DNA from: Paragordius varius
Lineage: Eukaryota; Animalia; Nematomorpha
Direction: 5' to 3'
DNA length: 64,000 bases
Assembly: GCA_964247055.1 (NCBI GenBank)
Contig: OZ176057.1
Coordinates: 1,798,001 to 1,862,000 of the forward strand
How positions within the stretch are numbered: the stretch's first letter is position 1; the number at the start of each line of letters is the position of its first letter. Below, one piece after another: positions 1 through 64,000 of this stretch. Both the position numbers and the translations under genes were made by a program. The notes beneath the pieces are model-generated. The model was given only the letters and a program-made list of their open reading frames with translations, was not told the origin of the DNA and did not search any database.

Positions 1-487
1 AATGATCCACATATGTGGATTTTTTCGAAACATTATTTAATAACTATGATCTCATAGGAATTTTAAAACGGTGCATTCATACTAATATATTGTTTACTTA
101 AGCAAAAATTAGATTTAAAAAATTACCTTTTTAAAAAAATGGCATTTTACGGGGGGAGCGGGTAAAAAGAGGGCCTAAATTAAAAATGCGACCGACTATG
201 TTCGGCTCAATCGAAAATAAGTAAACAAAAATTATATTTGAAATTGAACGGTCCAACACGTTTTCCGGAAAATTGTCTCAAAGACACGATTTTTGTGGAC
301 GTTTTCAAAAAAACCCGTTTTTTACACGGGGTGGGCCCGGAACTGGGGGCCTAATTTAAAAAAGGGCGAAGTTATTGTCGGGGCATTCATAAATGATTTT
401 AATTTTTCGATATTTGGATTTGAATGGGTTTACCGGTTTTCCGGAAACAAATTACAAAGCCAGCATTTTCCATTAAATATATAGATT
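1..487 (+). mobile_element. Non-autonomous Helitron/Helentron-like dispersed repeat (family A), 5' part cut by window edge
   Basis: 1-260 aligns with 9067-9338 and 280-480 aligns with 11644-11851. It ends in ATATATAGATT, a terminus typical of invertebrate non-autonomous Helitron-like elements. The repeat status is seen directly; the family assignment is inference. Confidence 0.55.
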
Positions 488-1129
488 ATGTTTTTCTATG
501 GCTTAACACAATTAGACTGCCGGATATTTAATATACTAAAACAATCGTCTAAATAAAATTCGCAATTGTATATTAATATAAGTAAAATTGATGATAGTAA
601 CCACAATAATTGGGCTCAATCATAAAAGAGGTTTAAATCGCTATCTTAAGCACTCATAGTTTTTTATCACCTAATATCTAACGTAAGGTTAAAGAGCTAC
701 ACAAATGGCTTCGCCGTTCGCATTTTCAACTTAAACTTAAATTAAGCGGGCCGCAATCGAAAAAAATTGAACAGGTGGAAATCAAAAAATACTATATTAT
801 GCAATCATCTGTAAACAACCACCATATATCGGCTGGTTAGCGAATTTCGGAACGATATATTCAGATTCGCCTACATTAAAAAAAATAAAAATTGTATATA
901 TTTATCTTTACGACTTTCGTGTAAAATTTTTTTGATTTAAGCACTCATTATAGTTAATGTATATGTGATATAATTTTGATAACGGCATTAAAATAGCTCT
1001 TTACCTAAAATGGGTGTTAATAAAAAAAAGAGATAATTCTAAATAATATATCTTAAAAAATAATCTTTTAAAGTAAATGTTACACATTTTATAATTTTTA
1101 TTTTTTTTTGAAATTTTTCGTGAGCCGTA

Positions 1130-1163
1130 AATAATTTTGGAGGGCCGCGCATTCGAAACCCCT
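1130..1163 (-). mobile_element. hAT-type terminal inverted repeat remnant
   Basis: The minus strand reads CAGGGGTTTCGAATGCGCGGCCC, a CAGGGG start plus a GCGGCCC subterminal motif as in hAT ends. No partner end was found. Confidence 0.3.
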
Positions 1164-2286
1164 GGATTGTTATTTATTAATAATATTCTAAAGATTGAAT
1201 CAAAATTTGACAAAAACTAAAAACGGAAATTGGCCAAATATTATTAAAATCTTTGAAATTATAACCAGAGATACAATTTAAACAAACCCGTTAATTTTAG
1301 CCATTGTAAAACAGTGGTACTCAAATCGTGGACCTAAAAGTGCTTTTTTATGATCCTCAATTATTAATTTAATTATTAAATGTACCCATTAAGAGTAAAA
1401 ATCTGCATATGTGTCAAATAGCTATGCAATGTCATTAATGTTTGGGGAACGGCCATTAAAACACAAAATAATTTACGCGGGCCCTTAATTTGGTCAGTAT
1501 CAAAGGTGTAAACTCATTCGTTTTTTTAATTTAACCTTTATTATTATAATGGAAGGCCCTGCGTTTTCGTTATTTTTACAAATGCCTATATATTAATATT
1601 AGTTCTAAATGCATATATCCGATTTTCAAATAAAATCTTTAAGATATATTCTCTCAAAGTTAAGAGTAGCCTCCAAACTGTGCGCACTATGTGACAAAAC
1701 ATCCCTAAGGGGCCAAAGCTAATAATATTAAATTTAAATACCTTTTATGCTTTTTAAGAAAATCAAAATAAATTTAATATCATAAGAAATATGATATATT
1801 TTTTTGAGGATAATAAACCCATGTATCTTTTCCCACAATCGAAGTCATCATGGGAGGCACCCTGATATACATATATTCCATAATAGCATGCATTTTGGGC
1901 CAACAAAATGGTACACTCATCTTTAAAACCCGATAAATCCAACAGCATGATGCTAAATAGTTCATCCAATAAATTTTATATATTGACTGTTTTGCAATAC
2001 AATGAACAACATAGAAACGGTGAGGACGCATTTCTTATATTGAAAAAAATATGGTTAAAAATTATTTGAGAGATATTATAGTTTTTTAACTTTACAAAAA
2101 TAATAAATTATATTGTATTTATGATAAAATTTTGTTTTGTAAATTTGTTAGGGTTGAAAAAGATAGGCAAAATTTGGCATTTTTATTAAACAAGTAAATT
2201 TCGGATTTGAAATACCAGAAAAAATTAAAAAAATGAAATATATCAGTTATTAAAACGTAAATTTATTTAAAACATTATTTTTTTCT

Positions 2287-2423
2287 TTATTTGGCTTTAG
2301 TTCTAGTGTCAGCAGTCTTTGTGACAGGAGCTGTATGAGCAGTTTTTTCTGCATGTTTTTGTTCTTTTGCTTTTTCTAGTGCTCTTCGATTTGCATTATC
2401 AGATTTAACTTTGTCAAAATTCC
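2287..2423 (-). CDS. Candidate terminal coding exon, (x)NFDKVKSDNANRRALEKAKEQKHAEKTAHTAPVTKTADTRTKAK-stop
   Basis: It is preceded by ACTAATTTTTAG (branch-like CTAAT plus AG), is open for 44 codons from a phase-1 start and is richer in GC than its flanks. The TAA stop overlaps AATAAA and is followed by AT-rich UTR-like sequence. Protein not recognised. Confidence 0.55.
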
Positions 2424-2929
2424 CTAAAAATTAGTAAAAAAACAAAACTTTTCATGCTTCCGTTGATTAGAAAAAGTTACACAGATGTATCATAAAAAGT
2501 GGATCCAATTATAGTATTACTTCATAACCATTTGGGGTTTTACAACCTAGAGCCATTTAAAATTTAATAATTAAAAAAACCAAATAATGCTTTCTATGGC
2601 TTCACATAATACCTTTTATAAATTGGAAACCCATCTATTTTTAGACATCGATTTAATGGGGTAACTACTACCAGGCCTGTATAGTATTAAATATGTAATT
2701 GTCAAAAGGTTTCATTGATATCTCATAGATCTACCGAGGCAAAAAATCATCAAAAAACGTATTAAAATTTAATTAAAATGATATGTTTGAAGTAGTAAAC
2801 GCGAAATTAACCACTTTCACTATGTTAAAGTAATTTACAATTTAATTATAGCGATAGAATAAAAAGCAAATTAATTTACATGTACATAATAATGGTGTCG
2901 AACAGCTTAATATGGAGAATTTCGTTTTA

Positions 2930-3640
2930 AATTTATATAGATTTAGCTTATTTTATAATTTTTATTAGGATAGAAGCATAAAATTTGAACGTTCTTCTTT
3001 AGTGTTTTTAATATAAATTTATGGCACATGAGTTCACTAATTACGCGAATTTAAATCAATATAAGTGTGAATAACATAATAGTGGTAATAAATCTAACAA
3101 AATAAATACTTTGTATTTACGCACTATTAATTTCTAATTATAACAAATATGGAGATATTTATACTAAGCCATAAATTGACAAAATATAAATTAAAAGATT
3201 ATTAAGTGGGTTTAGTTATTTTATATAGTTTTTATTTCAAATAATTAATTAATGGTAGTCATATTTATTTAACACTTGGATGAAGCACATTCATTTTCAG
3301 TCCTTTTAAATTGGGGTAGTTGGATACCCCAGCCTAATTTAAACTTAAATACTTTATATATAATGGAAGGAATCGAAACCATGGCAATTTTTTCCACTTA
3401 TATACCATAGATTAACCGGAATATATAAAAATTCATTCAAAAATAGTTGATTACTTATTTTAAGGTAAAAAAAACTTAAAGGTAAAAATTTAGTCAACCT
3501 AACATGTGTGCATTAGGTAAATTAAAATAAAGCAAAATAAACCACTTATTTCATTTAGATATTATAGCTTATTTATATAACTTTTATTAGGATAGCATAT
3601 ATTTATATTAGTACCGTTTCCTTTAGTAGTTTTTAAAAAA
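2930..3640. repeat. Dispersed AT-rich repeat family C (internal duplication; inverted copy at ~29640-30160)
   Basis: 2935-3010 resembles 3555-3640. 3255-3345 is the reverse complement of ~30075-30160, 3480-3515 of ~29925-29960, and 2940-3010 of ~29645-29720. Confidence 0.55.
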
Positions 3641-3919
3641 TATCAACTTAAATTTAGTTTAAGGTATTTCGTTAACCCAATTTGGTTTGAAGTGTTAAAA
3701 CTTAGCAAGTGAATTATAATGTCCAGTCCAAATAAAAATATATTAAAATATTTACGTTGTTTGACATTATTAGTATTTTAAAATCACATCCGTATTTAGC
3801 GGCTTAAAGTTTGTGTTGAGTATATAATTTAGGGACACTACTTCTATTTGTTGGTTGTGAAAAGATAAGTTGTTATAGTGGTTATGAGCGTTTTAATCAT
3901 GATTTTAGTTTTTTTAAAG

Positions 3920-4476
3920 TTGATCGTCAATCATTGTCGTAGGCCATTGTTCATTTGTACCCAATTACTTTGCCATGTGGGGTTTTTATGTTTAGTGATG
4001 AATTGGAATAAAGCGATTTGATGATGTTTAAAATGTTATCTGAAACTCCCATCTGAGATAGTGCCTTCCACAGCGTGTCGTGCTTCACGCTGTCGAAGGT
4101 TTTTGTAAAATCAATGAAGCAGATGTGGGTTTCTTTCTGATATTCAATTTGTTTTTCGAATATCCAACGTATATTGCTGATCATGTCCTGCGATTGGTTC
4201 TAAATCCCGTTTGGGTATTAGAAAGTTCGGCTTCAATTATGCCTTGAATACGCCTGTGAATTATTTTGAGATAAACTTTTGATGCTTGGTTGATTAGCGC
4301 TATAGTTCTATAGTTCTTAAATGATTTAGGATCGCCTTTTTTCAAGATGGGGATGAGTATTGATTTGCACCAGTCTTGGGGGAATGAGGCGTGAGCAAAT
4401 ATCTTTTGGAATAAGTCAGTTAGGATATGAATTGGGATAAAACGAATGAGTTTGGTTGGAATATCGTTGTACCCTA
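3920..4476 (-). mobile_element. RTE-clade LINE reverse transcriptase fragment (inverted 5' portion)
   Basis: The minus-strand translation has the RT motifs GYNDIP...FPQDW...PILKKGDPKSFKNYRTIALINQASK...QTGFR and CFIDFTKTFDSVKH...LYS, ending near NNGLRQ. It is frameshifted. Confidence 0.9.
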
Positions 4477-5045
4477 TAAATACAACTAACAACAGCACCC
4501 CAGACATCAAAAGAAGAATAGGAATTGCTAGGACAAAAATGATAAAATATAATAAACTATGGTCATCACACGACATCAAACTTAAAACAAAAATCCGTTT
4601 AGTTAAAGCCCTAATATTTCCTAGCATGCTATATGCATCAGAAAGCTGGACAATAAAAAAGGTAGACGAAAAATACATTAACGCCTTCGAAATGTGGTGC
4701 TGGCGGAAGATACTTCGAATCACTTGCAAAGACAAAATAAAGAACACTATAATCCTTGACAAAATAAACCCCGAGATACACCTGATTGGCATGTGCCTCA
4801 AAATGAAATTATCATACTTTGGTCACATTACCAGAGCTAATGACTTGGAATTCCAACTAATGACAGGCAAGGTCGAAGGATCCAGGAAACGTGGACGCTG
4901 CAAGATGCGCTGGATCGAAAACCTAACCAGAGAAATCAATCTCTCTTTACAACAGCTAACATAACTCACTTACAATCGAATAAACTGGAGAAAATACACC
5001 TTCGAAAAAGCAATAAATCGACAACGATCTTTGCTACAATAAAAT
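4477..5045 (+). mobile_element. RTE-clade LINE 3' portion
   Basis: DIKRRIGIAR...LVKALIFPSMLYASESWTIKK...AFEMWCWRKILRI...LSYFGHITR...GKVEGSRKRGR...RW is the typical RTE/BovB C-terminal region. It ends in a short stem-loop and an A-rich tail. Confidence 0.9.
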
Positions 5046-5500
5046 AATATAATTTATATTTTATAATATTCTTTTGCGTAAATTTTAAGGTCGAGGAATG
5101 CAAATTAATGCACGTTAGGCATAATATAAGGGGATATATCGCGAAATCTCGGCATTTGCGACATCTAATTAATTTAATAATAATATTGTACTTTTTAATT
5201 ATTCTATATCATATATATGATATTTAAAATAGAGCCTTTAGCTTTTTCAACAAATTTATTTAGCATAATGCCGTCCAATTTCAACGATATCCAGCATTTT
5301 CATATAAAAGCACCACAATACTGATACAGTTATCTAGAGAGTATTATATATATATAATCAGGTAAATTTTTTTCCCATTTGTGTGCAGTTTATATAATAT
5401 TTTACCAAACAAAGCATTTACCATCAATGAAAATTTTTTTAGCATCATATTATAATTTGCAGCTTTCAGTTTTTTGAGTAATTCTAAATATTTCTTTAAA

Positions 5501-6844
5501 TATACCATTTTTCATGCAAAAACATCATTTTTTCAACCAAATGCAACATTTTTTCAACCAAACTCAACATTTTTTCAAACAAACGCAACATTTTTTCAAG
5601 CAAAACATTTTTTCGAACAAACGCAACATTTTTTCAAGCAAATACAACATTTTTTCGAACAAACGCAACATTTCTTCAAGCAAAGACAACAATTTTTCAA
5701 GCAAACGCAACATTATTTCAAGCAAACGCAACATTTTTTCAACCAACAACAACATTTTTTCAAGCAAAAACAACAATTTTTTTAATAAAAAACCATTTTT
5801 TTTATTTTAAGACATAAATTTAAAGTTAATGTAAATTAATTTTAGACTAGAATTATGATTTTTATTGTATTATCATCAATATTTGATGGTATGATTGATT
5901 TTCAAACATTTTAATTTAGCCCATAAATTGCATTATTTATTTATAAATATTTTTTTTATCAATCAATACAATTTGCACTTTAAGACTCTCTTTAAAAATT
6001 TAAAGTTATCCTTCGCTTAAAATTCCTTACATTTTTTGCAGTTTCCATACAACCGTTATTTTTGTACCTAATTATCTATTTTTTAAATTTAAACTAATAT
6101 CTCTATTTATTAGTTTTTAAAAAATTAATATTTTCATAGTAAAACAACTTTGTTTGAAAATTTTCTTTAATTTATCAATATTATAAATTTATTATTGTTT
6201 TAAACTAAATATTACCATCAATAACCCTCAAAACGTAGATATTTTTTAATATTAATTTATAGAAAATAATAAGGATATACGGTTCTTATGAAAGAAATGT
6301 ATTCACTTAAAAGTTTAGGTTAAATAAAAAAATAGGTTTAAATGATTGAATAATGAATATTTTATTGGGTCATTAATAAACGTTAGAATTAAAATTAAAA
6401 TATGAAGGATCAACTTGAAGTGTTCTAGGACTAAGTTTAAATTTAAAAGAACAATCTTGAAGCGCAGTATAGATTGATTAGGTGAAACTTAAGTTCTAAA
6501 AGAAAAAAATAATTATTATAAATAAATAATGCAATTTAATGCTAAATTAAAATGTTTGAACATCAAATATTGATGATAAAACAATAATCATAATTCTAGT
6601 CTAAAATTAATTTACATTAACTTTAAATTTATGTCTTAAAATAAAAAAAATGTTTTTTTATTTTAAAAAAATTGTTGTTTTTGCTTGAAAAAATGTTGTT
6701 GGTTGAAAAAATGTTGCGTTTGGATGAAAAAATGTTGTCTTTGGTTGAAAAAATGTTGCGTTTGGTTGAAAAAATGTTGCATTTGGTTGAAAAAATGTTG
6801 TATTTGGTTGAAAAAATGGTGTTTTTGCATGAAAAATGGTATAA
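5501..6844. mobile_element. Fold-back DNA element 1 (long TIRs with 21-bp tandem subrepeats)
   Basis: Arms ~5501-5958 and ~6502-6844 are reverse complements. Each starts TATACCATTTTTCATGCAAAAAC and carries tandem TTTTTTCAACCAAACGCAACA units. The spacer is non-coding. Confidence 0.8.
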
Positions 6845-7074
6845 TAACAACTCAAAACCAATAAACTAAGAGAATGCTAATCTTTCTATCAAGTTATTTG
6901 CCAGGATTATTTATAATTTATTGGCAAACTGTATATATAAATTTTTATTTTAAGTGCACAATGTATTTGAGAAATCATAATATCAGCTAAATAACGACTA
7001 CTCTTTCCAATAATCCTACTTTTTTCGACTAAATAATAATTTATTTAAACTTTAATGAACATTTAAGATATAAT

Positions 7075-8872
7075 TATACCATATCCGAGTCAAAATAAAC
7101 CTTTTCCCAGTCGATCGAAACATTTTTTCAGTCAATAAAATTTTCTCAATCAATAAAATGCAACGTAATACTAGGATATTATTTTTTATAAATACACATA
7201 TTGATTGGCAATTTTACCAAGTATATTACACAATCATTAATGACTTATTCTTTGGTTGGTTGGTTATTTCTGAGTCGTAAACGACTTTTTGAATTTAGTT
7301 TTCACTACTTATTTTCACCTTCTTCTATCTTTTACCGCTAGATTGAGATCGTTCAATGTCATTTTAGTCTCCTCTTTTATCATATCCAACCCCACCTCAT
7401 CGGTGGTCGGCCTCGTTTCCTTTGTCCTTCTACCTTCCCAAACATTGTATTTTTCTCTAGAGAAGATCGCATGACATGACCAAAAAATGTTAACTTTCTT
7501 TTTGGAATTATCTCCAGGATGTTTGGATTTTTTTCTGTAATTAGATTTCCATTCTTAATATCCTTCCAGGAGTATCCAAGCATCCTAAGCCAGCAGCTAC
7601 TTTCAAAAGCCATGAGCCTTTCTTTGTCTCTTTTTCTGAGAGTCCAGCTCTCACAACCATAGGTGGTGACCGGGAGAACAAAACAGTGGAATCTTTCAAC
7701 TCCTACGCTTTTGTTTTTTTCAAATCTTTAATAGTTTGTCATCGCTTCTTTAACCAATTATAATATTTCTGATGTCAGGAGTTGGAGACCCATCCTCTGA
7801 AATTGTAACGATAATTGTTTAACTACTTTTATTTCCACCCCTATATAATGATTGCAGGCTTTTCTTCAGTACATAATATTTTGGTTTTGTAAGGGAGTTA
7901 AGCATAAGAACATAACTCAAACTTTCCATGTTTTTTAAATTTATGATGTTTTTAAGATTTATTTTATCGATGGTTCGTATTGCTATTTGCGGAACGCTTT
8001 AAAACAGTTTTTTAACTGTCAAGTTTGTCGATAAAAATACTGTCGGAAAAAACTAAACAAAATTTTTTTTTGATAAAAATGTTTTTGATTTAAAAATATA
8101 TAAAAATGATATTTGACTAAAACAAGGCTGTCCAACTAAATGCCTTTGGCTGAATTTTTAACTCAAAAAGCACACAGTTCCGCATTCGAAAATACGGGCA
8201 TTCACATAAATTTTTGAGACATAAGACTGTAGAATACAAACATAATATAACAATTTTTTTAATTCGTTACTAATTAAATAGACTCATTCAGAATAATATG
8301 AATATTACTAAAATTTTGTGGGCATATTTTTGCATATGGATATCCAAATTTTTCGCGGGCAGCACAAAGAGACTAGGAAGGCCGCGTTGGGCTCACGATG
8401 CAAGTGATAAATATTACAAAATTAGGGTAAAGTTTATGTTTATGATCCAATATGAATGTTAAATAACCTTTGAGCTAAAAATTGTATATTTATATAAATT
8501 TTATTATTTCATCCGTAACTATAGATTTTAAATTAGCCGCAAATATTAATGCGAACCATCAATAAAATAAAAAATATTATCTTAGAAATATTTCAAATTC
8601 CAAAAATATAACTTTTAAAGAATAATTAAAGATTGTGCACTGGAATATACTTGGAAAAATTGTCATTCAATAATTGTGTTTTTATAAAAAATAATATTTT
8701 AAGATTACGCTGAAAATGGAAAGTTATTTTTACTTGTTTTGATATTTATCATCAAAATAAAACGGTTTTCATTGACTGGGAAAATGTTCCGATTGACTGG
8801 CAAAATGTTTCGATTGACTGGGAAAACGTTTTGATTGACTGGAAAACGTATTTTTGACTGGGAAATGGTATA
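7075..8872. mobile_element. Fold-back DNA element 2 (different 21-bp subrepeat, same TATACCAT terminus)
   Basis: 7075-7225 is the reverse complement of ~8645-8872. The right arm has tandem ATTGACTGGGAAAATGTTCCG-like 21-mers. Both ends read TATACCAT inward. Confidence 0.7.
7250..7920 (-). mobile_element. Degenerate RTE-clade LINE 3' fragment nested in fold-back element 2
   Basis: VTTYGCESWT, AFESSCWLRMLG and FFGHVMR...GKVEGQRKRGRPPMRW are on the minus strand. The 3' end has an AGTCG-TTTA-CGACT hairpin followed by a (CCAA)n tail. Confidence 0.85.
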
Positions 8873-8970
8873 TCAAAGTTCTTTAAATTGCAATCATTCT
8901 TATCGAATGGCATTCATATATCATATTTTAAGCCATATTCTGGAATTTTTACCAATGGTTTTATTTTATA

Positions 8971-9338
8971 ACTAGCGTAAATCTCGTGCTGCTATGCAGC
9001 CCGAGGTAGTCCTTTGGGCTTCTGGGGGGGGGGGGGGGGGGGCTATTTTAAAAAAGGGACAATAAAATGATCCACATATGTGAATTATTTCGAAACATTA
9101 TTAAATAGCTATGATCTCATAAGAATTTCAAAACGGTGCATTCATACTAATATATTGTTTACTCGGGCGAAAAATAGATTCAAAAAATTATTTTTATGGA
9201 CTTTGTTTTTTGAAAAAATGGCATTTTACGGGGGAAGCGGGTAAAAAGAGGGCCTAAATTAAAAAAGCGAGACGACTATGTTTGGCGCAATCGAAAATAA
9301 GTAAACAAAAATCATATTTGAAATTGAATGGTCTAACA
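8971..9338 (+). mobile_element. Family A Helitron-like element, 5' half (interrupted by hAT)
   Basis: It starts ACTAGC with a hairpin CTCG-t-GCTGC-tat-GCAGC-c-CGAG and contains a 19-G run at 9024-9042. 9067-9338 aligns with 1-260. Confidence 0.6.
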
Positions 9339-9669
9339 CAGGGGTGTCCAACACAAATGGCTTGAAGAGCCACCTTTTCGACATCAAAATTTCGAAGAGC
9401 CACTTTTTATTTATATATATCAAGACATTGGTAACAAATAAATTATGCTAATCTTCATATCAAAAAGAAAATAAACAGTATAAATATAATAATGCTTTGC
9501 TAATTTAATTATATCAATAAAAAAAGATAAAAATACATGGATATGGTAAACTTATTGCAATTTGATAGTATGACTAGAGTAGACTGTGGCGAATTAATCG
9601 CCAAAATGTAACCTTTTTCATCTAATAAAAATAAAAAAAATAAATATTTTTCATTGCATAATTAAATTT

Positions 9670-11236
9670 TTAATTAGATATTTGTTTTGTAATTTTTTTG
9701 CTTAATTTATTCAGATCCATATCAATATTTGATAGCACATCTCAATTCATTCCCCAAGTTTTCATCAGTTGATAAAGAACGTGAAAGATATTTTGTGTAT
9801 TTCATTTTCGAAAAAAAACTTTCACAAAGATAAGTGGACCCAAAAGAAATTAATCTTTGTGCAAAAATTCTTAAATTAGCAAATTTATCAAACGTTATAT
9901 ATTTTTTATAAAATTCAATTTTTTTGTTCGCCCCAATAAAAATTTAAATTCATTATTGGATTGCAAATCTAGTAATTCCGTTTGTAAATTAATAGGAGCG
10001 TTGATAGTTTCAATGTAGAATGGACAACAAAATAAATCAAATATTTTTTCATGTTTTGTCATATCCCCGTATCGATTATTAAAAGCTTTTGATAATAGGT
10101 TAATTTGATCTGCATATTTTAAAAAATCGTTAGTTTCAGCTTTAAATCTATTCGATTCTGGAAAATATTCAGCATTATTTTTTTTAAATGACATTCAAAT
10201 AACGTCAATTTTTTTACAAAACGCTTTAATATGGTTATTCGCATCAACAATTAAATTATCTTGCTTTTGCAAGGATTTATTTAATTGATTTAGTTTTTCG
10301 GTAATATCTACGGAAAAGCATAAATCCTACAACCAATCGTCATTGGTTAATTCCTCTACCAAATAATTATTCTGCAATAAAAAAATTTATTTCTTTTAAT
10401 AAATTATACTTTTTAGACATTTCCCTCGACTAAGCCACCTTACATTTAAAAAAAATACAAGATCTCCATATTCTGAATGAATTCCTCACGGTTCCCTTGT
10501 TTTTTCCCATCATAGCTGGGGCACCATTTGTTGTCAAACAAGATAGCGCCCTCATATTTAATTTATTGTCCTCAATACATTTTAAAATTGCATGAAACAT
10601 ATCATCTCCCTTAGTTGTTTTTTTCATCGGAAGTAAGCCTAACATATCTTCTGTTATATTAAAAAATTCATCTATCCCTCGAATTAAGACTTCCAATTAT
10701 GATATGTTGCTTATATCTGTGCTTTCATCAAATGACAAGAAAAACGCCACAAAATTTTGAATTCTTTCTTTTAGGGAAAGATGAATTTCTTCTGCGATGT
10801 CTGTAATTTGTCGACACATAGTATTGCGCGAAAGACCTATACTGGATATTAATTCAACTTTATTAGGCAAAACACATTTTATAATTTCCAGTACGCATTC
10901 CTTTACAAACTCACCATCGGAATAAGGCTTCATTTTTTGGCGAGTAAATTGGCAACAATATAACTTGCCTTTACTATCGGATAAGGTTGCGTGAATGAAA
11001 TTGTTGGTTGGAGATCATTAATATTTAAAGATTCTAATTTTATTATTTTCATTTCTGTAGTCATATTAATAAAATCCAAATGCATGGTATTGGCATGTCT
11101 TTTTAAATTATTTCCGCGAAACCGTCGTTGTTAATTTGCAAATAAGGCACTCCGCTTTGTTAAAAATTTGAGTAAACCCATATTTTAATTCCCAGTCGGG
11201 ATTGTATTTTCTAGTTACTTTTTTAGATTTATGCAT
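9670..11236 (-). pseudogene. Disrupted hAT transposase (GTF2IRD2/SPIN-like)
   Basis: Fragments include W..KYGF...AECLIC...KRHANTMH, KPYSDGEFVKEC...LSRNTM...FLSFDESTDIS, TTNGAPAM (the expected catalytic Asp reads Asn), LQTELLDLQ and FGSTYLCESFFSKM. There are several frameshifts and stops and an internal deletion. Confidence 0.88.
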
Positions 11237-11239
11237 ATT

Positions 11240-11455
11240 GAAAGCTAAATAAAATATTTTAAATACCTATTTTTTTGCAAGTAATTTAATTTTTCAATGG
11301 ACCTTAATTATAATTCCCAGTATTGGTATGAATTCTAAATAAATTATTTTATAGACCTTCTTTTTGCAAGTATTTCAATGTTTCAATGGACCCAAATTAT
11401 AATTCCCAGTATTGGTATAAAAGCTAAATAAATTATTTATACCTATAATTTGATT
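11240..11455. repeat. ~89-bp tandem repeat (about 2.5 copies) upstream of the transposase start
   Basis: TTTCAATGGACC..ATTATAATTCCCAGTATTGGTAT recurs at 11292 and 11381. Confidence 0.7.
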
Positions 11456-11643
11456 TAATGTGAAAGTTATTATCTTGAAGTTGGAAATAACATGGAGGAA
11501 AAAATGTGTTTTATAAATGATTAAATGAATGCGATGATAGATAATTATAATAAAAAATTTTATTAAAAGTTTTTAAAAATAAATTTAAATGTCAAGATAA
11601 AAATGCATAATTTCAAATAAAAATTTTTTTAAAAAAATTAGAA

Positions 11644-11851
11644 AAAGACACGATTTTTGTGGACTTCTGTTTTCGAAAAAAAACCATTTTTCACACGGGG
11701 TGGGCCCGAACTGGGGGATTATTTCAAAAAAAGGGCGAAGCTATTGTCGGGGCATTCATTAATGATTGTATTTTTTCGAAGTTTGGATTTGAATGGGTCT
11801 ACCGGTTTTCCGGTACGATCACAAAGTCAGCATTTTCTATTTTTCTAAGAT
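11644..11851 (+). mobile_element. Family A Helitron-like element, 3' half
   Basis: Aligns with 280-480 of the first copy. Confidence 0.65.
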
Positions 11852-13665
11852 TATTGGGATATGCATTGTTAATAATGTGTAATTATATATTAATTGGCCA
11901 AAATTTCAAATTATAATATAACATTTTTATGGTGAGAGTAAGTCTTTGAATTTTCATTTATATCCACTAATTGAAAAACAAATATTATATACTATCTAAA
12001 AATATATCACTGAATTTAGCTTATATAATATATTATGCATTTATCCTATTTTTTGCTTTTAATTTTAACATATTCACATTCCCATAATTCTTAATTGATT
12101 AGCGAGCTCTAAATATAAGTACAATACATTTTCTACGGGTATTTATTATAAACCCCGATTTCCTACACTCTATATAAAATAGAACTCATTATCTAATTTT
12201 TAAAAAGTGCGACATCAGTTTTAATATAATTATTTGCTACATGATTGACATTTAAAGGGACAAAAAGATTTCCTGATTTGAATGTTCAAGAATTTTATTT
12301 CTAATAACTTTGACAATTTATACACGGTGGAGAATGGGCGCATATGTGAATTTAAATTTATAATTTCAAAAATATAGGTAATGCGCTGAATTTGGAAAAA
12401 TAGAATTTCAAAACCCATGTTTACATATTGTCCCAAATAGTATTTAATTTTTAGAACTAATAATTTATAAAATAATTTTTAAAATAGTTATAATTTGTCT
12501 TATTTATGCTTTTAAATAAAACTATTTAGCAGCTAAAATGACCTATTTGTCCGACAACTCATTCATTAATAAAATCAATGCATCTCAAAATCTCTTTTCA
12601 AGATAATAGATACTTTGTTAAAAGAAACTTATATTTGGCTTCCATCATAAAATTTCATATTTTTCTTTTAAAAGTATAAAAAACTTTCCTTTTTTCCGGT
12701 CTGATCCTCGGCAATCAGATCATTTATCGAAATTTACGTCATTATTGCCTAGTCCCCCCTTTTATAATCCTTTTAAGTACCTTTATATGAATTATTCTTT
12801 ACTTTTGTTTGGTGATCTGGTAACACTTAATCTCTGGCTTTTAAAATTACACAATACATTGAGATTCATTTATTTTAAAAAAATTATATAATAATTACAT
12901 ATTTTTTACATATGTGCACCATCTATTAATATTGGATGATATTTGATTCTTGCATCTAAAAATTGGCACAAAAAATATAGATTATAAACACTCAATATGT
13001 TTATAATATCTTTAAAATAGTACCACTAAAAGTTAATTTTAGAATTACATTGAACATTAAAAGACATAAATTGATATATCATATACTGATTTGTCTAATT
13101 TTTTTCTTTTGGGTCCAACTATAAAATATGTAATATTAAAATCATTTTGAATGAATCTTTCCAAATTTGGTGCATCAATGTTTTATAAATGTAATTGTTT
13201 GAAATATTAACATTTCATATTTATAAAATCTCATTTTAAACAATCAAGTTTTTAATGTCCAGCGGACATGTAGTCATGATTTGTATATACGGATTATAAA
13301 ATAAATTTGTACATTTAGTATGATAAATATTTTATAAGAAAATAAAATTACTTTTTAGTTATAAGTTTTTTTTTCCATTCGGTGGTATTATCCGCTAACT
13401 CGGGGTGAAGGAGTTTTAAGAACATATCCAAGCGTATTTAATATTGGCAAAACTAAATTGAAAAAAGTCACAAAAAAATATATTTCTGGTTTAATAAGTT
13501 TTATGGAGTTTTCAAACAATAAGTATATATCATAACCACACCAGGAACCGGTTGCGTTGGGTCGGAACCAACCCGGTCCATTGTCTTAGGATCTAGCCCG
13601 GTTTCATTTTTAAAAATTTAGGAGCCAGGCCGATTCCACTTCCATTTTTACCCGGTTCGAAGCCG

Positions 13666-13715
13666 TGATATATATGTATGTATATATATATTATATATAT
13701 ACATACATATATATT
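13666..13715. repeat. (TA)n-type microsatellite
   Basis: Imperfect TA/TATG run, seen directly. Confidence 0.8.
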
Positions 13716-15714
13716 TACGATTTATATTAAAATTTTCAAATATTTTTGTGTTTTAATGGACGTGTGGGGATTGGAGGGATAATTTTTGGACTGCCATCTA
13801 TGAGTCAATAAAAAATTGCTATAAAAGTATTTCAACCACGATGATTGAATGTATGTTTATAATATTTTTAGACATAGGTCGGTCCTTTTTTTGCGCAGAC
13901 AGCCTATGCACCAAATATTTTAAATATCAAACGAAGCATACTATAATACCGCTGATGACAAGAATATGCGCTGGAACACAGAAATCTCTCTTAAAACTTT
14001 ATAGATGAGATCGCGCTCTGGGTAATTTATGCTTATTTTTATTTTATCAATTGACAACATATATCATAAAAGGGTATCTCAATCTTGAATATTTCTAACG
14101 GGCTTTCAAATTTAAAAATATTTTGGCATGTAAACATGAGCTATTTGCCAAGGGCTCATCTGTTTCTCCAAGACATGACATAACTTACCTGACCCGGATT
14201 TTAGGCATTACTGCTCGTCTCGCAGCCCAATAAATATTTAACATTTAAAAACGTTTGTTTAAACTTTATATATAATAATTGGACACCTATATAAATAAAT
14301 ATATAATGGTAGGCAATAAATACATCGCTTTAACTTCCCAACGATGCAATATTGTTGAAATTACCACAGTTAAAACGATGCCGGAAGAGTTGCAATTTTT
14401 TATTCGACTTTATGGGCAGATATACAGTAAATACTGGTGGTTACAGAAATACTTGCACCTAATGGTCCAATGTTAATAAACACACAAACATGAAATTGCA
14501 ACAACATTGTTGCAGTAGAAGAATCGATCACATTTAGTTTTTGTGTCAAAGCCAAAAATTACAGGTAAAATAATTCATGTCATGAAAATCATTTTAGCTA
14601 AACGCGATTAGTTTAAAAATATTTTTCTCAGGTTAAGATATATTAGACAGAGTTATTAAAGTCTCACAGATTAACGTGTCAAACTAAAACAACACCGCTA
14701 AAAGTTACGTAACTGGTTAATACACAGCTTATCTGGAACCCTGAGTTATCTTTTAAAGCATAGATGAACGCGATGATAAAAGATACCGGCTAGAGAACAA
14801 AATAAAGATGTGGGTAACTAGGAAAGCATAGAGCTTTGAAGTTGGTACAGATTATCCCAATCTCTAGTGGAATTCGAATGAGAAATCTATACTAAACAAG
14901 GCAAAAACTCTCCGTAAGCCCTGTTATAAAGGTATGTTCATCTATATATATTTTAACTATTGTAAGTACCAATCTATACAACAATTATCAACTAATTACT
15001 AAATTTAAGAGGATGGAAAACACGAAAACCAACTATATACACTATATGTCATTTAGCTACTTAGGATTGTTACAAAAAATATGTTTTATGACATTAATAA
15101 AGATTACTAGTCACATTGCTATATATAAATAAATCATGGTCATTTACTCTAATATGATATAAACAATATACATTTTCTATGAGTAATGATCTTCACAGTG
15201 GTTACCAATTTTTATGTATTACCTATCCTTTTGTATTAAACACCCCAATATTTAAAACATTTTGTATGCGATAATTAAGTAGCGCATAGATCCAAACAGC
15301 CCTTAATTCGAGGTCCCTTCCTATTATTAACGTGTTTATTATATTACTCCGTATAAAAAGCTTGCAAATAAATTGTTACGGTTAATATTTTTAATCCATA
15401 TAAAATTTACTTTCTTATACAGAATCAAAGAAAATTTACAAACATGTTCGGGTAATTGCCAAAATTGCAAATATTTATAATATTTAAACTAGCTCTGGTA
15501 AGAGACCCGTATTAATTGATTAATTTTATAATTATAAAATTTGGTTACAGTGGCCAGTTATAAAACTATAACATAATAAAATAATAAATCAAACTCTTTA
15601 TTTAGACCTTAGAAAAGAGTTTATTGATTGGATGTCTTATGTAAAGACCCGATTATTGAGTTTTTACTTGCGACATGATTTTGTAATATCTACAAATAAA
15701 TTATTGGGTGTTTT

Positions 15715-17165
15715 TTAAAAATATTAAATTTATAACAGCAAACCATTCGCGGTTAGACGGGGTGGTTGTTTGGTTTTAATATGTATTATTTTTGGTTTCC
15801 AATCATATATTATATATATATAATATATATAATATGGAATTTTCCCTTTTATAATTGGTAAAAATATTAAATTATAACTGCAAACCATTTGCGGTTGGAC
15901 GGGGTGGTTGCCTGGTAGTAATATGTGTTATTTTTGGTTTCCAATCATCTATTATATAAATATAATATGGAAATTTCCCTTTTATAATTGGTAAAAATAT
16001 TAAATTATAACTGTAAACCATTTGCGATTGGACGGGGTGGTTGCCTGGTAGTAATATGTATTATTTTTGGTTTCCAATCATCTATTATATATATATATAT
16101 ATAATATGGACATTTCCCTTTTATAATTGGTAAAAATATTAAATTATAACTGCAAACCATTTGCGGTTGGACGGGGTGGTTGCCTGGTAGTAATATGTAT
16201 TATTTTTGGTTTCCAATCATCTATTATATAAATATAATATGGAAATTTCCCTTTTATAATTGGTAAAAATATTAAATTATAACTGTAAACCATTTGCGAT
16301 TGGACGGGGTGGTTGCCTGGTAGTAATATGTGTTGTTTTTGGTTTCCAATCATCTATTATATAAATATAATATGGAAATTTCCCTTTTATAATTGGTAAA
16401 AATATTAAATTATAACTGCAAACCATTTGCGGTTGGACGGGGTGATTGCCTGGTAGTAATATGTATTATTTTTGGTTTCCAATCATCTATTATATAAATA
16501 TAATATGGAAATTTCCCTTTTATAATTGGTAAAAATATTAAATTATAACTGTAAACCATTTGCGATTGGACGGGGTGGTTGCCTGGTAGTAATATGTGTT
16601 GTTTTTGGTTTCCAATCATCTATTATATAAATATAATATGGAAATTTCCCTTTTATAATTGGTAAAAATATTAAATTATAACTGCAAACCATTTGCGGTT
16701 GGACGGGGTGATTGCCTGGTAGTAATATGTGTTGTTTTTGGTTTCCAATCATCTATTATATAAATATAATATGGAAATTTCCCTTTTATAATTGGTAAAA
16801 ATATTAAATTATAACTGTAAACCATTTGCGATTGGACGGGGTGGTTGCCTGGTAGTAATATGTGTTGTTTTTGGTTTCCAATCATCTATTATATAAATAT
16901 AATATGGAAATTCCCCTTTTATAATTGGTAAAAATATTAAATTATAACTGCAAACCATTTGCGGTTGGACGGGGTGGTTGTCTGGTAATAATATGTGTTG
17001 TTTTTGGTTTTGAATAATCTATTATATATATATATATATATATATACATATATATATGCAATTTTTTAAAATTGGTAAAAATATTAAATTTATAACTGCA
17101 AACCATTTGCGTTTGGACGGGGTGGTCGTTGGGTAGTAATATATATTATTTTTGGTTTCGAATAT
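15715..17165. repeat. 133-bp tandem array, 11 units, alternating A/B variants
   Basis: The AAACCATT anchor recurs with an exact 133-bp period in the core. The edge units are diverged and carry (TA)n expansions. Confidence 0.95.
15886..17018 (-). CDS. Nine tandem 63-nt phase-1/1 exons (first 16956-17018, last 15886-15948) encoding DDWKPK(I/T)(I/T)HITTRQ(P/S)PRP(T/I)AN
   Basis: Each of units 2-10 has AATAG|AT...AATG|GTTT(G/A)C. The exon is ~41% GC and open; the 70-nt intron is ~17% GC and absorbs the TA expansions. Confidence 0.65.
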
Positions 17166-17304
17166 ATGGAATTAAGATGAATATTTATTGGAAATTAATA
17201 AAGGGTTTTTGTTTATCTTAAAAGATGCGAAATTTAAGCCACGTATTTTTTCCAGCAACCGGGCTTAATATGATACATTATAAATTACACATTTTAACAT
17301 TTTT

Positions 17305-17428
17305 CTTTTTCAACCAAACGCAACATTTTTAATTTCCGTATGTTGCGTTTGCTTAAAAAATGTTGCGTTTGCTTGAAAAAATGTTGCGTTTGGATGAAAA
17401 AATATTGCTTACTGAAAAATGATACTTA
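17305..17428. mobile_element. Collapsed relic of fold-back element 1
   Basis: Head-to-head copies of the TTTTTCAACCAAACGCAACA / TGTTGCGTTTG.TTGAAAAAA 21-mer, ending in a terminus-like GAAAAATGATAC. Confidence 0.6.
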
Positions 17429-18098
17429 TAAGACTGTAAAATGCAATACTGTATAACATTTCTAGTTAGTTGCGAATTGGATAGACTTAACAGAAAATTT
17501 GTTTAGAAATATCAATTAACAAATATTTAGTGTGCATAATTTTGCAAATGGATTTCCGATTTTCCTCATGTTGGACACCTTGCTTTAAATGGCATAGTAA
17601 ATTACAATGCATGGCTGTAAGAAATTATGTTTTATTTATGAACAATATTTATTTGGTTAGGCCTCATTAAAATTAATTTTGTTAGATGTAGTACTCAAAT
17701 ATAAAATTTGTATGCAAGCGTTTAGGGGGGTTTGTATAAAATAAATTTTAGGGTTTGTCAAAATATATAAAATATAATTATGTCATACAATTTTTAAAAT
17801 TTTTAAAATTAATATTTAAATAATGCTTCACAAACCATTATTTCAACGCTTGGGTGGCCTAGTTTGATATGGTGAGTGTACCCATGGGATATATATTTTG
17901 GTACATAGTTTAATAAGATATATTTAATAATATATCGATGACCTGATGGTGTATTAAATAAAATTAATATTTTAAACTTTATTTATAATCTACTATTAAA
18001 TATATAATAACTTCTAGCTATAAACCAAAAAAGCTTATAAAGAGCTTAAACGTTTCCCGGCAAAATGCAACAATAAAAAACTGATCCCCGGGCCTATT

Positions 18099-18350
18099 CA
18101 GAGGCGCCGCTAGGGGGAGGAAAGGGGGGCTGATGCACGGGCCCCATAGTCGAAGGGGGGCCGGATTTTTGTTATTTTATTTCAAAAAAATAGGTATTTT
18201 ATTATTTTAAATAATATATAAAAAAATATTTCGTTCATGAGTGGCCATGTCCACGGTTCAAATTTGATTATTTTTTTTAAATACAAGGGTTGCAAGGAGT
18301 GAGAGGGGGGAGCTAACAACCGGGTGCCAGAAATGCAGGCTACGCCTCTG
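18099..18350. mobile_element. hAT-type MITE (252 bp)
   Basis: TIRs CAGAGGCGCCGC / GCTACGCCTCTG (10/12 match), flanked by near-identical 8-mers GGCCTATT and AGCTTATT (6/8). Confidence 0.7.
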
Positions 18351-18824
18351 AGCTTATTTAAAATTACGGCACCGATCCCTACTTTTTCCAATAAAACTAT
18401 TAAATATATTTGGGTAACATATTTCTTATTTAGATAGCCATTTGTTCGACAAAGATGGATATGTTTATCGAGGTAATATAGTAAGTTTATGATGGTCCAT
18501 TTAATGGCACTGCTTTGAAATTATAAATTGCTTTCAAACAATACATTGCACAGAATGTATCACAAGGTAAAATAGAAAATAACAATATTTTACATTTATG
18601 ATATTATTAGTTCCGAAACGAAATATTTTTAGGTTTTTACCGATTCACCGATCTACTTAAGTGCCCGAAACCCTATTGAGGTAGGTTCGCAATACTTGTA
18701 AGGAAATTAAATTTTTGCTATATCAATACTTTTCTACCATAAACTATTATAAAACGACATTTTCAAGCCACATATCATTATGATAATTAATATACTTATA
18801 TCCTTAAAATAGTATAAAATCTAC

Positions 18825-18845
18825 CTTGGGATTTTCCCGGGTATC
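18825..18845 (-). CDS. 21-nt phase-1/1 micro-exon (G)YPGKSQ; copies at 19993-20013 and 21161-21181
   Basis: TTAG|GATACCCGGGAAAATCCCAAG|GTAGAT is identical in all three copies while the flanks vary. Confidence 0.5.
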
Positions 18846-18956
18846 CTAATCAATAAAATAATAGTTATATATTCAGCAAAGAGTATAGCCAGCAATTAAT
18901 AAAATTATATATAATTTTATTAAATTTCAAAAATGACATATAATTTAATGCTATAC

Positions 18957-19025
18957 CGAATGTTGGTTTTAAGTGTTTATTTTTTTTCTTTTTATGTTTT
19001 CTAGTCTTTGAAACAACTTTGCGCT
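18957..19025 (-). CDS. 69-nt phase-1/1 Lys-rich exon (E)RKVVSKTRKHKKKKNKHLKPTF; copies at 20124-20192 and 21256-21324
   Basis: TTTTTAG|AG...TTCG|GTATAG. Length and frame are kept in all three copies despite substitutions (copy 3 reads ERKDVSEIRKPRKKKNKHLKPPF). Confidence 0.55.
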
Positions 19026-21398
19026 CTAAAAATAAATATAGAAAAAAATAGTTTTTATATTTAAATTTAACATTTTTATAATAGTAATCTTCAGCCAACA
19101 AAGAAACAACGATAAATATTGCAATTACTAAAGATCCAACAGAAGCGTATTATAATAGTTCCATGATCCTTTTCTGCATTATAATTTATTTAAATGATTT
19201 TTGAATATTTAATAACAAGTATCCCTGGGGAAATGAATAAAGGTTAAGAAATGAGCCAAATACTGTAGCAATCGAAATAATAAAAAACACAAGACCATAT
19301 TTTGTAAGCCTTAAATCATCAAACATATATCTTTATGGTACAATTCTAAATGATGTAATATGGTAACAATTTAAATCAAATCTAATTGTAATCATGGTTC
19401 TATAGAAAAATTCAAAGATAAAAAAACATAATAGTTTTTTACTTTTTGTAGTTATAATTTTGAACTTTACTGTAAAACTTTGCAATGCATGAATTATATA
19501 AAACATAGGAAATTAAATTTTATAAGACATGCGGGGACCGTTTTAAATTTGTATGCATCCTTTTCAGAGGCAAAAAAGAAGGGTTTCTTTGTTAAAAAAT
19601 AAATGATGCGGAAAATTTTATTGATTTTTGATATAACGTAACAATATTAACAACCATCAGACAAAACGAAATTTAAAATGGTCCATCTGATGGCCTTGCT
19701 TTGAAACTATAGATTGCTTTCATCAAAAGGAAAGATATAAAATAATAATATTTTTACATTTAGGATATTATTAGTTCCGAAAAATCGAAATATTTTTAGG
19801 TTTTTACCGATTTAGCGGTCTGACTTAAGTGCCCGAAACCCTAGTGATGTAGGTTCGCAAAACTTGTAAAGAAATTAAATTTTTGTAATATCAATACTTT
19901 TCTGCCATAAACTATTATAAAACGACATTTTCAAGCCACATATCATTATGATAATTAATATACTTATATCCTTAAAATAGTATAAAATCTACCTTGGGAT
20001 TTTCCCGGGTATCCTAATCAATAAAATAATAGTTATATTTCAGCAAAGAGTATAGCCAGCAATTAATAAAATTATATATAATTTTATTAAATTTCAAAAA
20101 TGACATATAATTTAATGCTATACCGAATGTTGGTTTTAAGTGTTTATTTTTTTTCTTTTTAAGTTTTCTAGTCTTTGAAACAACTTTGCGCTCTAAAAAT
20201 AAATATAGAAAAAAATAGTTTTTATATTTAAATTTAACATTTTTATAATAGTAATCTTCAGCCAACAAAGAAACAACGATAAATATTGCAATTACTAAAG
20301 ATCCAACAGAAGCGTATTATAATAGTTCCATGATCCTTTTCTGCATTATAATTTATTTAAATGATTTTTGAATATTTAATAACAAGTATCCCTGGGGAAA
20401 TGAATAAAGGTTAAGAAATGAGCCAAATACTGTAGCAATCGAAATAATAAAAAACACAAGACCATATTTTGTAAGCCTTAAATCATCAAACATATATCTT
20501 TATGGTACAATTCTAAATGATGTAATATGGTAACAATTTAAATCAAATCTAATTGTAATCATGGTTCTATAGAAAAATTCAAAGATAAAAAAAACATAAT
20601 AGTTTTTTACTTTTTGTAGTTATAATTTTGAACTTTACTGTAAAACTTTGCAATGCATGAATTATATAAAACATAGGAAATTAAATTTTATAAGACATGC
20701 GGGGACCGTTTTAAATTTGTATGCATCCTTTTCAGAGGCAAAAAAGAAGGGTTTCTTTGTTAAAAAATAAATGATGCGGAAAATTTTATTGATTTTTGAT
20801 AAAACGTAACAATATTAACAACCATCAGACAAAACGAAATTTAAAATGGTCCATCTGATGGCCTTGCTTTGAAACTATAGATTGCTTTCATCAAAAGGAA
20901 AGATATAAAATAATAATATTTTTACATTTAGGATATTATTAGTTCCGAAAAATCGAAATATTTTTAGGTTTTTACCGATTTAGCGGTCTGACTTAAGTGC
21001 CCGAAACCCTAGTGATGTAGGTTCGCAAAACTTGTAAAGAAATTAAATTTTTGCTACATCAATACTTTTCTGCCATAAACTATTATAAAACGACATTTTC
21101 AAGCCACATATCATTATAATGATTATTATATGTATATCCTTAAAATAGTATGGAATCTACCTTGGGATTTTCCCGGGTATCCTAATTAATAATAAATAAT
21201 AGTTATATGTTCAGCAAAGACTATATTAAAAATGACATATAATATAATGCTATACCGAATGGTGGTTTTAAGTGTTTATTTTTTTTCTTTCTAGGTTTTC
21301 TAATCTCTGAAACATCTTTGCGCTCTAAAAATGAATATAGGAAAAAATAGTTTTTATATTTTTTATAGGCCTTTTTATTATCATATATATCCACATAC

Positions 21399-21440
21399 CT
21401 GGGATACTTGTTGGTTTAGGACGTATAATATTTTTTAAAT
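21399..21440 (-). CDS. 42-nt phase-1/1 exon (D)LKNIIRPKPTSIP
   Basis: Strong splice sites TTTTCTTTTAG| and CAG|GTATGT. It is open and has the same K/P/T/I composition as the array peptides. Confidence 0.65.
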
Positions 21441-21497
21441 CTAAAAGAAAATAAATGTACAATAAATATTTGAATTTAAATTGGTTTTATTATATAC

Positions 21498-21530
21498 CAA
21501 TATTTGGACCTGGTTGTAATATTTTTGCCC
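21498..21530 (-). CDS. 33-nt phase-1/1 exon (x)AKILQPGPNI
   Basis: TTTATTTTGCAG| and TTG|GTATAT, with a 57-nt AT-rich intron to the next exon. The junction codon is GAT. Confidence 0.6.
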
Positions 21531-21737
21531 CTGCAAAATAAATAATAAAATATAATGTGCAAGGATAAGATTCTCCTAAAAAATGATTCCACATTTTAAC
21601 AGATTAGGGCAGTTCATTGGGAGGCTGAAATTTAGTCAAAATAATTTATAATGGTCAAATTATGATCGGTCCATATAAGCACTGAGAGATGAAGAAACTC
21701 CGAAACGCTTGAGCCGCGATGTTGTGAGAATTTTTAC

Positions 21738-21779
21738 ACAGTGTGCTCTCAGAATTAAATAAAAAACGCTTGACTCTAC
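21738..21779 (-). CDS. Candidate 42-nt phase-1/1 exon (x)RVKRFLFNSESTL
   Basis: TATTTTTTAG| and T|GTAAAA. It is open and in phase with the downstream chain. Confidence 0.4.
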
Positions 21780-22507
21780 CTAAAAAATACTAGCAGCAGT
21801 AGTTTTATTTTTATATATGTTACAAAAACTGCAATATCCATACAACTAAATTTTTGAGCGATATACGCTATATTTACGGATGGGATTTAAAAAAGGGGTG
21901 AATGAAAAACTGGCATCACTGATCGGCGCATCAATTAATATAAATTTAATTGATTTACTTTAAATATCATTTTAAAAATTTAAAGTGGTTAAACACAGAG
22001 GCTTAAGTGTGGTGTTAATCGTCAATGACTTAGGTTTAGTGTTTATTTTTCCAAAAATTGGCTAAAGCCAACAATTGACATATTTTATTTATATAAAAGG
22101 CCAATGATGCCAAAAAAGAATTAAATTTGTGAAATTTTAAAAAATAACCACTTTAATATTACATACATTAGTGGTAACATGGCATAGGCGTATATTAGTG
22201 TTAAAGCCACGGTATTATATGGTGGCGCACATATAAGGTCCGGCTAGAAAAAAACCCGGTCTAAAATAATAATTTGTGTAAGACCCCTTATTCATATGGT
22301 CCCAAAACTTGAACAAAAATTGGCTTCAAAGCCTCGTTACATTATAATGCCCCATTTCACAAAAAGTACCCTATGAGGTCAATTATAAATAAGTCTAGTC
22401 GGAAATATGCACCTTATAATAGAACATATAACTAAGAACACTTGCTATTGTTTTTCATTCTCTCATTAGTTGGGTTATTGATTTAAAAATTTATAGACTT
22501 TCTTACT

Positions 22508-22840
22508 ATGCAAAAAAATATTTTACCTGGAGCGTCTATATATAGGGGCTACTGCAAAACAGTAAGCCGACGGCGCATTTGCACAAAAATATTATTAAAC
22601 TTGAACGGGTTTACAGGTTTTCAGGAAAATTGTTTCAAACACACTATTTATGAGGAGTTAATATTAAAAAACCTTATTTTACGACGGATTTTGACTATAA
22701 GCAACATTCTTATAGATAAAAAAAGGTATAACGGAAAAGGTCGAGTATAAATTTTTTAAATGTTTTTTACAACAATACATAATATAAATGATTAAGTTTT
22801 ATAAAAAATTTTAGTAAATATAATTTTACTATATAGATAA
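22508..22840 (+). repeat. Dispersed repeat family B, 5' part
   Basis: GCGTCTATATATAGGGGCT...GGGTTTACAGGTTTT..GGAAAATTGTTTCAAA matches 24425-24900 and 28300-28540. It shares short motifs with family A. Confidence 0.75.
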
Positions 22841-23959
22841 CACTGCTCAACAAGGTTTTGCACCACCCCAATATTTTTGCATTTTCTGATACCTAATGGC
22901 ATGGAAAGGCCAAAACAAAAAAGAAAATTGAGGCCACCAATAGGATTTTTCCAAAATTTAATTTTTAAATTTGTTCCTCGTGTACATATGTTTAAATATT
23001 CAAACAAGCAAGTCGATACAAGTAATATTCCATGCATGGATAACAAATTCTAGGCATTAAATAAGATACTAAACAAGCTAAGAGCCAAAGTATTAAAAAT
23101 CTAAAAGGGGCTTATGTATAGTGTGATAGATATGGACAGCTGCACAAGCTCTGCATATCTCCCAAGCGATCCTATAATTATGCCAGATATGGCAAAGATA
23201 ACAATGAGTAATCGTAAAGTCCGATAAGAGAGACTTGCAAGCAAAATCGTGGCAAATTGACATGTCAAATTAACCAATTTACAGAATAAAGTTAGATAAA
23301 TTCTACAATTAAATTGAATATAAATTGGTAAATACAAATGGTCCAACCCCATAACAGTAAATTCTACTAAAAGTGGCTACACAACATCCATCTGAAATTC
23401 AAAATACAAAACAACCAATAATTTTAAAAAAAATAAGGTATATCCACTAGGTATAACTAAAGGATTTTTTATAAGAACCAACTCAAGAGAAAATGTCTAA
23501 TAAGTACTCGAAAGAACGAAATCTAACAAAAAAAATATAGCCTATCTGAAAGCCGAAGGTTTAAACCATAGAATGCCTTTTTTAGTATTTTTTTAAAAAA
23601 TTTTTATATGTGTTAAAAATTTACTTGAAAAAAAAGACTAAATTTTGATGTTTAAGTCCGTACTATTTTTTCTCTCTGATATTTAAATGACATATTTATA
23701 TTCAAAAGATAGAGTTTAAAACGCTTTATTAAATGATATTAAGTTTATAATATAATAACATTTTATTATAAAGTTATATTTAATTTTCTCTCGATTTTCT
23801 CTTGTTTAGAAAATTGAAAAACCTATAAAATTTCAAAATTCTGATTGGCGGGATCAAAATTTTTTTCAAATTCGGTTTTAAATCACTGAAATTAGTCATA
23901 ATTTAACAAGTTTGAGTGGTGGTGCTTAAAAATGTCCAAATTTGTCGACTAGTGTAATA

Positions 23960-25445
23960 GTTGGACATTAAAAACATTTTTTTGGTGGAGGTTAACAAAA
24001 AAAAGATTAATAAATTTTCAGTTTTTTCCTGTGATAAAAACTTTTTTATACACAAAACGAAAAATGAATTATATTAATTAGAATTTCACGCTTTTTGCCT
24101 ATAACTCTTTATGTTTTATAGGTTATGGATAATCGAAAAAAAATCGTAGAATACAATTAAATAAAAATAACTCACTAAAAGTAGGACGTGTAGTAGTACC
24201 GAATTCTCCTAAAATGGAAAAAAATTAACAAATATAAAATATAAAAATACAATTTCCAAAATTTTAATGTTGTTTTTATTACTTACCAACTGGTATTTTT
24301 AGGGAGAATCTGATAGGATTGTCTTCTAAAATAAAATTTATCCAATTATAACAGGTCAATATAATTTGATAAGCTAAGAAGAGAGGCCAGTTTTGGATAT
24401 TTTGCAAAACATTATATTATACCGGCGCGTCTATATATAGGGGCTATTGGAAAACAGTAAGTCGATAATGTTCGGCTCATTCGTACATAAATATTGAACC
24501 TGAAAGGGTTTACAGGTTTTCCGGAAAATTGTTTCAAAAATACTATGTATAAGGTTTTTAATTTTCAATAACCTCATTTTACGGATCTTAACCATAGGGC
24601 TTATTCAAGGTAGACCGAATATAATCGGCAAATTTATGAATGAATAATAATTTTTCACTTCTGCAAAATTGTATCAAACCCAACATTCTTATAGATAAAA
24701 AAACGTATAACGGATAAAAATTTTTGATTTGAACTTATATATATTTTTGATTCTATGATTTTTATGTAAAAAAATTATCTAATTAATCATAAACAATATT
24801 TATGATTCTTAAAACAATATTTTTGAATGTTTTTTACAACAACATTTAATATTGATTAAGTTTAATAAAAAATTTTATTAAATATAATTTTACTATATAA
24901 ATAATAGTTAGACATTAAAAATATTTTTTGGTGAAAACCGTAAGTAAAAAAATAAAATAATTTATTAATTTTCAATTTTTCCTGTATCAAAAATTTGGTT
25001 ACGCACAAAACGCAAATTAATGAATATTATTAGTAATTAGAATTTCACGCTTTTTTTCCTAAAAACTTTTTTGTTAAAGGGTTATGGATGTTGTGATAAA
25101 TGGAAAAATTCGTAGAATGCAATTAAATAAAATATAACTCACTAAAAGTAGGACGGAAAGTAGTGGCGGATTTCTCTTCTAAAATTAAAAAACAAATATA
25201 AAAATACAATTTCCAAAATGTTAATGTTGTTTTTATTACTTACCAAATGGTATTTTTAAGAAGACTTTGATAGGATGGTCTTCTAAAATAAAAATTATCC
25301 AATTATAACAGGTCAATATAATTTGATAAACTAAGAGGACAGGCCAGTTTTGGATATTTTGCGAAAAATTTACTACAATACATGGGCATATGAAAATTAA
25401 AACTTAGCCCAAACTAATACACTTTAATTTTGAAATCTAAGCACT
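23960..25445 (+). repeat. Family B, head-to-tail tandem (3' half 23960-24410 plus ~1-kb unit 24410-25445)
   Basis: The segment TTGGACATTAAAAA...GGCCAGTTTTGGATATTTTGC occurs at 23960-24410 and again at 24910-25365. Confidence 0.75.
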
Positions 25446-26495
25446 ACTAATGCAAATTACTAATAATGTAATAGTTATGAAATATTCAACCCATATCTTT
25501 ATAGGAGAAGTTATGAATTTAAAGTATCTAAAATACATTTTAATGCTTGCACCACAAAGACATAGAAATAGAAACGGGTTAAAGTCTATATAACACGATT
25601 TTCCAGTGCAAAAAAATGGTCAAGCACCCGAAATCTGTGTAAGATAATGCTATGAATAAAGGGCAGAAAGAGGTTTATCCATGACTGAATGTTTGCCTTC
25701 TTGCAAATGAAAAACTCACCTGAACTTGCAGCAAGTTTGTATATATACCCTTAAAAACAAAGGATGGCCCAAATCCTAACTTAAATGTAACGGATAGGGG
25801 ATCTGCATTGCGTTAAAATAAAGATGCAAAAGTTTTGGATGCTATATGGCTCGGGTTCCCTTATTGTTAATCATCCTCGATGCCAGAAAAAAAGGATTGT
25901 CCAAAACAGAATACTGATAAAGTTAGTTATAATAATAATAGGATGAAATATGTGGGAAATAAAAATTGTGCTCATTTTATGTGTTATAAATTTGGATGGA
26001 ATTGGATTAAGGTAAACACGCATCTCTAATACATTATCATATTTGTGAATAAATTTTCGGTCTTTTTTCTCGTTTGACAATAAGGTGTCTTAAATGGAGT
26101 CAAGAGCAAATGTATCCTAAAAAATTAAAAAATGATAGGTACTATGGCTTAAAATTACGGAAGAAAATACGGTATTCAAAACAATAAATCCGACGAAAAA
26201 AACTGTCGGGTTAATTGTAGTAAATATTAAATGATCAAAATCTTAAGACTTTAATGAACCTAAATGCTTGGGTAGCTAAACATAGCCACAACCCATTAAA
26301 TCCAATGTATAGCTAAACACATATCAAAAATTTAAATTAATTAAGTCCGAAATTATGAGTATATGAAAAAACATAGGATGTTTAAAAGAATATCCCAACA
26401 ACTGACGACTGTGATTAGAGGCAAGCTCTAGAAGAAAACGATATTAGAGACTTATGCAACATAAAAATTGTGCAAAAATTAGAGTAACTACCGAA
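25445..26495. repeat. Segmental duplication, copy X (partner ~30325-31755)
   Basis: Colinear match to 30330-31200 and 31670-31755. It continues the family B match 24900-25445 vs 28540-29180. Confidence 0.85.
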
Positions 26496-28289
26496 ATTCC
26501 AAAACATCAAAAGGGTAAAAAGCGCTTTAACGACATTAGACAATCATCAACTAACCTAATGGAAACATTAGAAACGAGTTAACATATTCTTTTGAGCTAT
26601 GCTGGGACGATAATTTTTTTATCTAGGAAAGGAAACCCATGTAAATGAAAATAAACACATTCATTAGGAGGCAGAGAGGCATTAATACCTATATTGTTTT
26701 CATTTACAGAGACTCCCTATTAGCTAAGATTAAGTTGAATATCCATCATTATCCTATTTAAATCTTCGCACATATTCTGTACAAATAAGATATCGTTTAT
26801 TTTATCAGAATCAAACTTAATGATATTATTTTTACACAACTTAAGTTGACACAAAAAATATTAAATGTTATAATATTTTAACATTTATAACAGACACAAT
26901 CACCCTTATTCAGCTATAATAATAACATCTATATGCCCAATATTAACTTATTAAAATTTTTGATGCTAAACTAACATATGGAAATTATAAAAATTAAAAT
27001 AAGCCTTAATTTGTATCAGCAGTTTTGAAAGTAACACGCGCCTGCTTAGGGCTGACAAATTTATATAATAATTCCAGAGTTTCTGGTTAGATTCCAGGTT
27101 CTTATCCACTATACTTCAAAGATAAGTAAATGATAATAACTATATGAGGGATAATTTAAATGGCTCAATTAGTTGTTTTTACATGCATTTCTTAAACATA
27201 TGAATTTGAATTAGCTTAAACTTACCGTTAAAAGGAGTGGATGTATTCGTATCTATCAAAATTCAACATGTTATAATTTATAAATGTTTAATTTTTATAT
27301 TGTTTTAATTGTTTACCATATGGTTTGGATACAATTCTATGTTCGTCTTCTTTATGTTTACGGGAATCTAAAAAATATATAATAAAATATTTAGTCATTA
27401 AAAGTGTCTTGCTTGACGTTTGATATATTATTAATTGAATTTAATGGTTAGTTTGACTAAATCTTAGTTACATAAACTTTTATTTTTTAAAGACTTTTAT
27501 GAGTTTCGTAACATACTAACCTCAGATGTGTAAATAAAAATATTAAATTCTTTCTTAAATTTTAAAGTTACTAAATAATATTTTTTCGATTGCGATTATT
27601 CAAGTTTAACTAAATACTAGAAAATATTTTAAATTGAAAACTTGAAAATTGGTTATTACAATTAGCATACCAATTTAGTGTTTTAATAAAAAACTTATAT
27701 ACTAAATGTAATTTATTTATAAGTCTTTTTAATTGCAATAATATCACAATAACATTTGAGCGTAAACATTATTATCCAAGATTATAACAGTTTTCTAATT
27801 AGGTTTTAAAAACCTAATAAAACAGACCACCGATACTTAAATCAATAAATATATTAAATTTGCTGCTATTTAAAAGTTTTTTAATTAGCACATTTAGAAA
27901 TTTATTCTGCCTGAGATGCAATGAGTAAAAGTAAAAAAATAAAATTTTGAAATAAGATTTTTAGGAATTATATTTTAAATATTTTTTATAGAATTGTTCA
28001 CCTAAAAAGCTGCCGTATTTTCTAATTCCCAATTCTATTACTTTAAATATGAAAATAGATCTAGATAACACTAAAAAATGTTTAATAATAAAAAAAACTA
28101 TGGTATTCTGTTTCAAAATATAGATAGCGCAAAATAAACAAACAATTGTTACATAATTTTGGTTGTAAGTTAAAGGATGATTTAAGAGATAGTTAGTCTA
28201 CTTCTGTTAAATTAATCTTATAATGCAAACCATCGATAAAATAAAAAATATTTTCTTTAATGGCATAGGCGTATATTAGTGTTACAGAC

Positions 28290-29180
28290 ACGTAACTTAA
28301 ATATAAGGGGGTTTACAGGTTTTTGAGAAAATTGTTTCAAACACACTATTTATGAGGACTTAAATTTAAAAAAACTTTATTTTACGGATTTTGATTATAA
28401 GCAACATTCTTATAGATAAAAAAACGTATAACGGAAAAGGTCGAATATAAATTTTATTAACGTTTTTTACAACAATACACAATATAAATGTAATTTTTAT
28501 AAAAAATTTTTAGTAAATATAATTTTACTAAATGGATAATAGTTGGACATTAAAAATATTTCTTTGGTGAAGAGTAAGAAAAATAAGTAAAAAAATTTTC
28601 AGTTTTTCCTGTAACAAAAACTTTTTTATACACAAAACGAAATAAAAATTAAATATATTATATTAATTAGAATTTCACGCTTTTTCCCTAAAAACTTTTT
28701 ATGTTAAAGGGTGGATGTTGTGATAAATGAAATTCGTATGCAATTAAATAAAATATAACTTACTAAAAGTACGGATAGTAGTACCGGATTCTCCTAAAAT
28801 AAAAAAATAATTAAAGATAAAATATAAAAATGGATGTTGTGATAAATGAAATTCGTAGAATGCAATTAAATAAAATATAACTTACTAAAAGTACGGATAG
28901 TAGTACCGGATTCTCCTAAAATAAAAAAATAATTAAAGATAGAAAATACAATTTTTAAAATGTTGATGTTGTTTTTACTTACCTAATGGTAGTTTTAGGG
29001 GGAATTTGAAAGGATATTCTTCCAAAATAAAAATATTCAATTATAACAGGTCAGTATAATTTGATAAACTAAGAAGACAGGCCAGTTTTGGATATTTTGC
29101 AAATGATTTACTATACATGGGCATATGAGAAGTAAAACCTAGCCCAAACTAATACATTTAAATTTTGAAATCTAAGCACT
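28290..29180 (+). repeat. Family B copy with an internal ~119-bp tandem duplication (28713-28940)
   Basis: Aligns with 24500-25445. GGATGTTGTGATAAATGAAATTCGTA is repeated at 28713 and 28832. Confidence 0.75.
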
Positions 29181-29620
29181 GTCACAAAATCAAAAAAATA
29201 CTTAAAGAAAAACACACAATAATATTTAAACCATTAAATAATATCTATAAATTATTAAATTCACAGAAAAAGGATCCTAGTTCTCAATGTGTAATATATA
29301 AAATTGAATGTCAAGACTGCGACAGTGTATACATAGGACAAATAAAAAGAGGACTAGATGTTCGGATGAAAGAACATAGAACGGCATTTAACAAGAATAA
29401 AACAAATGATTCGGCTTTGGCATATCATGCCTTTAAACAAACATAAAATAAACTGGGATGACGAAGTTGTCGATAAAGAAGAAAATAAAACAAAAAGAAT
29501 ATTAAAGGAAAGTTTTTATATTAACAAAGAAGAAAATATAATGAACAGAAAGAAAGATCTAAAGAATATAAACCTTACAAACTTATTTCTTAACACTTCG
29601 ATTCAAATTGGGGTATCTAA
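29180..29620 (+). mobile_element. Penelope-like element, GIY-YIG endonuclease 3' fragment
   Basis: VIYKIECQDCDSVYIGQIKRGLDVRMKEH...SALAYH, then (frameshift) HKINWD...ENKTKRILKESFYI. It is absent from duplication copy X, so it is an insertion. Confidence 0.85.
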
Positions 29621-30324
29621 ATAAGCCAGACTAAATTTGAGTTGGGATTTTTAAAAAACTACTGAAGGAAACGGACCCAATTTAAATTTATGCTTGTATC
29701 CTAATAAAAATTATATAAAAATGCCAAATATTTAAATCAAATTTTGTTTTGAAAAAAAAGTTTTTATGTCAAACTACTTCGACGCCATTTTTATTTTACA
29801 AAATTTTTGCAAAATATTGTCTTCATTTAATTTTAAGGGTAAAATTAAAGCTAAATTATTTAAATTAATCTAACATCGATAGAATTAGAGAAGATTTATT
29901 TTGTATTATTTTTCAATTTAACCATTGCACACATGTCACGTTGACTAAATTTTTACCTTTCCATTTTAACTTAAATTAAGTAATATCAAGTATTTATCAA
30001 TAAAAATTTTTATATATCGGTTTATTAATGTTATATAAGTGCAAATTCCTATGCTTTCGATTCCTTCCATATTTTTTAAAAATAATTTTAACTTGGGTGT
30101 TAAACTACCCCAATTTGAATTGAAGGACTAAAATGAATGTGTTGTATCCAAGTGTTAACAATACACACATGCTTTTTTAGTTTTATATCTCATTAAATAT
30201 TTATACTTTATACTTTAAAGTTTAGTTTATATTTTAATTTTATTTTTTACTAAAAAGATAACTCGTAGTAATCGAAAATTTATAATAAATTTATATAATT
30301 TTAGCTGAATTATAATTGCAATAA

Positions 30325-31755
30325 TACTACTACAATTTACATCATTGTTAATGTAATAATTATGAAAAATACGACCCATATGTTTATAAAAAAAGTTAAT
30401 ATAAAGTATCTAAAATACATTTTGATGCTTGCACAAAGATTTAGACATAGAAACGGGTTAAATCTATATAACATGATTTTCCAGAGCAAAAAAAATGGTC
30501 AAGCACCCGAAATCTGTGTAAGATAATGCTATGAATAAAGGGCAGAAAGAGGTTTATCCGTGACTGAATGTTTGCCTTCTTGCAAACCTAAATGTAACCT
30601 GAACTTGCAGCAAGTTTGTATATAACCTTAAACAAAGGACGGCCCAAATCCTAACTAAATTGTAACGGGTTAAGGATAGAGCCATTGTGTTAAAAATAAA
30701 GAAGCAAAAGTTTTGGATGCTATATGGCTCGGGTTCCCTTATTGTTAATCATCATAGATGCCTGAAAAAGAGGATTGTCTAAAAAAGAATACTGCTGAAG
30801 TAGGTTATAATAGTAATAGGATGAAAAAATGTGGGAATAGATTGTTGATCCTATTATGTGTTATAAATTTGGATGGAATTGGATTAAAATAAACACGCTA
30901 ATATATTATCATATTTGGTAATGAATTTTCAGTCTTTTCTCTTATTAAACAATAAGGTGCCTAAAATGCAGTCAAGAGCCAATGTAGCCTAGAAAATTAA
31001 ATCTGATAGGTATTATGGCTAAAAATTACGGAATAGGTGATAAAACACGGTATTTAAAGCCCATAAATCCGACGAAAAAAACTGTCAGCTAAATTGTAGA
31101 TATTATTAATGACCAAGACCTTAAGACTTTAAAGAAGCTAAATCCTTGGGTAGCAAACCATAGCCAGAAACCCATTAAATAATCCAAAGTAGAGATAAAC
31201 ACAACATTTTGGTCTTAGACTATAAGGATAGTAAATTTTAAAAACAAGGATGTCCATGACCCTTAACTACAAACGACAACTCTTCAAATCATCATGCATA
31301 TCCATTTATTGTAGGCATATAAATACCCCTTAAACTCTTGTGATAATCATTTATATTTATTTATATATAAATCCATATTCTAGCAAAAAAATATAACTAA
31401 TTACCTTTTTACCCAGGTGCTGATAACTATTAAAACATCCAATTCAATTAAGAGTTTCAACGCCCTCATAAATTACATAACTTGTCAAAAACTAAACAGT
31501 TCATATCGTTAAAAAAATGTATACATTACTCTACGATAAAAGCCATCACATACTGCTCAAAACATTTTTTGGTCAAAAACTTAAATTAATTAATTACAGT
31601 CCAAAATTATAGATTGAAAGTATATGTATCGAAATAATAAAAAATATGATGGTTAAAACAATACACCAACAACTGACGACTGTGATTAGAGGCAAGCCTT
31701 AGAAGAAAAGTGTTGCGCAAACAGAAAAATTGTGTAAAAATTAGAGTACCTATAA
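30325..31755. repeat. Segmental duplication, copy Y
   Basis: Partner of 25445-26495, with extra sequence at ~31200-31670. Confidence 0.8.
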
Positions 31756-31873
31756 ACATAACCCTCTCGTTAGCTAGCACAACAAATATCATATATTTTC
31801 TATCATAAATATTTTAAAATTTATTAAAGCTCTCGATTTTCTGCATGATATCAATGGTAATGTCTAAGCACTA

Positions 31874-32153
31874 CAGTAAAAACTGAAATTATACGGATAA
31901 AATGTTAAAATATAAAGATAAATATTTTTTTTTATGAAAACTATTTTTAAACCTTAAATTTTCTCATATAAATTATATAACTACAATTTTAAAATATATG
32001 GTGTCACCACTATAGGTATTATTATTTTAATATGGAATTTGAAACAATGATTTATATTTAAAAAAATCAGCTAAGAAAAGTATGGTTGTCTTTTGAAAAA
32101 AAATTTTGTCTTTATATTTTAACGTTTTGTCCTTATAATTTTAGTTTTTACTG
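31874..32153. mobile_element. Tc1/mariner(pogo)-type MITE, 280 bp
   Basis: TA|CAGTAAAAACTGAAATTATA...TATAATTTTAGTTTTTACTG|TA, with ~70-bp imperfect TIRs and TA on both sides. Confidence 0.75.
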
Positions 32154-33609
32154 TAATATATAGAATAAAATCATATTATTAAATAGCGATTTGGCAAAAA
32201 AAATGTATTGTGCCCTATTGCGGTAGAATAAAAGATTTTTCGATATTTAATTTTTAATGCCAAATATTACATAATGTCAAAGAGCTGAAACTATATATGT
32301 AAACCATGACATCTAAACCATTCACGATTAATATCAAATAATGTATCGTAAAAACTAATGTTAAAATAGGAGAATTTTTTATTTAATTAAATAACCGTTT
32401 GTTACCTTACATACCCTAATGTCTAAAAAAAAAACTAAAAGAAAAAAATTTATTACGGGTTACTATAAAGAATTGTTAAAAACGCAAAACTAGTTTTACA
32501 AAAAGGATAAAAAATAAATGATATATACCAGATGGATATGATATTTTGTTTTTTCCAACGGGCAATTTGTCGGGTATCACTTCATCCACTACAAATTAAA
32601 AAAGTATAAATTCTGGATTCAAGTATTTTACATATAAATATTTTAATATTAAATATTAATATAATTTGAATTGTAAAAAGAGCCTGTATTGTATTTTTAT
32701 GCAGCAATGATAATTTTAAATAATTCAACTTAGCACAAATTTTGGGGTATAATTTGTTCACTACTTTATTTTGTATTTATATTAAATAAAGGTAATTTAG
32801 CATATAGTTTAAAACATTAAAATATTTATAAAAGAAAATAATATAATCTTTAATTTCATTACTTAAATCAAGTCGAAACAAACAGATGATGCCGTAAATG
32901 CTCCCATAATTTTTTTTGAATAAATAGTAATTTTTAAATATTTTATATAATGTATATTTTATAATCATTTTTAAGAGAGTAAAATTTTTGGCGGTGAAAG
33001 TTTAGAGATTATTTTCTTACCAATTAAATTATTGCGCCTTATTCGCAGAATGCTATTTATTAAATGCCAATCCCAGATATGTATTTAATTTTTTGGTGCA
33101 AAATTACTTTAAAATAAGATATGATTTGATGAAATTTGGGTGTCTTAAGTATGTTTTATATAAAAGGGGTACAAAGATAAACACATTTGTTAAATAATAT
33201 ATTTACATTAATAGTGAGGCACAGATAAAAGTATTATAAACGTTGCATAATAGGTTATAAAAATCTACATTTATATCTAACCAAAATTTAACTTTATACA
33301 TTATCAAATGATTCCCATTTAAGAAAAAAACTGTTAAGGAAGCATATATTTAAAAAATGGCAATTACTTAAATATTAATTAAATAAAAAAACCGATCATA
33401 ATATCCATATTAAACGAAAAATGCCAATTTTCACTCACCAATAAAAATATTTCAATGGTAATAGTTCAAATATTAATCCAAAATTAATTGATATTTTTGT
33501 TTATACGAGGTCGGTCCAAAAAAAATCAAAACAATTTAAAACATATATGTTATTAGTCTAATAAATTTTTGATATAATGCATAATATTATAAACAAATAA
33601 AAATTTTAC

Positions 33610-33660
33610 AATGAGAGTGGGCCTTGAATGTTTGCCTCACACGACGTGGTGGACCTGCAG
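33610..33660 (-). CDS. 51-nt phase-1/1 exon (A)AGPPRRVRQTFKAHSH
   Basis: An isolated GC-rich island bounded exactly by TTTTTTACAG| and |GTAAAA. It is open and symmetric. Confidence 0.65.
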
Positions 33661-33893
33661 CTGTAAAAAAATAATAATATTAATTATTAATTTATATATG
33701 TTAGTATTATATCGAATTTCATAAATAAAACTAGCCATAGTCTGTAACAATTGCTTGTTTTATTTATAATTTTGTGTATCACAACAATTTAATATTTACA
33801 ACAGAATAAAATTATAATTCTATGTGACCCCTCTACCCCACGCTTTTATCTTTGCTATCTAAATGTTATTTTGCGACATTTGTTCGGTCATAC

Positions 33894-33932
33894 CCAAACA
33901 TTTTCGATTGACCATTATATGATTATTATCCC
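33894..33932 (-). CDS. Candidate 39-nt phase-1/1 exon (G)DNNHIMVNRKCL
   Basis: TATAAAG| and TTGG|GTATGA. It is open; the acceptor is only moderate. Confidence 0.3.
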
Positions 33933-34149
33933 CTTTATACAAGTTGTAAAAAATATATCTTCACCGTTTTTTTAATTTTATTGTACACAATAAACAAAAA
34001 TGATTTCAAATTCTTAATGGTCAGGCTATTTTTAAATATTATAAAACTTAAAAGAGAGATATTTTTGGTTAATTCAATATTTTAATTGGGTAGAATTTTT
34101 AATTAACATGTCAGTTTAATAAAGATTTGTCAGTAGAATTATTTTTTAC

Positions 34150-34232
34150 TCTGAAAACAAATCGACATAATCCGAATGCATACTCTGTTTTAGTCGATTC
34201 AATAATACCATTAAATTTTTCTAATATACATC
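34150..34232 (-). CDS. Candidate exon (G)CILEKFNGIIESTKTEYAFGLCRFVFR (or 24-nt symmetric form 34209-34232)
   Basis: AAATTTAG| acceptor, with alternative donors G|GTATTA and AGA|GTAAAA. It lies within the listed 83-aa ORF, and the residue spacing resembles the N-terminal half of a CUB domain. Confidence 0.3.
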
Positions 34233-35497
34233 CTAAATTTATAATAATGAAATAAAAATAATCGATAATTTGTGTTAATAACACCACGCAACAAATTATT
34301 CTGCCACCGATTTTGTATCTTTTAATATATAATTTTAACAGTAAATCTGAAATAAAAATCATAATATCACCTGAGAATTTTATATAATTGACTTTTTATG
34401 AATATGCGCTCTCTTTATAAAAATTTTACTAAATGTTTTTTTGAAAATAAACGATAGCCTATCAGTAATATATCATTGTCAGGAGAGGAATGAAAACTAA
34501 AATACATATTGATATGTTTTTCATCGATAGTTAATGGACATAAATTGACAAACCCGCAAAGTGGCGTTTCCGTTAATTAATATATTTTTTGAACTAATGG
34601 ATAAAAATGGCACAAACTTTGTGCAGCTAGCTATAATTATCTTAAAAGCAAAGTTTTTTTGATTAAATTATTTTTTGCTTTTATGTCATGCAAAACAGCC
34701 ATTTTAATTGTGTTTACTAATTTTACTATTATATAAATATGAATTAGTTACTTTAGCAAGCTTATAATTTTAAAATTTAAACTCTAGAATTTTAGTTTTG
34801 GGTATTTTTGATCTTTTATCCATTACATAATAAATTTACAGTTATAACTGTGCATTTTAGGATCCACTATATAATATAATTATGATATTATAATTTTAAG
34901 CATAAAAGCCAATTAAAAGCCTTTTCAATTTTTTTTTAAAATTCTAATGCAACCCTGATATATATTAATATAATATATATGATTTTTAAATTAGTTTGTT
35001 TGAGAAAAATTTTGACTATATGAAGACTAGTAACTTTAACATCAGATTGATTTAAATGACTAACTACGATTCGAAAAACAGTTTTTGCGCTCTTTTAAAG
35101 CATATAAAATAAATGGCTTTATAAATTATTAGATTATGATTGCGAGTTCAATATTAAATCGGGTCCAAAAGTTATAGAAAAACCCTAAATAAAAAAATTC
35201 TTATTAGACCAATTTTTTCAGTATTATTTATGTACTTTAATGAAATATTTTGAATTTACAGGAATAGCACTTAAAAAATTAAAGTTTGTTATTAATTTAA
35301 CGGTATAAAACAATTAACAATTTAATATAGATATAACAAATTAACATAAAATTTGAAGTATATTTTCTATATTTTTATATATTTATTTGGCATTTTTTAA
35401 TTTATTTACAGCCGCCCAAAATATTTTGGAGGGCCGCACGTGCTTTAATACTTTTAGCCCGATATAAAAAATGTTTAGATATCCCCAAAGAGAAAAT

Positions 35498-35570
35498 TAG
35501 AGGCGTAGCTGATGAGGGAAGGGGCTGCAATGGGCGCCATATTTAAAGGGGTGCCGGATAAAAATTAATT
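35498..35570 (+). mobile_element. Left part of a MITE related to 18099-18350, apparently split by the RTE insertion (right remnant ~36860-36930)
   Basis: TAGAGGCGTAGC...GGGG.GCCGGAT resembles 18099-18170. 36870-36925 weakly resembles 18284-18335. Confidence 0.4.
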
Positions 35571-35629
35571 TTATTATAAAAAATAGATATTAAGTTATTA
35601 TTTTATAAATCTATTATAATTTATATTTT

Positions 35630-36825
35630 AAAAAGGGTAATCCAGAACTGTGCGACAACTATACCATAGCGCTTCTTAACCAGTTGCCCAAAGTTTTCCT
35701 AAAAATAATTCAGGTTTGACTAAATACCATTCTTGACCCCGTATCTACGATACAAGTTTTTGAAAAGGAATGATGCGAGTTATGATGTGCAATAAGAATG
35801 GATACTAGAAAAACATATCCAATTCAACAAAGAGCTGCACATGTGATTTGTCGATATTTTCATAACATTTGATTCCGTCCAACACCATAAATTGCAAACA
35901 TCCCTAAAACAATATATTCTCAATTTACTTATATTCCACGGTTGTAGTATCTACACATAACGGCAAACCTGATTCAGTCGACTTGCGTTAAGGATGCGTT
36001 TTATCAATTCTTCTTAAAGCCTATTTCTAACGTATACTAAGAAATATGTCAGCCTGGCATCATCGTAGTATGAAACTTGCTCTGACCCGTTAATTTTAGG
36101 CAGATGACACAATTATATTTGTGGACAGTATAGACACATTATCCCAAATTCTGCATTTATTAATCGAATGCGATAAATACGGATTAAAAATTAACTTTGA
36201 AAAAACAAAATTAATATAAATCAACCCGGCTTAAACAACCACCTCAATAATCCTTAACGAAAATCAGATTAAAACAAATAGTTATATCTATTTGAGCAGT
36301 ATTATAATATCAACAACTCTACTTCAGAAAAAACACGAAGAATTCCCATTGCAAAAGCAGCTGCATTCAAATACAACAAGATTTGGACGTCGTAATTAAA
36401 AACCAAAATCAGATTAATCAAAGCAACCTCCACATTTCTATATGGGTGCGAAAGAGACTGAAAAATATGACGAACGATTAATAAATTCTTTCGAAATATA
36501 AGTTTGGAGGAAACTTCTCCTAACACAAGGATCAGACATAATTCTTTACTATTTTAAATAAAATAAATCCTGAAATGTAATACGCCAAAAACTACCTATT
36601 TTGGCCACATTATGAGATCTAATTCCCTTCAAAAGTCACTGATGCTGGGAAAAGTGAGTGGTGCTCGTAAAAAGGAAGAAGACGAACTCGTTGAAGGGTA
36701 ACGTCCTTCAAGAAACAAACCAAACATTAGCCGAACTAAACGCTAGATCTTGTAATCGTAATAAATGGAGAAAATATTATTCCTATATTGCACTTAGTCG
36801 GAATCGATTTTAGCAACAACAACAT
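35630..36825 (+). mobile_element. Degenerate 5'-truncated RTE-clade LINE
   Basis: KGNPELCDNY.IALLNQ, TFDSVQH, LR*GCVLS, ADDTIIF...KYGLKINFEKTK, FGHIMR and GKVSG..KK occur in order. The 3' end reads AGTCGGAATCGATT and has a (CAA)n tail. Confidence 0.85.
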
Positions 36826-37739
36826 AAAATCACCCATTTATGAGTACGGTTTGAGTTCGATTAAATTTTTGAAATGCAAGGGTTGAGTAGAGGAAGAGGA
36901 CTCCATACACGGACGCCAGAAAAGGGCCGAAATAGCGCATAATATGTTATTACCTTTAATATATATAATAACATATTTTATAAAATTCAATGCAGAAAAA
37001 ATTCATCGACTAAGTTGTTTAGGTGGTTTTAAAGGTGATTGTGATGATATATTTTGGCAACAATTTTGATTTTACCGTTAAAAAATAAATTATGAAGTCA
37101 AAACGTAAAAACTTAAACACATTTATTGCGAAGATAACGATTTTTAGGTTCATTTATTCCTATTATATTGGCTTGCAAAATGGGAACAGAGTTGTAAATC
37201 GGTAAAACTCTTGATCATATTCCAAGTCATATGAAAAAATTAGGGATCAAAAAAATATTTTTTTATATAAAAAAACATTAATCTTTTATTTTTTACCATT
37301 CTAACCGTAACCGGATTCACATGATACCGGAATGCGGTTTCGTAATAGCAGAGACCGTCGTTTTAAAAATTATTAGAAACCAACTCAATTCCGGTTCCAA
37401 CCGTCAGAAACTTAAATTCGATTCCACAGTCCAAATAGGTGGCTCCCATATTTTTTCGATAAAGGATTTAATTTTTTTGTTTAAAAAACTTTAAAATTAA
37501 ATATTTAAACAATGCACTTAGAAGCAGTCATGTCGCCCTCAACTTTTCTTGATCATACAGAGTTTAACTTTTATGGTATTACCTTAAATAAAATTATTAA
37601 AAAATGACGCATATTATACTAATATTTTTAATAAAAACCATGTCATTAAAATATAATAAAATAATTAAAAATCAATGCTTATTTTTAATATTAATTTTAA
37701 ATATAAATTTTAATATATAGGCTCCAATGGCCAATATTT

Positions 37740-38015
37740 TTCCGAGTACACGGCGTCCAAAATATTTTTGCAGCCCGCTGGAATTCTTTATATAGATTTG
37801 TCAGAAATTAAGTAATAATCATTTTTAAAACATTTGTCATTAAACTTTCCAGAATTATGGTATTAAACTGCTATATTAAAATAATTGATTGTTTTTCAGT
37901 TTTAGGTTAAAAATTTAATAAAACATTTTTGCTAAATCCCATATGTTTTGCAAATGCGGATTTTTATTTTTTAAAAATATGCAGCCCGCGGAGCCATTTG
38001 TGTTAGACACCCCTG
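37740..38015 (-). mobile_element. Solo end of the same hAT family as 9339
   Basis: 37993-38015 is the reverse complement of CAGGGGTGTCTAACACAAATGGC (22/23 identical to the 9339 TIR). It has GCAGCCCGC subterminal motifs and is followed by the TA-centred 8-mer TTCTAAAC. The left limit is approximate. Confidence 0.75.
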
Positions 38016-38125
38016 TTCTAAACCAATAGGAGCTATTATTATTTCGTTTTTAATAGTTTTCCGTTTGAATAATCTACAACCTTAGGCTTTTTGCCAGGCG
38101 TTAAATTAAAAAAAAATATATTTAC

Positions 38126-38176
38126 CTCCAGAAGTTGGAATTGGTGAATCTTCTGGTTTTAAGGCAAGTATAGAAA
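38126..38176 (-). CDS. 51-nt phase-1/1 exon (L)SILALKPEDSPIPTSG
   Basis: ATTTATAG| and GAG|GTAAATATATTTT. The donor resembles the 94-bp array intron, and the KP..PIPTS motif resembles the array peptide. Confidence 0.6.
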
Positions 38177-39431
38177 CTATAAATTGGAGAATGTATGTAG
38201 CAATTTAATAAATTAAATTTTAGTCTAGTTCAAATTAATATAAAAGATCAAAATAAGTTAAGAATTAAATTTATATATAAACCAGTAGTCAATAATCTTT
38301 ACTGTTTACTGAAAAAAACACCTATTTTGAGGGTATTTTTATTAAAATCTGTTTTAAACTCTGGTAATATAAAAATGTAAGGGTGGAAAAGGGATTGTTT
38401 TTGCGGCAAACCATTTGTCAAGCTATTTTTTGATATGAAATAGTTTAGTAATAGAGCGATATTAAGGTCTCTTTTATTGGTTTTGCTGTGTTAGACGGAT
38501 CATTGACATATATAAAATTCTTGCCATTTCGATCAATGTATTGTTATTTTAATTATTGGGCATTATGTGTATTAAAGGTTTTGGAGCCCCTAATACACTA
38601 TTACCCCTGGTCCCATCAGGCACAAAGAATGGCTTGCCATTGATTTCATCAGGGTGTGTATGGATTGGTTGGCAAGGTAAAATATACAGCTTTGAATTTA
38701 TAATAAGGCCACTTATCTTCAAGCGTCCTAATTCAATGTAACGGGACGTTAAAGGAAGATATCACGAAGAAATATTCGATTATCTATTTTTTATTCTTTT
38801 TATTGTATAAGGTCAATAAACTAGGATATTGGTTTTTCCATTACTTGTAGACGTCCACGAATTGTATTTTGTACGAATGCTTTTTTTCATGTGCTGTTGA
38901 ATTGATGTTGGGCATCATCCAATGCTTGCATTTTATCATATTTGCAATCATAATGCCCATAGCGCGCACCATCATTCACATTGGAAATAACGACTTTTAC
39001 ATTTAGAAAAACTTGTTCAATAGTGTACGTCACCTCATGTTTTACCAGAAAAGGACACCTCATAATTCTGGTGTAAAATGAGAAGCTTATGACGCAATTC
39101 TTTACAAGCAAAAACAAGAAGCAGTTTTTGTGTGTGTTTGTCGTTTAATGTCAATGAAAAAATTTGCGTGCAAAACTTGAGGTGTAAACATTGTTTGTAA
39201 AACGCGAGAATATCTTGGACTATACCTGGTATTTTGTACTATGTGGTAGAGTGGGAGACGGATATAAATTTCAGGGGTATAGAGAGTATAGGAAGACATA
39301 AAAATGAATATACTGTCTAGATTGTATATCTAAAGAATAGGCAATCCGAGGAGAGGAAAAAATCATTAAAAACATATTTATCTTCACGAGGCCGGTCTTG
39401 GAGGAGTTATATCAGTCGATATTATTTTTTT

Positions 39432-42400
39432 ATAAATATATTTACGTTTAGGAGGTGGCTTGGTTGATCGAGGAATAATGGTACTTAGTAGTGCGTTACT
39501 GGCACTCGCTGCATCTATTGTTTAAAAATATATTTATACGTTTAGGAGGCTGCGAGGTTGGTAGAGGTTTAATGGGACTTAGTATTACGGTACTGGCACT
39601 CGCTACGTCTATTGTTTAAAAATATATTTATACGTTTAGGAGGTTGCGAGGTTGGTACAGGTTTAATGGTACTTGGTATTACGGTACTGGCACTCGCTGC
39701 GTCTATTCTTTAAAAATATATTTATACGTTTAGGAGGTTGCGTGGTTGGTACAGGTTTAATGGTGTTTGGTATTACGGTACTGGCACTCGCTGCATCTAT
39801 TGTTTAAAAATATATTTATACGTTTAGGAGGTTGCGAGGTTGGTAGAGGTTTAATGGTACTTGGTATTACGGTACTGGCACTCGCTGCATCTATTGTTTT
39901 AAAATATATTTATACGTTTAGGAGGTGGCTTGGTTGATCGAGGTTTAATGGTACTTGGTATTACGGTACTGGCACTCGCTGCATCTATTGTTTAAAAATA
40001 TATTATTACGTTTAGGAGGTTGCGAGGTTGGTACAGGTTTAATGGTGTTTGGTATTACGGTACTGGCACTCGCTGCATCTATTGTTTAAAAATATATTTA
40101 TACGTTTAGGAGGTTGCGAGGTTGGTAGAGGTTTAATGGGACTTGGTATTACGGTACTGCCACTCGCTGCATCTATTGTTTAAAAATATATTATTACGTT
40201 TAGGAGGTTGCGAGGTTGGTACAGGTTTAATGGTACTTGGTATTACGGTACTGGCATTCGCTGCATCTATTGTTTAAAAATATATTATTACGTTTAGGAG
40301 GTTGCGAGGTTGGTACAGGTTTAATGGTGTTTGGTATTACGGTACTGGCACTCGCTGCATCTATTGTTTAAAAATATATTATTACGTTTAGGAGGTTGCG
40401 AGGTTGGTACAGGTTTAATGGTACTTGGTTTTACGGTACTGGCATTCGCTGCATCTATTGTTTAAAAATATATTTATACGTTTAGGAGGCTGCGAGGTTG
40501 GTAGAGGTTTAATGGGACTTGGTATTACGGTACTGCCACTCGCTGCATCTATTGTTTAAAAATATATTTATACGTTTAGGAGGCTGCGAGGTTGGTAGAG
40601 GTTTAATGGGACTTGGTATTACGGTACTGGCACTCGCTGCATCTATTGTTTAAAAATATATTTATACGTTTAGGAGGTGGCTTGGTTGATAGAGGAATAA
40701 TGGTACTTGGTGTTACGGTACTGGCACTCGCTACGTCTATTGTTTAAAAATATATTTATACGTTTAGGAGGTTGCGAGGTTGGTACAGGTTTTACGGTAC
40801 TTGGTGTTACGGTACTGGTACTCGCTGCATCTATTGTTTAAAAATATATTTATACGTTTAGGAGGTTGCGAGGTTGGTACAGGTTTAATGGTACTTGGTA
40901 TTACGGTACTGGCACTCGCTGCATCTATTGTTTAAAAATATATTATTACGTTTAGGAGGTTGCGAGGTTGGTACAGGTTTAATGGTGTTTGGTATTACGG
41001 TACTGGCACTCGCTGCATCTATTGTTTAAAAATATATTTATACGTTTAGGAGGTTGCGAGGTTGGTAGAGGTTTAATGGTACTTGGTATTACGGTACTGC
41101 CAGTCGCTGCATCTATTGTTTAAAAATATATTATTACGTTTAGGAGGTTGCGAGGTTGGTACAGGTTTAATGGTGTTTGGTATTACGGTACTGGCACTCG
41201 CTGCATCTATTCTTTAAAAATATATTTATACGTTTAGGAGGTTGCGAGGTTGGTACAGGTTTAATGGTACTTGGTATTACGGTACTGGCATTCGCTGCAT
41301 CTATTGTTTAAAAATATATTATTACGTTTAGGAGGTTGCGAGGTTGGTACAGGTTTAATGGTACTTGGTTTTACGGTACTGGCATTCGCTGCATCTATTG
41401 TTTAAAAATATATTTATACGTTTAGGAGGCTGCGAGGTTGGTAGAGGTTTAATGGGACTTGGTATTACGGTACTGCCACTCGCTGCATCTATTGTTTAAA
41501 AATATATTTATACGTTTAGGAGGCTGCGAGGTTGGTAGAGGTTTAATGGGACTTGGTATTACGGTACTGGCACTCGCTGCATCTATTGTTTAAAAATATA
41601 TTTATACGTTTAGGAGGTGGCTTGGTTGATAGAGGAATAATGGTACTTGGTGTTACGGTACTGGCACTCGCTACGTCTATTGTTTAAAAATATATTTATA
41701 CGTTTAGGAGGTTGCGAGGTTGGTACAGGTTTAATGGTACTTGGTATTACGGTACTGGCACTCGCTGCGTCTATTCTTTAAAAATATATTTATACGTTTA
41801 GGAGGTTGCGTGGTTGGTACAGGTTTAATGGTGTTTGGTATTACGGTACTGGCACTCGCTGCATCTATTGTTTAAAAATATATTTATACGTTTAGGAGGC
41901 TGCGAGGTTGGTAGAGGTTTAATGGGACTTGGTATTACGGTACTGCCACTCGCTGCATCTATTGTTTAAAAATATATTTATACGTTTAGGAGGCTGCGAG
42001 GTTGGTAGAGGTTTAATGGGACTTGGTATTACGGTACTGGCACTCGCTGCATCTATTGTTTAAAAATATATTTATACGTTTAGGAGGTGGCTTGGTTGAT
42101 AGAGGAATAATGGTACTTGGTGTTACGGTACTGGCACTCGCTACGTCTATTGTTTAAAAATATATTTATACGTTTAGGAGGTTGCGAGGTTGGTACAGGT
42201 TTTACGGTACTTGGTATTACGGTACTGCCACTCGCTGCATCTATTGTTTAAAAATATATTTATACGTTTAGGAGGTTGCGAGGTTGGTACAGGTTTAATG
42301 GTACTTGGTATTACGGTACTGGCACTCGCTGCATCTATTGTTTAAAAATATATTTTTACGTTTAGGAGGTTGCGAGGTTGGTACAGGTTTAATGGTGTTT

Positions 42401-45400
42401 GGTATTACGGTACTGGCACTCGCTGCATCTATTGTTTAAAAATATATTTATACGTTTAGGAGGTTGCGAGGTTGGTAGAGGTTTAATGGTACTTGGTATT
42501 ACGGTACTGCCAGTCGCTGCATCTATTGTTTAAAAATATATTTATACGTTTAGGAGGTGGCCTGGTTGATCGAGGAATAATGGTACTTGGTATTACGGTA
42601 CTGGCACTCGCTGCATCTATTGTTTAAAAATATATTATTACGTTTAGGAGGTTGCGAGGTTGGTACAGGTTTAATGGTACTTGGTATTACGGTACTGGCA
42701 TTCGCTGCATCTATTGTTTAAAAATATATTTATACGTTTAGGAGGCTGCGAGGTTGGTAGAGGTTTAATGGGACTTGGTATTACGGTACTGCCACTCGCT
42801 GCATCTATTGTTTAAAAATATATTTATACGTTTAGGAGGTTGCGAGGTTGGTACAGGTTTAATGGTACTTGGTATTACGGTACTGGCACTCGCTGCATCT
42901 ATTGTTTAAAAATATATTTATACGTTTAGGAGGTGGCTTGGTTGATAGAGGAATAATGGTACTTGGTGTTACGGTACTGGCACTCGCTACGTCTATTGTT
43001 TAAAAATATATTTATACGTTTAGGAGGTTGCGAGGTTGGTACAGGTTTAATGGGACTTGGTATTACGGTACTGCCACTCGCTGCATCTATTGTTTAAAAA
43101 TATATTTATACGTTTAGGAGGTTGCGAGGTTGGTACAGGTTTAATGGTACTTGGTATTACGGTACTGGCACTCGCTGCATCTATTGTTTAAAAATATATT
43201 TATACGTTTAGGAGGTGGCTTGGTTGATAGAGGAATAATGGTACTTGGTGTTACGGTACTGGTACTCGCTGCATCTATTGTTTAAAAATATATTTATACG
43301 TTTAGGAGGTTGCGAGGTTGGTACAGGTTTAATGGTACTTGGTATTACGGTACTGGCACTCGCTGCATCTATTGTTTAAAAATATATTATTACGTTTAGG
43401 AGGTTGCGAGGTTGGTACAGGTTTAATGGTGTTTGGTATTACGGTACTGGCACTCGCTGCATCTATTGTTTAAAAATATATTTATACGTTTAGGAGGTTG
43501 CGAGGTTGGTAGAGGTTTAATGGTACTTGGTATTACGGTACTGCCAGTCGCTGCATCTATTGTTTAAAAATATATTTATACGTTTAGGAGGTGGCCTGGT
43601 TGATCGAGGAATGGTACTTGGTATTACGGTACTGGCACTCGCTGCGTCTATTGTTTAAAAATATATTTATACGTTTAGGAGGTTGCGAGGTTGGTACAGG
43701 TTTAATGGTACTTGGTATTACGGTACTGGCATTCGCTGCATCTATTGTTTAAAAATATTATATTACGTTTAGGAGGTTGCGAGGTTGGTACAGGTTTAAT
43801 GGTGTTTGGTATTACGGTACTGGCACTCGCTGCATCTATTGTTTAAAAATATATTTATACGTTTAGGAGGCTGCGAGGTTGGTAGAGGTTTAATGGGACT
43901 TGGTATTACGGTACTGCCACTCGCTGCATCTATTGTTTAAAAATATATTTATACGTTTAGGAGGCTGCGAGGTTGGTAGAGGTTTAATGGGACTTGGTAT
44001 TACGGTACTGGCACTCCCTGCATCTATTGTTTAAAAATATATTTATACGTTTAGGAGGCTGCGAGGTTGGTAGAGGTTTAATGGGACTTGGTATTACGGT
44101 ACTGGCACTCGCTGCATCTATTGTTTAAAAATATATTATTACGTTTAGGAGGTTGCGAGGTTGGTACAGGTTTAATGGTACTTGGTATTACGGTACTGGC
44201 ATTCGCTGCATCTATTGTTTAAAAATATATTATTACGTTTAGGAGGTTGCGAGGTTGGTACAGGTTTAATGGTGTTTGGTATTACGGTACTGGCACTCGC
44301 TGCATCTATTGTTTAAAAATATATTATTACGTTTAGGAGGTTGCGAGGTTGGTACAGGTTTAATGGTACTTGGTATTACGGTACTGGCATTCGCTGCATC
44401 TATTGTTTAAAAATATATTATTACGTTTAGGAGGTTGCGAGGTTGGTACAGGTTTAATGGTGTTTGGTATTACGGTACTGGCACTCGCTGCATCTATTGT
44501 TTAAAAATATATTATTACGTTTAGGAGGTTGCGAGGTTGGTACAGGTTTAATGGTACTTGGTATTACGGTACTGGCATTCGCTGCATCTATTGTTTAAAA
44601 ATATATTTATACGTTTAGGAGGCTGCGAGGTTGGTAGAGGTTTAATGGGACTTGGTATTACGGTACTGCCACTCGCTGCATCTATTGTTTAAAAATATAT
44701 TTATACGTTTAGGAGGCTGCGAGGTTGGTAGAGGTTTAATGGGACTTGGTATTACGGTACTGGCACTCGCTGCATCTATTGTTTAAAAATATATTTATAC
44801 GTTTAGGAGGTGGCTTGGTTGATAGAGGAATAATGGTACTTGGTGTTACGGTACTGGCACTCGCTACGTCTATTGTTTAAAAATATATTTATACGTTTAG
44901 GAGGTTGCGAGGTTGGTACAGGTTTTACGGTACTTGGTATTACGGTACTGGCACTCGCTGCATCTATTGTTTAAAAATATATTATTACGTTTAGGAGGTT
45001 GCGAGGTTGGTAGAGGTTTAATGGGACTTGGTATTACGGTACTGCCACTCGCTGCATCTATTGTTTAAAAATATATTTATACGTTTAGGAGGTGGCTTGG
45101 TTGATCGAGGAATAATGGTACTTGGTATTACGGTACTGCCACTCGCTGCATCTATTGTTTAAAAATATATTTATACGTTTAGGAGGCTGCGAGGTTGGTA
45201 GAGGTTTAATGGGACTTGGTATTACGGTACTGGCACTCGCTGCATCTATTGTTTAAAAATATATTATTACGTTTAGGAGGTTGCGAGGTTGGTACAGGTT
45301 TAATGGTACTTGGTATTACGGTACTGGCATTCGCTGCATCTATTGTTTAAAAATATATTATTACGTTTAGGAGGTTGCGAGGTTGGTACAGGTTTAATGG

Positions 45401-48400
45401 TGTTTGGTATTACGGTACTGGCACTCGCTGCATCTATTGTTTAAAAATATATTATTACGTTTAGGAGGTTGCGAGGTTGGTACAGGTTTAATGGTACTTG
45501 GTATTACGGTACTGGCATTCGCTGCATCTATTGTTTAAAAATATATTTATACGTTTAGGAGGCTGCGAGGTTGGTAGAGGTTTAATGGGACTTGGTATTA
45601 CGGTACTGGCACTCGCTGCATCTATTGTTTAAAAATATATTTATACGTTTAGGAGGCTGCGAGGTTGGTAGAGGTTTAATGGGACTTGGTATTACGGTAC
45701 TGGCACTCGCTGCATCTATTGTTTAAAAATATATTATTACGTTTAGGAGGTTGCGAGGTTGGTACAGGTTTAATGGTACTTGGTATTACGGTACTGGCAT
45801 TCGCTGCATCTATTGTTTAAAAATATATTATTACGTTTAGGAGGTTGCGAGGTTGGTACAGGTTTAATGGTGTTTGGTATTACGGTACTGGCACTCGCTG
45901 CATCTATTGTTTAAAAATATATTATTACGTTTAGGAGGTTGCGAGGTTGGTACAGGTTTAATGGTACTTGGTATTACGGTACTGGCATTCGCTGCATCTA
46001 TTGTTTAAAAATATATTTATACGTTTAGGAGGCTGCGAGGTTGGTAGAGGTTTAATGGGACTTGGTATTACGGTACTGCCACTCGCTGCATCTATTGTTT
46101 AAAAATATATTTATACGTTTAGGAGGTTGCGAGGTTGGTACAGGTTTAATGGTACTTGGTATTACGGTACTGGCACTCGCTGCATCTATTGTTTAAAAAT
46201 ATATTTATACGTTTAGGAGGTGGCTTGGTTGATAGAGGAATAATGGTACTTGGTGTTACGGTACTGGCACTCGCTACGTCTATTGTTTAAAAATATATTT
46301 ATACGTTTAGGAGGTTGCGAGGTTGGTACAGGTTTAATGGGACTTGGTATTACGGTACTGCCACTCGCTGCATCTATTGTTTAAAAATATATTTATACGT
46401 TTAGGAGGTTGCGAGGTTGGTACAGGTTTAATGGTACTTGGTATTACGGTACTGGCACTCGCTGCATCTATTGTTTAAAAATATATTTATACGTTTAGGA
46501 GGTGGCTTGGTTGATAGAGGAATAATGGTACTTGGTGTTACGGTACTGGTACTCGCTGCATCTATTGTTTAAAAATATATTTATACGTTTAGGAGGTTGC
46601 GAGGTTGGTACAGGTTTAATGGTACTTGGTATTACGGTACTGGCACTCGCTGCATCTATTGTTTAAAAATATATTATTACGTTTAGGAGGTTGCGAGGTT
46701 GGTACAGGTTTAATGGTGTTTGGTATTACGGTACTGGCACTCGCTGCATCTATTGTTTAAAAATATATTTATACGTTTAGGAGGTTGCGAGGTTGGTAGA
46801 GGTTTAATGGTACTTGGTATTACGGTACTGCCAGTCGCTGCATCTATTGTTTAAAAATATATTTATACGTTTAGGAGGTGGCCTGGTTGATCGAGGAATG
46901 GTACTTGGTATTACGGTACTGGCACTCGCTGCGTCTATTGTTTAAAAATATATTTATACGTTTAGGAGGTTGCGAGGTTGGTACAGGTTTAATGGTACTT
47001 GGTATTACGGTACTGGCATTCGCTGCATCTATTGTTTAAAAATATTATATTACGTTTAGGAGGTTGCGAGGTTGGTACAGGTTTAATGGTGTTTGGTATT
47101 ACGGTACTGGCACTCGCTGCATCTATTGTTTAAAAATATATTTATACGTTTAGGAGGCTGCGAGGTTGGTAGAGGTTTAATGGGACTTGGTATTACGGTA
47201 CTGCCACTCGCTGCATCTATTGTTTAAAAATATATTTATACGTTTAGGAGGCTGCGAGGTTGGTAGAGGTTTAATGGGACTTGGTATTACGGTACTGGCA
47301 CTCGCTGCATCTATTGTTTAAAAATATATTTATACGTTTAGGAGGCTGCGAGGTTGGTAGAGGTTTAATGGGACTTGGTATTACGGTACTGGCACTCGCT
47401 GCATCTATTGTTTAAAAATATATTATTACGTTTAGGAGGTTGCGAGGTTGGTACAGGTTTAATGGTACTTGGTATTACGGTACTGGCATTCGCTGCATCT
47501 ATTGTTTAAAAATATATTATTACGTTTAGGAGGTTGCGAGGTTGGTACAGGTTTAATGGTGTTTGGTATTACGGTACTGGCACTCGCTGCATCTATTGTT
47601 TAAAAATATATTATTACGTTTAGGAGGTTGCGAGGTTGGTACAGGTTTAATGGTACTTGGTATTACGGTACTGGCATTCGCTGCATCTATTGTTTAAAAA
47701 TATATTATTACGTTTAGGAGGTTGCGAGGTTGGTACAGGTTTAATGGTGTTTGGTATTACGGTACTGGCACTCGCTGCATCTATTGTTTAAAAATATATT
47801 ATTACGTTTAGGAGGTTGCGAGGTTGGTACAGGTTTAATGGTACTTGGTATTACGGTACTGGCATTCGCTGCATCTATTGTTTAAAAATATATTTATACG
47901 TTTAGGAGGCTGCGAGGTTGGTAGAGGTTTAATGGGACTTGGTATTACGGTACTGCCACTCGCTGCATCTATTGTTTAAAAATATATTTATACGTTTAGG
48001 AGGCTGCGAGGTTGGTAGAGGTTTAATGGGACTTGGTATTACGGTACTGGCACTCGCTGCATCTATTGTTTAAAAATATATTTATACGTTTAGGAGGTGG
48101 CTTGGTTGATAGAGGAATAATGGTACTTGGTGTTACGGTACTGGCACTCGCTACGTCTATTGTTTAAAAATATATTTATACGTTTAGGAGGTTGCGAGGT
48201 TGGTACAGGTTTTACGGTACTTGGTATTACGGTACTGGCACTCGCTGCATCTATTGTTTAAAAATATATTATTACGTTTAGGAGGTTGCGAGGTTGGTAG
48301 AGGTTTAATGGGACTTGGTATTACGGTACTGCCACTCGCTGCATCTATTGTTTAAAAATATATTTATACGTTTAGGAGGTGGCTTGGTTGATCGAGGAAT

Positions 48401-51400
48401 AATGGTACTTGGTATTACGGTACTGCCACTCGCTGCATCTATTGTTTAAAAATATATTTATACGTTTAGGAGGCTGCGAGGTTGGTAGAGGTTTAATGGG
48501 ACTTGGTATTACGGTACTGGCACTCGCTGCATCTATTGTTTAAAAATATATTATTACGTTTAGGAGGTTGCGAGGTTGGTACAGGTTTAATGGTACTTGG
48601 TATTACGGTACTGGCATTCGCTGCATCTATTGTTTAAAAATATATTATTACGTTTAGGAGGTTGCGAGGTTGGTACAGGTTTAATGGTGTTTGGTATTAC
48701 GGTACTGGCACTCGCTGCATCTATTGTTTAAAAATATATTATTACGTTTAGGAGGTTGCGAGGTTGGTACAGGTTTAATGGTACTTGGTATTACGGTACT
48801 GGCATTCGCTGCATCTATTGTTTAAAAATATATTTATACGTTTAGGAGGCTGCGAGGTTGGTAGAGGTTTAATGGGACTTGGTATTACGGTACTGCCACT
48901 CGCTGCATCTATTGTTTAAAAATATATTTATACGTTTAGGAGGCTGCGAGGTTGGTAGAGGTTTAATGGGACTTGGTATTACGGTACTGGCACTCGCTGC
49001 ATCTATTGTTTAAAAATATATTTATACGTTTAGGAGGTGGCTTGGTTGATAGAGGAATAATGGTACTTGGTGTTACGGTACTGGCACTCGCTACGTCTAT
49101 TGTTTAAAAATATATTTATACGTTTAGGAGGTTGCGAGGTTGGTACAGGTTTTACGGTACTTGGTATTACGGTACTGCCACTCGCTGCATCTATTGTTTA
49201 AAAATATATTTATACGTTTAGGAGGTTGCGAGGTTGGTACAGGTTTAATGGTACTTGGTATTACGGTACTGGCACTCGCTGCATCTATTGTTTAAAAATA
49301 TATTATTACGTTTAGGAGGTTGCGAGGTTGGTACAGGTTTAATGGTGTTTGGTATTACGGTACTGGCACTCGCTGCATCTATTGTTTAAAAATATATTTA
49401 TACGTTTAGGAGGTTGCGAGGTTGGTAGAGGTTTAATGGTACTTGGTATTACGGTACTGCCAGTCGCTGCATCTATTGTTTAAAAATATATTTATACGTT
49501 TAGGAGGTGGCCTGGTTGATCGAGGAATAATGGTACTTGGTATTACGGTACTGGCACTCGCTGCATCTATTGTTTAAAAATATATTATTACGTTTAGGAG
49601 GTTGCGAGGTTGGTACAGGTTTAATGGTACTTGGTATTACGGTACTGGCATTCGCTGCATCTATTGTTTAAAAATATATTTATACGTTTAGGAGGCTGCG
49701 AGGTTGGTAGAGGTTTAATGGGACTTGGTATTACGGTACTGCCACTCGCTGCATCTATTGTTTAAAAATATATTTATACGTTTAGGAGGCTGCGGGGTTG
49801 GTAGAGGTTTAATGGGACTTGGTATTACGGTACTGGCACTCGCTGCATCTATTGTTTAAAAATATATTTATACGTTTAGGAGGTGGCTTGGTTGATAGAG
49901 GAATAATGGTACTTGGTGTTACGGTACTGGCACCCGCTACGTCTATTGTTTAAAAATATATTTATACGTTTAGGAGGTTGCGAGGTTGGTACAGGTTTTA
50001 CGGTACTTGGTATTACGGTACTGCCACTCGCTGCATCTATTGTTTAAAAATATATTTATACGTTTAGGAGGTTGCGAGGTTGGTACAGGTTTAATGGTAC
50101 TTGGTATTACGGTACTGGCACTCGCTGCATCTATTGTTTAAAAATATATTATTACGTTTAGGAGGTTGCGAGGTTGGTACAGGTTTAATGGTGTTTGGTA
50201 TTACGGTACTGGCACTCGCTGCATCTATTGTTTAAAAATATATTTATACGTTTAGGAGGTTGCGAGGTTGGTAGAGGTTTAATGGTACTTGGTATTACGG
50301 TACTGCCAGTCGCTGCATCTATTGTTTAAAAATATATTTATACGTTTAGGAGGTGGCCTGGTTGATCGAGGAATAATGGTACTTGGTATTACGGTACTGG
50401 CACTCGCTGCGTCTATTGTTTAAAAATATATTTATACGTTTAGGAGGTTGCGAGGTTGGTACAGGTTTAATGGTACTTGGTATTACGGTACTGGCATTCG
50501 CTGCATCTATTGTTTAAATATTATATTACGTTTAGGAGGTTGCGAGGTTGGTACAGGTTTAATGGTGTTTGGTATTACGGTACTGGCACTCGCTGCATCT
50601 ATTGTTTAAAAATATATTTATACGTTTAGGAGGCTGCGAGGTTGGTAGAGGTTTAATGGGACTTGGTATTACGGTACTGCCACTCGCTGCATCTATTGTT
50701 TAAAAATATATTTATACGTTTAGGAGGCTGCGAGGTTGGTAGAGGTTTAATGGGACTTGGTATTACGGTACTGCCACTCGCTGCATCTATTGTTTAAAAA
50801 TATATTTATACGTTTAGGAGGCTGCGAGGTTGGTAGAGGTTTAATGGGACTTGGTATTACGGTACTGGCACTCGCTGCATCTATTGTTTAAAAATATATT
50901 ATTACGTTTAGGAGGTTGCGAGGTTGGTACAGGTTTAATGGTACTTGGTATTACGGTACTGGCATTCGCTGCATCTATTGTTTAAAAATATATTATTACG
51001 TTTAGGAGGTTGCGAGGTTGGTACAGGTTTAATGGTGTTTGGTATTACGGTACTGGCACTCGCTGCATCTATTGTTTAAAAATATATTATTACGTTTAGG
51101 AGGTTGCGAGGTTGGTACAGGTTTAATGGTACTTGGTATTACGGTACTGGCATTCGCTGCATCTATTGTTTAAAAATATATTTATACGTTTAGGAGGCTG
51201 CGAGGTTGGTAGAGGTTTAATGGGACTTGGTATTACGGTACTGCCACTCGCTGCATCTATTGTTTAAAAATATATTTATACGTTTAGGAGGCTGCGAGGT
51301 TGGTAGAGGTTTAATGGGACTTGGTATTACGGTACTGGCACTCGCTGCATCTATTGTTTAAAAATATATTTATACGTTTAGAAGGTGGCTTGGTTGATAG

Positions 51401-54400
51401 AGGAATAATGGTACTTGGTGTTACGGTACTGGCACTCGCTACGTCTATTGTTTAAAAATATATTTATACGTTTAGGAGGTTGCGAGGTTGGTACAGGTTT
51501 TACGGTACTTGGTATTACGGTACTGCCACTCGCTGCATCTATTGTTTAAAAATATATTTATACGTTTAGGAGGTTGCGAGGTTGGTACAGGTTTAATGGT
51601 ACTTGGTATTACGGTACTGGCACTCGCTGCATCTATTGTTTAAAAATATATTATTACGTTTAGGAGGTTGCGAGGTTGGTACAGGTTTAATGGTGTTTGG
51701 TATTACGGTACTGGCACTCGCTGCATCTATTGTTTAAAAATATATTTATACGTTTAGGAGGTTGCGAGGTTGGTAGAGGTTTAATGGTACTTGGTATTAC
51801 GGTACTGCCAGTCGCTGCATCTATTGTTTAAAAATATATTATTACGTTTAGGAGGTTGCGAGGTTGGTACAGGTTTAATGGTGTTTGGTATTACGGTACT
51901 GGCACTCGCTGCATCTATTGTTTAAAAATATATTTATACGTTTAGGAGGCTGCGAGGTTGGTAGAGGTTTAATGGGACTTGGTATTACGGTACTGCCACT
52001 CGCTGCATCTATTGTTTAAAAATATATTTATACGTTTAGGAGTTTGCGAGGTTGGTAGAGGTTTAATGGGACTTGGTATTACGGTACTGGCACTCGCTGC
52101 ATCTATTGTTTAAAAATATATTTATACGTTTAGGAGGTGGCCTGGTTGATCGAGGAATAATGGTACTTGGTATTACGGTACTGGCACTCGCTGCGTCTAT
52201 TGTTTAAAAATATATTTATACGTTTAGGAGGTTGCGAGGTTGGTACAGGTTTAATGGTACTTGGTATTACGGTACTGGCATTCGCTGCATCTATTGTTTA
52301 AAAATATTATATTACGTTTAGGAGGTTGCGAGGTTGGTACAGGTTTAATGGTGTTTGGTATTACGGTACTGGCACTCGCTGCATCTATTGTTTATAAATA
52401 TATTTATACGTTTAGGAGGCTGCGAGGTTGGTAGAGGTTTAATGGGACTTGGTATTACGGTACTGCCACTCGCTGCATCTATTGTTTAAAAATATATTTA
52501 TACGTTTAGGAGGCTGCGAGGTTGGTAGAGGTTTAATGGGACTTGGTATTACTATACTGGCACTCGCTGCATCTATTGTTTAAAAATATATTATTACGTT
52601 TAGGAGGTTGCGAGGTTGGTACAGGTTTAATGGTACTTGGTATTACGGTACTGGCATTAGCTGCATCTATTGTTTAAAAATATATTATTACGTTTAGGAG
52701 GTTGCGAGGTTGGTACAGGTTTAATGGTGTTTGGTATTACGGTACTGGCACTCGCTGCATCTATTGTTTAAAAATATATTATTACGTTTAGGAGGTTGCG
52801 AGGTTGGTACAGGTTTAATGGTACTTGGTATTACGGTACTGGCATTCGCTGCATCTATTGTTTAAAAATATATTATTACGTTTAGGAGGTTGCGAGGTTG
52901 GTACAGGTTTAATGGTGTTTGGTATTACGGTACTGGCACTCGCTGCATCTATTGTTTAAAAAGATATTATTACGTTTAGGAGGTTGCGAGGTTGGTACAG
53001 GTTTAATGGTGTTTGGTATTACGGTACTGGCACTCGCTGCATCTATTGTTTAAAAATATATTTATACGTTTAGGAGGCTGCGAGGTTGGTACAGGTTTAA
53101 TGGTACTTGGTATTACGGTACTGGCACTCGCTGCATCTATTGTTTAAAAATATATTATTACGTTTAGGAGGTTGCGAGGTTGGTACAGGTTTAATGGTGT
53201 TTGGTATTACGGTACTGGCACTCGCTGCATCTATTGTTTAAAAATATATTTATACGTTTAGGAGGCTGCGAGGTTGGTAGAGGTTTAATGGGACTTGGTA
53301 TTACGGTACTGCCACTCGCTGCATCTATTGTTTAAAAATATATTTATACGTTTAGGAGGTGGCTTGGTTGATCGAGGAATAATGGTACTTGGTATTACGG
53401 TACTGCCACTCGCTGCATCTATTGTTTAAATATATTTATACGTTTAGGAGGCTGCGAGGTTGGTAGAGGTTTAATGGGACTTGGTATTACGGTACTGGCA
53501 CTCGCTGCATCTATTGTTTAAAAATATATTATTACGTTTAGGAGGTTGCGAGGTTGGTACAGGTTTAATGGTACTTGGTATTACGGTACTGGCATTCGCT
53601 GCATCTATTGTTTAAAAATATATTATTACGTTTAGGAGGTTGCGAGGTTGGTACAGGTTTAATGGTGTTTGGTATTACGGTACTGGCACTCGCTGCATCT
53701 ATTGTTTAAAAATATATTATTACGTTTAGGAGGTTGCGAGGTTGGTACAGGTTTAATGGTACTTGGTATTACGGTACTGGCATTCGCTGCATCTATTGTT
53801 TAAAAATATATTTATACGTTTAGGAGGCTGCGAGGTTGGTAGAGGTTTAATGGGACTTGGTATTACGGTACTGCCACTCGCTGCATCTATTGTTTAAAAA
53901 TATATTTATACGTTTAGGAGGCTGCGAGGTTGGTAGAGGTTTAATGGGACTTGGTATTACGGTACTGGCACTCGCTGCATCTATTGTTTAAAAATATATT
54001 TATACGTTTAGGAGGTGGCTTGGTTGATAGAGGAATAATGGTACTTGGTGTTACGGTACTGGCACTCGCTACGTCTATTGTTTAAAAATATATTTATACG
54101 TTTAGGAGGTTGCGAGGTTGGTACAGGTTTTACGGTACTTGGTATTACGGTACTGCCACTCGCTGCATCTATTGTTTAAAAATATATTTATACGTTTAGG
54201 AGGTTGCGAGGTTGGTACAGGTTTAATGGTACTTGGTATTACGGTACTGGCACTCGCTGCATCTATTGTTTAAAAATATATTATTACGTTTAGGAGGTTG
54301 CGAGGTTGGTACAGGTTTAATGGTGTTTGGTATTACGGTACTGGCACTCGCTGCATCTATTGTTTAAAAATATATTTATACGTTTAGGAGGTTGCGAGGT

Positions 54401-57400
54401 TGGTAGAGGTTTAATGGTACTTGGTATTACGGTACTGCCAGTCGCTGCATCTATTGTTTAAAAATATATTTATACGTTTAGGAGGTGGCCTGGTTGATCG
54501 AGGAATAATGGTACTTGGTATTACGGTACTGGCACTCGCTGCATCTATTGTTTAAAAATATATTATTACGTTTAGGAGGTTGCGAGGTTGGTACAGGTTT
54601 AATGGTACTTGGTATTACGGTACTGGCATTCGCTGCATCTATTGTTTAAAAATATATTTATACGTTTAGGAGGCTGCGAGGTTGGTAGAGGTTTAATGGG
54701 ACTTGGTATTACGGTACTGCCACTCGCTGCATCTATTGTTTAAAAATATATTTATACGTTTAGGAGGCTGCGAGGTTGGTAGAGGTTTAATGGGACTTGG
54801 TATTACGGTACTGGCACTCGCTGCATCTATTGTTTAAAAATATATTTATACGTTTAGGAGGTGGTTTGGTTGATAGAGGAATAATGGTACTTGGTGTTAC
54901 GGTACTGGCACTCGCTACGTCTATTGTTTAAAAATATATTTATACGTTTAGGAGGTTGCGAGGTTGGTACAGGTTTTACGGTACTTGGTATTACGGTACT
55001 GCCACTCGCTGCATCTATTGTTTAAAAATATATTTATACGTTTAGGAGGTTGCGAGGTTGGTACAGGTTTAATGGTACTTGGTATTACGGTACTGGCACT
55101 CGCTGCATCTATTGTTTAAAAATATATTATTACGTTTAGGAGGTTGCGAGGTTGGTACAGGTTTAATGGTACTTGGTATTACGGTACTGGCATTCGCTGC
55201 ATCTATTGTTTAAAAATATATTTATACGTTTAGGAGGCTGCGAGGTTGGTAGAGGTTTAATGGGACTTGGTATTACGGTACTGCCACTCGCTGCATCTAT
55301 TGTTTAAAAATATATTTATACGTTTAGGAGGCTGCGAGGTTGGTAGAGGTTTAATGGGACTTGGTATTACGGTACTGGCACTCGCTGCATCTATTGTTTA
55401 AAAATATATTATTACGTTTAGGAGGTTGCGAGGTTGGTACAGGTTTAATGGTACTTGGTATTACGGTACTGGCATTCGCTGCATCTATTGTTTAAAAATA
55501 TATTATTACGTTTAGGAGGTTGCGAGGTTGGTACAGGTTTAATGGTGTTTGGTATTACGGTACTGGCACTCGCTACATCTATTGTTTAAAAATATATTTA
55601 TACGTTTAGGAGGCTGCGAGGTTGGTAGAGGTTTAATGGGACTTGGTATTACGGTACTGCCACTCGCTGCATCTATTGTTTAAAAATATATTTATACGTT
55701 TAGGAGGTGGCTTGGTTGATCGAGGAATAATGGTACTTGGTATTACGGTACTGTCACTCGCTGCATCTATTGTTTAAAAATATATTTATACGTTTAGGAG
55801 GCTGCGAGGTTGGTAGAGGTTTAATGGGACTTGGTATTACGGTACTGGCACTCGCTGCATCTATTGTTTAAAAATATATTATTACGTTTAGGAGGTTGCG
55901 AGGTTGGTACAGGTTTAATGGTACTTGGTATTACGGTACTGGCATTCGCTGCATCTATTGTTTAAAAATATATTATTACGTTTAGGAGGTTGCGAGGTTG
56001 GTACAGGTTTAATGGTGTTTGGTATTACGGTACTGGCACTCGCTGCATCTATTGTTTAAAAATATATTATTACGTTTAGGAGGTTGCGAGGTTGGTACAG
56101 GTTTAATGGTACTTGGTATTACGGTACTGGCATTCGCTGCATCTATTGTTTAAAAATATATTTATACGTTTAGGAGGCTGCGAGGTTGGTAGAGGTTTAA
56201 TGGGACTTGGTATTACGGTACTGCCACTCGCTGCATCTATTGTTTAAAAATATATTTATACGTTTAGGAGGCTGCGAGGTTGGTAGAGGTTTAATGGGAC
56301 TTGGTATTACGGTACTGGCACTCGCTGCATCTATTGTTTAAAAATATATTTATACGTTTAGGAGGTGGCTTGGTTGATAGAGGAATAATGGTACTTGGTG
56401 TTACGGTACTGGCACTCGCTACGTCTATTGTTTAAAAATATATTTATACGTTTAGGAGGTTGCGAGGTTGGTACAGGTTTTACGGTACTTGGTATTACGG
56501 TACTGCCACTCGCTGCATCTATTGTTTAAAAATATATTTATACGTTTAGGAGGTTGCGAGGTTGGTACAGGTTTAATGGTACTTGGTATTACGGTACTGG
56601 CACTCGCTGCATCTATTGTTTAAAAATATATTATTACGTTTAGGAGGTTGCGAGGTTGGTACAGGTTTAATGGTGTTTGGTATTACGGTACTGGCACTCG
56701 CTGCATCTATTGTTTAAAAATATATTTATACGTTTAGGAGGTTGCGAGGTTGGTAGAGGTTTAATGGTACTTGGTATTACGGTACTGCCAGTCGCTGCAT
56801 CTATTGTTTAAAAATATATTTATACGTTTAGGAGGTAGCCTGGTTGATCGAGGAATAATGGTACTTGGTATTACGGTACTGGCACTCGCTGCGTCTATTG
56901 TTTAAAAATATATTTATACGTTTAGGAGGTTGCGAGGTTGGTACAGGTTTAATGGTACTTGGTATTACGGTACTGGCATTCGCTGCATCTATTGTTTAAA
57001 AATATTATATTACGTTTAGGAGGTTGCGAGGTTGGTACAGGTTTAATGGTGTTTGGTATTACGGTACTGGCACTCGCTGCATCTATTGTTTAAAAATATA
57101 TTTATACGTTTAGGAGGCTGCGAGGTTGGTACAGGTTTAATGGTACTTGGTATTACGGTACTGGCACTCGCTGCATCTATTGTTTAAAAATATATTATTA
57201 CGTTTAGGAGGTTGCGAGGTTGGTACAGGTTTAATGGTGTTTGGTATTACGGTACTGGCACTCGCTGCATCTATTGTTTAAAAATATATTTATACGTTTA
57301 GGAGGCTGCGAGGTTGGTAGAGGTTTAATGGGACTTGGTATTACGGTACTGCCACTCGCTGCATCTATTGTTTAAAAATATATTTATACGTTTAGGAGGT

Positions 57401-60400
57401 GGCTTGGTTGATCGAGGAATAATGGTACTTGGTATTACGGTACTGCCACTCGCTGCATCTATTGTTTAAAAATATATTTATACGTTTAGGAGGCTGCGAG
57501 GTTGGTAGAGGTTTAATGGGACTTGGTATTACGGTACTGGCACTCGCTGCATCTATTGTTTAAAAATATATTATTACGTTTAGGAGGTTGCGAGGTTGGT
57601 ACAGGTTTAATGGTACTTGGTATTACGGTACTGGCATTCGCTGCATCTATTGTTTAAAAATATATTATTACGTTTAGGAGGTTGCGAGGTTGGTACAGGT
57701 TTAATGGTGTTTGGTATTACGGTACTGGCACTCGCTACATCTATTGTTTAAAAATATATTATTACGTTTAGGAGGTTGCGAGGTTGGTACAGGTTTAATG
57801 GTACTTGGTATTACGGTACTGGCATTCGCTGCATCTATTGTTTAAAAATATATTTATACGTTTAGGAGGCTGCGAGGTTGGTAGAGGTTTAATGGGACTT
57901 GGTATTACGGTACTGCCACTCGCTGCATCTATTGTTTAAAAATATATTTATACGTTTAGGAGGCTGCGAGGTTGGTAGAGGTTTAATGGGACTTGGTATT
58001 ACGGTACTGGCACTCGCTGCATCTATTGTTTAAAAATATATTTATACGTTTAGGAGGTGGCTTGGTTGATAGAGGAATAATGGTACTTGGTGTTACGGTA
58101 CTGGCACTCGCTACGTCTATTGTTTAAAAATATATTTATACGTTTAGGAGGTTGCGAGGTTGGTACAGGTTTTACGGTACTTGGTATTACGGTACTGCCA
58201 CTCGCTGCATCTATTGTTTAAAAATATATTTATACGTTTAGGAGGTTGCGAGGTTGGTACAGGTTTAATGGTACTTGGTATTACGGTACTGGCACTCGCT
58301 GCATCTATTGTTTAAAAATATATTATTACGTTTAGGAGGTTGCGAGGTTGGTACAGGTTTAATGGTGTTTGGTATTACGGTACTGGCACTCGCTGCATCT
58401 ATTGTTTAAAAATATATTTATACGTTTAGGAGGTTGCGAGGTTGGTAGAGGTTTAATGGTACTTGGTATTACGGTACTGCCAGTCGCTGCATCTATTGTT
58501 TAAAAATATATTTATACGTTTAGGAGGTGGCCTGGTTGATCGAGGAATAATGGTACTTGGTATTACGGTACTGGCACTCGCTGCATCTATTGTTTAAAAA
58601 TATATTATTACGTTTAGGAGGTTGCGAGGTTGGTACAGGTTTAATGGTACTTGGTATTACGGTACTGGCATTCGCTGCATCTATTGTTTAAAAATATATT
58701 TATACGTTTAGGAGGCTGCGAGGTTGGTAGAGGTTTAATGGGACTTGGTATTACGGTACTGCCACTCGCTGCATCTATTGTTTAAAAATATATTTATACG
58801 TTTAGGAGGCTGCGAGGTTGGTAGAGGTTTAATGGGACTTGGTATTACGGTACTGGCACTCGCTGCATCTATTGTTTAAAAATATATTTATACGTTTAGG
58901 AGGTGGTTTGGTTGATAGAGGAATAATGGTACTTGGTGTTACGGTACTGGCACTCGCTACGTCTATTGTTTAAAAATATATTTATACGTTTAGGAGGTTG
59001 CGAGGTTGGTACAGGTTTTACGGTACTTGGTATTACGGTACTGCCACTCGCTGCATCTATTGTTTAAAAATATATTTATACGTTTAGGAGGTTGCGAGGT
59101 TGGTACAGGTTTAATGGTACTTGGTATTACGGTACTGGCACTCGCTGCATCTATTGTTTAAAAATATATTATTACGTTTAGGAGGTTGCGAGGTTGGTAC
59201 AGGTTTAATGGTGTTTGGTATTACGGTACTGGCACTCGCTGCATCTATTGTTTAAAAATATATTTATACGTTTAGGAGGTTGCGAGGTTGGTAGAGGTTT
59301 AATGGTACTTGGTATTACGGTACTGCCAGTCGCTGCATCTATTGTTTAAAAATATATTTATACGTTTAGGAGGTGGCCTGGTTGATCGAGGAATAATGAT
59401 ACTTGGTATTACGGTACTGGCACTCGCTGCGTCTATTGTTTAAAAATATATTTATACGTTTAGGAGGTTGCGAGGTTGGTACAGGTTTAATGGTACTTGG
59501 TATTACGGTACTGGCATTCGCTGCATCTATTGTTTAAAAATATTATATTACGTTTAGGAGGTTGCGAGGTTGGTACAGGTTTAATGGTGTTTGGTATTAC
59601 GGTACTGGCACTCGCTGCATCTATTGTTTAAAAATATATTATTACGTTTAGGAGGTTGCGAGGTTGGTACAGGTTTAATGGTACTTGGTATTACGGTACT
59701 GGCATTCGCTGCATCTATTGTTTAAAAATATATTTATACGTTTAGGAGGCTGCGAGGTTGGTAGAGGTTTAATGGGACTTGGTATTACGGTACTGCCACT
59801 CGCTGCATCTATTGTTTAAAAATATATTTATACGTTTAGGAGGCTGCGAGGTTGGTAGAGGTTTAATGGGACTTGGTATTACGGTACTGGCACTCGCTGC
59901 ATCTATTGTTTAAAAATATATTATTACGTTTAGGAGGTTGCGAGGTTGGTACAGGTTTAATGGTACTTGGTATTACGGTACTGGCATTCGCTGCATCTAT
60001 TGTTTAAAAATATATTATTACGTTTAGGAGGTTGCGAGGTTGGTACAGGTTTAATGGTGTTTGGTATTACGGTACTGGCACTCGCTGCATCTATTGTTTA
60101 AAAATATATTTATACGTTTAGGAGGCTGCGAGGTTGGTAGAGGTTTAATGGGACTTGGTATTACGGTACTGCCACTCGCTGCATCTATTGTTTAAAAATA
60201 TATTTATACGTTTAGGAGGTGGCTTGGTTGATCGAGGAATAATGGTACTTGGTATTACGGTACTGTCACTCGCTGCATCTATTGTTTAAAAATATATTTA
60301 TACGTTTAGGAGGCTGCGAGGTTGGTAGAGGTTTAATGGGACTTGGTATTACGGTACTGGCACTCGCTGCATCTATTGTTTAAAAATATATTATTACGTT

Positions 60401-63400
60401 TAGGAGGTTGCGAGGTTGGTACAGGTTTAATGGTACTTGGTATTACGGTACTGGCATTCGCTGCATCTATTGTTTAAAAATATATTATTACGTTTAGGAG
60501 GTTGCGAGGTTGGTACAGGTTTAATGGTGTTTGGTATTACGGTACTGGCACTCGCTGCATCTATTGTTTAAAAATATATTATTACGTTTAGGAGGTTGCG
60601 AGGTTGGTACAGGTTTAATGGTACTTGGTATTACGGTACTGGCATTCGCTGCATCTATTGTTTAAAAATATATTTATACGTTTAGGAGGCTGCGAGGTTG
60701 GTAGAGGTTTAATGGGACTTGGTATTACGGTACTGCCACTCGCTGCATCTATTGTTTAAAAATATATTTATACGTTTAGGAGGCTGCGAGGTTGGTAGAG
60801 GTTTAATGGGACTTGGTATTACGGTACTGGCACTCGCTGCATCTATTGTTTAAAAATATATTTATACGTTTAGGAGGTGGCTTGGTTGATAGAGGAATAA
60901 TGGTACTTGGTGTTACGGTACTGGCACTCGCTACGTCTATTGTTTAAAAATATATTTATACGTTTAGGAGGTTGCGAGGTTGGTACAGGTTTAATGGTGT
61001 TTGGTATTACGGTACTGGTACTCGCTGCATCTATTGTTTAAAAATATATTTATACGTTTAGGAGGTTGCGAGGTTGGTACAGGTTTTACGGTACTTGGTA
61101 TTACGGTACTGCCACTCGCTGCATCTATTGTTTAAAAATATATTTATACGTTTAGGAGGCTGCGAGGTTGGTAGAGGTTTAATGGTGTTTGGTATTACGG
61201 TACTGGCACTCGCTGCATCTATTGTTTAAAAATATATTATTACGTTTAGGAGGTTGCGAGGTTGGTACAGGTTTAATGGTACTTGGTATTACGGTACTGG
61301 CATTCGCTGCATCTATTGTTTAAAAATATATTTATACGTTTAGGAGGCTGCGAGGTTGGTAGAGGTTTAATGGGACTTGGTATTACGGTACTGCCACTCG
61401 CTGCATCTATTGTTTAAAAATATATTTATACGTTTAGGAGGCTGCGAGGTTGGTAGAGGTTTAATGGGACTTGGTATTACGGTACTGGCACTCGCTGCAT
61501 CTATTGTTTAAAAATATATTTATACGTTTAGGAGGTGGCTTGGTTGATAGAGGAATAATGGTACTTGGTGTTACGGTACTGGCACTCGCTACGTCTATTG
61601 TTTAAAAATATATTTATACGTTTAGGAGGTTGCGAGGTTGGTACAGGTTTTACGGTACTTGGTATTACGGTACTGCCACTCGCTGCATCTATTGTTTAAA
61701 AATATATTTATACGTTTAGGAGGTTGCGAGGTTGGTACAGGTTTAATGGTACTTGGTATTACGGTACTGGCACTCGCTGCATCTATTGTTTAAAAATATA
61801 TTATTACGTTTAGGAGGTTGCGAGGTTGGTACAGGTTTAATGGTGTTTGGTATTACGGTACTGGCACTCGCTGCATCTATTGTTTAAAAATATATTTATA
61901 CGTTTAGGAGGTTGCGAGGTTGGTAGAGGTTTAATGGTACTTGGTATTACGGTACTGCCAGTCGCTGCATCTATTGTTTAAAAATATATTTATACGTTTA
62001 GGAGGTGGCCTGGTTGATCGAGGAATAATGGTACTTGGTATTACGGTACTGGCACTCGCTGCGTCTATTGTTTAAAAATATATTTATACGTTTAGGAGGT
62101 TGCGAGGTTGGTACAGGTTTAATGGTACTTGGTATTACGGTACTGGCATTCGCTGCATCTATTGTTTAAAAATATTATATTACGTTTAGGAGGTTGCGAG
62201 GTTGGTACAGGTTTAATGGTGTTTGGTATTACGGTACTGGCACTCGCTGCATCTATTGTTTAAAAATATATTTATACGTTTAGGAGGCTGCGAGGTTGGT
62301 AGAGGTTTAATGGGACTTGGTATTACGGTACTGCCACTCGCTGCATCTATTGTTTAAAAATATATTTATACGTTTAGGAGGCTGCGAGGTTGGTAGAGGT
62401 TTAATGGGACTTGGTATTACGGTACTGGCACTCGCTGCATCTATTGTTTAAAAATATATTTATACGTTTAGGAGGCTGCGAGGTTGGTAGAGGTTTAATG
62501 GGACTTGGTATTACGGTACTGGCACTCGCTGCATCTATTGTTTAAAAATATATTATTACGTTTAGGAGGTTGCGAGGTTGGTACAGGTTTAATGGTACTT
62601 GGTATTACGGTACTGGCATTCGCTGCATCTATTGTTTAAAAATATATTATTACGTTTAGGAGGTTGCGAGGTTGGTACAGGTTTAATGCTGTTTGGTATT
62701 ACGGTACTGGCACTCGCTGCATCTATTGTTTAAAAATATATTATTACGTTTAGGAGGTTGCGAGGTTGGTACAGGTTTAATGGTACTTGGTATTACGGTA
62801 CTGGCATTCGCTGCATCTATTGTTTAAAAATATATTATTACGTTTAGGAGGTTGCGAGGTTGGTACAGGTTTAATGGTGTTTGGTATGGTACTGGCACTC
62901 GCTGCATCTATTGTTTAAAAATATATTATTACGTTTAGGAGGTTGCGAGGTTGGTACAGGTTTAATGGTACTTGGTATTACGGTACTGGCATTCGCTGCA
63001 TCTATTGTTTAAAAATATATTTATACGTTTAGGAGGCTGCGAGGTTGGTAGAGGTTTAATGGGACTTGGTATTACGGTACTGCCACTCGCTGCATCTATT
63101 GTTTAAAAATATATTTATACGTTTAGGAGGCTGCGAGGTTGGTAGAGGTTTAATGGGACTTGGTATTACGGTACTGGCACTCGCTGCATCTATTGTTTAA
63201 AAATATATTTATACGTTTAGGAGGTGGCTTGGTTGATAGAGGAATAATGGTACTTGGTGTTACGGTACTGGCACTCGCTACGTCTATTGTTTAAAAATAT
63301 ATTTATACGTTTAGGAGGTTGCGAGGTTGGTACAGGTTTTACGGTACTTGGTATTACGGTACTGCCACTCGCTGCATCTATTGTTTAAAAATATATTTAT

Positions 63401-64000
63401 ACGTTTAGGAGGTTGCGAGGTTGGTACAGGTTTAATGGTACTTGGTATTACGGTACTGGCACTCGCTGCATCTATTGTTTAAAAATATATTATTACGTTT
63501 AGGAGGTTGCGAGGTTGGTACAGGTTTAATGGTGTTTGGTATTACGGTACTGGTACTCGCTGCATCTATTGTTTAAAAATATATTTATACGTTTAGGAGG
63601 TGGCTTGGTTGATCGAGGAATAATGGTACTTGGTATTACGGTACTGCCACTCGCTGCATCTATTGTATAAAAATATATTTATACGTTTAGGAGGCTGCGA
63701 GGTTGGTAGAGGTTTAATGGGACTTGGTATTACGGTACTGGCACTCGCTGCATCTATTGTTTAAAAATATATTATTACGTTTAGGAGGTTGCGAGGTTGG
63801 TACAGGTTTAATGGTACTTGGTATTACGGTACTGGCATTCGCTGCATCTATTGTTTAAAAATATATTATTACGTTTAGGAGGTTGCGAGGTTGGTACAGG
63901 TTTAATGGTGTTTGGTATTACGGTACTGGCACTCGCTGCATCTATTGTTTAAAAATATATTTATACGTTTAGGAGGTTGCGAGGTTGGTAGAGGTTTAAT
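39432..64000. repeat. 94-bp tandem array, ~261 units, runs off the window end
   Basis: The period is 94 bp (e.g. TTTAGG at 39541 and 39635). Units are near-identical, with a small set of recurring variants. Confidence 0.98.
39446..64000 (-). CDS. Mucin-like PTS-rich coding array: 261 complete 69-nt exons separated by 25-nt GT..AG introns, consensus HAASASTVIPSTIKPVPTSQPPK
   Basis: The minus-strand unit is GTATAAATATATTTTTAAACAATAG (or GTAATA...; 12% GC) plus a 69-nt open exon (48% GC). All variants examined are synonymous or missense. The three exon indels are 3 nt and the two intron indels are 2 nt. Confidence 0.75.

Follow-up and report, generated by a model that had tools for sequence, protein, structure and literature searches.

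A young tandem array of 94-nt units in Paragordius varius alternates exon-like and micro-intron-like segments and may encode a Pro/Ser/Thr-rich repeat protein

Anatomy of the array

We analyzed a 64,000-nt stretch of the Paragordius varius genome (GCA_964247055.1, contig OZ176057.1, positions 1,798,001 to 1,862,000), referred to here as the window, with coordinates counted from its first letter. Positions 39429-64000 form a single tandem array with a period of 94 nt (261.6 copies, 93% matches, 0% indels in Tandem Repeats Finder), which extends beyond the window edge and is read here on the minus strand. A preliminary description of this DNA had divided every 94-bp unit exactly into 69 and 25 nt. 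This division is correct for most units but not for five units of other length, because of which a fixed 94-nt register drifts. In place of that register, the minus strand was segmented by its own splice-like anchors.

This segmentation yielded 261 complete exon-like segments (69 nt in 258 cases, 66 nt in three) and 261 AT-rich, intron-like segments (25 nt in 259 cases, 23 nt in two), alternating without exception across the array. A GT start and an AG end are present in 261/261 of the short segments, and the GC content is 48% in the 69-mer versus 12% in the 25-mer. The genomic repeat unit consists of a whole symmetric exon-like segment (phase 1-1) plus an intron-like segment, as in the 69-nt segment of 23 codons at 39540-39608 (minus strand, phase 1-1) and the adjoining 25-nt AT-rich GT..AG segment at 39515-39539 (minus strand, GTATAAATATATTTTTAAACAATAG). 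The form GTATAAATATATTTTTAAACAATAG occurs in 166 copies and a form beginning with GTAATAAT in 79, next to nine rarer forms.

At the top of the window, the edge cuts a 262nd exon-like segment, of which 34 nt are present (63967-64000, minus strand; first donor at minus-strand index 34), in agreement with the earlier statement that the array continues past the edge. At the opposite end lies the last and most diverged exon-like unit (39446-39514, minus strand, HAASASNALLSTIIPRSTKPPPK), which is still 69 nt long and open. The array edge follows at 39429-39445 (minus strand), where an intron-like segment keeps its GT donor intact and breaks off after 17 nt (GTAAATATATTTAT...); the matching acceptor 25 nt on is absent. 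The first exon, intron and exon had been placed at 39446-39514, 39515-39539 and 39540-39608, and our segmentation reproduced these coordinates exactly.

Removal of the short segments left 18,000 nt in which one frame is open for 5,999 codons without a stop. Thereby we recover the 261 complete exons and about 6,000 aa in one continuous frame that had been reported before. When the array DNA is left unspliced, every frame is closed and the longest open stretch comprises 55 aa. The failure of ORF finders to see this frame had been attributed to 94 not being a multiple of 3, which is part of the cause; stops in the 25-mers are also responsible. The consensus repeat peptide is HAASASTVIPSTIKPVPTSQPPK, with Pro, Ser and Thr together making up 51% of its residues (P 22.9%, S 15.5% and T 12.4% over the array), and the 23-aa repeat occurs in 35 distinct variants. 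The earlier label “mucin-like” is apt for Pro/Ser/Thr-rich tandem repeats, and composition is its sole basis.

We asked how improbable such a decoding is, taking as the criterion a GT..AG segment of 20-30 nt whose removal leaves an open frame of 3n length. Such a decoding exists for 35-60% of random or shuffled 94-mers, and one antisense frame of the joined exon-like segments is stop-free as well. The bare decoding is therefore not improbable, and a stop-free decoding alone is weak evidence for coding. Stop counts were dropped as coding evidence for the same antisense frame and because only 4/207 single changes in the consensus exon create a stop. What goes beyond chance is the sharp split in composition, the intactness of the sites and the way in which the segment lengths vary. 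The real unit permits only two decodings, and only one of them removes the AT-rich part. A gene on the plus strand was rejected, as that strand offers no GT..AG decoding and its ORFs do not exceed 51 aa.

Exon candidates in the flank and a second array

Further exon candidates lie on the strand of the array. One of them, 1.3 kb from the array, is a candidate downstream phase-1 exon (38126-38176, minus strand, ..LKPEDSPIPTSG) that, if used, would comprise 27 nt (38152-38126) or 51 nt. Its alignment to the 3' half of the array exon requires a 3-nt gap, and the intron start behind it is GTAAATATATTT, as in the array.

At 24176-29021 on the minus strand, phase-1 mini-exons that have strong splice-like sites are grouped in duplicated modules. 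The mini-exon candidates, 27-39 nt in length, are located at 28915-28886, 28793-28764, 27252-27226, 25282-25244, 25178-25143, 24325-24287 and 24208-24176 (all minus strand); in the copy at 29021-28983, GG replaces the acceptor AG. Exon gaps between the paralogous modules span 3 or 6 columns. Counting flank candidate exons with strong sites on the array's strand, 11/15 are of 3n length, and 10 of the 15 are open in phase 1 versus 1/9 on the other strand. Like the array peptide, these neighboring candidates are rich in Pro, Ser and Thr.

A second array of the same design was identified at 15744-17103 (minus strand), with exon-like segments that share the phase of those in the first. It contains 10 exon-like segments of exactly 63 nt each (DWKPKTTHITTRQPPRPTAN type), and its intron-like segments measure 70-85 nt.

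A candidate terminal exon at 39329-39271 would follow a 116-nt intron whose pyrimidine tract is good, but was discarded for lack of support; 4 of its positions are different in the second haplotype, and most of these differences change the amino acid (worked out by hand). Within the window, the flank yielded no signal-peptide exon in phase 1. Since the 5' end lies beyond position 64000, a putative signal peptide would be encoded outside the window. Repeats and transposon remnants abound in the DNA around the array.

Sequence variation and age of the array

All length variants of the exon-like segments can be traced to two independent 3-nt losses that keep the frame. In the 66-nt segment at 62842-62907 (minus strand) a GTA codon is deleted, and in the one at 46869-46934 (minus strand; the same variant recurs at 43582-43647) one ATT of ATTATT is missing. 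The latter loss corresponds to simple slippage. Variants of the intron-like segments have lost 2 nt (TTTTT to TTT, 23 nt, at 53419-53441 on the minus strand, with a second at 50507-50529). Not a single 1-nt indel was present in the 24.5-kb array.

Across 49 distinct substitutions, none destroys a splice dinucleotide and none leaves a stop, while about 2.8 disruptive changes are expected. The probability of finding zero is about 0.05, or about 0.25 when rare variants only are considered. With indels included, the neutral probability of no disruptive change is estimated at 0.005-0.05 for an array that is very young. Substitutions that are synonymous amount to 7/40 (26% expected), codon position 2 is the most variable, and the mean BLOSUM score of the changes equals that of random ones. 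Tests of synonymous against non-synonymous change, of codon position and of BLOSUM score over six frames returned no coding signal. The substitution pattern thus looks neutral, with no sign of coding constraint. Common variant sites are found at 19/69 positions of the exon segments versus 2/25 of the intron segments, which is a marginal difference (Fisher p=0.05).

The array is very young. Among 256 units, 52 distinct 94-mers were counted, with one form present 31 times, and the units are arranged head-to-tail in irregular higher-order blocks. Because of this youth there has been little time for selection, and a neutral array would look alike.

Reads, transcripts and database searches

Four public runs were examined for the array (X1, X2, X5 and X6). 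X1 and X2 are DNA-like, with a flat flank depth of about 489, and two haplotypes are present in X2. The runs X5 and X6, labeled as other organisms, contain the same DNA at a depth of 3-10x. From the ratio of array to flank depth we estimate roughly 350-650 units per genome, compared with 261.6 in the window, which suggests that the units reside mostly at one locus and do not form a genome-wide satellite.

The preliminary description had proposed to look for transcripts and for reads across the predicted junctions. Presumed RNA runs of the same species label, few in number, contained 0.00 of the sampled array words, and searches of the runs found no RNA run holding the array. A repeat transcript would multiply array words many-fold, yet these words are at 0.00 in the presumed RNA runs. 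Reads that skip 25 nt were absent from the four examined runs, all of which are DNA-like, which means that the DNA does not contain a spliced or retro-copied form either.

At the protein level, a 41-aa peptide spanning an exon junction had no candidates among proteins of 22-70 aa, and an unspliced ORF containing one exon gave 0 hits among 1.84 billion representative proteins (HMMER). Pfam returned no match. Likewise, no Rfam family matched, and the array RNA was predicted to fold no better than shuffled sequence (z = -0.49).

Origin and possible function of the array

Judged from the sequence, the array may represent a segment of a real spliced gene encoding a Pro/Ser/Thr-rich repeat protein, and we put the chances of this at about even. 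The reading rests on the intact GT..AG sites, the pattern of length changes, the GC split, the phase-1 flank exon candidates on the same strand and the second array. It is close to the mucin or adhesive gene proposed earlier, for which the anatomy and the gene-like surroundings speak; the runs and protein libraries searched gave no sign of transcription or splicing.

We propose that the array would have arisen by recent expansion of a unit comprising a complete, frame-neutral 69-nt exon (phase 1-1) and a 25-nt spliceosomal micro-intron, within a minus-strand locus that consists of small symmetric exons. It probably began as a tandem duplication whose breakpoints fell in the two flanking introns, which would have created a chimeric 25-nt intron. 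Unequal crossing-over may then have multiplied and shuffled about ten unit types into the irregular higher-order blocks. If the array is transcribed, each 25-mer would be removed by intron definition, resulting in an mRNA of at least 18 kb with the predicted exon-exon junction CCTCCTAAAC-ATGCAGCGAG recurring at a 69-nt period. This mRNA would encode a repeat protein of 6,000 aa or more, composed of 23-aa units with 51% Pro/Ser/Thr. Transcription and splicing are inferred, and the protein would probably be secreted and O-glycosylated. The further-reaching version, a single minus-strand transcription unit of more than 64 kb whose mRNA would be assembled from several hundred exons of 69 nt separated by introns of 25 nt, appears rather unlikely to us.

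The array could also be a young, silent satellite derived from an exon of a mucin-like mini-exon gene and neighboring intron pieces, untranscribed or unused, and readable only since it is too young to have decayed. We regard this as a serious possibility that falls somewhat short of an even chance. It agrees with the neutral substitution pattern, the extreme youth of the copies with their many identical 94-mers and higher-order blocks, the lack of array words in the presumed RNA runs and of protein matches, and the repeat- and transposon-rich surroundings. Such a satellite would need luck, however, for 0/49 substitutions to hit a splice dinucleotide or make a stop (P about 0.05-0.25) and for all exon indels to be of 3 nt next to intron indels of 2 nt. 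Its units would also happen to be complete symmetric exons with both splice sites, located mostly at a single locus and in line with exon candidates of the same strand and phase.

We consider it very unlikely that the array is an ordinary non-coding satellite without gene origin. Its exon/intron reading would then be coincidental, as the decodability of random 94-mers (35-60%) and the open antisense frame of the joined exons would allow, and the head-to-tail arrangement with higher-order structure, the missing Rfam match and the unremarkable fold (z = -0.49) are as in satellite DNA. Against such a coincidence, the boundary between 48% and 12% GC coincides with the GT and the AG, and just one of the two decodings takes out the AT-rich part. 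In addition, the Pro/Ser/Thr-rich peptide resembles the neighboring exon candidates, one of which, at a distance of 1.3 kb, is partly homologous and has the same intron start, and a second array shares design, strand and phase. The rough estimate of 350-650 units per genome also differs from the many loci or very high copy number of such satellites.

Least probable of all is that the array, given the downstream exon candidates on the same strand, is transcribed only as non-coding RNA or as a stretch of some long intron in a larger minus-strand gene, with its units skipped, since the spliceosome would have to ignore 261 intact exon and intron units with both sites, and the presumed RNA runs hold no array RNA of any kind.

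Comparison with known systems

The comparison with SmPoMuc of Schistosoma mansoni drawn in the preliminary description is correct, as small exons are contained there in tandem genomic repeats: a 27-bp exon lies in a genomic repeat of about 1 kb, present in up to about 20 copies, with intronic parts that are more than 94% identical (PMC2576457). SmPoMuc and the array have in common one small symmetric exon per protein repeat, with exon and flanking intron repeated in tandem. SmPoMuc is a secreted, Ser/Thr/Pro-rich parasite product, and the predicted product of the array is Ser/Thr/Pro-rich as well. SmPoMuc transcripts have been demonstrated, whereas the array, with its 69-bp exon, 25-nt intron and 94-bp unit in at least 261 copies, is known from DNA alone. 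We found no sequence similarity between the two.

In the PEVK region of titin, more than 100 small symmetric exons encode one proline-rich repeat each and stem from tandem duplication of exon plus intron. One exon per proline-rich repeat is the arrangement predicted for the array as well. The introns of PEVK are ordinary in size, its units are old and diverged, and its expression and alternative splicing are proven, while the array is young and its intron-like segments measure 25 nt. The flagelliform silk gene Flag of Nephila consists of about a dozen large exons with introns of kilobase size, and encodes a silk with proven expression and not a Pro/Ser/Thr repeat. The introns of Nephila Flag are described as near-identical (Hayashi and Lewis 2000, as cited in PMC3563967). 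The array resembles Nephila Flag and Argiope MaSp2 in that its introns are less variable than its exons, by a marginal difference (2/25 versus 19/69 sites).

Schistosome micro-exon genes (MEGs) are chains of symmetric 3n exons that are invisible to ORF finders, and the flank candidates of the array are similar at 27-39 nt. MEGs are chains of different exons, whereas in the array one 69-nt exon is repeated hundreds of times across far shorter introns; at 69 nt, this exon is also longer than a schistosome-type micro-exon (about 36 nt or less).

Paramecium introns are about 25 nt long. In Dicyema japonicum, the mean intron length is 38 bp (PMC6736024). The intron-like segments of the array are similar in being about 25 nt long, AT-rich and bounded by GT..AG, with removal presumably by intron definition. 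Dicyema and Paramecium have compact genomes with short introns throughout. To our knowledge, there is no description of hundreds of identical micro-introns in a row. Several hundred exons, if real, would exceed the number in titin, and the intron density would be the highest that we know of.

If the array is spliced as predicted, it would be an extreme case of repeat-protein building by joint duplication of exon and intron, and hundreds of identical 25-nt introns per transcript would provide a natural test of the limits of intron-definition splicing. It would likewise imply that whole genes can be lost from annotation when tandem repeats are masked first, which would be relevant to any micro-intron genome. 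The product could be a length-variable surface or secreted Pro/Ser/Thr-rich glycoprotein of a parasite. A silent array would instead illustrate cleanly how a satellite can arise from a module of one whole exon and its intron.

Related units outside the window

The number of units appears to differ between two sequenced individuals. In contigs from X5, array units adjoin unrelated sequence in two places, a hint of one more small locus. Diverged relatives of the unit also occur in the DNA contigs, though not in the window, and these share the AT-rich 25-mer and can be read in the same frame.

Architecture of the array

A single tandem array occupies 39429-64000, reaching the window edge (Tandem Repeats Finder: period 94, 261.6 copies, 93% matches, 0% indels). 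Its GC content is 39%, versus about 27% in the flank, the sequence below 39429 that lies downstream of the array on the minus strand, and its plus strand has a strong G-over-C skew. Because a fixed 94-nt register drifts along the array, we segmented the minus strand at its own splice-like anchors. This yielded 261 exon-like segments, 258 being 69 nt long and three 66 nt, and as many short segments (259 of 25 nt and two of 23 nt), strictly alternating from a partial exon-like segment of 34 nt at the window edge to the last donor at 39445. The preliminary description, which had proposed a giant exon/micro-intron array, placed its first exons and intron exactly; its division of every unit into 69 + 25 nt describes most units and fails for the three shorter exons and two shorter introns.

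Every one of the 261 short segments starts with GT and ends with AG, and 245 of them take one of two forms. The GC content is 48% in the 69-mer versus 12% in the 25-mer. When joined, the exon-like segments give 18,000 nt with a single frame open over 5,999 codons, in agreement with the 261 complete exons and about 6,000 aa originally counted; in unspliced array DNA all frames are closed. The 23-aa unit (HAASASTVIPSTIKPVPTSQPPK) occurs in 35 peptide variants, 51% of its residues being Pro, Ser or Thr. The proposed mucin-like character of the product describes its composition alone. Since Ile, Val and Ala account for 27% and Lys for 9% of the unit, the product could equally well be a structural or adhesive proline-rich protein.

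Sequence variation among units

The array is very young. Its 256 regular units comprise 52 distinct 94-mers, the commonest in 31 copies. About ten unit types make up its irregular higher-order blocks. No coding signature was found in the array substitutions, and the five other frames look alike: 7 of 40 distinct exon variants are synonymous versus 26% expected, variation peaks at codon position 2, and observed replacements have the same mean BLOSUM score as random ones. Common variant sites occupy 19 of 69 exon positions versus 2 of 25 intron positions (p = 0.05), a marginal bias that counts towards constraint.

Across the 49 distinct array substitutions, no GT or AG is altered and no stop remains; the sole TAG-making change is always paired with a neighboring change, the two giving AAG. 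About 2.8 of the 49 would be expected to be disruptive (P(0) about 0.05; for the 23 rare variants alone, about 0.25). Exon length changes are all of 3 nt: in one, a GTA codon is cleanly deleted, and in the other, ATTATT is shortened by one ATT, for which slippage alone could account. Both intron length changes are of 2 nt, and no 1-nt indels occur across the 24.5 kb.

The array in public sequencing runs

Four public runs contain 36-80% of the sampled words, short array sequences whose presence was scored. Examined over 38400-40400, two of these runs (X1 and X2) behave as DNA, and in these DNA-like reads the suggested search for splice junctions returned no joint skipping the 25 nt. Depth in X1 is flat, at about 489 over 1 kb of flank. 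X2 contains two haplotypes of equal depth, about 4-5% divergent in the flank, with seven differences in 39208-39306 and none in 39307-39469, adjoining the array. Heterozygosity in the non-coding flank DNA (38400-39400) is very high. Array-to-flank depth corresponds to some 640 units in X1 and some 360 in X2, approximate numbers because depths were summed over contigs; therefore, the window has a large share of all unit copies. Unit number may differ between individuals. Loose contig ends carry unit variants missing from the window that share the AT-rich 25-mer and the frame (e.g., ...CCTAAAG followed by GTA).

Two runs that bear other organism labels, X5 and X6, contain the flank with identical sequence, together with the array, at 3-10x depth over 38400-40400, which could reflect library carry-over, a host-parasite sample or mislabelling. 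In X5 contigs, array units are joined to unrelated sequence at two points, hinting at another small locus.

The minus-strand transcripts anticipated for the array did not appear in the presumed RNA data: the fraction of array words was 0.00 in both searches of five such runs with the same species label. A repeat transcript would multiply its words, and the locus is therefore effectively silent in those five samples.

Gene segment or satellite

We consider the chances about even that the array is a real spliced gene segment. In favor of a gene segment are splice sites that are all intact, length changes that follow a pattern, a copy number in keeping with a single locus, and neighbors of the same strand and phase. 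Against it are the lack of RNA, substitutions that look neutral, and the array's young age. That it is a young, silent satellite of exon origin is a serious possibility, though short of even: a neutral array of equal age would still be readable, whereas the substitutions and length changes, taken together, would be improbable to very improbable under neutrality. A real exon with flanking intron sequence is almost certainly the ancestor of the unit, and we think it quite unlikely that the exon/intron reading is a coincidence. Array decoding exceeds chance by less than it seems, with 35-60% of random or shuffled 94-mers decodable as a 20-30 nt GT..AG piece plus an open 3n remainder, the joined exons also stop-free in one antisense frame, and just 4 of the 207 single changes that the consensus exon can undergo producing a stop. 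Least probable, and very doubtful, is an array that is transcribed and skipped.

Candidate exons in the flank

Scanning the flank for segments preceded by a pyrimidine tract plus YAG and followed by a strong donor gave 15 minus-strand candidates, of which 11 have 3n length and 10 read open in phase 1, versus just one of nine plus-strand candidates. Among the minus-strand candidates are duplicated modules at 24176-29021, each with two phase-1 mini-exons, of 39 nt and 30-36 nt, with strong splice-like sites (tttattttag acceptors before, gtaagt or gtgagt donors after) and peptides DNPIRFSLKIPV, EFGTTTRPTF and ESGTTIRTF. The modules are spaced by about 957 nt and about 3.7 kb. Between paralogous modules, exons diverge by 16-19% versus 6-14% for introns, exon gaps span 3 or 6 columns, and the copy at 29021-28983 has GG where the acceptor AG is expected.

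Downstream of the array by 1.3 kb, an isolated candidate exon (38176-38126, minus strand, ..LKPEDSPIPTSG) can be aligned to the 3' half of the array exon with a 3-nt gap and is followed by the intron start GTAAATATATTT, as in the array; it looks like a diverged relative of that half. Additionally, a second exon-plus-intron-like array of the same design, with a 133-bp unit, lies at 15744-17103 (minus strand). Its ten exon-like segments are each exactly 63 nt, phase 1-1 and Pro/Thr-rich (DWKPKTTHITTRQPPRPTAN type), separated by intron-like segments of 70, 76, 79 and 85 nt, with a weak donor (GTTTGC or GTTTAC) and, at 15807, a broken last acceptor (AT). The flank yielded no phase-1 signal-peptide exon, and therefore the flank candidates and the array could form one transcription unit.

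Comparison with known genes and other features of the window

A 41-aa exon-junction peptide retrieved no candidate among proteins of 22-70 aa, an unspliced ORF with a whole exon had 0 matches among 1.84 billion representative proteins, and neither Pfam nor Rfam gave a match. The RNA fold was unremarkable. Among known designs, the array comes closest to SmPoMuc and spider Flag. In SmPoMuc, a 27-bp exon sits in a unit of about 1 kb, in up to about 20 copies, with introns more homogeneous than exons, as in the array (PMC2576457). Flag is reported to repeat exon and intron together, its introns being near-identical and, as in the array, its variation concentrated in exons over introns (PMC3563967). 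At least 261 units, a 94-nt unit and a 25-nt intron set the array apart from both. If real, it would be new in scale, unit size and intron length, the basic design being already known.

Elsewhere in the window, three copies of a 1,168-bp unit, 90-100% identical, lie at 18655-21470, and in each of them a 21-nt phase-1 exon candidate (YPGKSQ) recurs on the minus strand. Arrays of 21-bp period built from one motif (TTTTTCAAGCAAACACAACAT) lie at 5508-5782, 6644-6836 and 17340-17408, in opposite orientations and about 1 kb apart. A minus-strand ORF at 4184-4798 with a weak RVT_1 match (E = 3e-4, below the curated cut-off) is a retroelement remnant. Finally, a GC-rich 24-nt segment (PLFTRSP / PLFTRFP), preceded by ttaatttag and followed by gtaaaatg, occurs twice on the minus strand about 9 kb apart (151-174 and 9230-9253) and may belong to a dispersed repeat or represent a duplicated mini-exon.

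Follow-up and report, generated by a model that had tools for sequence, protein, structure and literature searches.

The window, a 64,000-nt stretch of the Paragordius varius genome (G000:C8:1,798,001-1,862,000), ends within a tandem array of 94-bp units. In an unbroken run of ~49 kb at the 3' end of this array, mutations that would break a reading frame or a splice site are depleted, whereas related blocks upstream have accumulated them at neutral rates. We regard it as an even call that selection maintains this run in an open and spliceable state, or did so until very recently, because it forms the body of a giant mucin-like protein. It is possible, although doubtful, that the run is a working gene today, with more than 500 consecutive 69-nt exons, 25-nt introns and a mucin-like protein of ~12,000 residues; our estimate is held down because no start is in sight.

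In the proposed mechanism, the array would consist of one module repeated head-to-tail on the minus strand, a 69-nt phase-1 exon with a 25-nt GT-AG micro-intron. Unequal crossing-over would spread and shuffle whole modules. Selection would keep the 3' 49 kb (526 modules) open and spliceable, so that this part would be the body of a giant protein of ~12,000 residues, now or until very recently. The protein would be basic, rich in Pro, Ser and Thr, and mucin-like. Its amino-acid sequence would drift freely, with frame length and intron ends held. The upstream 92-bp blocks and a second 94-bp block would be decayed copies, no longer coding. The sequence shows directly the anatomy of the array, the deficit of disruptive changes in the run, the neutral evolution of the upstream blocks, and that another gene of this genome requires introns of such small size. 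That the run is transcribed, spliced and translated, and what kind of protein it would make, we infer.

Structure of the Array

TRF detected the 94-bp array as a single repeat that starts at 39,429 and continues up to the window end; it counted 261.6 copies, which match at 93%. Its GC content is 39%, vs. ~27% in the flank, and its GC skew is strong. Another 70 kb was fetched beyond the window, and "extended" coordinates continue the window numbering. Occurrences of a conserved 12-mer served as anchors, and monomers were aligned to the cyclic consensus over 81 kb. The window contains 262 anchors, from 39,444 to 63,965, with spacings of 94 bp (256 cases), 91 bp (three cases) and 92 bp (two cases). 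These anchors reproduce the spacing arithmetic given in an earlier note on this DNA, 24,521 + 13 = 261 x 94.

The minus-strand consensus is composed of a 69-nt block, open only at offset 2, and a 25-nt AT-rich block, which begins with GTA and ends with AATAG. For example, the consensus exon at 63403..63471 (minus strand) is 69 nt long, is in phase 1-1, and would encode 23 residues rich in Pro, Ser and Thr. The candidate micro-intron at 63378..63402 (minus strand) is 25 nt long, with a GTA start, an AT-rich middle and an AATAG end.

The whole array contains ~820 units over ~80 kb and extends well past the window end. The 22-nt core of the unit has 776 matches in the 110-Mb assembly, all on the minus strand and all at one locus, that is, in a single orientation. 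The unbroken run corresponds to units 341-866 (minus strand, extended 39,515-88,940, ~49 kb), with 526 units and 12,118 codons. It reaches G000:C8:1,886,940, which is 24,940 bases beyond the window end. On its 5' side, there is a block of a 92-bp subfamily (minus strand, to ~98,940 extended), in which a 69-nt exon is combined with a 23-nt intron. The second (distal) 94-bp block (minus strand, to ~111,700 extended) is 5' of this first 92-bp block, and further 92-bp units on the minus strand are 5' of the distal 94-bp block. Next in the 5' direction is an insertion of 3.4 kb, which encodes a reverse transcriptase (RVT_1, 7e-34). The 5' extreme of the array is a final decayed stretch, which ends at ~119,700 extended.

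There are 136 unit haplotypes, arranged in shuffled recurring motifs, and the older layers are upstream. A higher-order repeat period was rejected; none is dominant, and the blocks are composed of shuffled motifs. The head-to-tail copies, the concerted evolution and the decayed edges are features of satellite or mirage repeats.

Length Variants and Substitutions in the Window

The window part of the unbroken run (39515..64000, minus strand) contains 260 complete 94-bp units. Every unit has GT and AG, the exon is 69 or 66 nt long, and there are no in-frame stops. The earlier note had reported no stop codon and no change of GT or AG, and this is true of all complete units in 39,515-64,000. The terminal array unit (39,421-39,514, minus strand) has an intact exon, and the segment after this exon is without AG because the array ends there. 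Read-through continues for ~20 codons and then meets TGA.

The same note had assigned the 3-nt deletions to exons and the 2-nt deletions to introns. In the unit alignment, the former are indeed in the 69-nt exon block and the latter in the 25-nt intron block. All these units are on the minus strand. The 91-bp unit at 43557..43647 has an in-frame 3-nt exon deletion, with the loss of an AAA codon. The 91-bp unit at 46844..46934, 35 units or 3,287 bp away, is identical to it, indicating a single deletion event that was duplicated. The 91-bp unit at 62817..62907 carries a second, independent in-frame 3-nt exon deletion. Two 92-bp units, at 50507..50598 and 53419..53510, have a 23-nt intron; in the first, 2 nt are deleted in the AT-rich middle, and in the second, TT is gone from a T run. 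As the note had cautioned, independent events are few and one deletion is duplicated, leaving ~4-5 independent length events in the window. The pattern in the window is therefore weak by itself (p = 0.048 in the conditional test given below). The substitutions it named were all found, both the synonymous pairs (CAA/CAG, CAT/CAC, GCG/GCT) and the replacements (V/L, T/P, S/N, A/G, P/S).

Depletion of Disruptive Mutations in the Unbroken Run

In the entire run, 525 of the 526 units are intact, and no stop is found in 12,118 codons. The only disruptive change is AG to AA at 87,160 extended, where an in-frame AG is available 6 nt further on. The 526 units show 81 distinct substitutions in the exon and 19 in the intron. 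The indel events are two in the exon, both of -3 nt, and three in the intron, of -1, -2 and -2 nt. Random placement of the 100 distinct substitutions, with the mutation type kept, predicts 4.5 hits at GT/AG and 1.7 stops. In this comparison with neutral placement, one stop or GT/AG change was seen against 6.2 expected (P(<=1) = 0.0025).

The upstream blocks can serve as controls. The number of frameshift events relative to exon substitution events is 0/81 in the run vs. 17/147 in the control blocks (Fisher p = 0.001; p = 0.014 with private variants only).

One alternative explanation is a neutral macro-satellite. It would have originated from one small exon and its micro-intron by a "mirage"-type duplication, at an extreme copy number. 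The open frame, the composition of third codon positions (GC3) and the splice-like ends would be inherited from the founder, and the run would be clean as the latest homogenized layer, with the addition of chance and selective picking. We consider such an origin a real possibility, short of an even chance. The old decayed layers and the retrotransposon insertion on one side are as in ordinary satellites. However, the ratio of disruptive to harmless events is independent of age, yet it is 1/106 in the run and 33/215 in the controls (p = 1.2e-5). The distal 94-bp block is also difficult to reconcile with neutrality of the run. Pairwise diversity is equal, with 6.7 differences per 94-bp unit in both, yet the distal block has five disruptive events and the run has one. 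This is five times the number in a quarter of the units (conditional binomial scaled by private differences, p = 0.009). The same test gave p = 0.048 for the window part alone and p = 0.033 for the 25 kb beyond the window. Furthermore, only in the run do intron mutations avoid the splice ends. The first three and last five intron columns, which correspond to the GTA and AATAG ends, contain 1 of the 19 intron substitutions in the run vs. 12 of 32 in the 92-bp subfamily (p = 0.018). The latter fraction equals the uniform expectation.

Thus, mutations ignore frame and splice signals in the 92-bp subfamily and do not in the 526-unit run. The deficit of frameshift, stop and splice-site mutations in the run is 1 vs. 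~6-17 expected, with p from 0.03 to 1e-5 by test. These depletion tests overlap, the limits of the run were set after the defects were seen, and the finding was chosen because of its clean appearance. For these reasons, the evidence is taken as moderate; combined, it amounts to ~1 in 100 to 1 in 1,000 for depletion, which is not decisive.

Decay of the Upstream Blocks

In-frame stops abound in the 92-bp blocks, as do exon indels of 1 and 2 nt and units in which GT or AG is lost. Of 16 exon indel events in this subfamily, ~13 are frameshifting. Four frameshifts of independent origin occurred in the distal 94-bp block, together with one deletion that eliminated an acceptor. The upstream blocks thus show no deficit of disruptive mutations. 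The earlier note had named stops, frameshifting exon indels and splice-site changes at the neutral expectation as the outcome that would speak against constraint, and outside the window this is the case, since stops, frameshifts and losses of GT/AG are as frequent in the upstream blocks as neutrality predicts.

Exon skipping was considered as a rescue of the upstream 92-bp blocks and was rejected. Among the upstream 92-bp exons with both splice sites intact, 52 of 110 carry a stop or a frameshift, and therefore skipping cannot join an upstream start to the run. Between the consensuses of the two subfamilies, 10 of 69 exon sites are different, and all 23 intron sites are the same.

Codon-Level Signals

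The observation made in the earlier note is confirmed, and its interpretation as coding and splicing constraint is partly supported. Changes that break the frame or a splice site are depleted in the run, but the substitution spectrum is neutral. Tabulation by codon position and by exon vs. intron, which it had proposed, shows that intron ends are spared in the run but reveals no codon-position bias. Substitutions of the run at the three codon positions are in the ratio 23:35:23, with dN/dS ~1. There is no excess of synonymous changes in the run, with 20 of 81 (25%) vs. 24% expected. Neutrality by codon position and by synonymous fraction is consistent with the macro-satellite.

The absence of stops says little, because, of the 207 single changes that are possible in the consensus, no more than 4 create a stop (1.7 expected in the run) and one plus-strand frame is stop-free in all units as well. 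The open plus-strand frame also fits the macro-satellite. That an exon/intron reading exists is, by itself, of no value as evidence. When the unit was shuffled 3,000 times, 80-87% of the products could still be read by one or more periodic GT..AG models with an open frame, and the real consensus allows five such models over both strands. That shuffled units can be read as exon arrays so often is another point for the macro-satellite, and the case for selection must thus rest on the mutation pattern of the copies. The run does combine periodic GT..AG, an exon length that is a multiple of 3, and one open frame, a combination of low diagnostic value. The plus-strand and the alternative minus-strand exon/intron readings were rejected, since they are broken in ~100 of 525 units.

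Alternatively, the target of the constraint may be something other than translation, such as a non-coding RNA that is spliced, or a product of the plus strand. In keeping with such a function, protection is clearest at the intron ends, and the plus-strand frame is open in all units. On the other hand, exon indels in multiples of 3 are explained by translation alone, and the plus-strand periodic models lose the acceptor in 104 of 525 units. This explanation is very improbable.

GC at codon positions 1, 2 and 3 is 12, 15 and 6 of 23, or 52%, 65% and 26%. GC3 is 26% vs. 59% for the first and second positions together (p = 0.012), and the third position matches the overall genome GC. Together with the restriction of consensus differences to the exon, the GC3 pattern supports at least a putative coding origin of the unit.

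Short Introns and Genomic Neighborhood

Introns of the size and style of the array intron appear to be used by this organism, based on the homology of a SWEET gene (L015). To read this gene as a normal protein, GT..AG segments of 23, 22 and 29 nt have to be taken out. SWEET exons 2 and 3 match positions 21-44 and 50-86 of MtN3_slv, consecutively across the 22-nt segment. The GC content of the segments is 13-18%, and they start with GTA, as in the array intron. Judged by this homology, introns of 22-29 nt in this genome look real.

In the literature, animal introns shorter than 30 nt are described only for myxobolid myxozoans and Dicyema; the spliceosomal GT-AG introns of myxobolids and Dicyema japonicum are 22-27 nt long, with reduced splice-site motifs (PMC13644364). 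The 25-nt and 23-nt candidate introns of the array are in the same size class. They differ in that they belong to a different animal, in which micro-introns coexist with long introns. If the run is a living gene, it adds an animal lineage unpublished for introns <30 nt.

The neighborhood of the array contains transposon debris and other minisatellites. Such a repeat-rich, gene-poor setting would suit a macro-satellite. The tRNA and Rfam scans of the window found nothing. A ciliate genetic code was rejected, as the ORFs under table 6 reflect AT-richness and the flanks contain an animal-type retrotransposon and hAT debris.

Deduced Product and Ends of the Putative Gene

The conceptual product of the run contains 22.5% P, 15.8% S and 12.6% T, which corresponds to ~51% Pro+Ser+Thr. 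It is basic and has no acidic residues. Tandem repeats with more than 40% Pro+Ser+Thr are a mucin-like feature, and in its predicted composition the repeat is mucin-like, which also favors at least a coding origin of the unit.

No in-frame ATG is present in the 12,118 codons of the run, and the only one in the whole array is in a decayed unit. There is no unique sequence between the blocks as a possible first exon. With broken introns retained, the last stop is immediately 5' of the run, without any Met after it. The 3.5 kb on the 5' side of the array, read in three frames, revealed no convincing first exon. Compared with a complete gene, a start or a 5' exon is missing, and the 3' end offers a short tail with a stop. 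Three-frame reads upstream and at the 3' end revealed no convincing signal peptide or flanking globular domain, and the flanking ORF has no Pfam match. No processed retrocopy with an exon-exon junction is present in the genome. A 55-aa unspliced ORF, in which only 25 residues are exon-coded, was used as a query; a word search among proteins of 30-96 aa gave no candidate, and a search against 1.84 billion representative proteins gave 0 hits. With so few exon-coded query residues, by which alone a long annotated product could have been recognized, these blanks are no evidence of absence.

The lack of a start codon and of a 5' exon would be expected of the macro-satellite. The mirage repeats known from amphioxus carry AG/GT without disturbing splicing (PMC3087553). 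Against the macro-satellite, no host gene with an authentic exon was recognized beside the array in the sequence read on either side, a reading that was not exhaustive.

The run may instead be a recently orphaned gene body, the 5' exons of which were lost by a rearrangement, such as an unequal exchange with an older dead tandem copy. The constraint would then be past. This is rather unlikely in our estimation, although it would account both for the signals of constraint and for the total absence of a start codon, and decayed units do abut the run without unique sequence between them. The variants found in only one or two units of the run (49 in the exon and 10 in the intron) include one disruptive change and no frameshifts. 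These rare variants are almost free of disruption, which suggests that constraint continued up to the very recent past. In addition, no scar of a rearrangement was identified.

Comparison with Known Repetitive Genes and Repeats

If the 49-kb run is maintained by selection as a protein body, its features can be compared with those of several systems. The Pro/Thr/Ser repeats of mucins are short and drift fast, with only frame and composition kept, and their arrays are normally in one large exon. The deduced product of the array resembles them as a short repeat with 51% Pro+Ser+Thr. It differs in that each repeat would be its own exon, and in that no signal peptide, flanking domain or homologue was found. 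The PEVK region of titin contains dozens of small symmetric exons of the same phase, each of which encodes one short repeat of a disordered segment. There, in contrast to the array, introns are hundreds of bases long and diverged, exons are far fewer, and the gene ends are well defined. To our knowledge, no described gene has an exon number near the >500 of such a gene. A living gene of this kind would be a satellite-like array in which selection, acting purely on length and intron ends, preserves both the frame and the ability to be spliced.

Of the designs described so far, spider silk genes come closest. Nephila Flag and Argiope MaSp2 are composed of iterated exon-intron modules with near-identical introns, spread and homogenized through intragenic unequal crossing-over (PMC1885213). 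The array shares with them the repetition of exon and intron modules of a putative repetitive structural protein, and its intron is also better conserved than its exon. In Flag, the modules are large, number about a dozen and have ordinary introns, whereas the array module is 94 bp long with a 25-nt intron and is repeated in >500 consecutive modules. The expression of silk genes is shown, whereas the array is known at the level of sequence. If the run is spliced and translated, the spliceosome can excise hundreds of identical 25-nt introns serially, and a giant gene for a repetitive protein can be assembled and preserved through concerted evolution, one module at a time. It would also mean that satellite-looking DNA can hide coding sequence which is discarded by gene finders and repeat maskers.

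Among non-coding repeats, the closest analogue is the "mirage" minisatellites of amphioxus, which are tandem exon-intron boundaries with AG/GT. They show concerted evolution and decayed edges, and they leave splicing undisturbed (PMC3087553). Mirage repeats have a few to a dozen copies within an intron, next to an authentic exon. The array, by contrast, comprises ~820 whole modules, each with exon and intron; no host gene was recognized, and the mutations of its main run are non-random. If the array is not expressed, it is a clean natural experiment, in which some sister blocks are neutral and one is not, a difference that calls for an explanation.

Reading frames and splice sites in the array

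In the run of consecutive 94-bp units, the plus strand also carries a frame without stop codons. This frame extends over the whole run, is hydrophobic, and adds ~19 residues per unit, with stops in 0 of 525 units. As the plus-strand frame is stop-free in all 525 units, the lack of stops is weak evidence.

A splice site is lost only once in the run, by a change from AG to AA in the unit at 87,160-87,253, in window numbering continued past the window end (G000:C8:1,885,160-1,885,253 on the assembly contig). The following exon starts with ACGTAG; thus, the AG 6 nt downstream of the lost acceptor would preserve the frame. The same downstream AG is present in nearly all units, and a model with a 31-nt intron is therefore intact to the same degree as the model with a 25-nt intron.

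An 85-aa ORF on the minus strand, which is also the strand of the array, lies a short distance downstream of the array end, at 38,890-39,144 of the window. The comparison of this ORF with Pfam showed no match.

Transposon-like sequences and other repeats

The 80-kb array is flanked on each side by a hAT/ZBED-like ORF fragment, at 10,433-11,014 of the window (minus strand) and at L014:17-274, on a sequence piece outside the window (plus strand). The two fragments, one per strand, are closely similar and share the motif FDESTD. Both may derive from a single transposon family; alternatively, they may represent a large inverted duplication around the array.

Three 21-bp tandem arrays were observed in the window. 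The sequence of the first (5,508-5,782) recurs as its reverse complement in the second (6,644-6,836) and the third (17,340-17,408), so the set reads as inverted arrays, ~1 kb apart. They may be terminal arrays of a transposon.

The 133-bp minisatellite at 15,823-17,163 of the window has an alternative exon/intron reading on the minus strand, in which each unit would be a possible 63-nt exon, whose frame is Thr/Pro-rich, and a 70-nt GT..AG segment.

The 5' part of the array, which is decayed, contains an inserted non-LTR retrotransposon (L013:367-2043, outside the window; G000:C8:1,912,367-1,914,043; minus strand) that is oriented like the array units. The reverse-transcriptase ORF of this element is intact, encoding 558 aa with a match to RVT_1 (7e-34).
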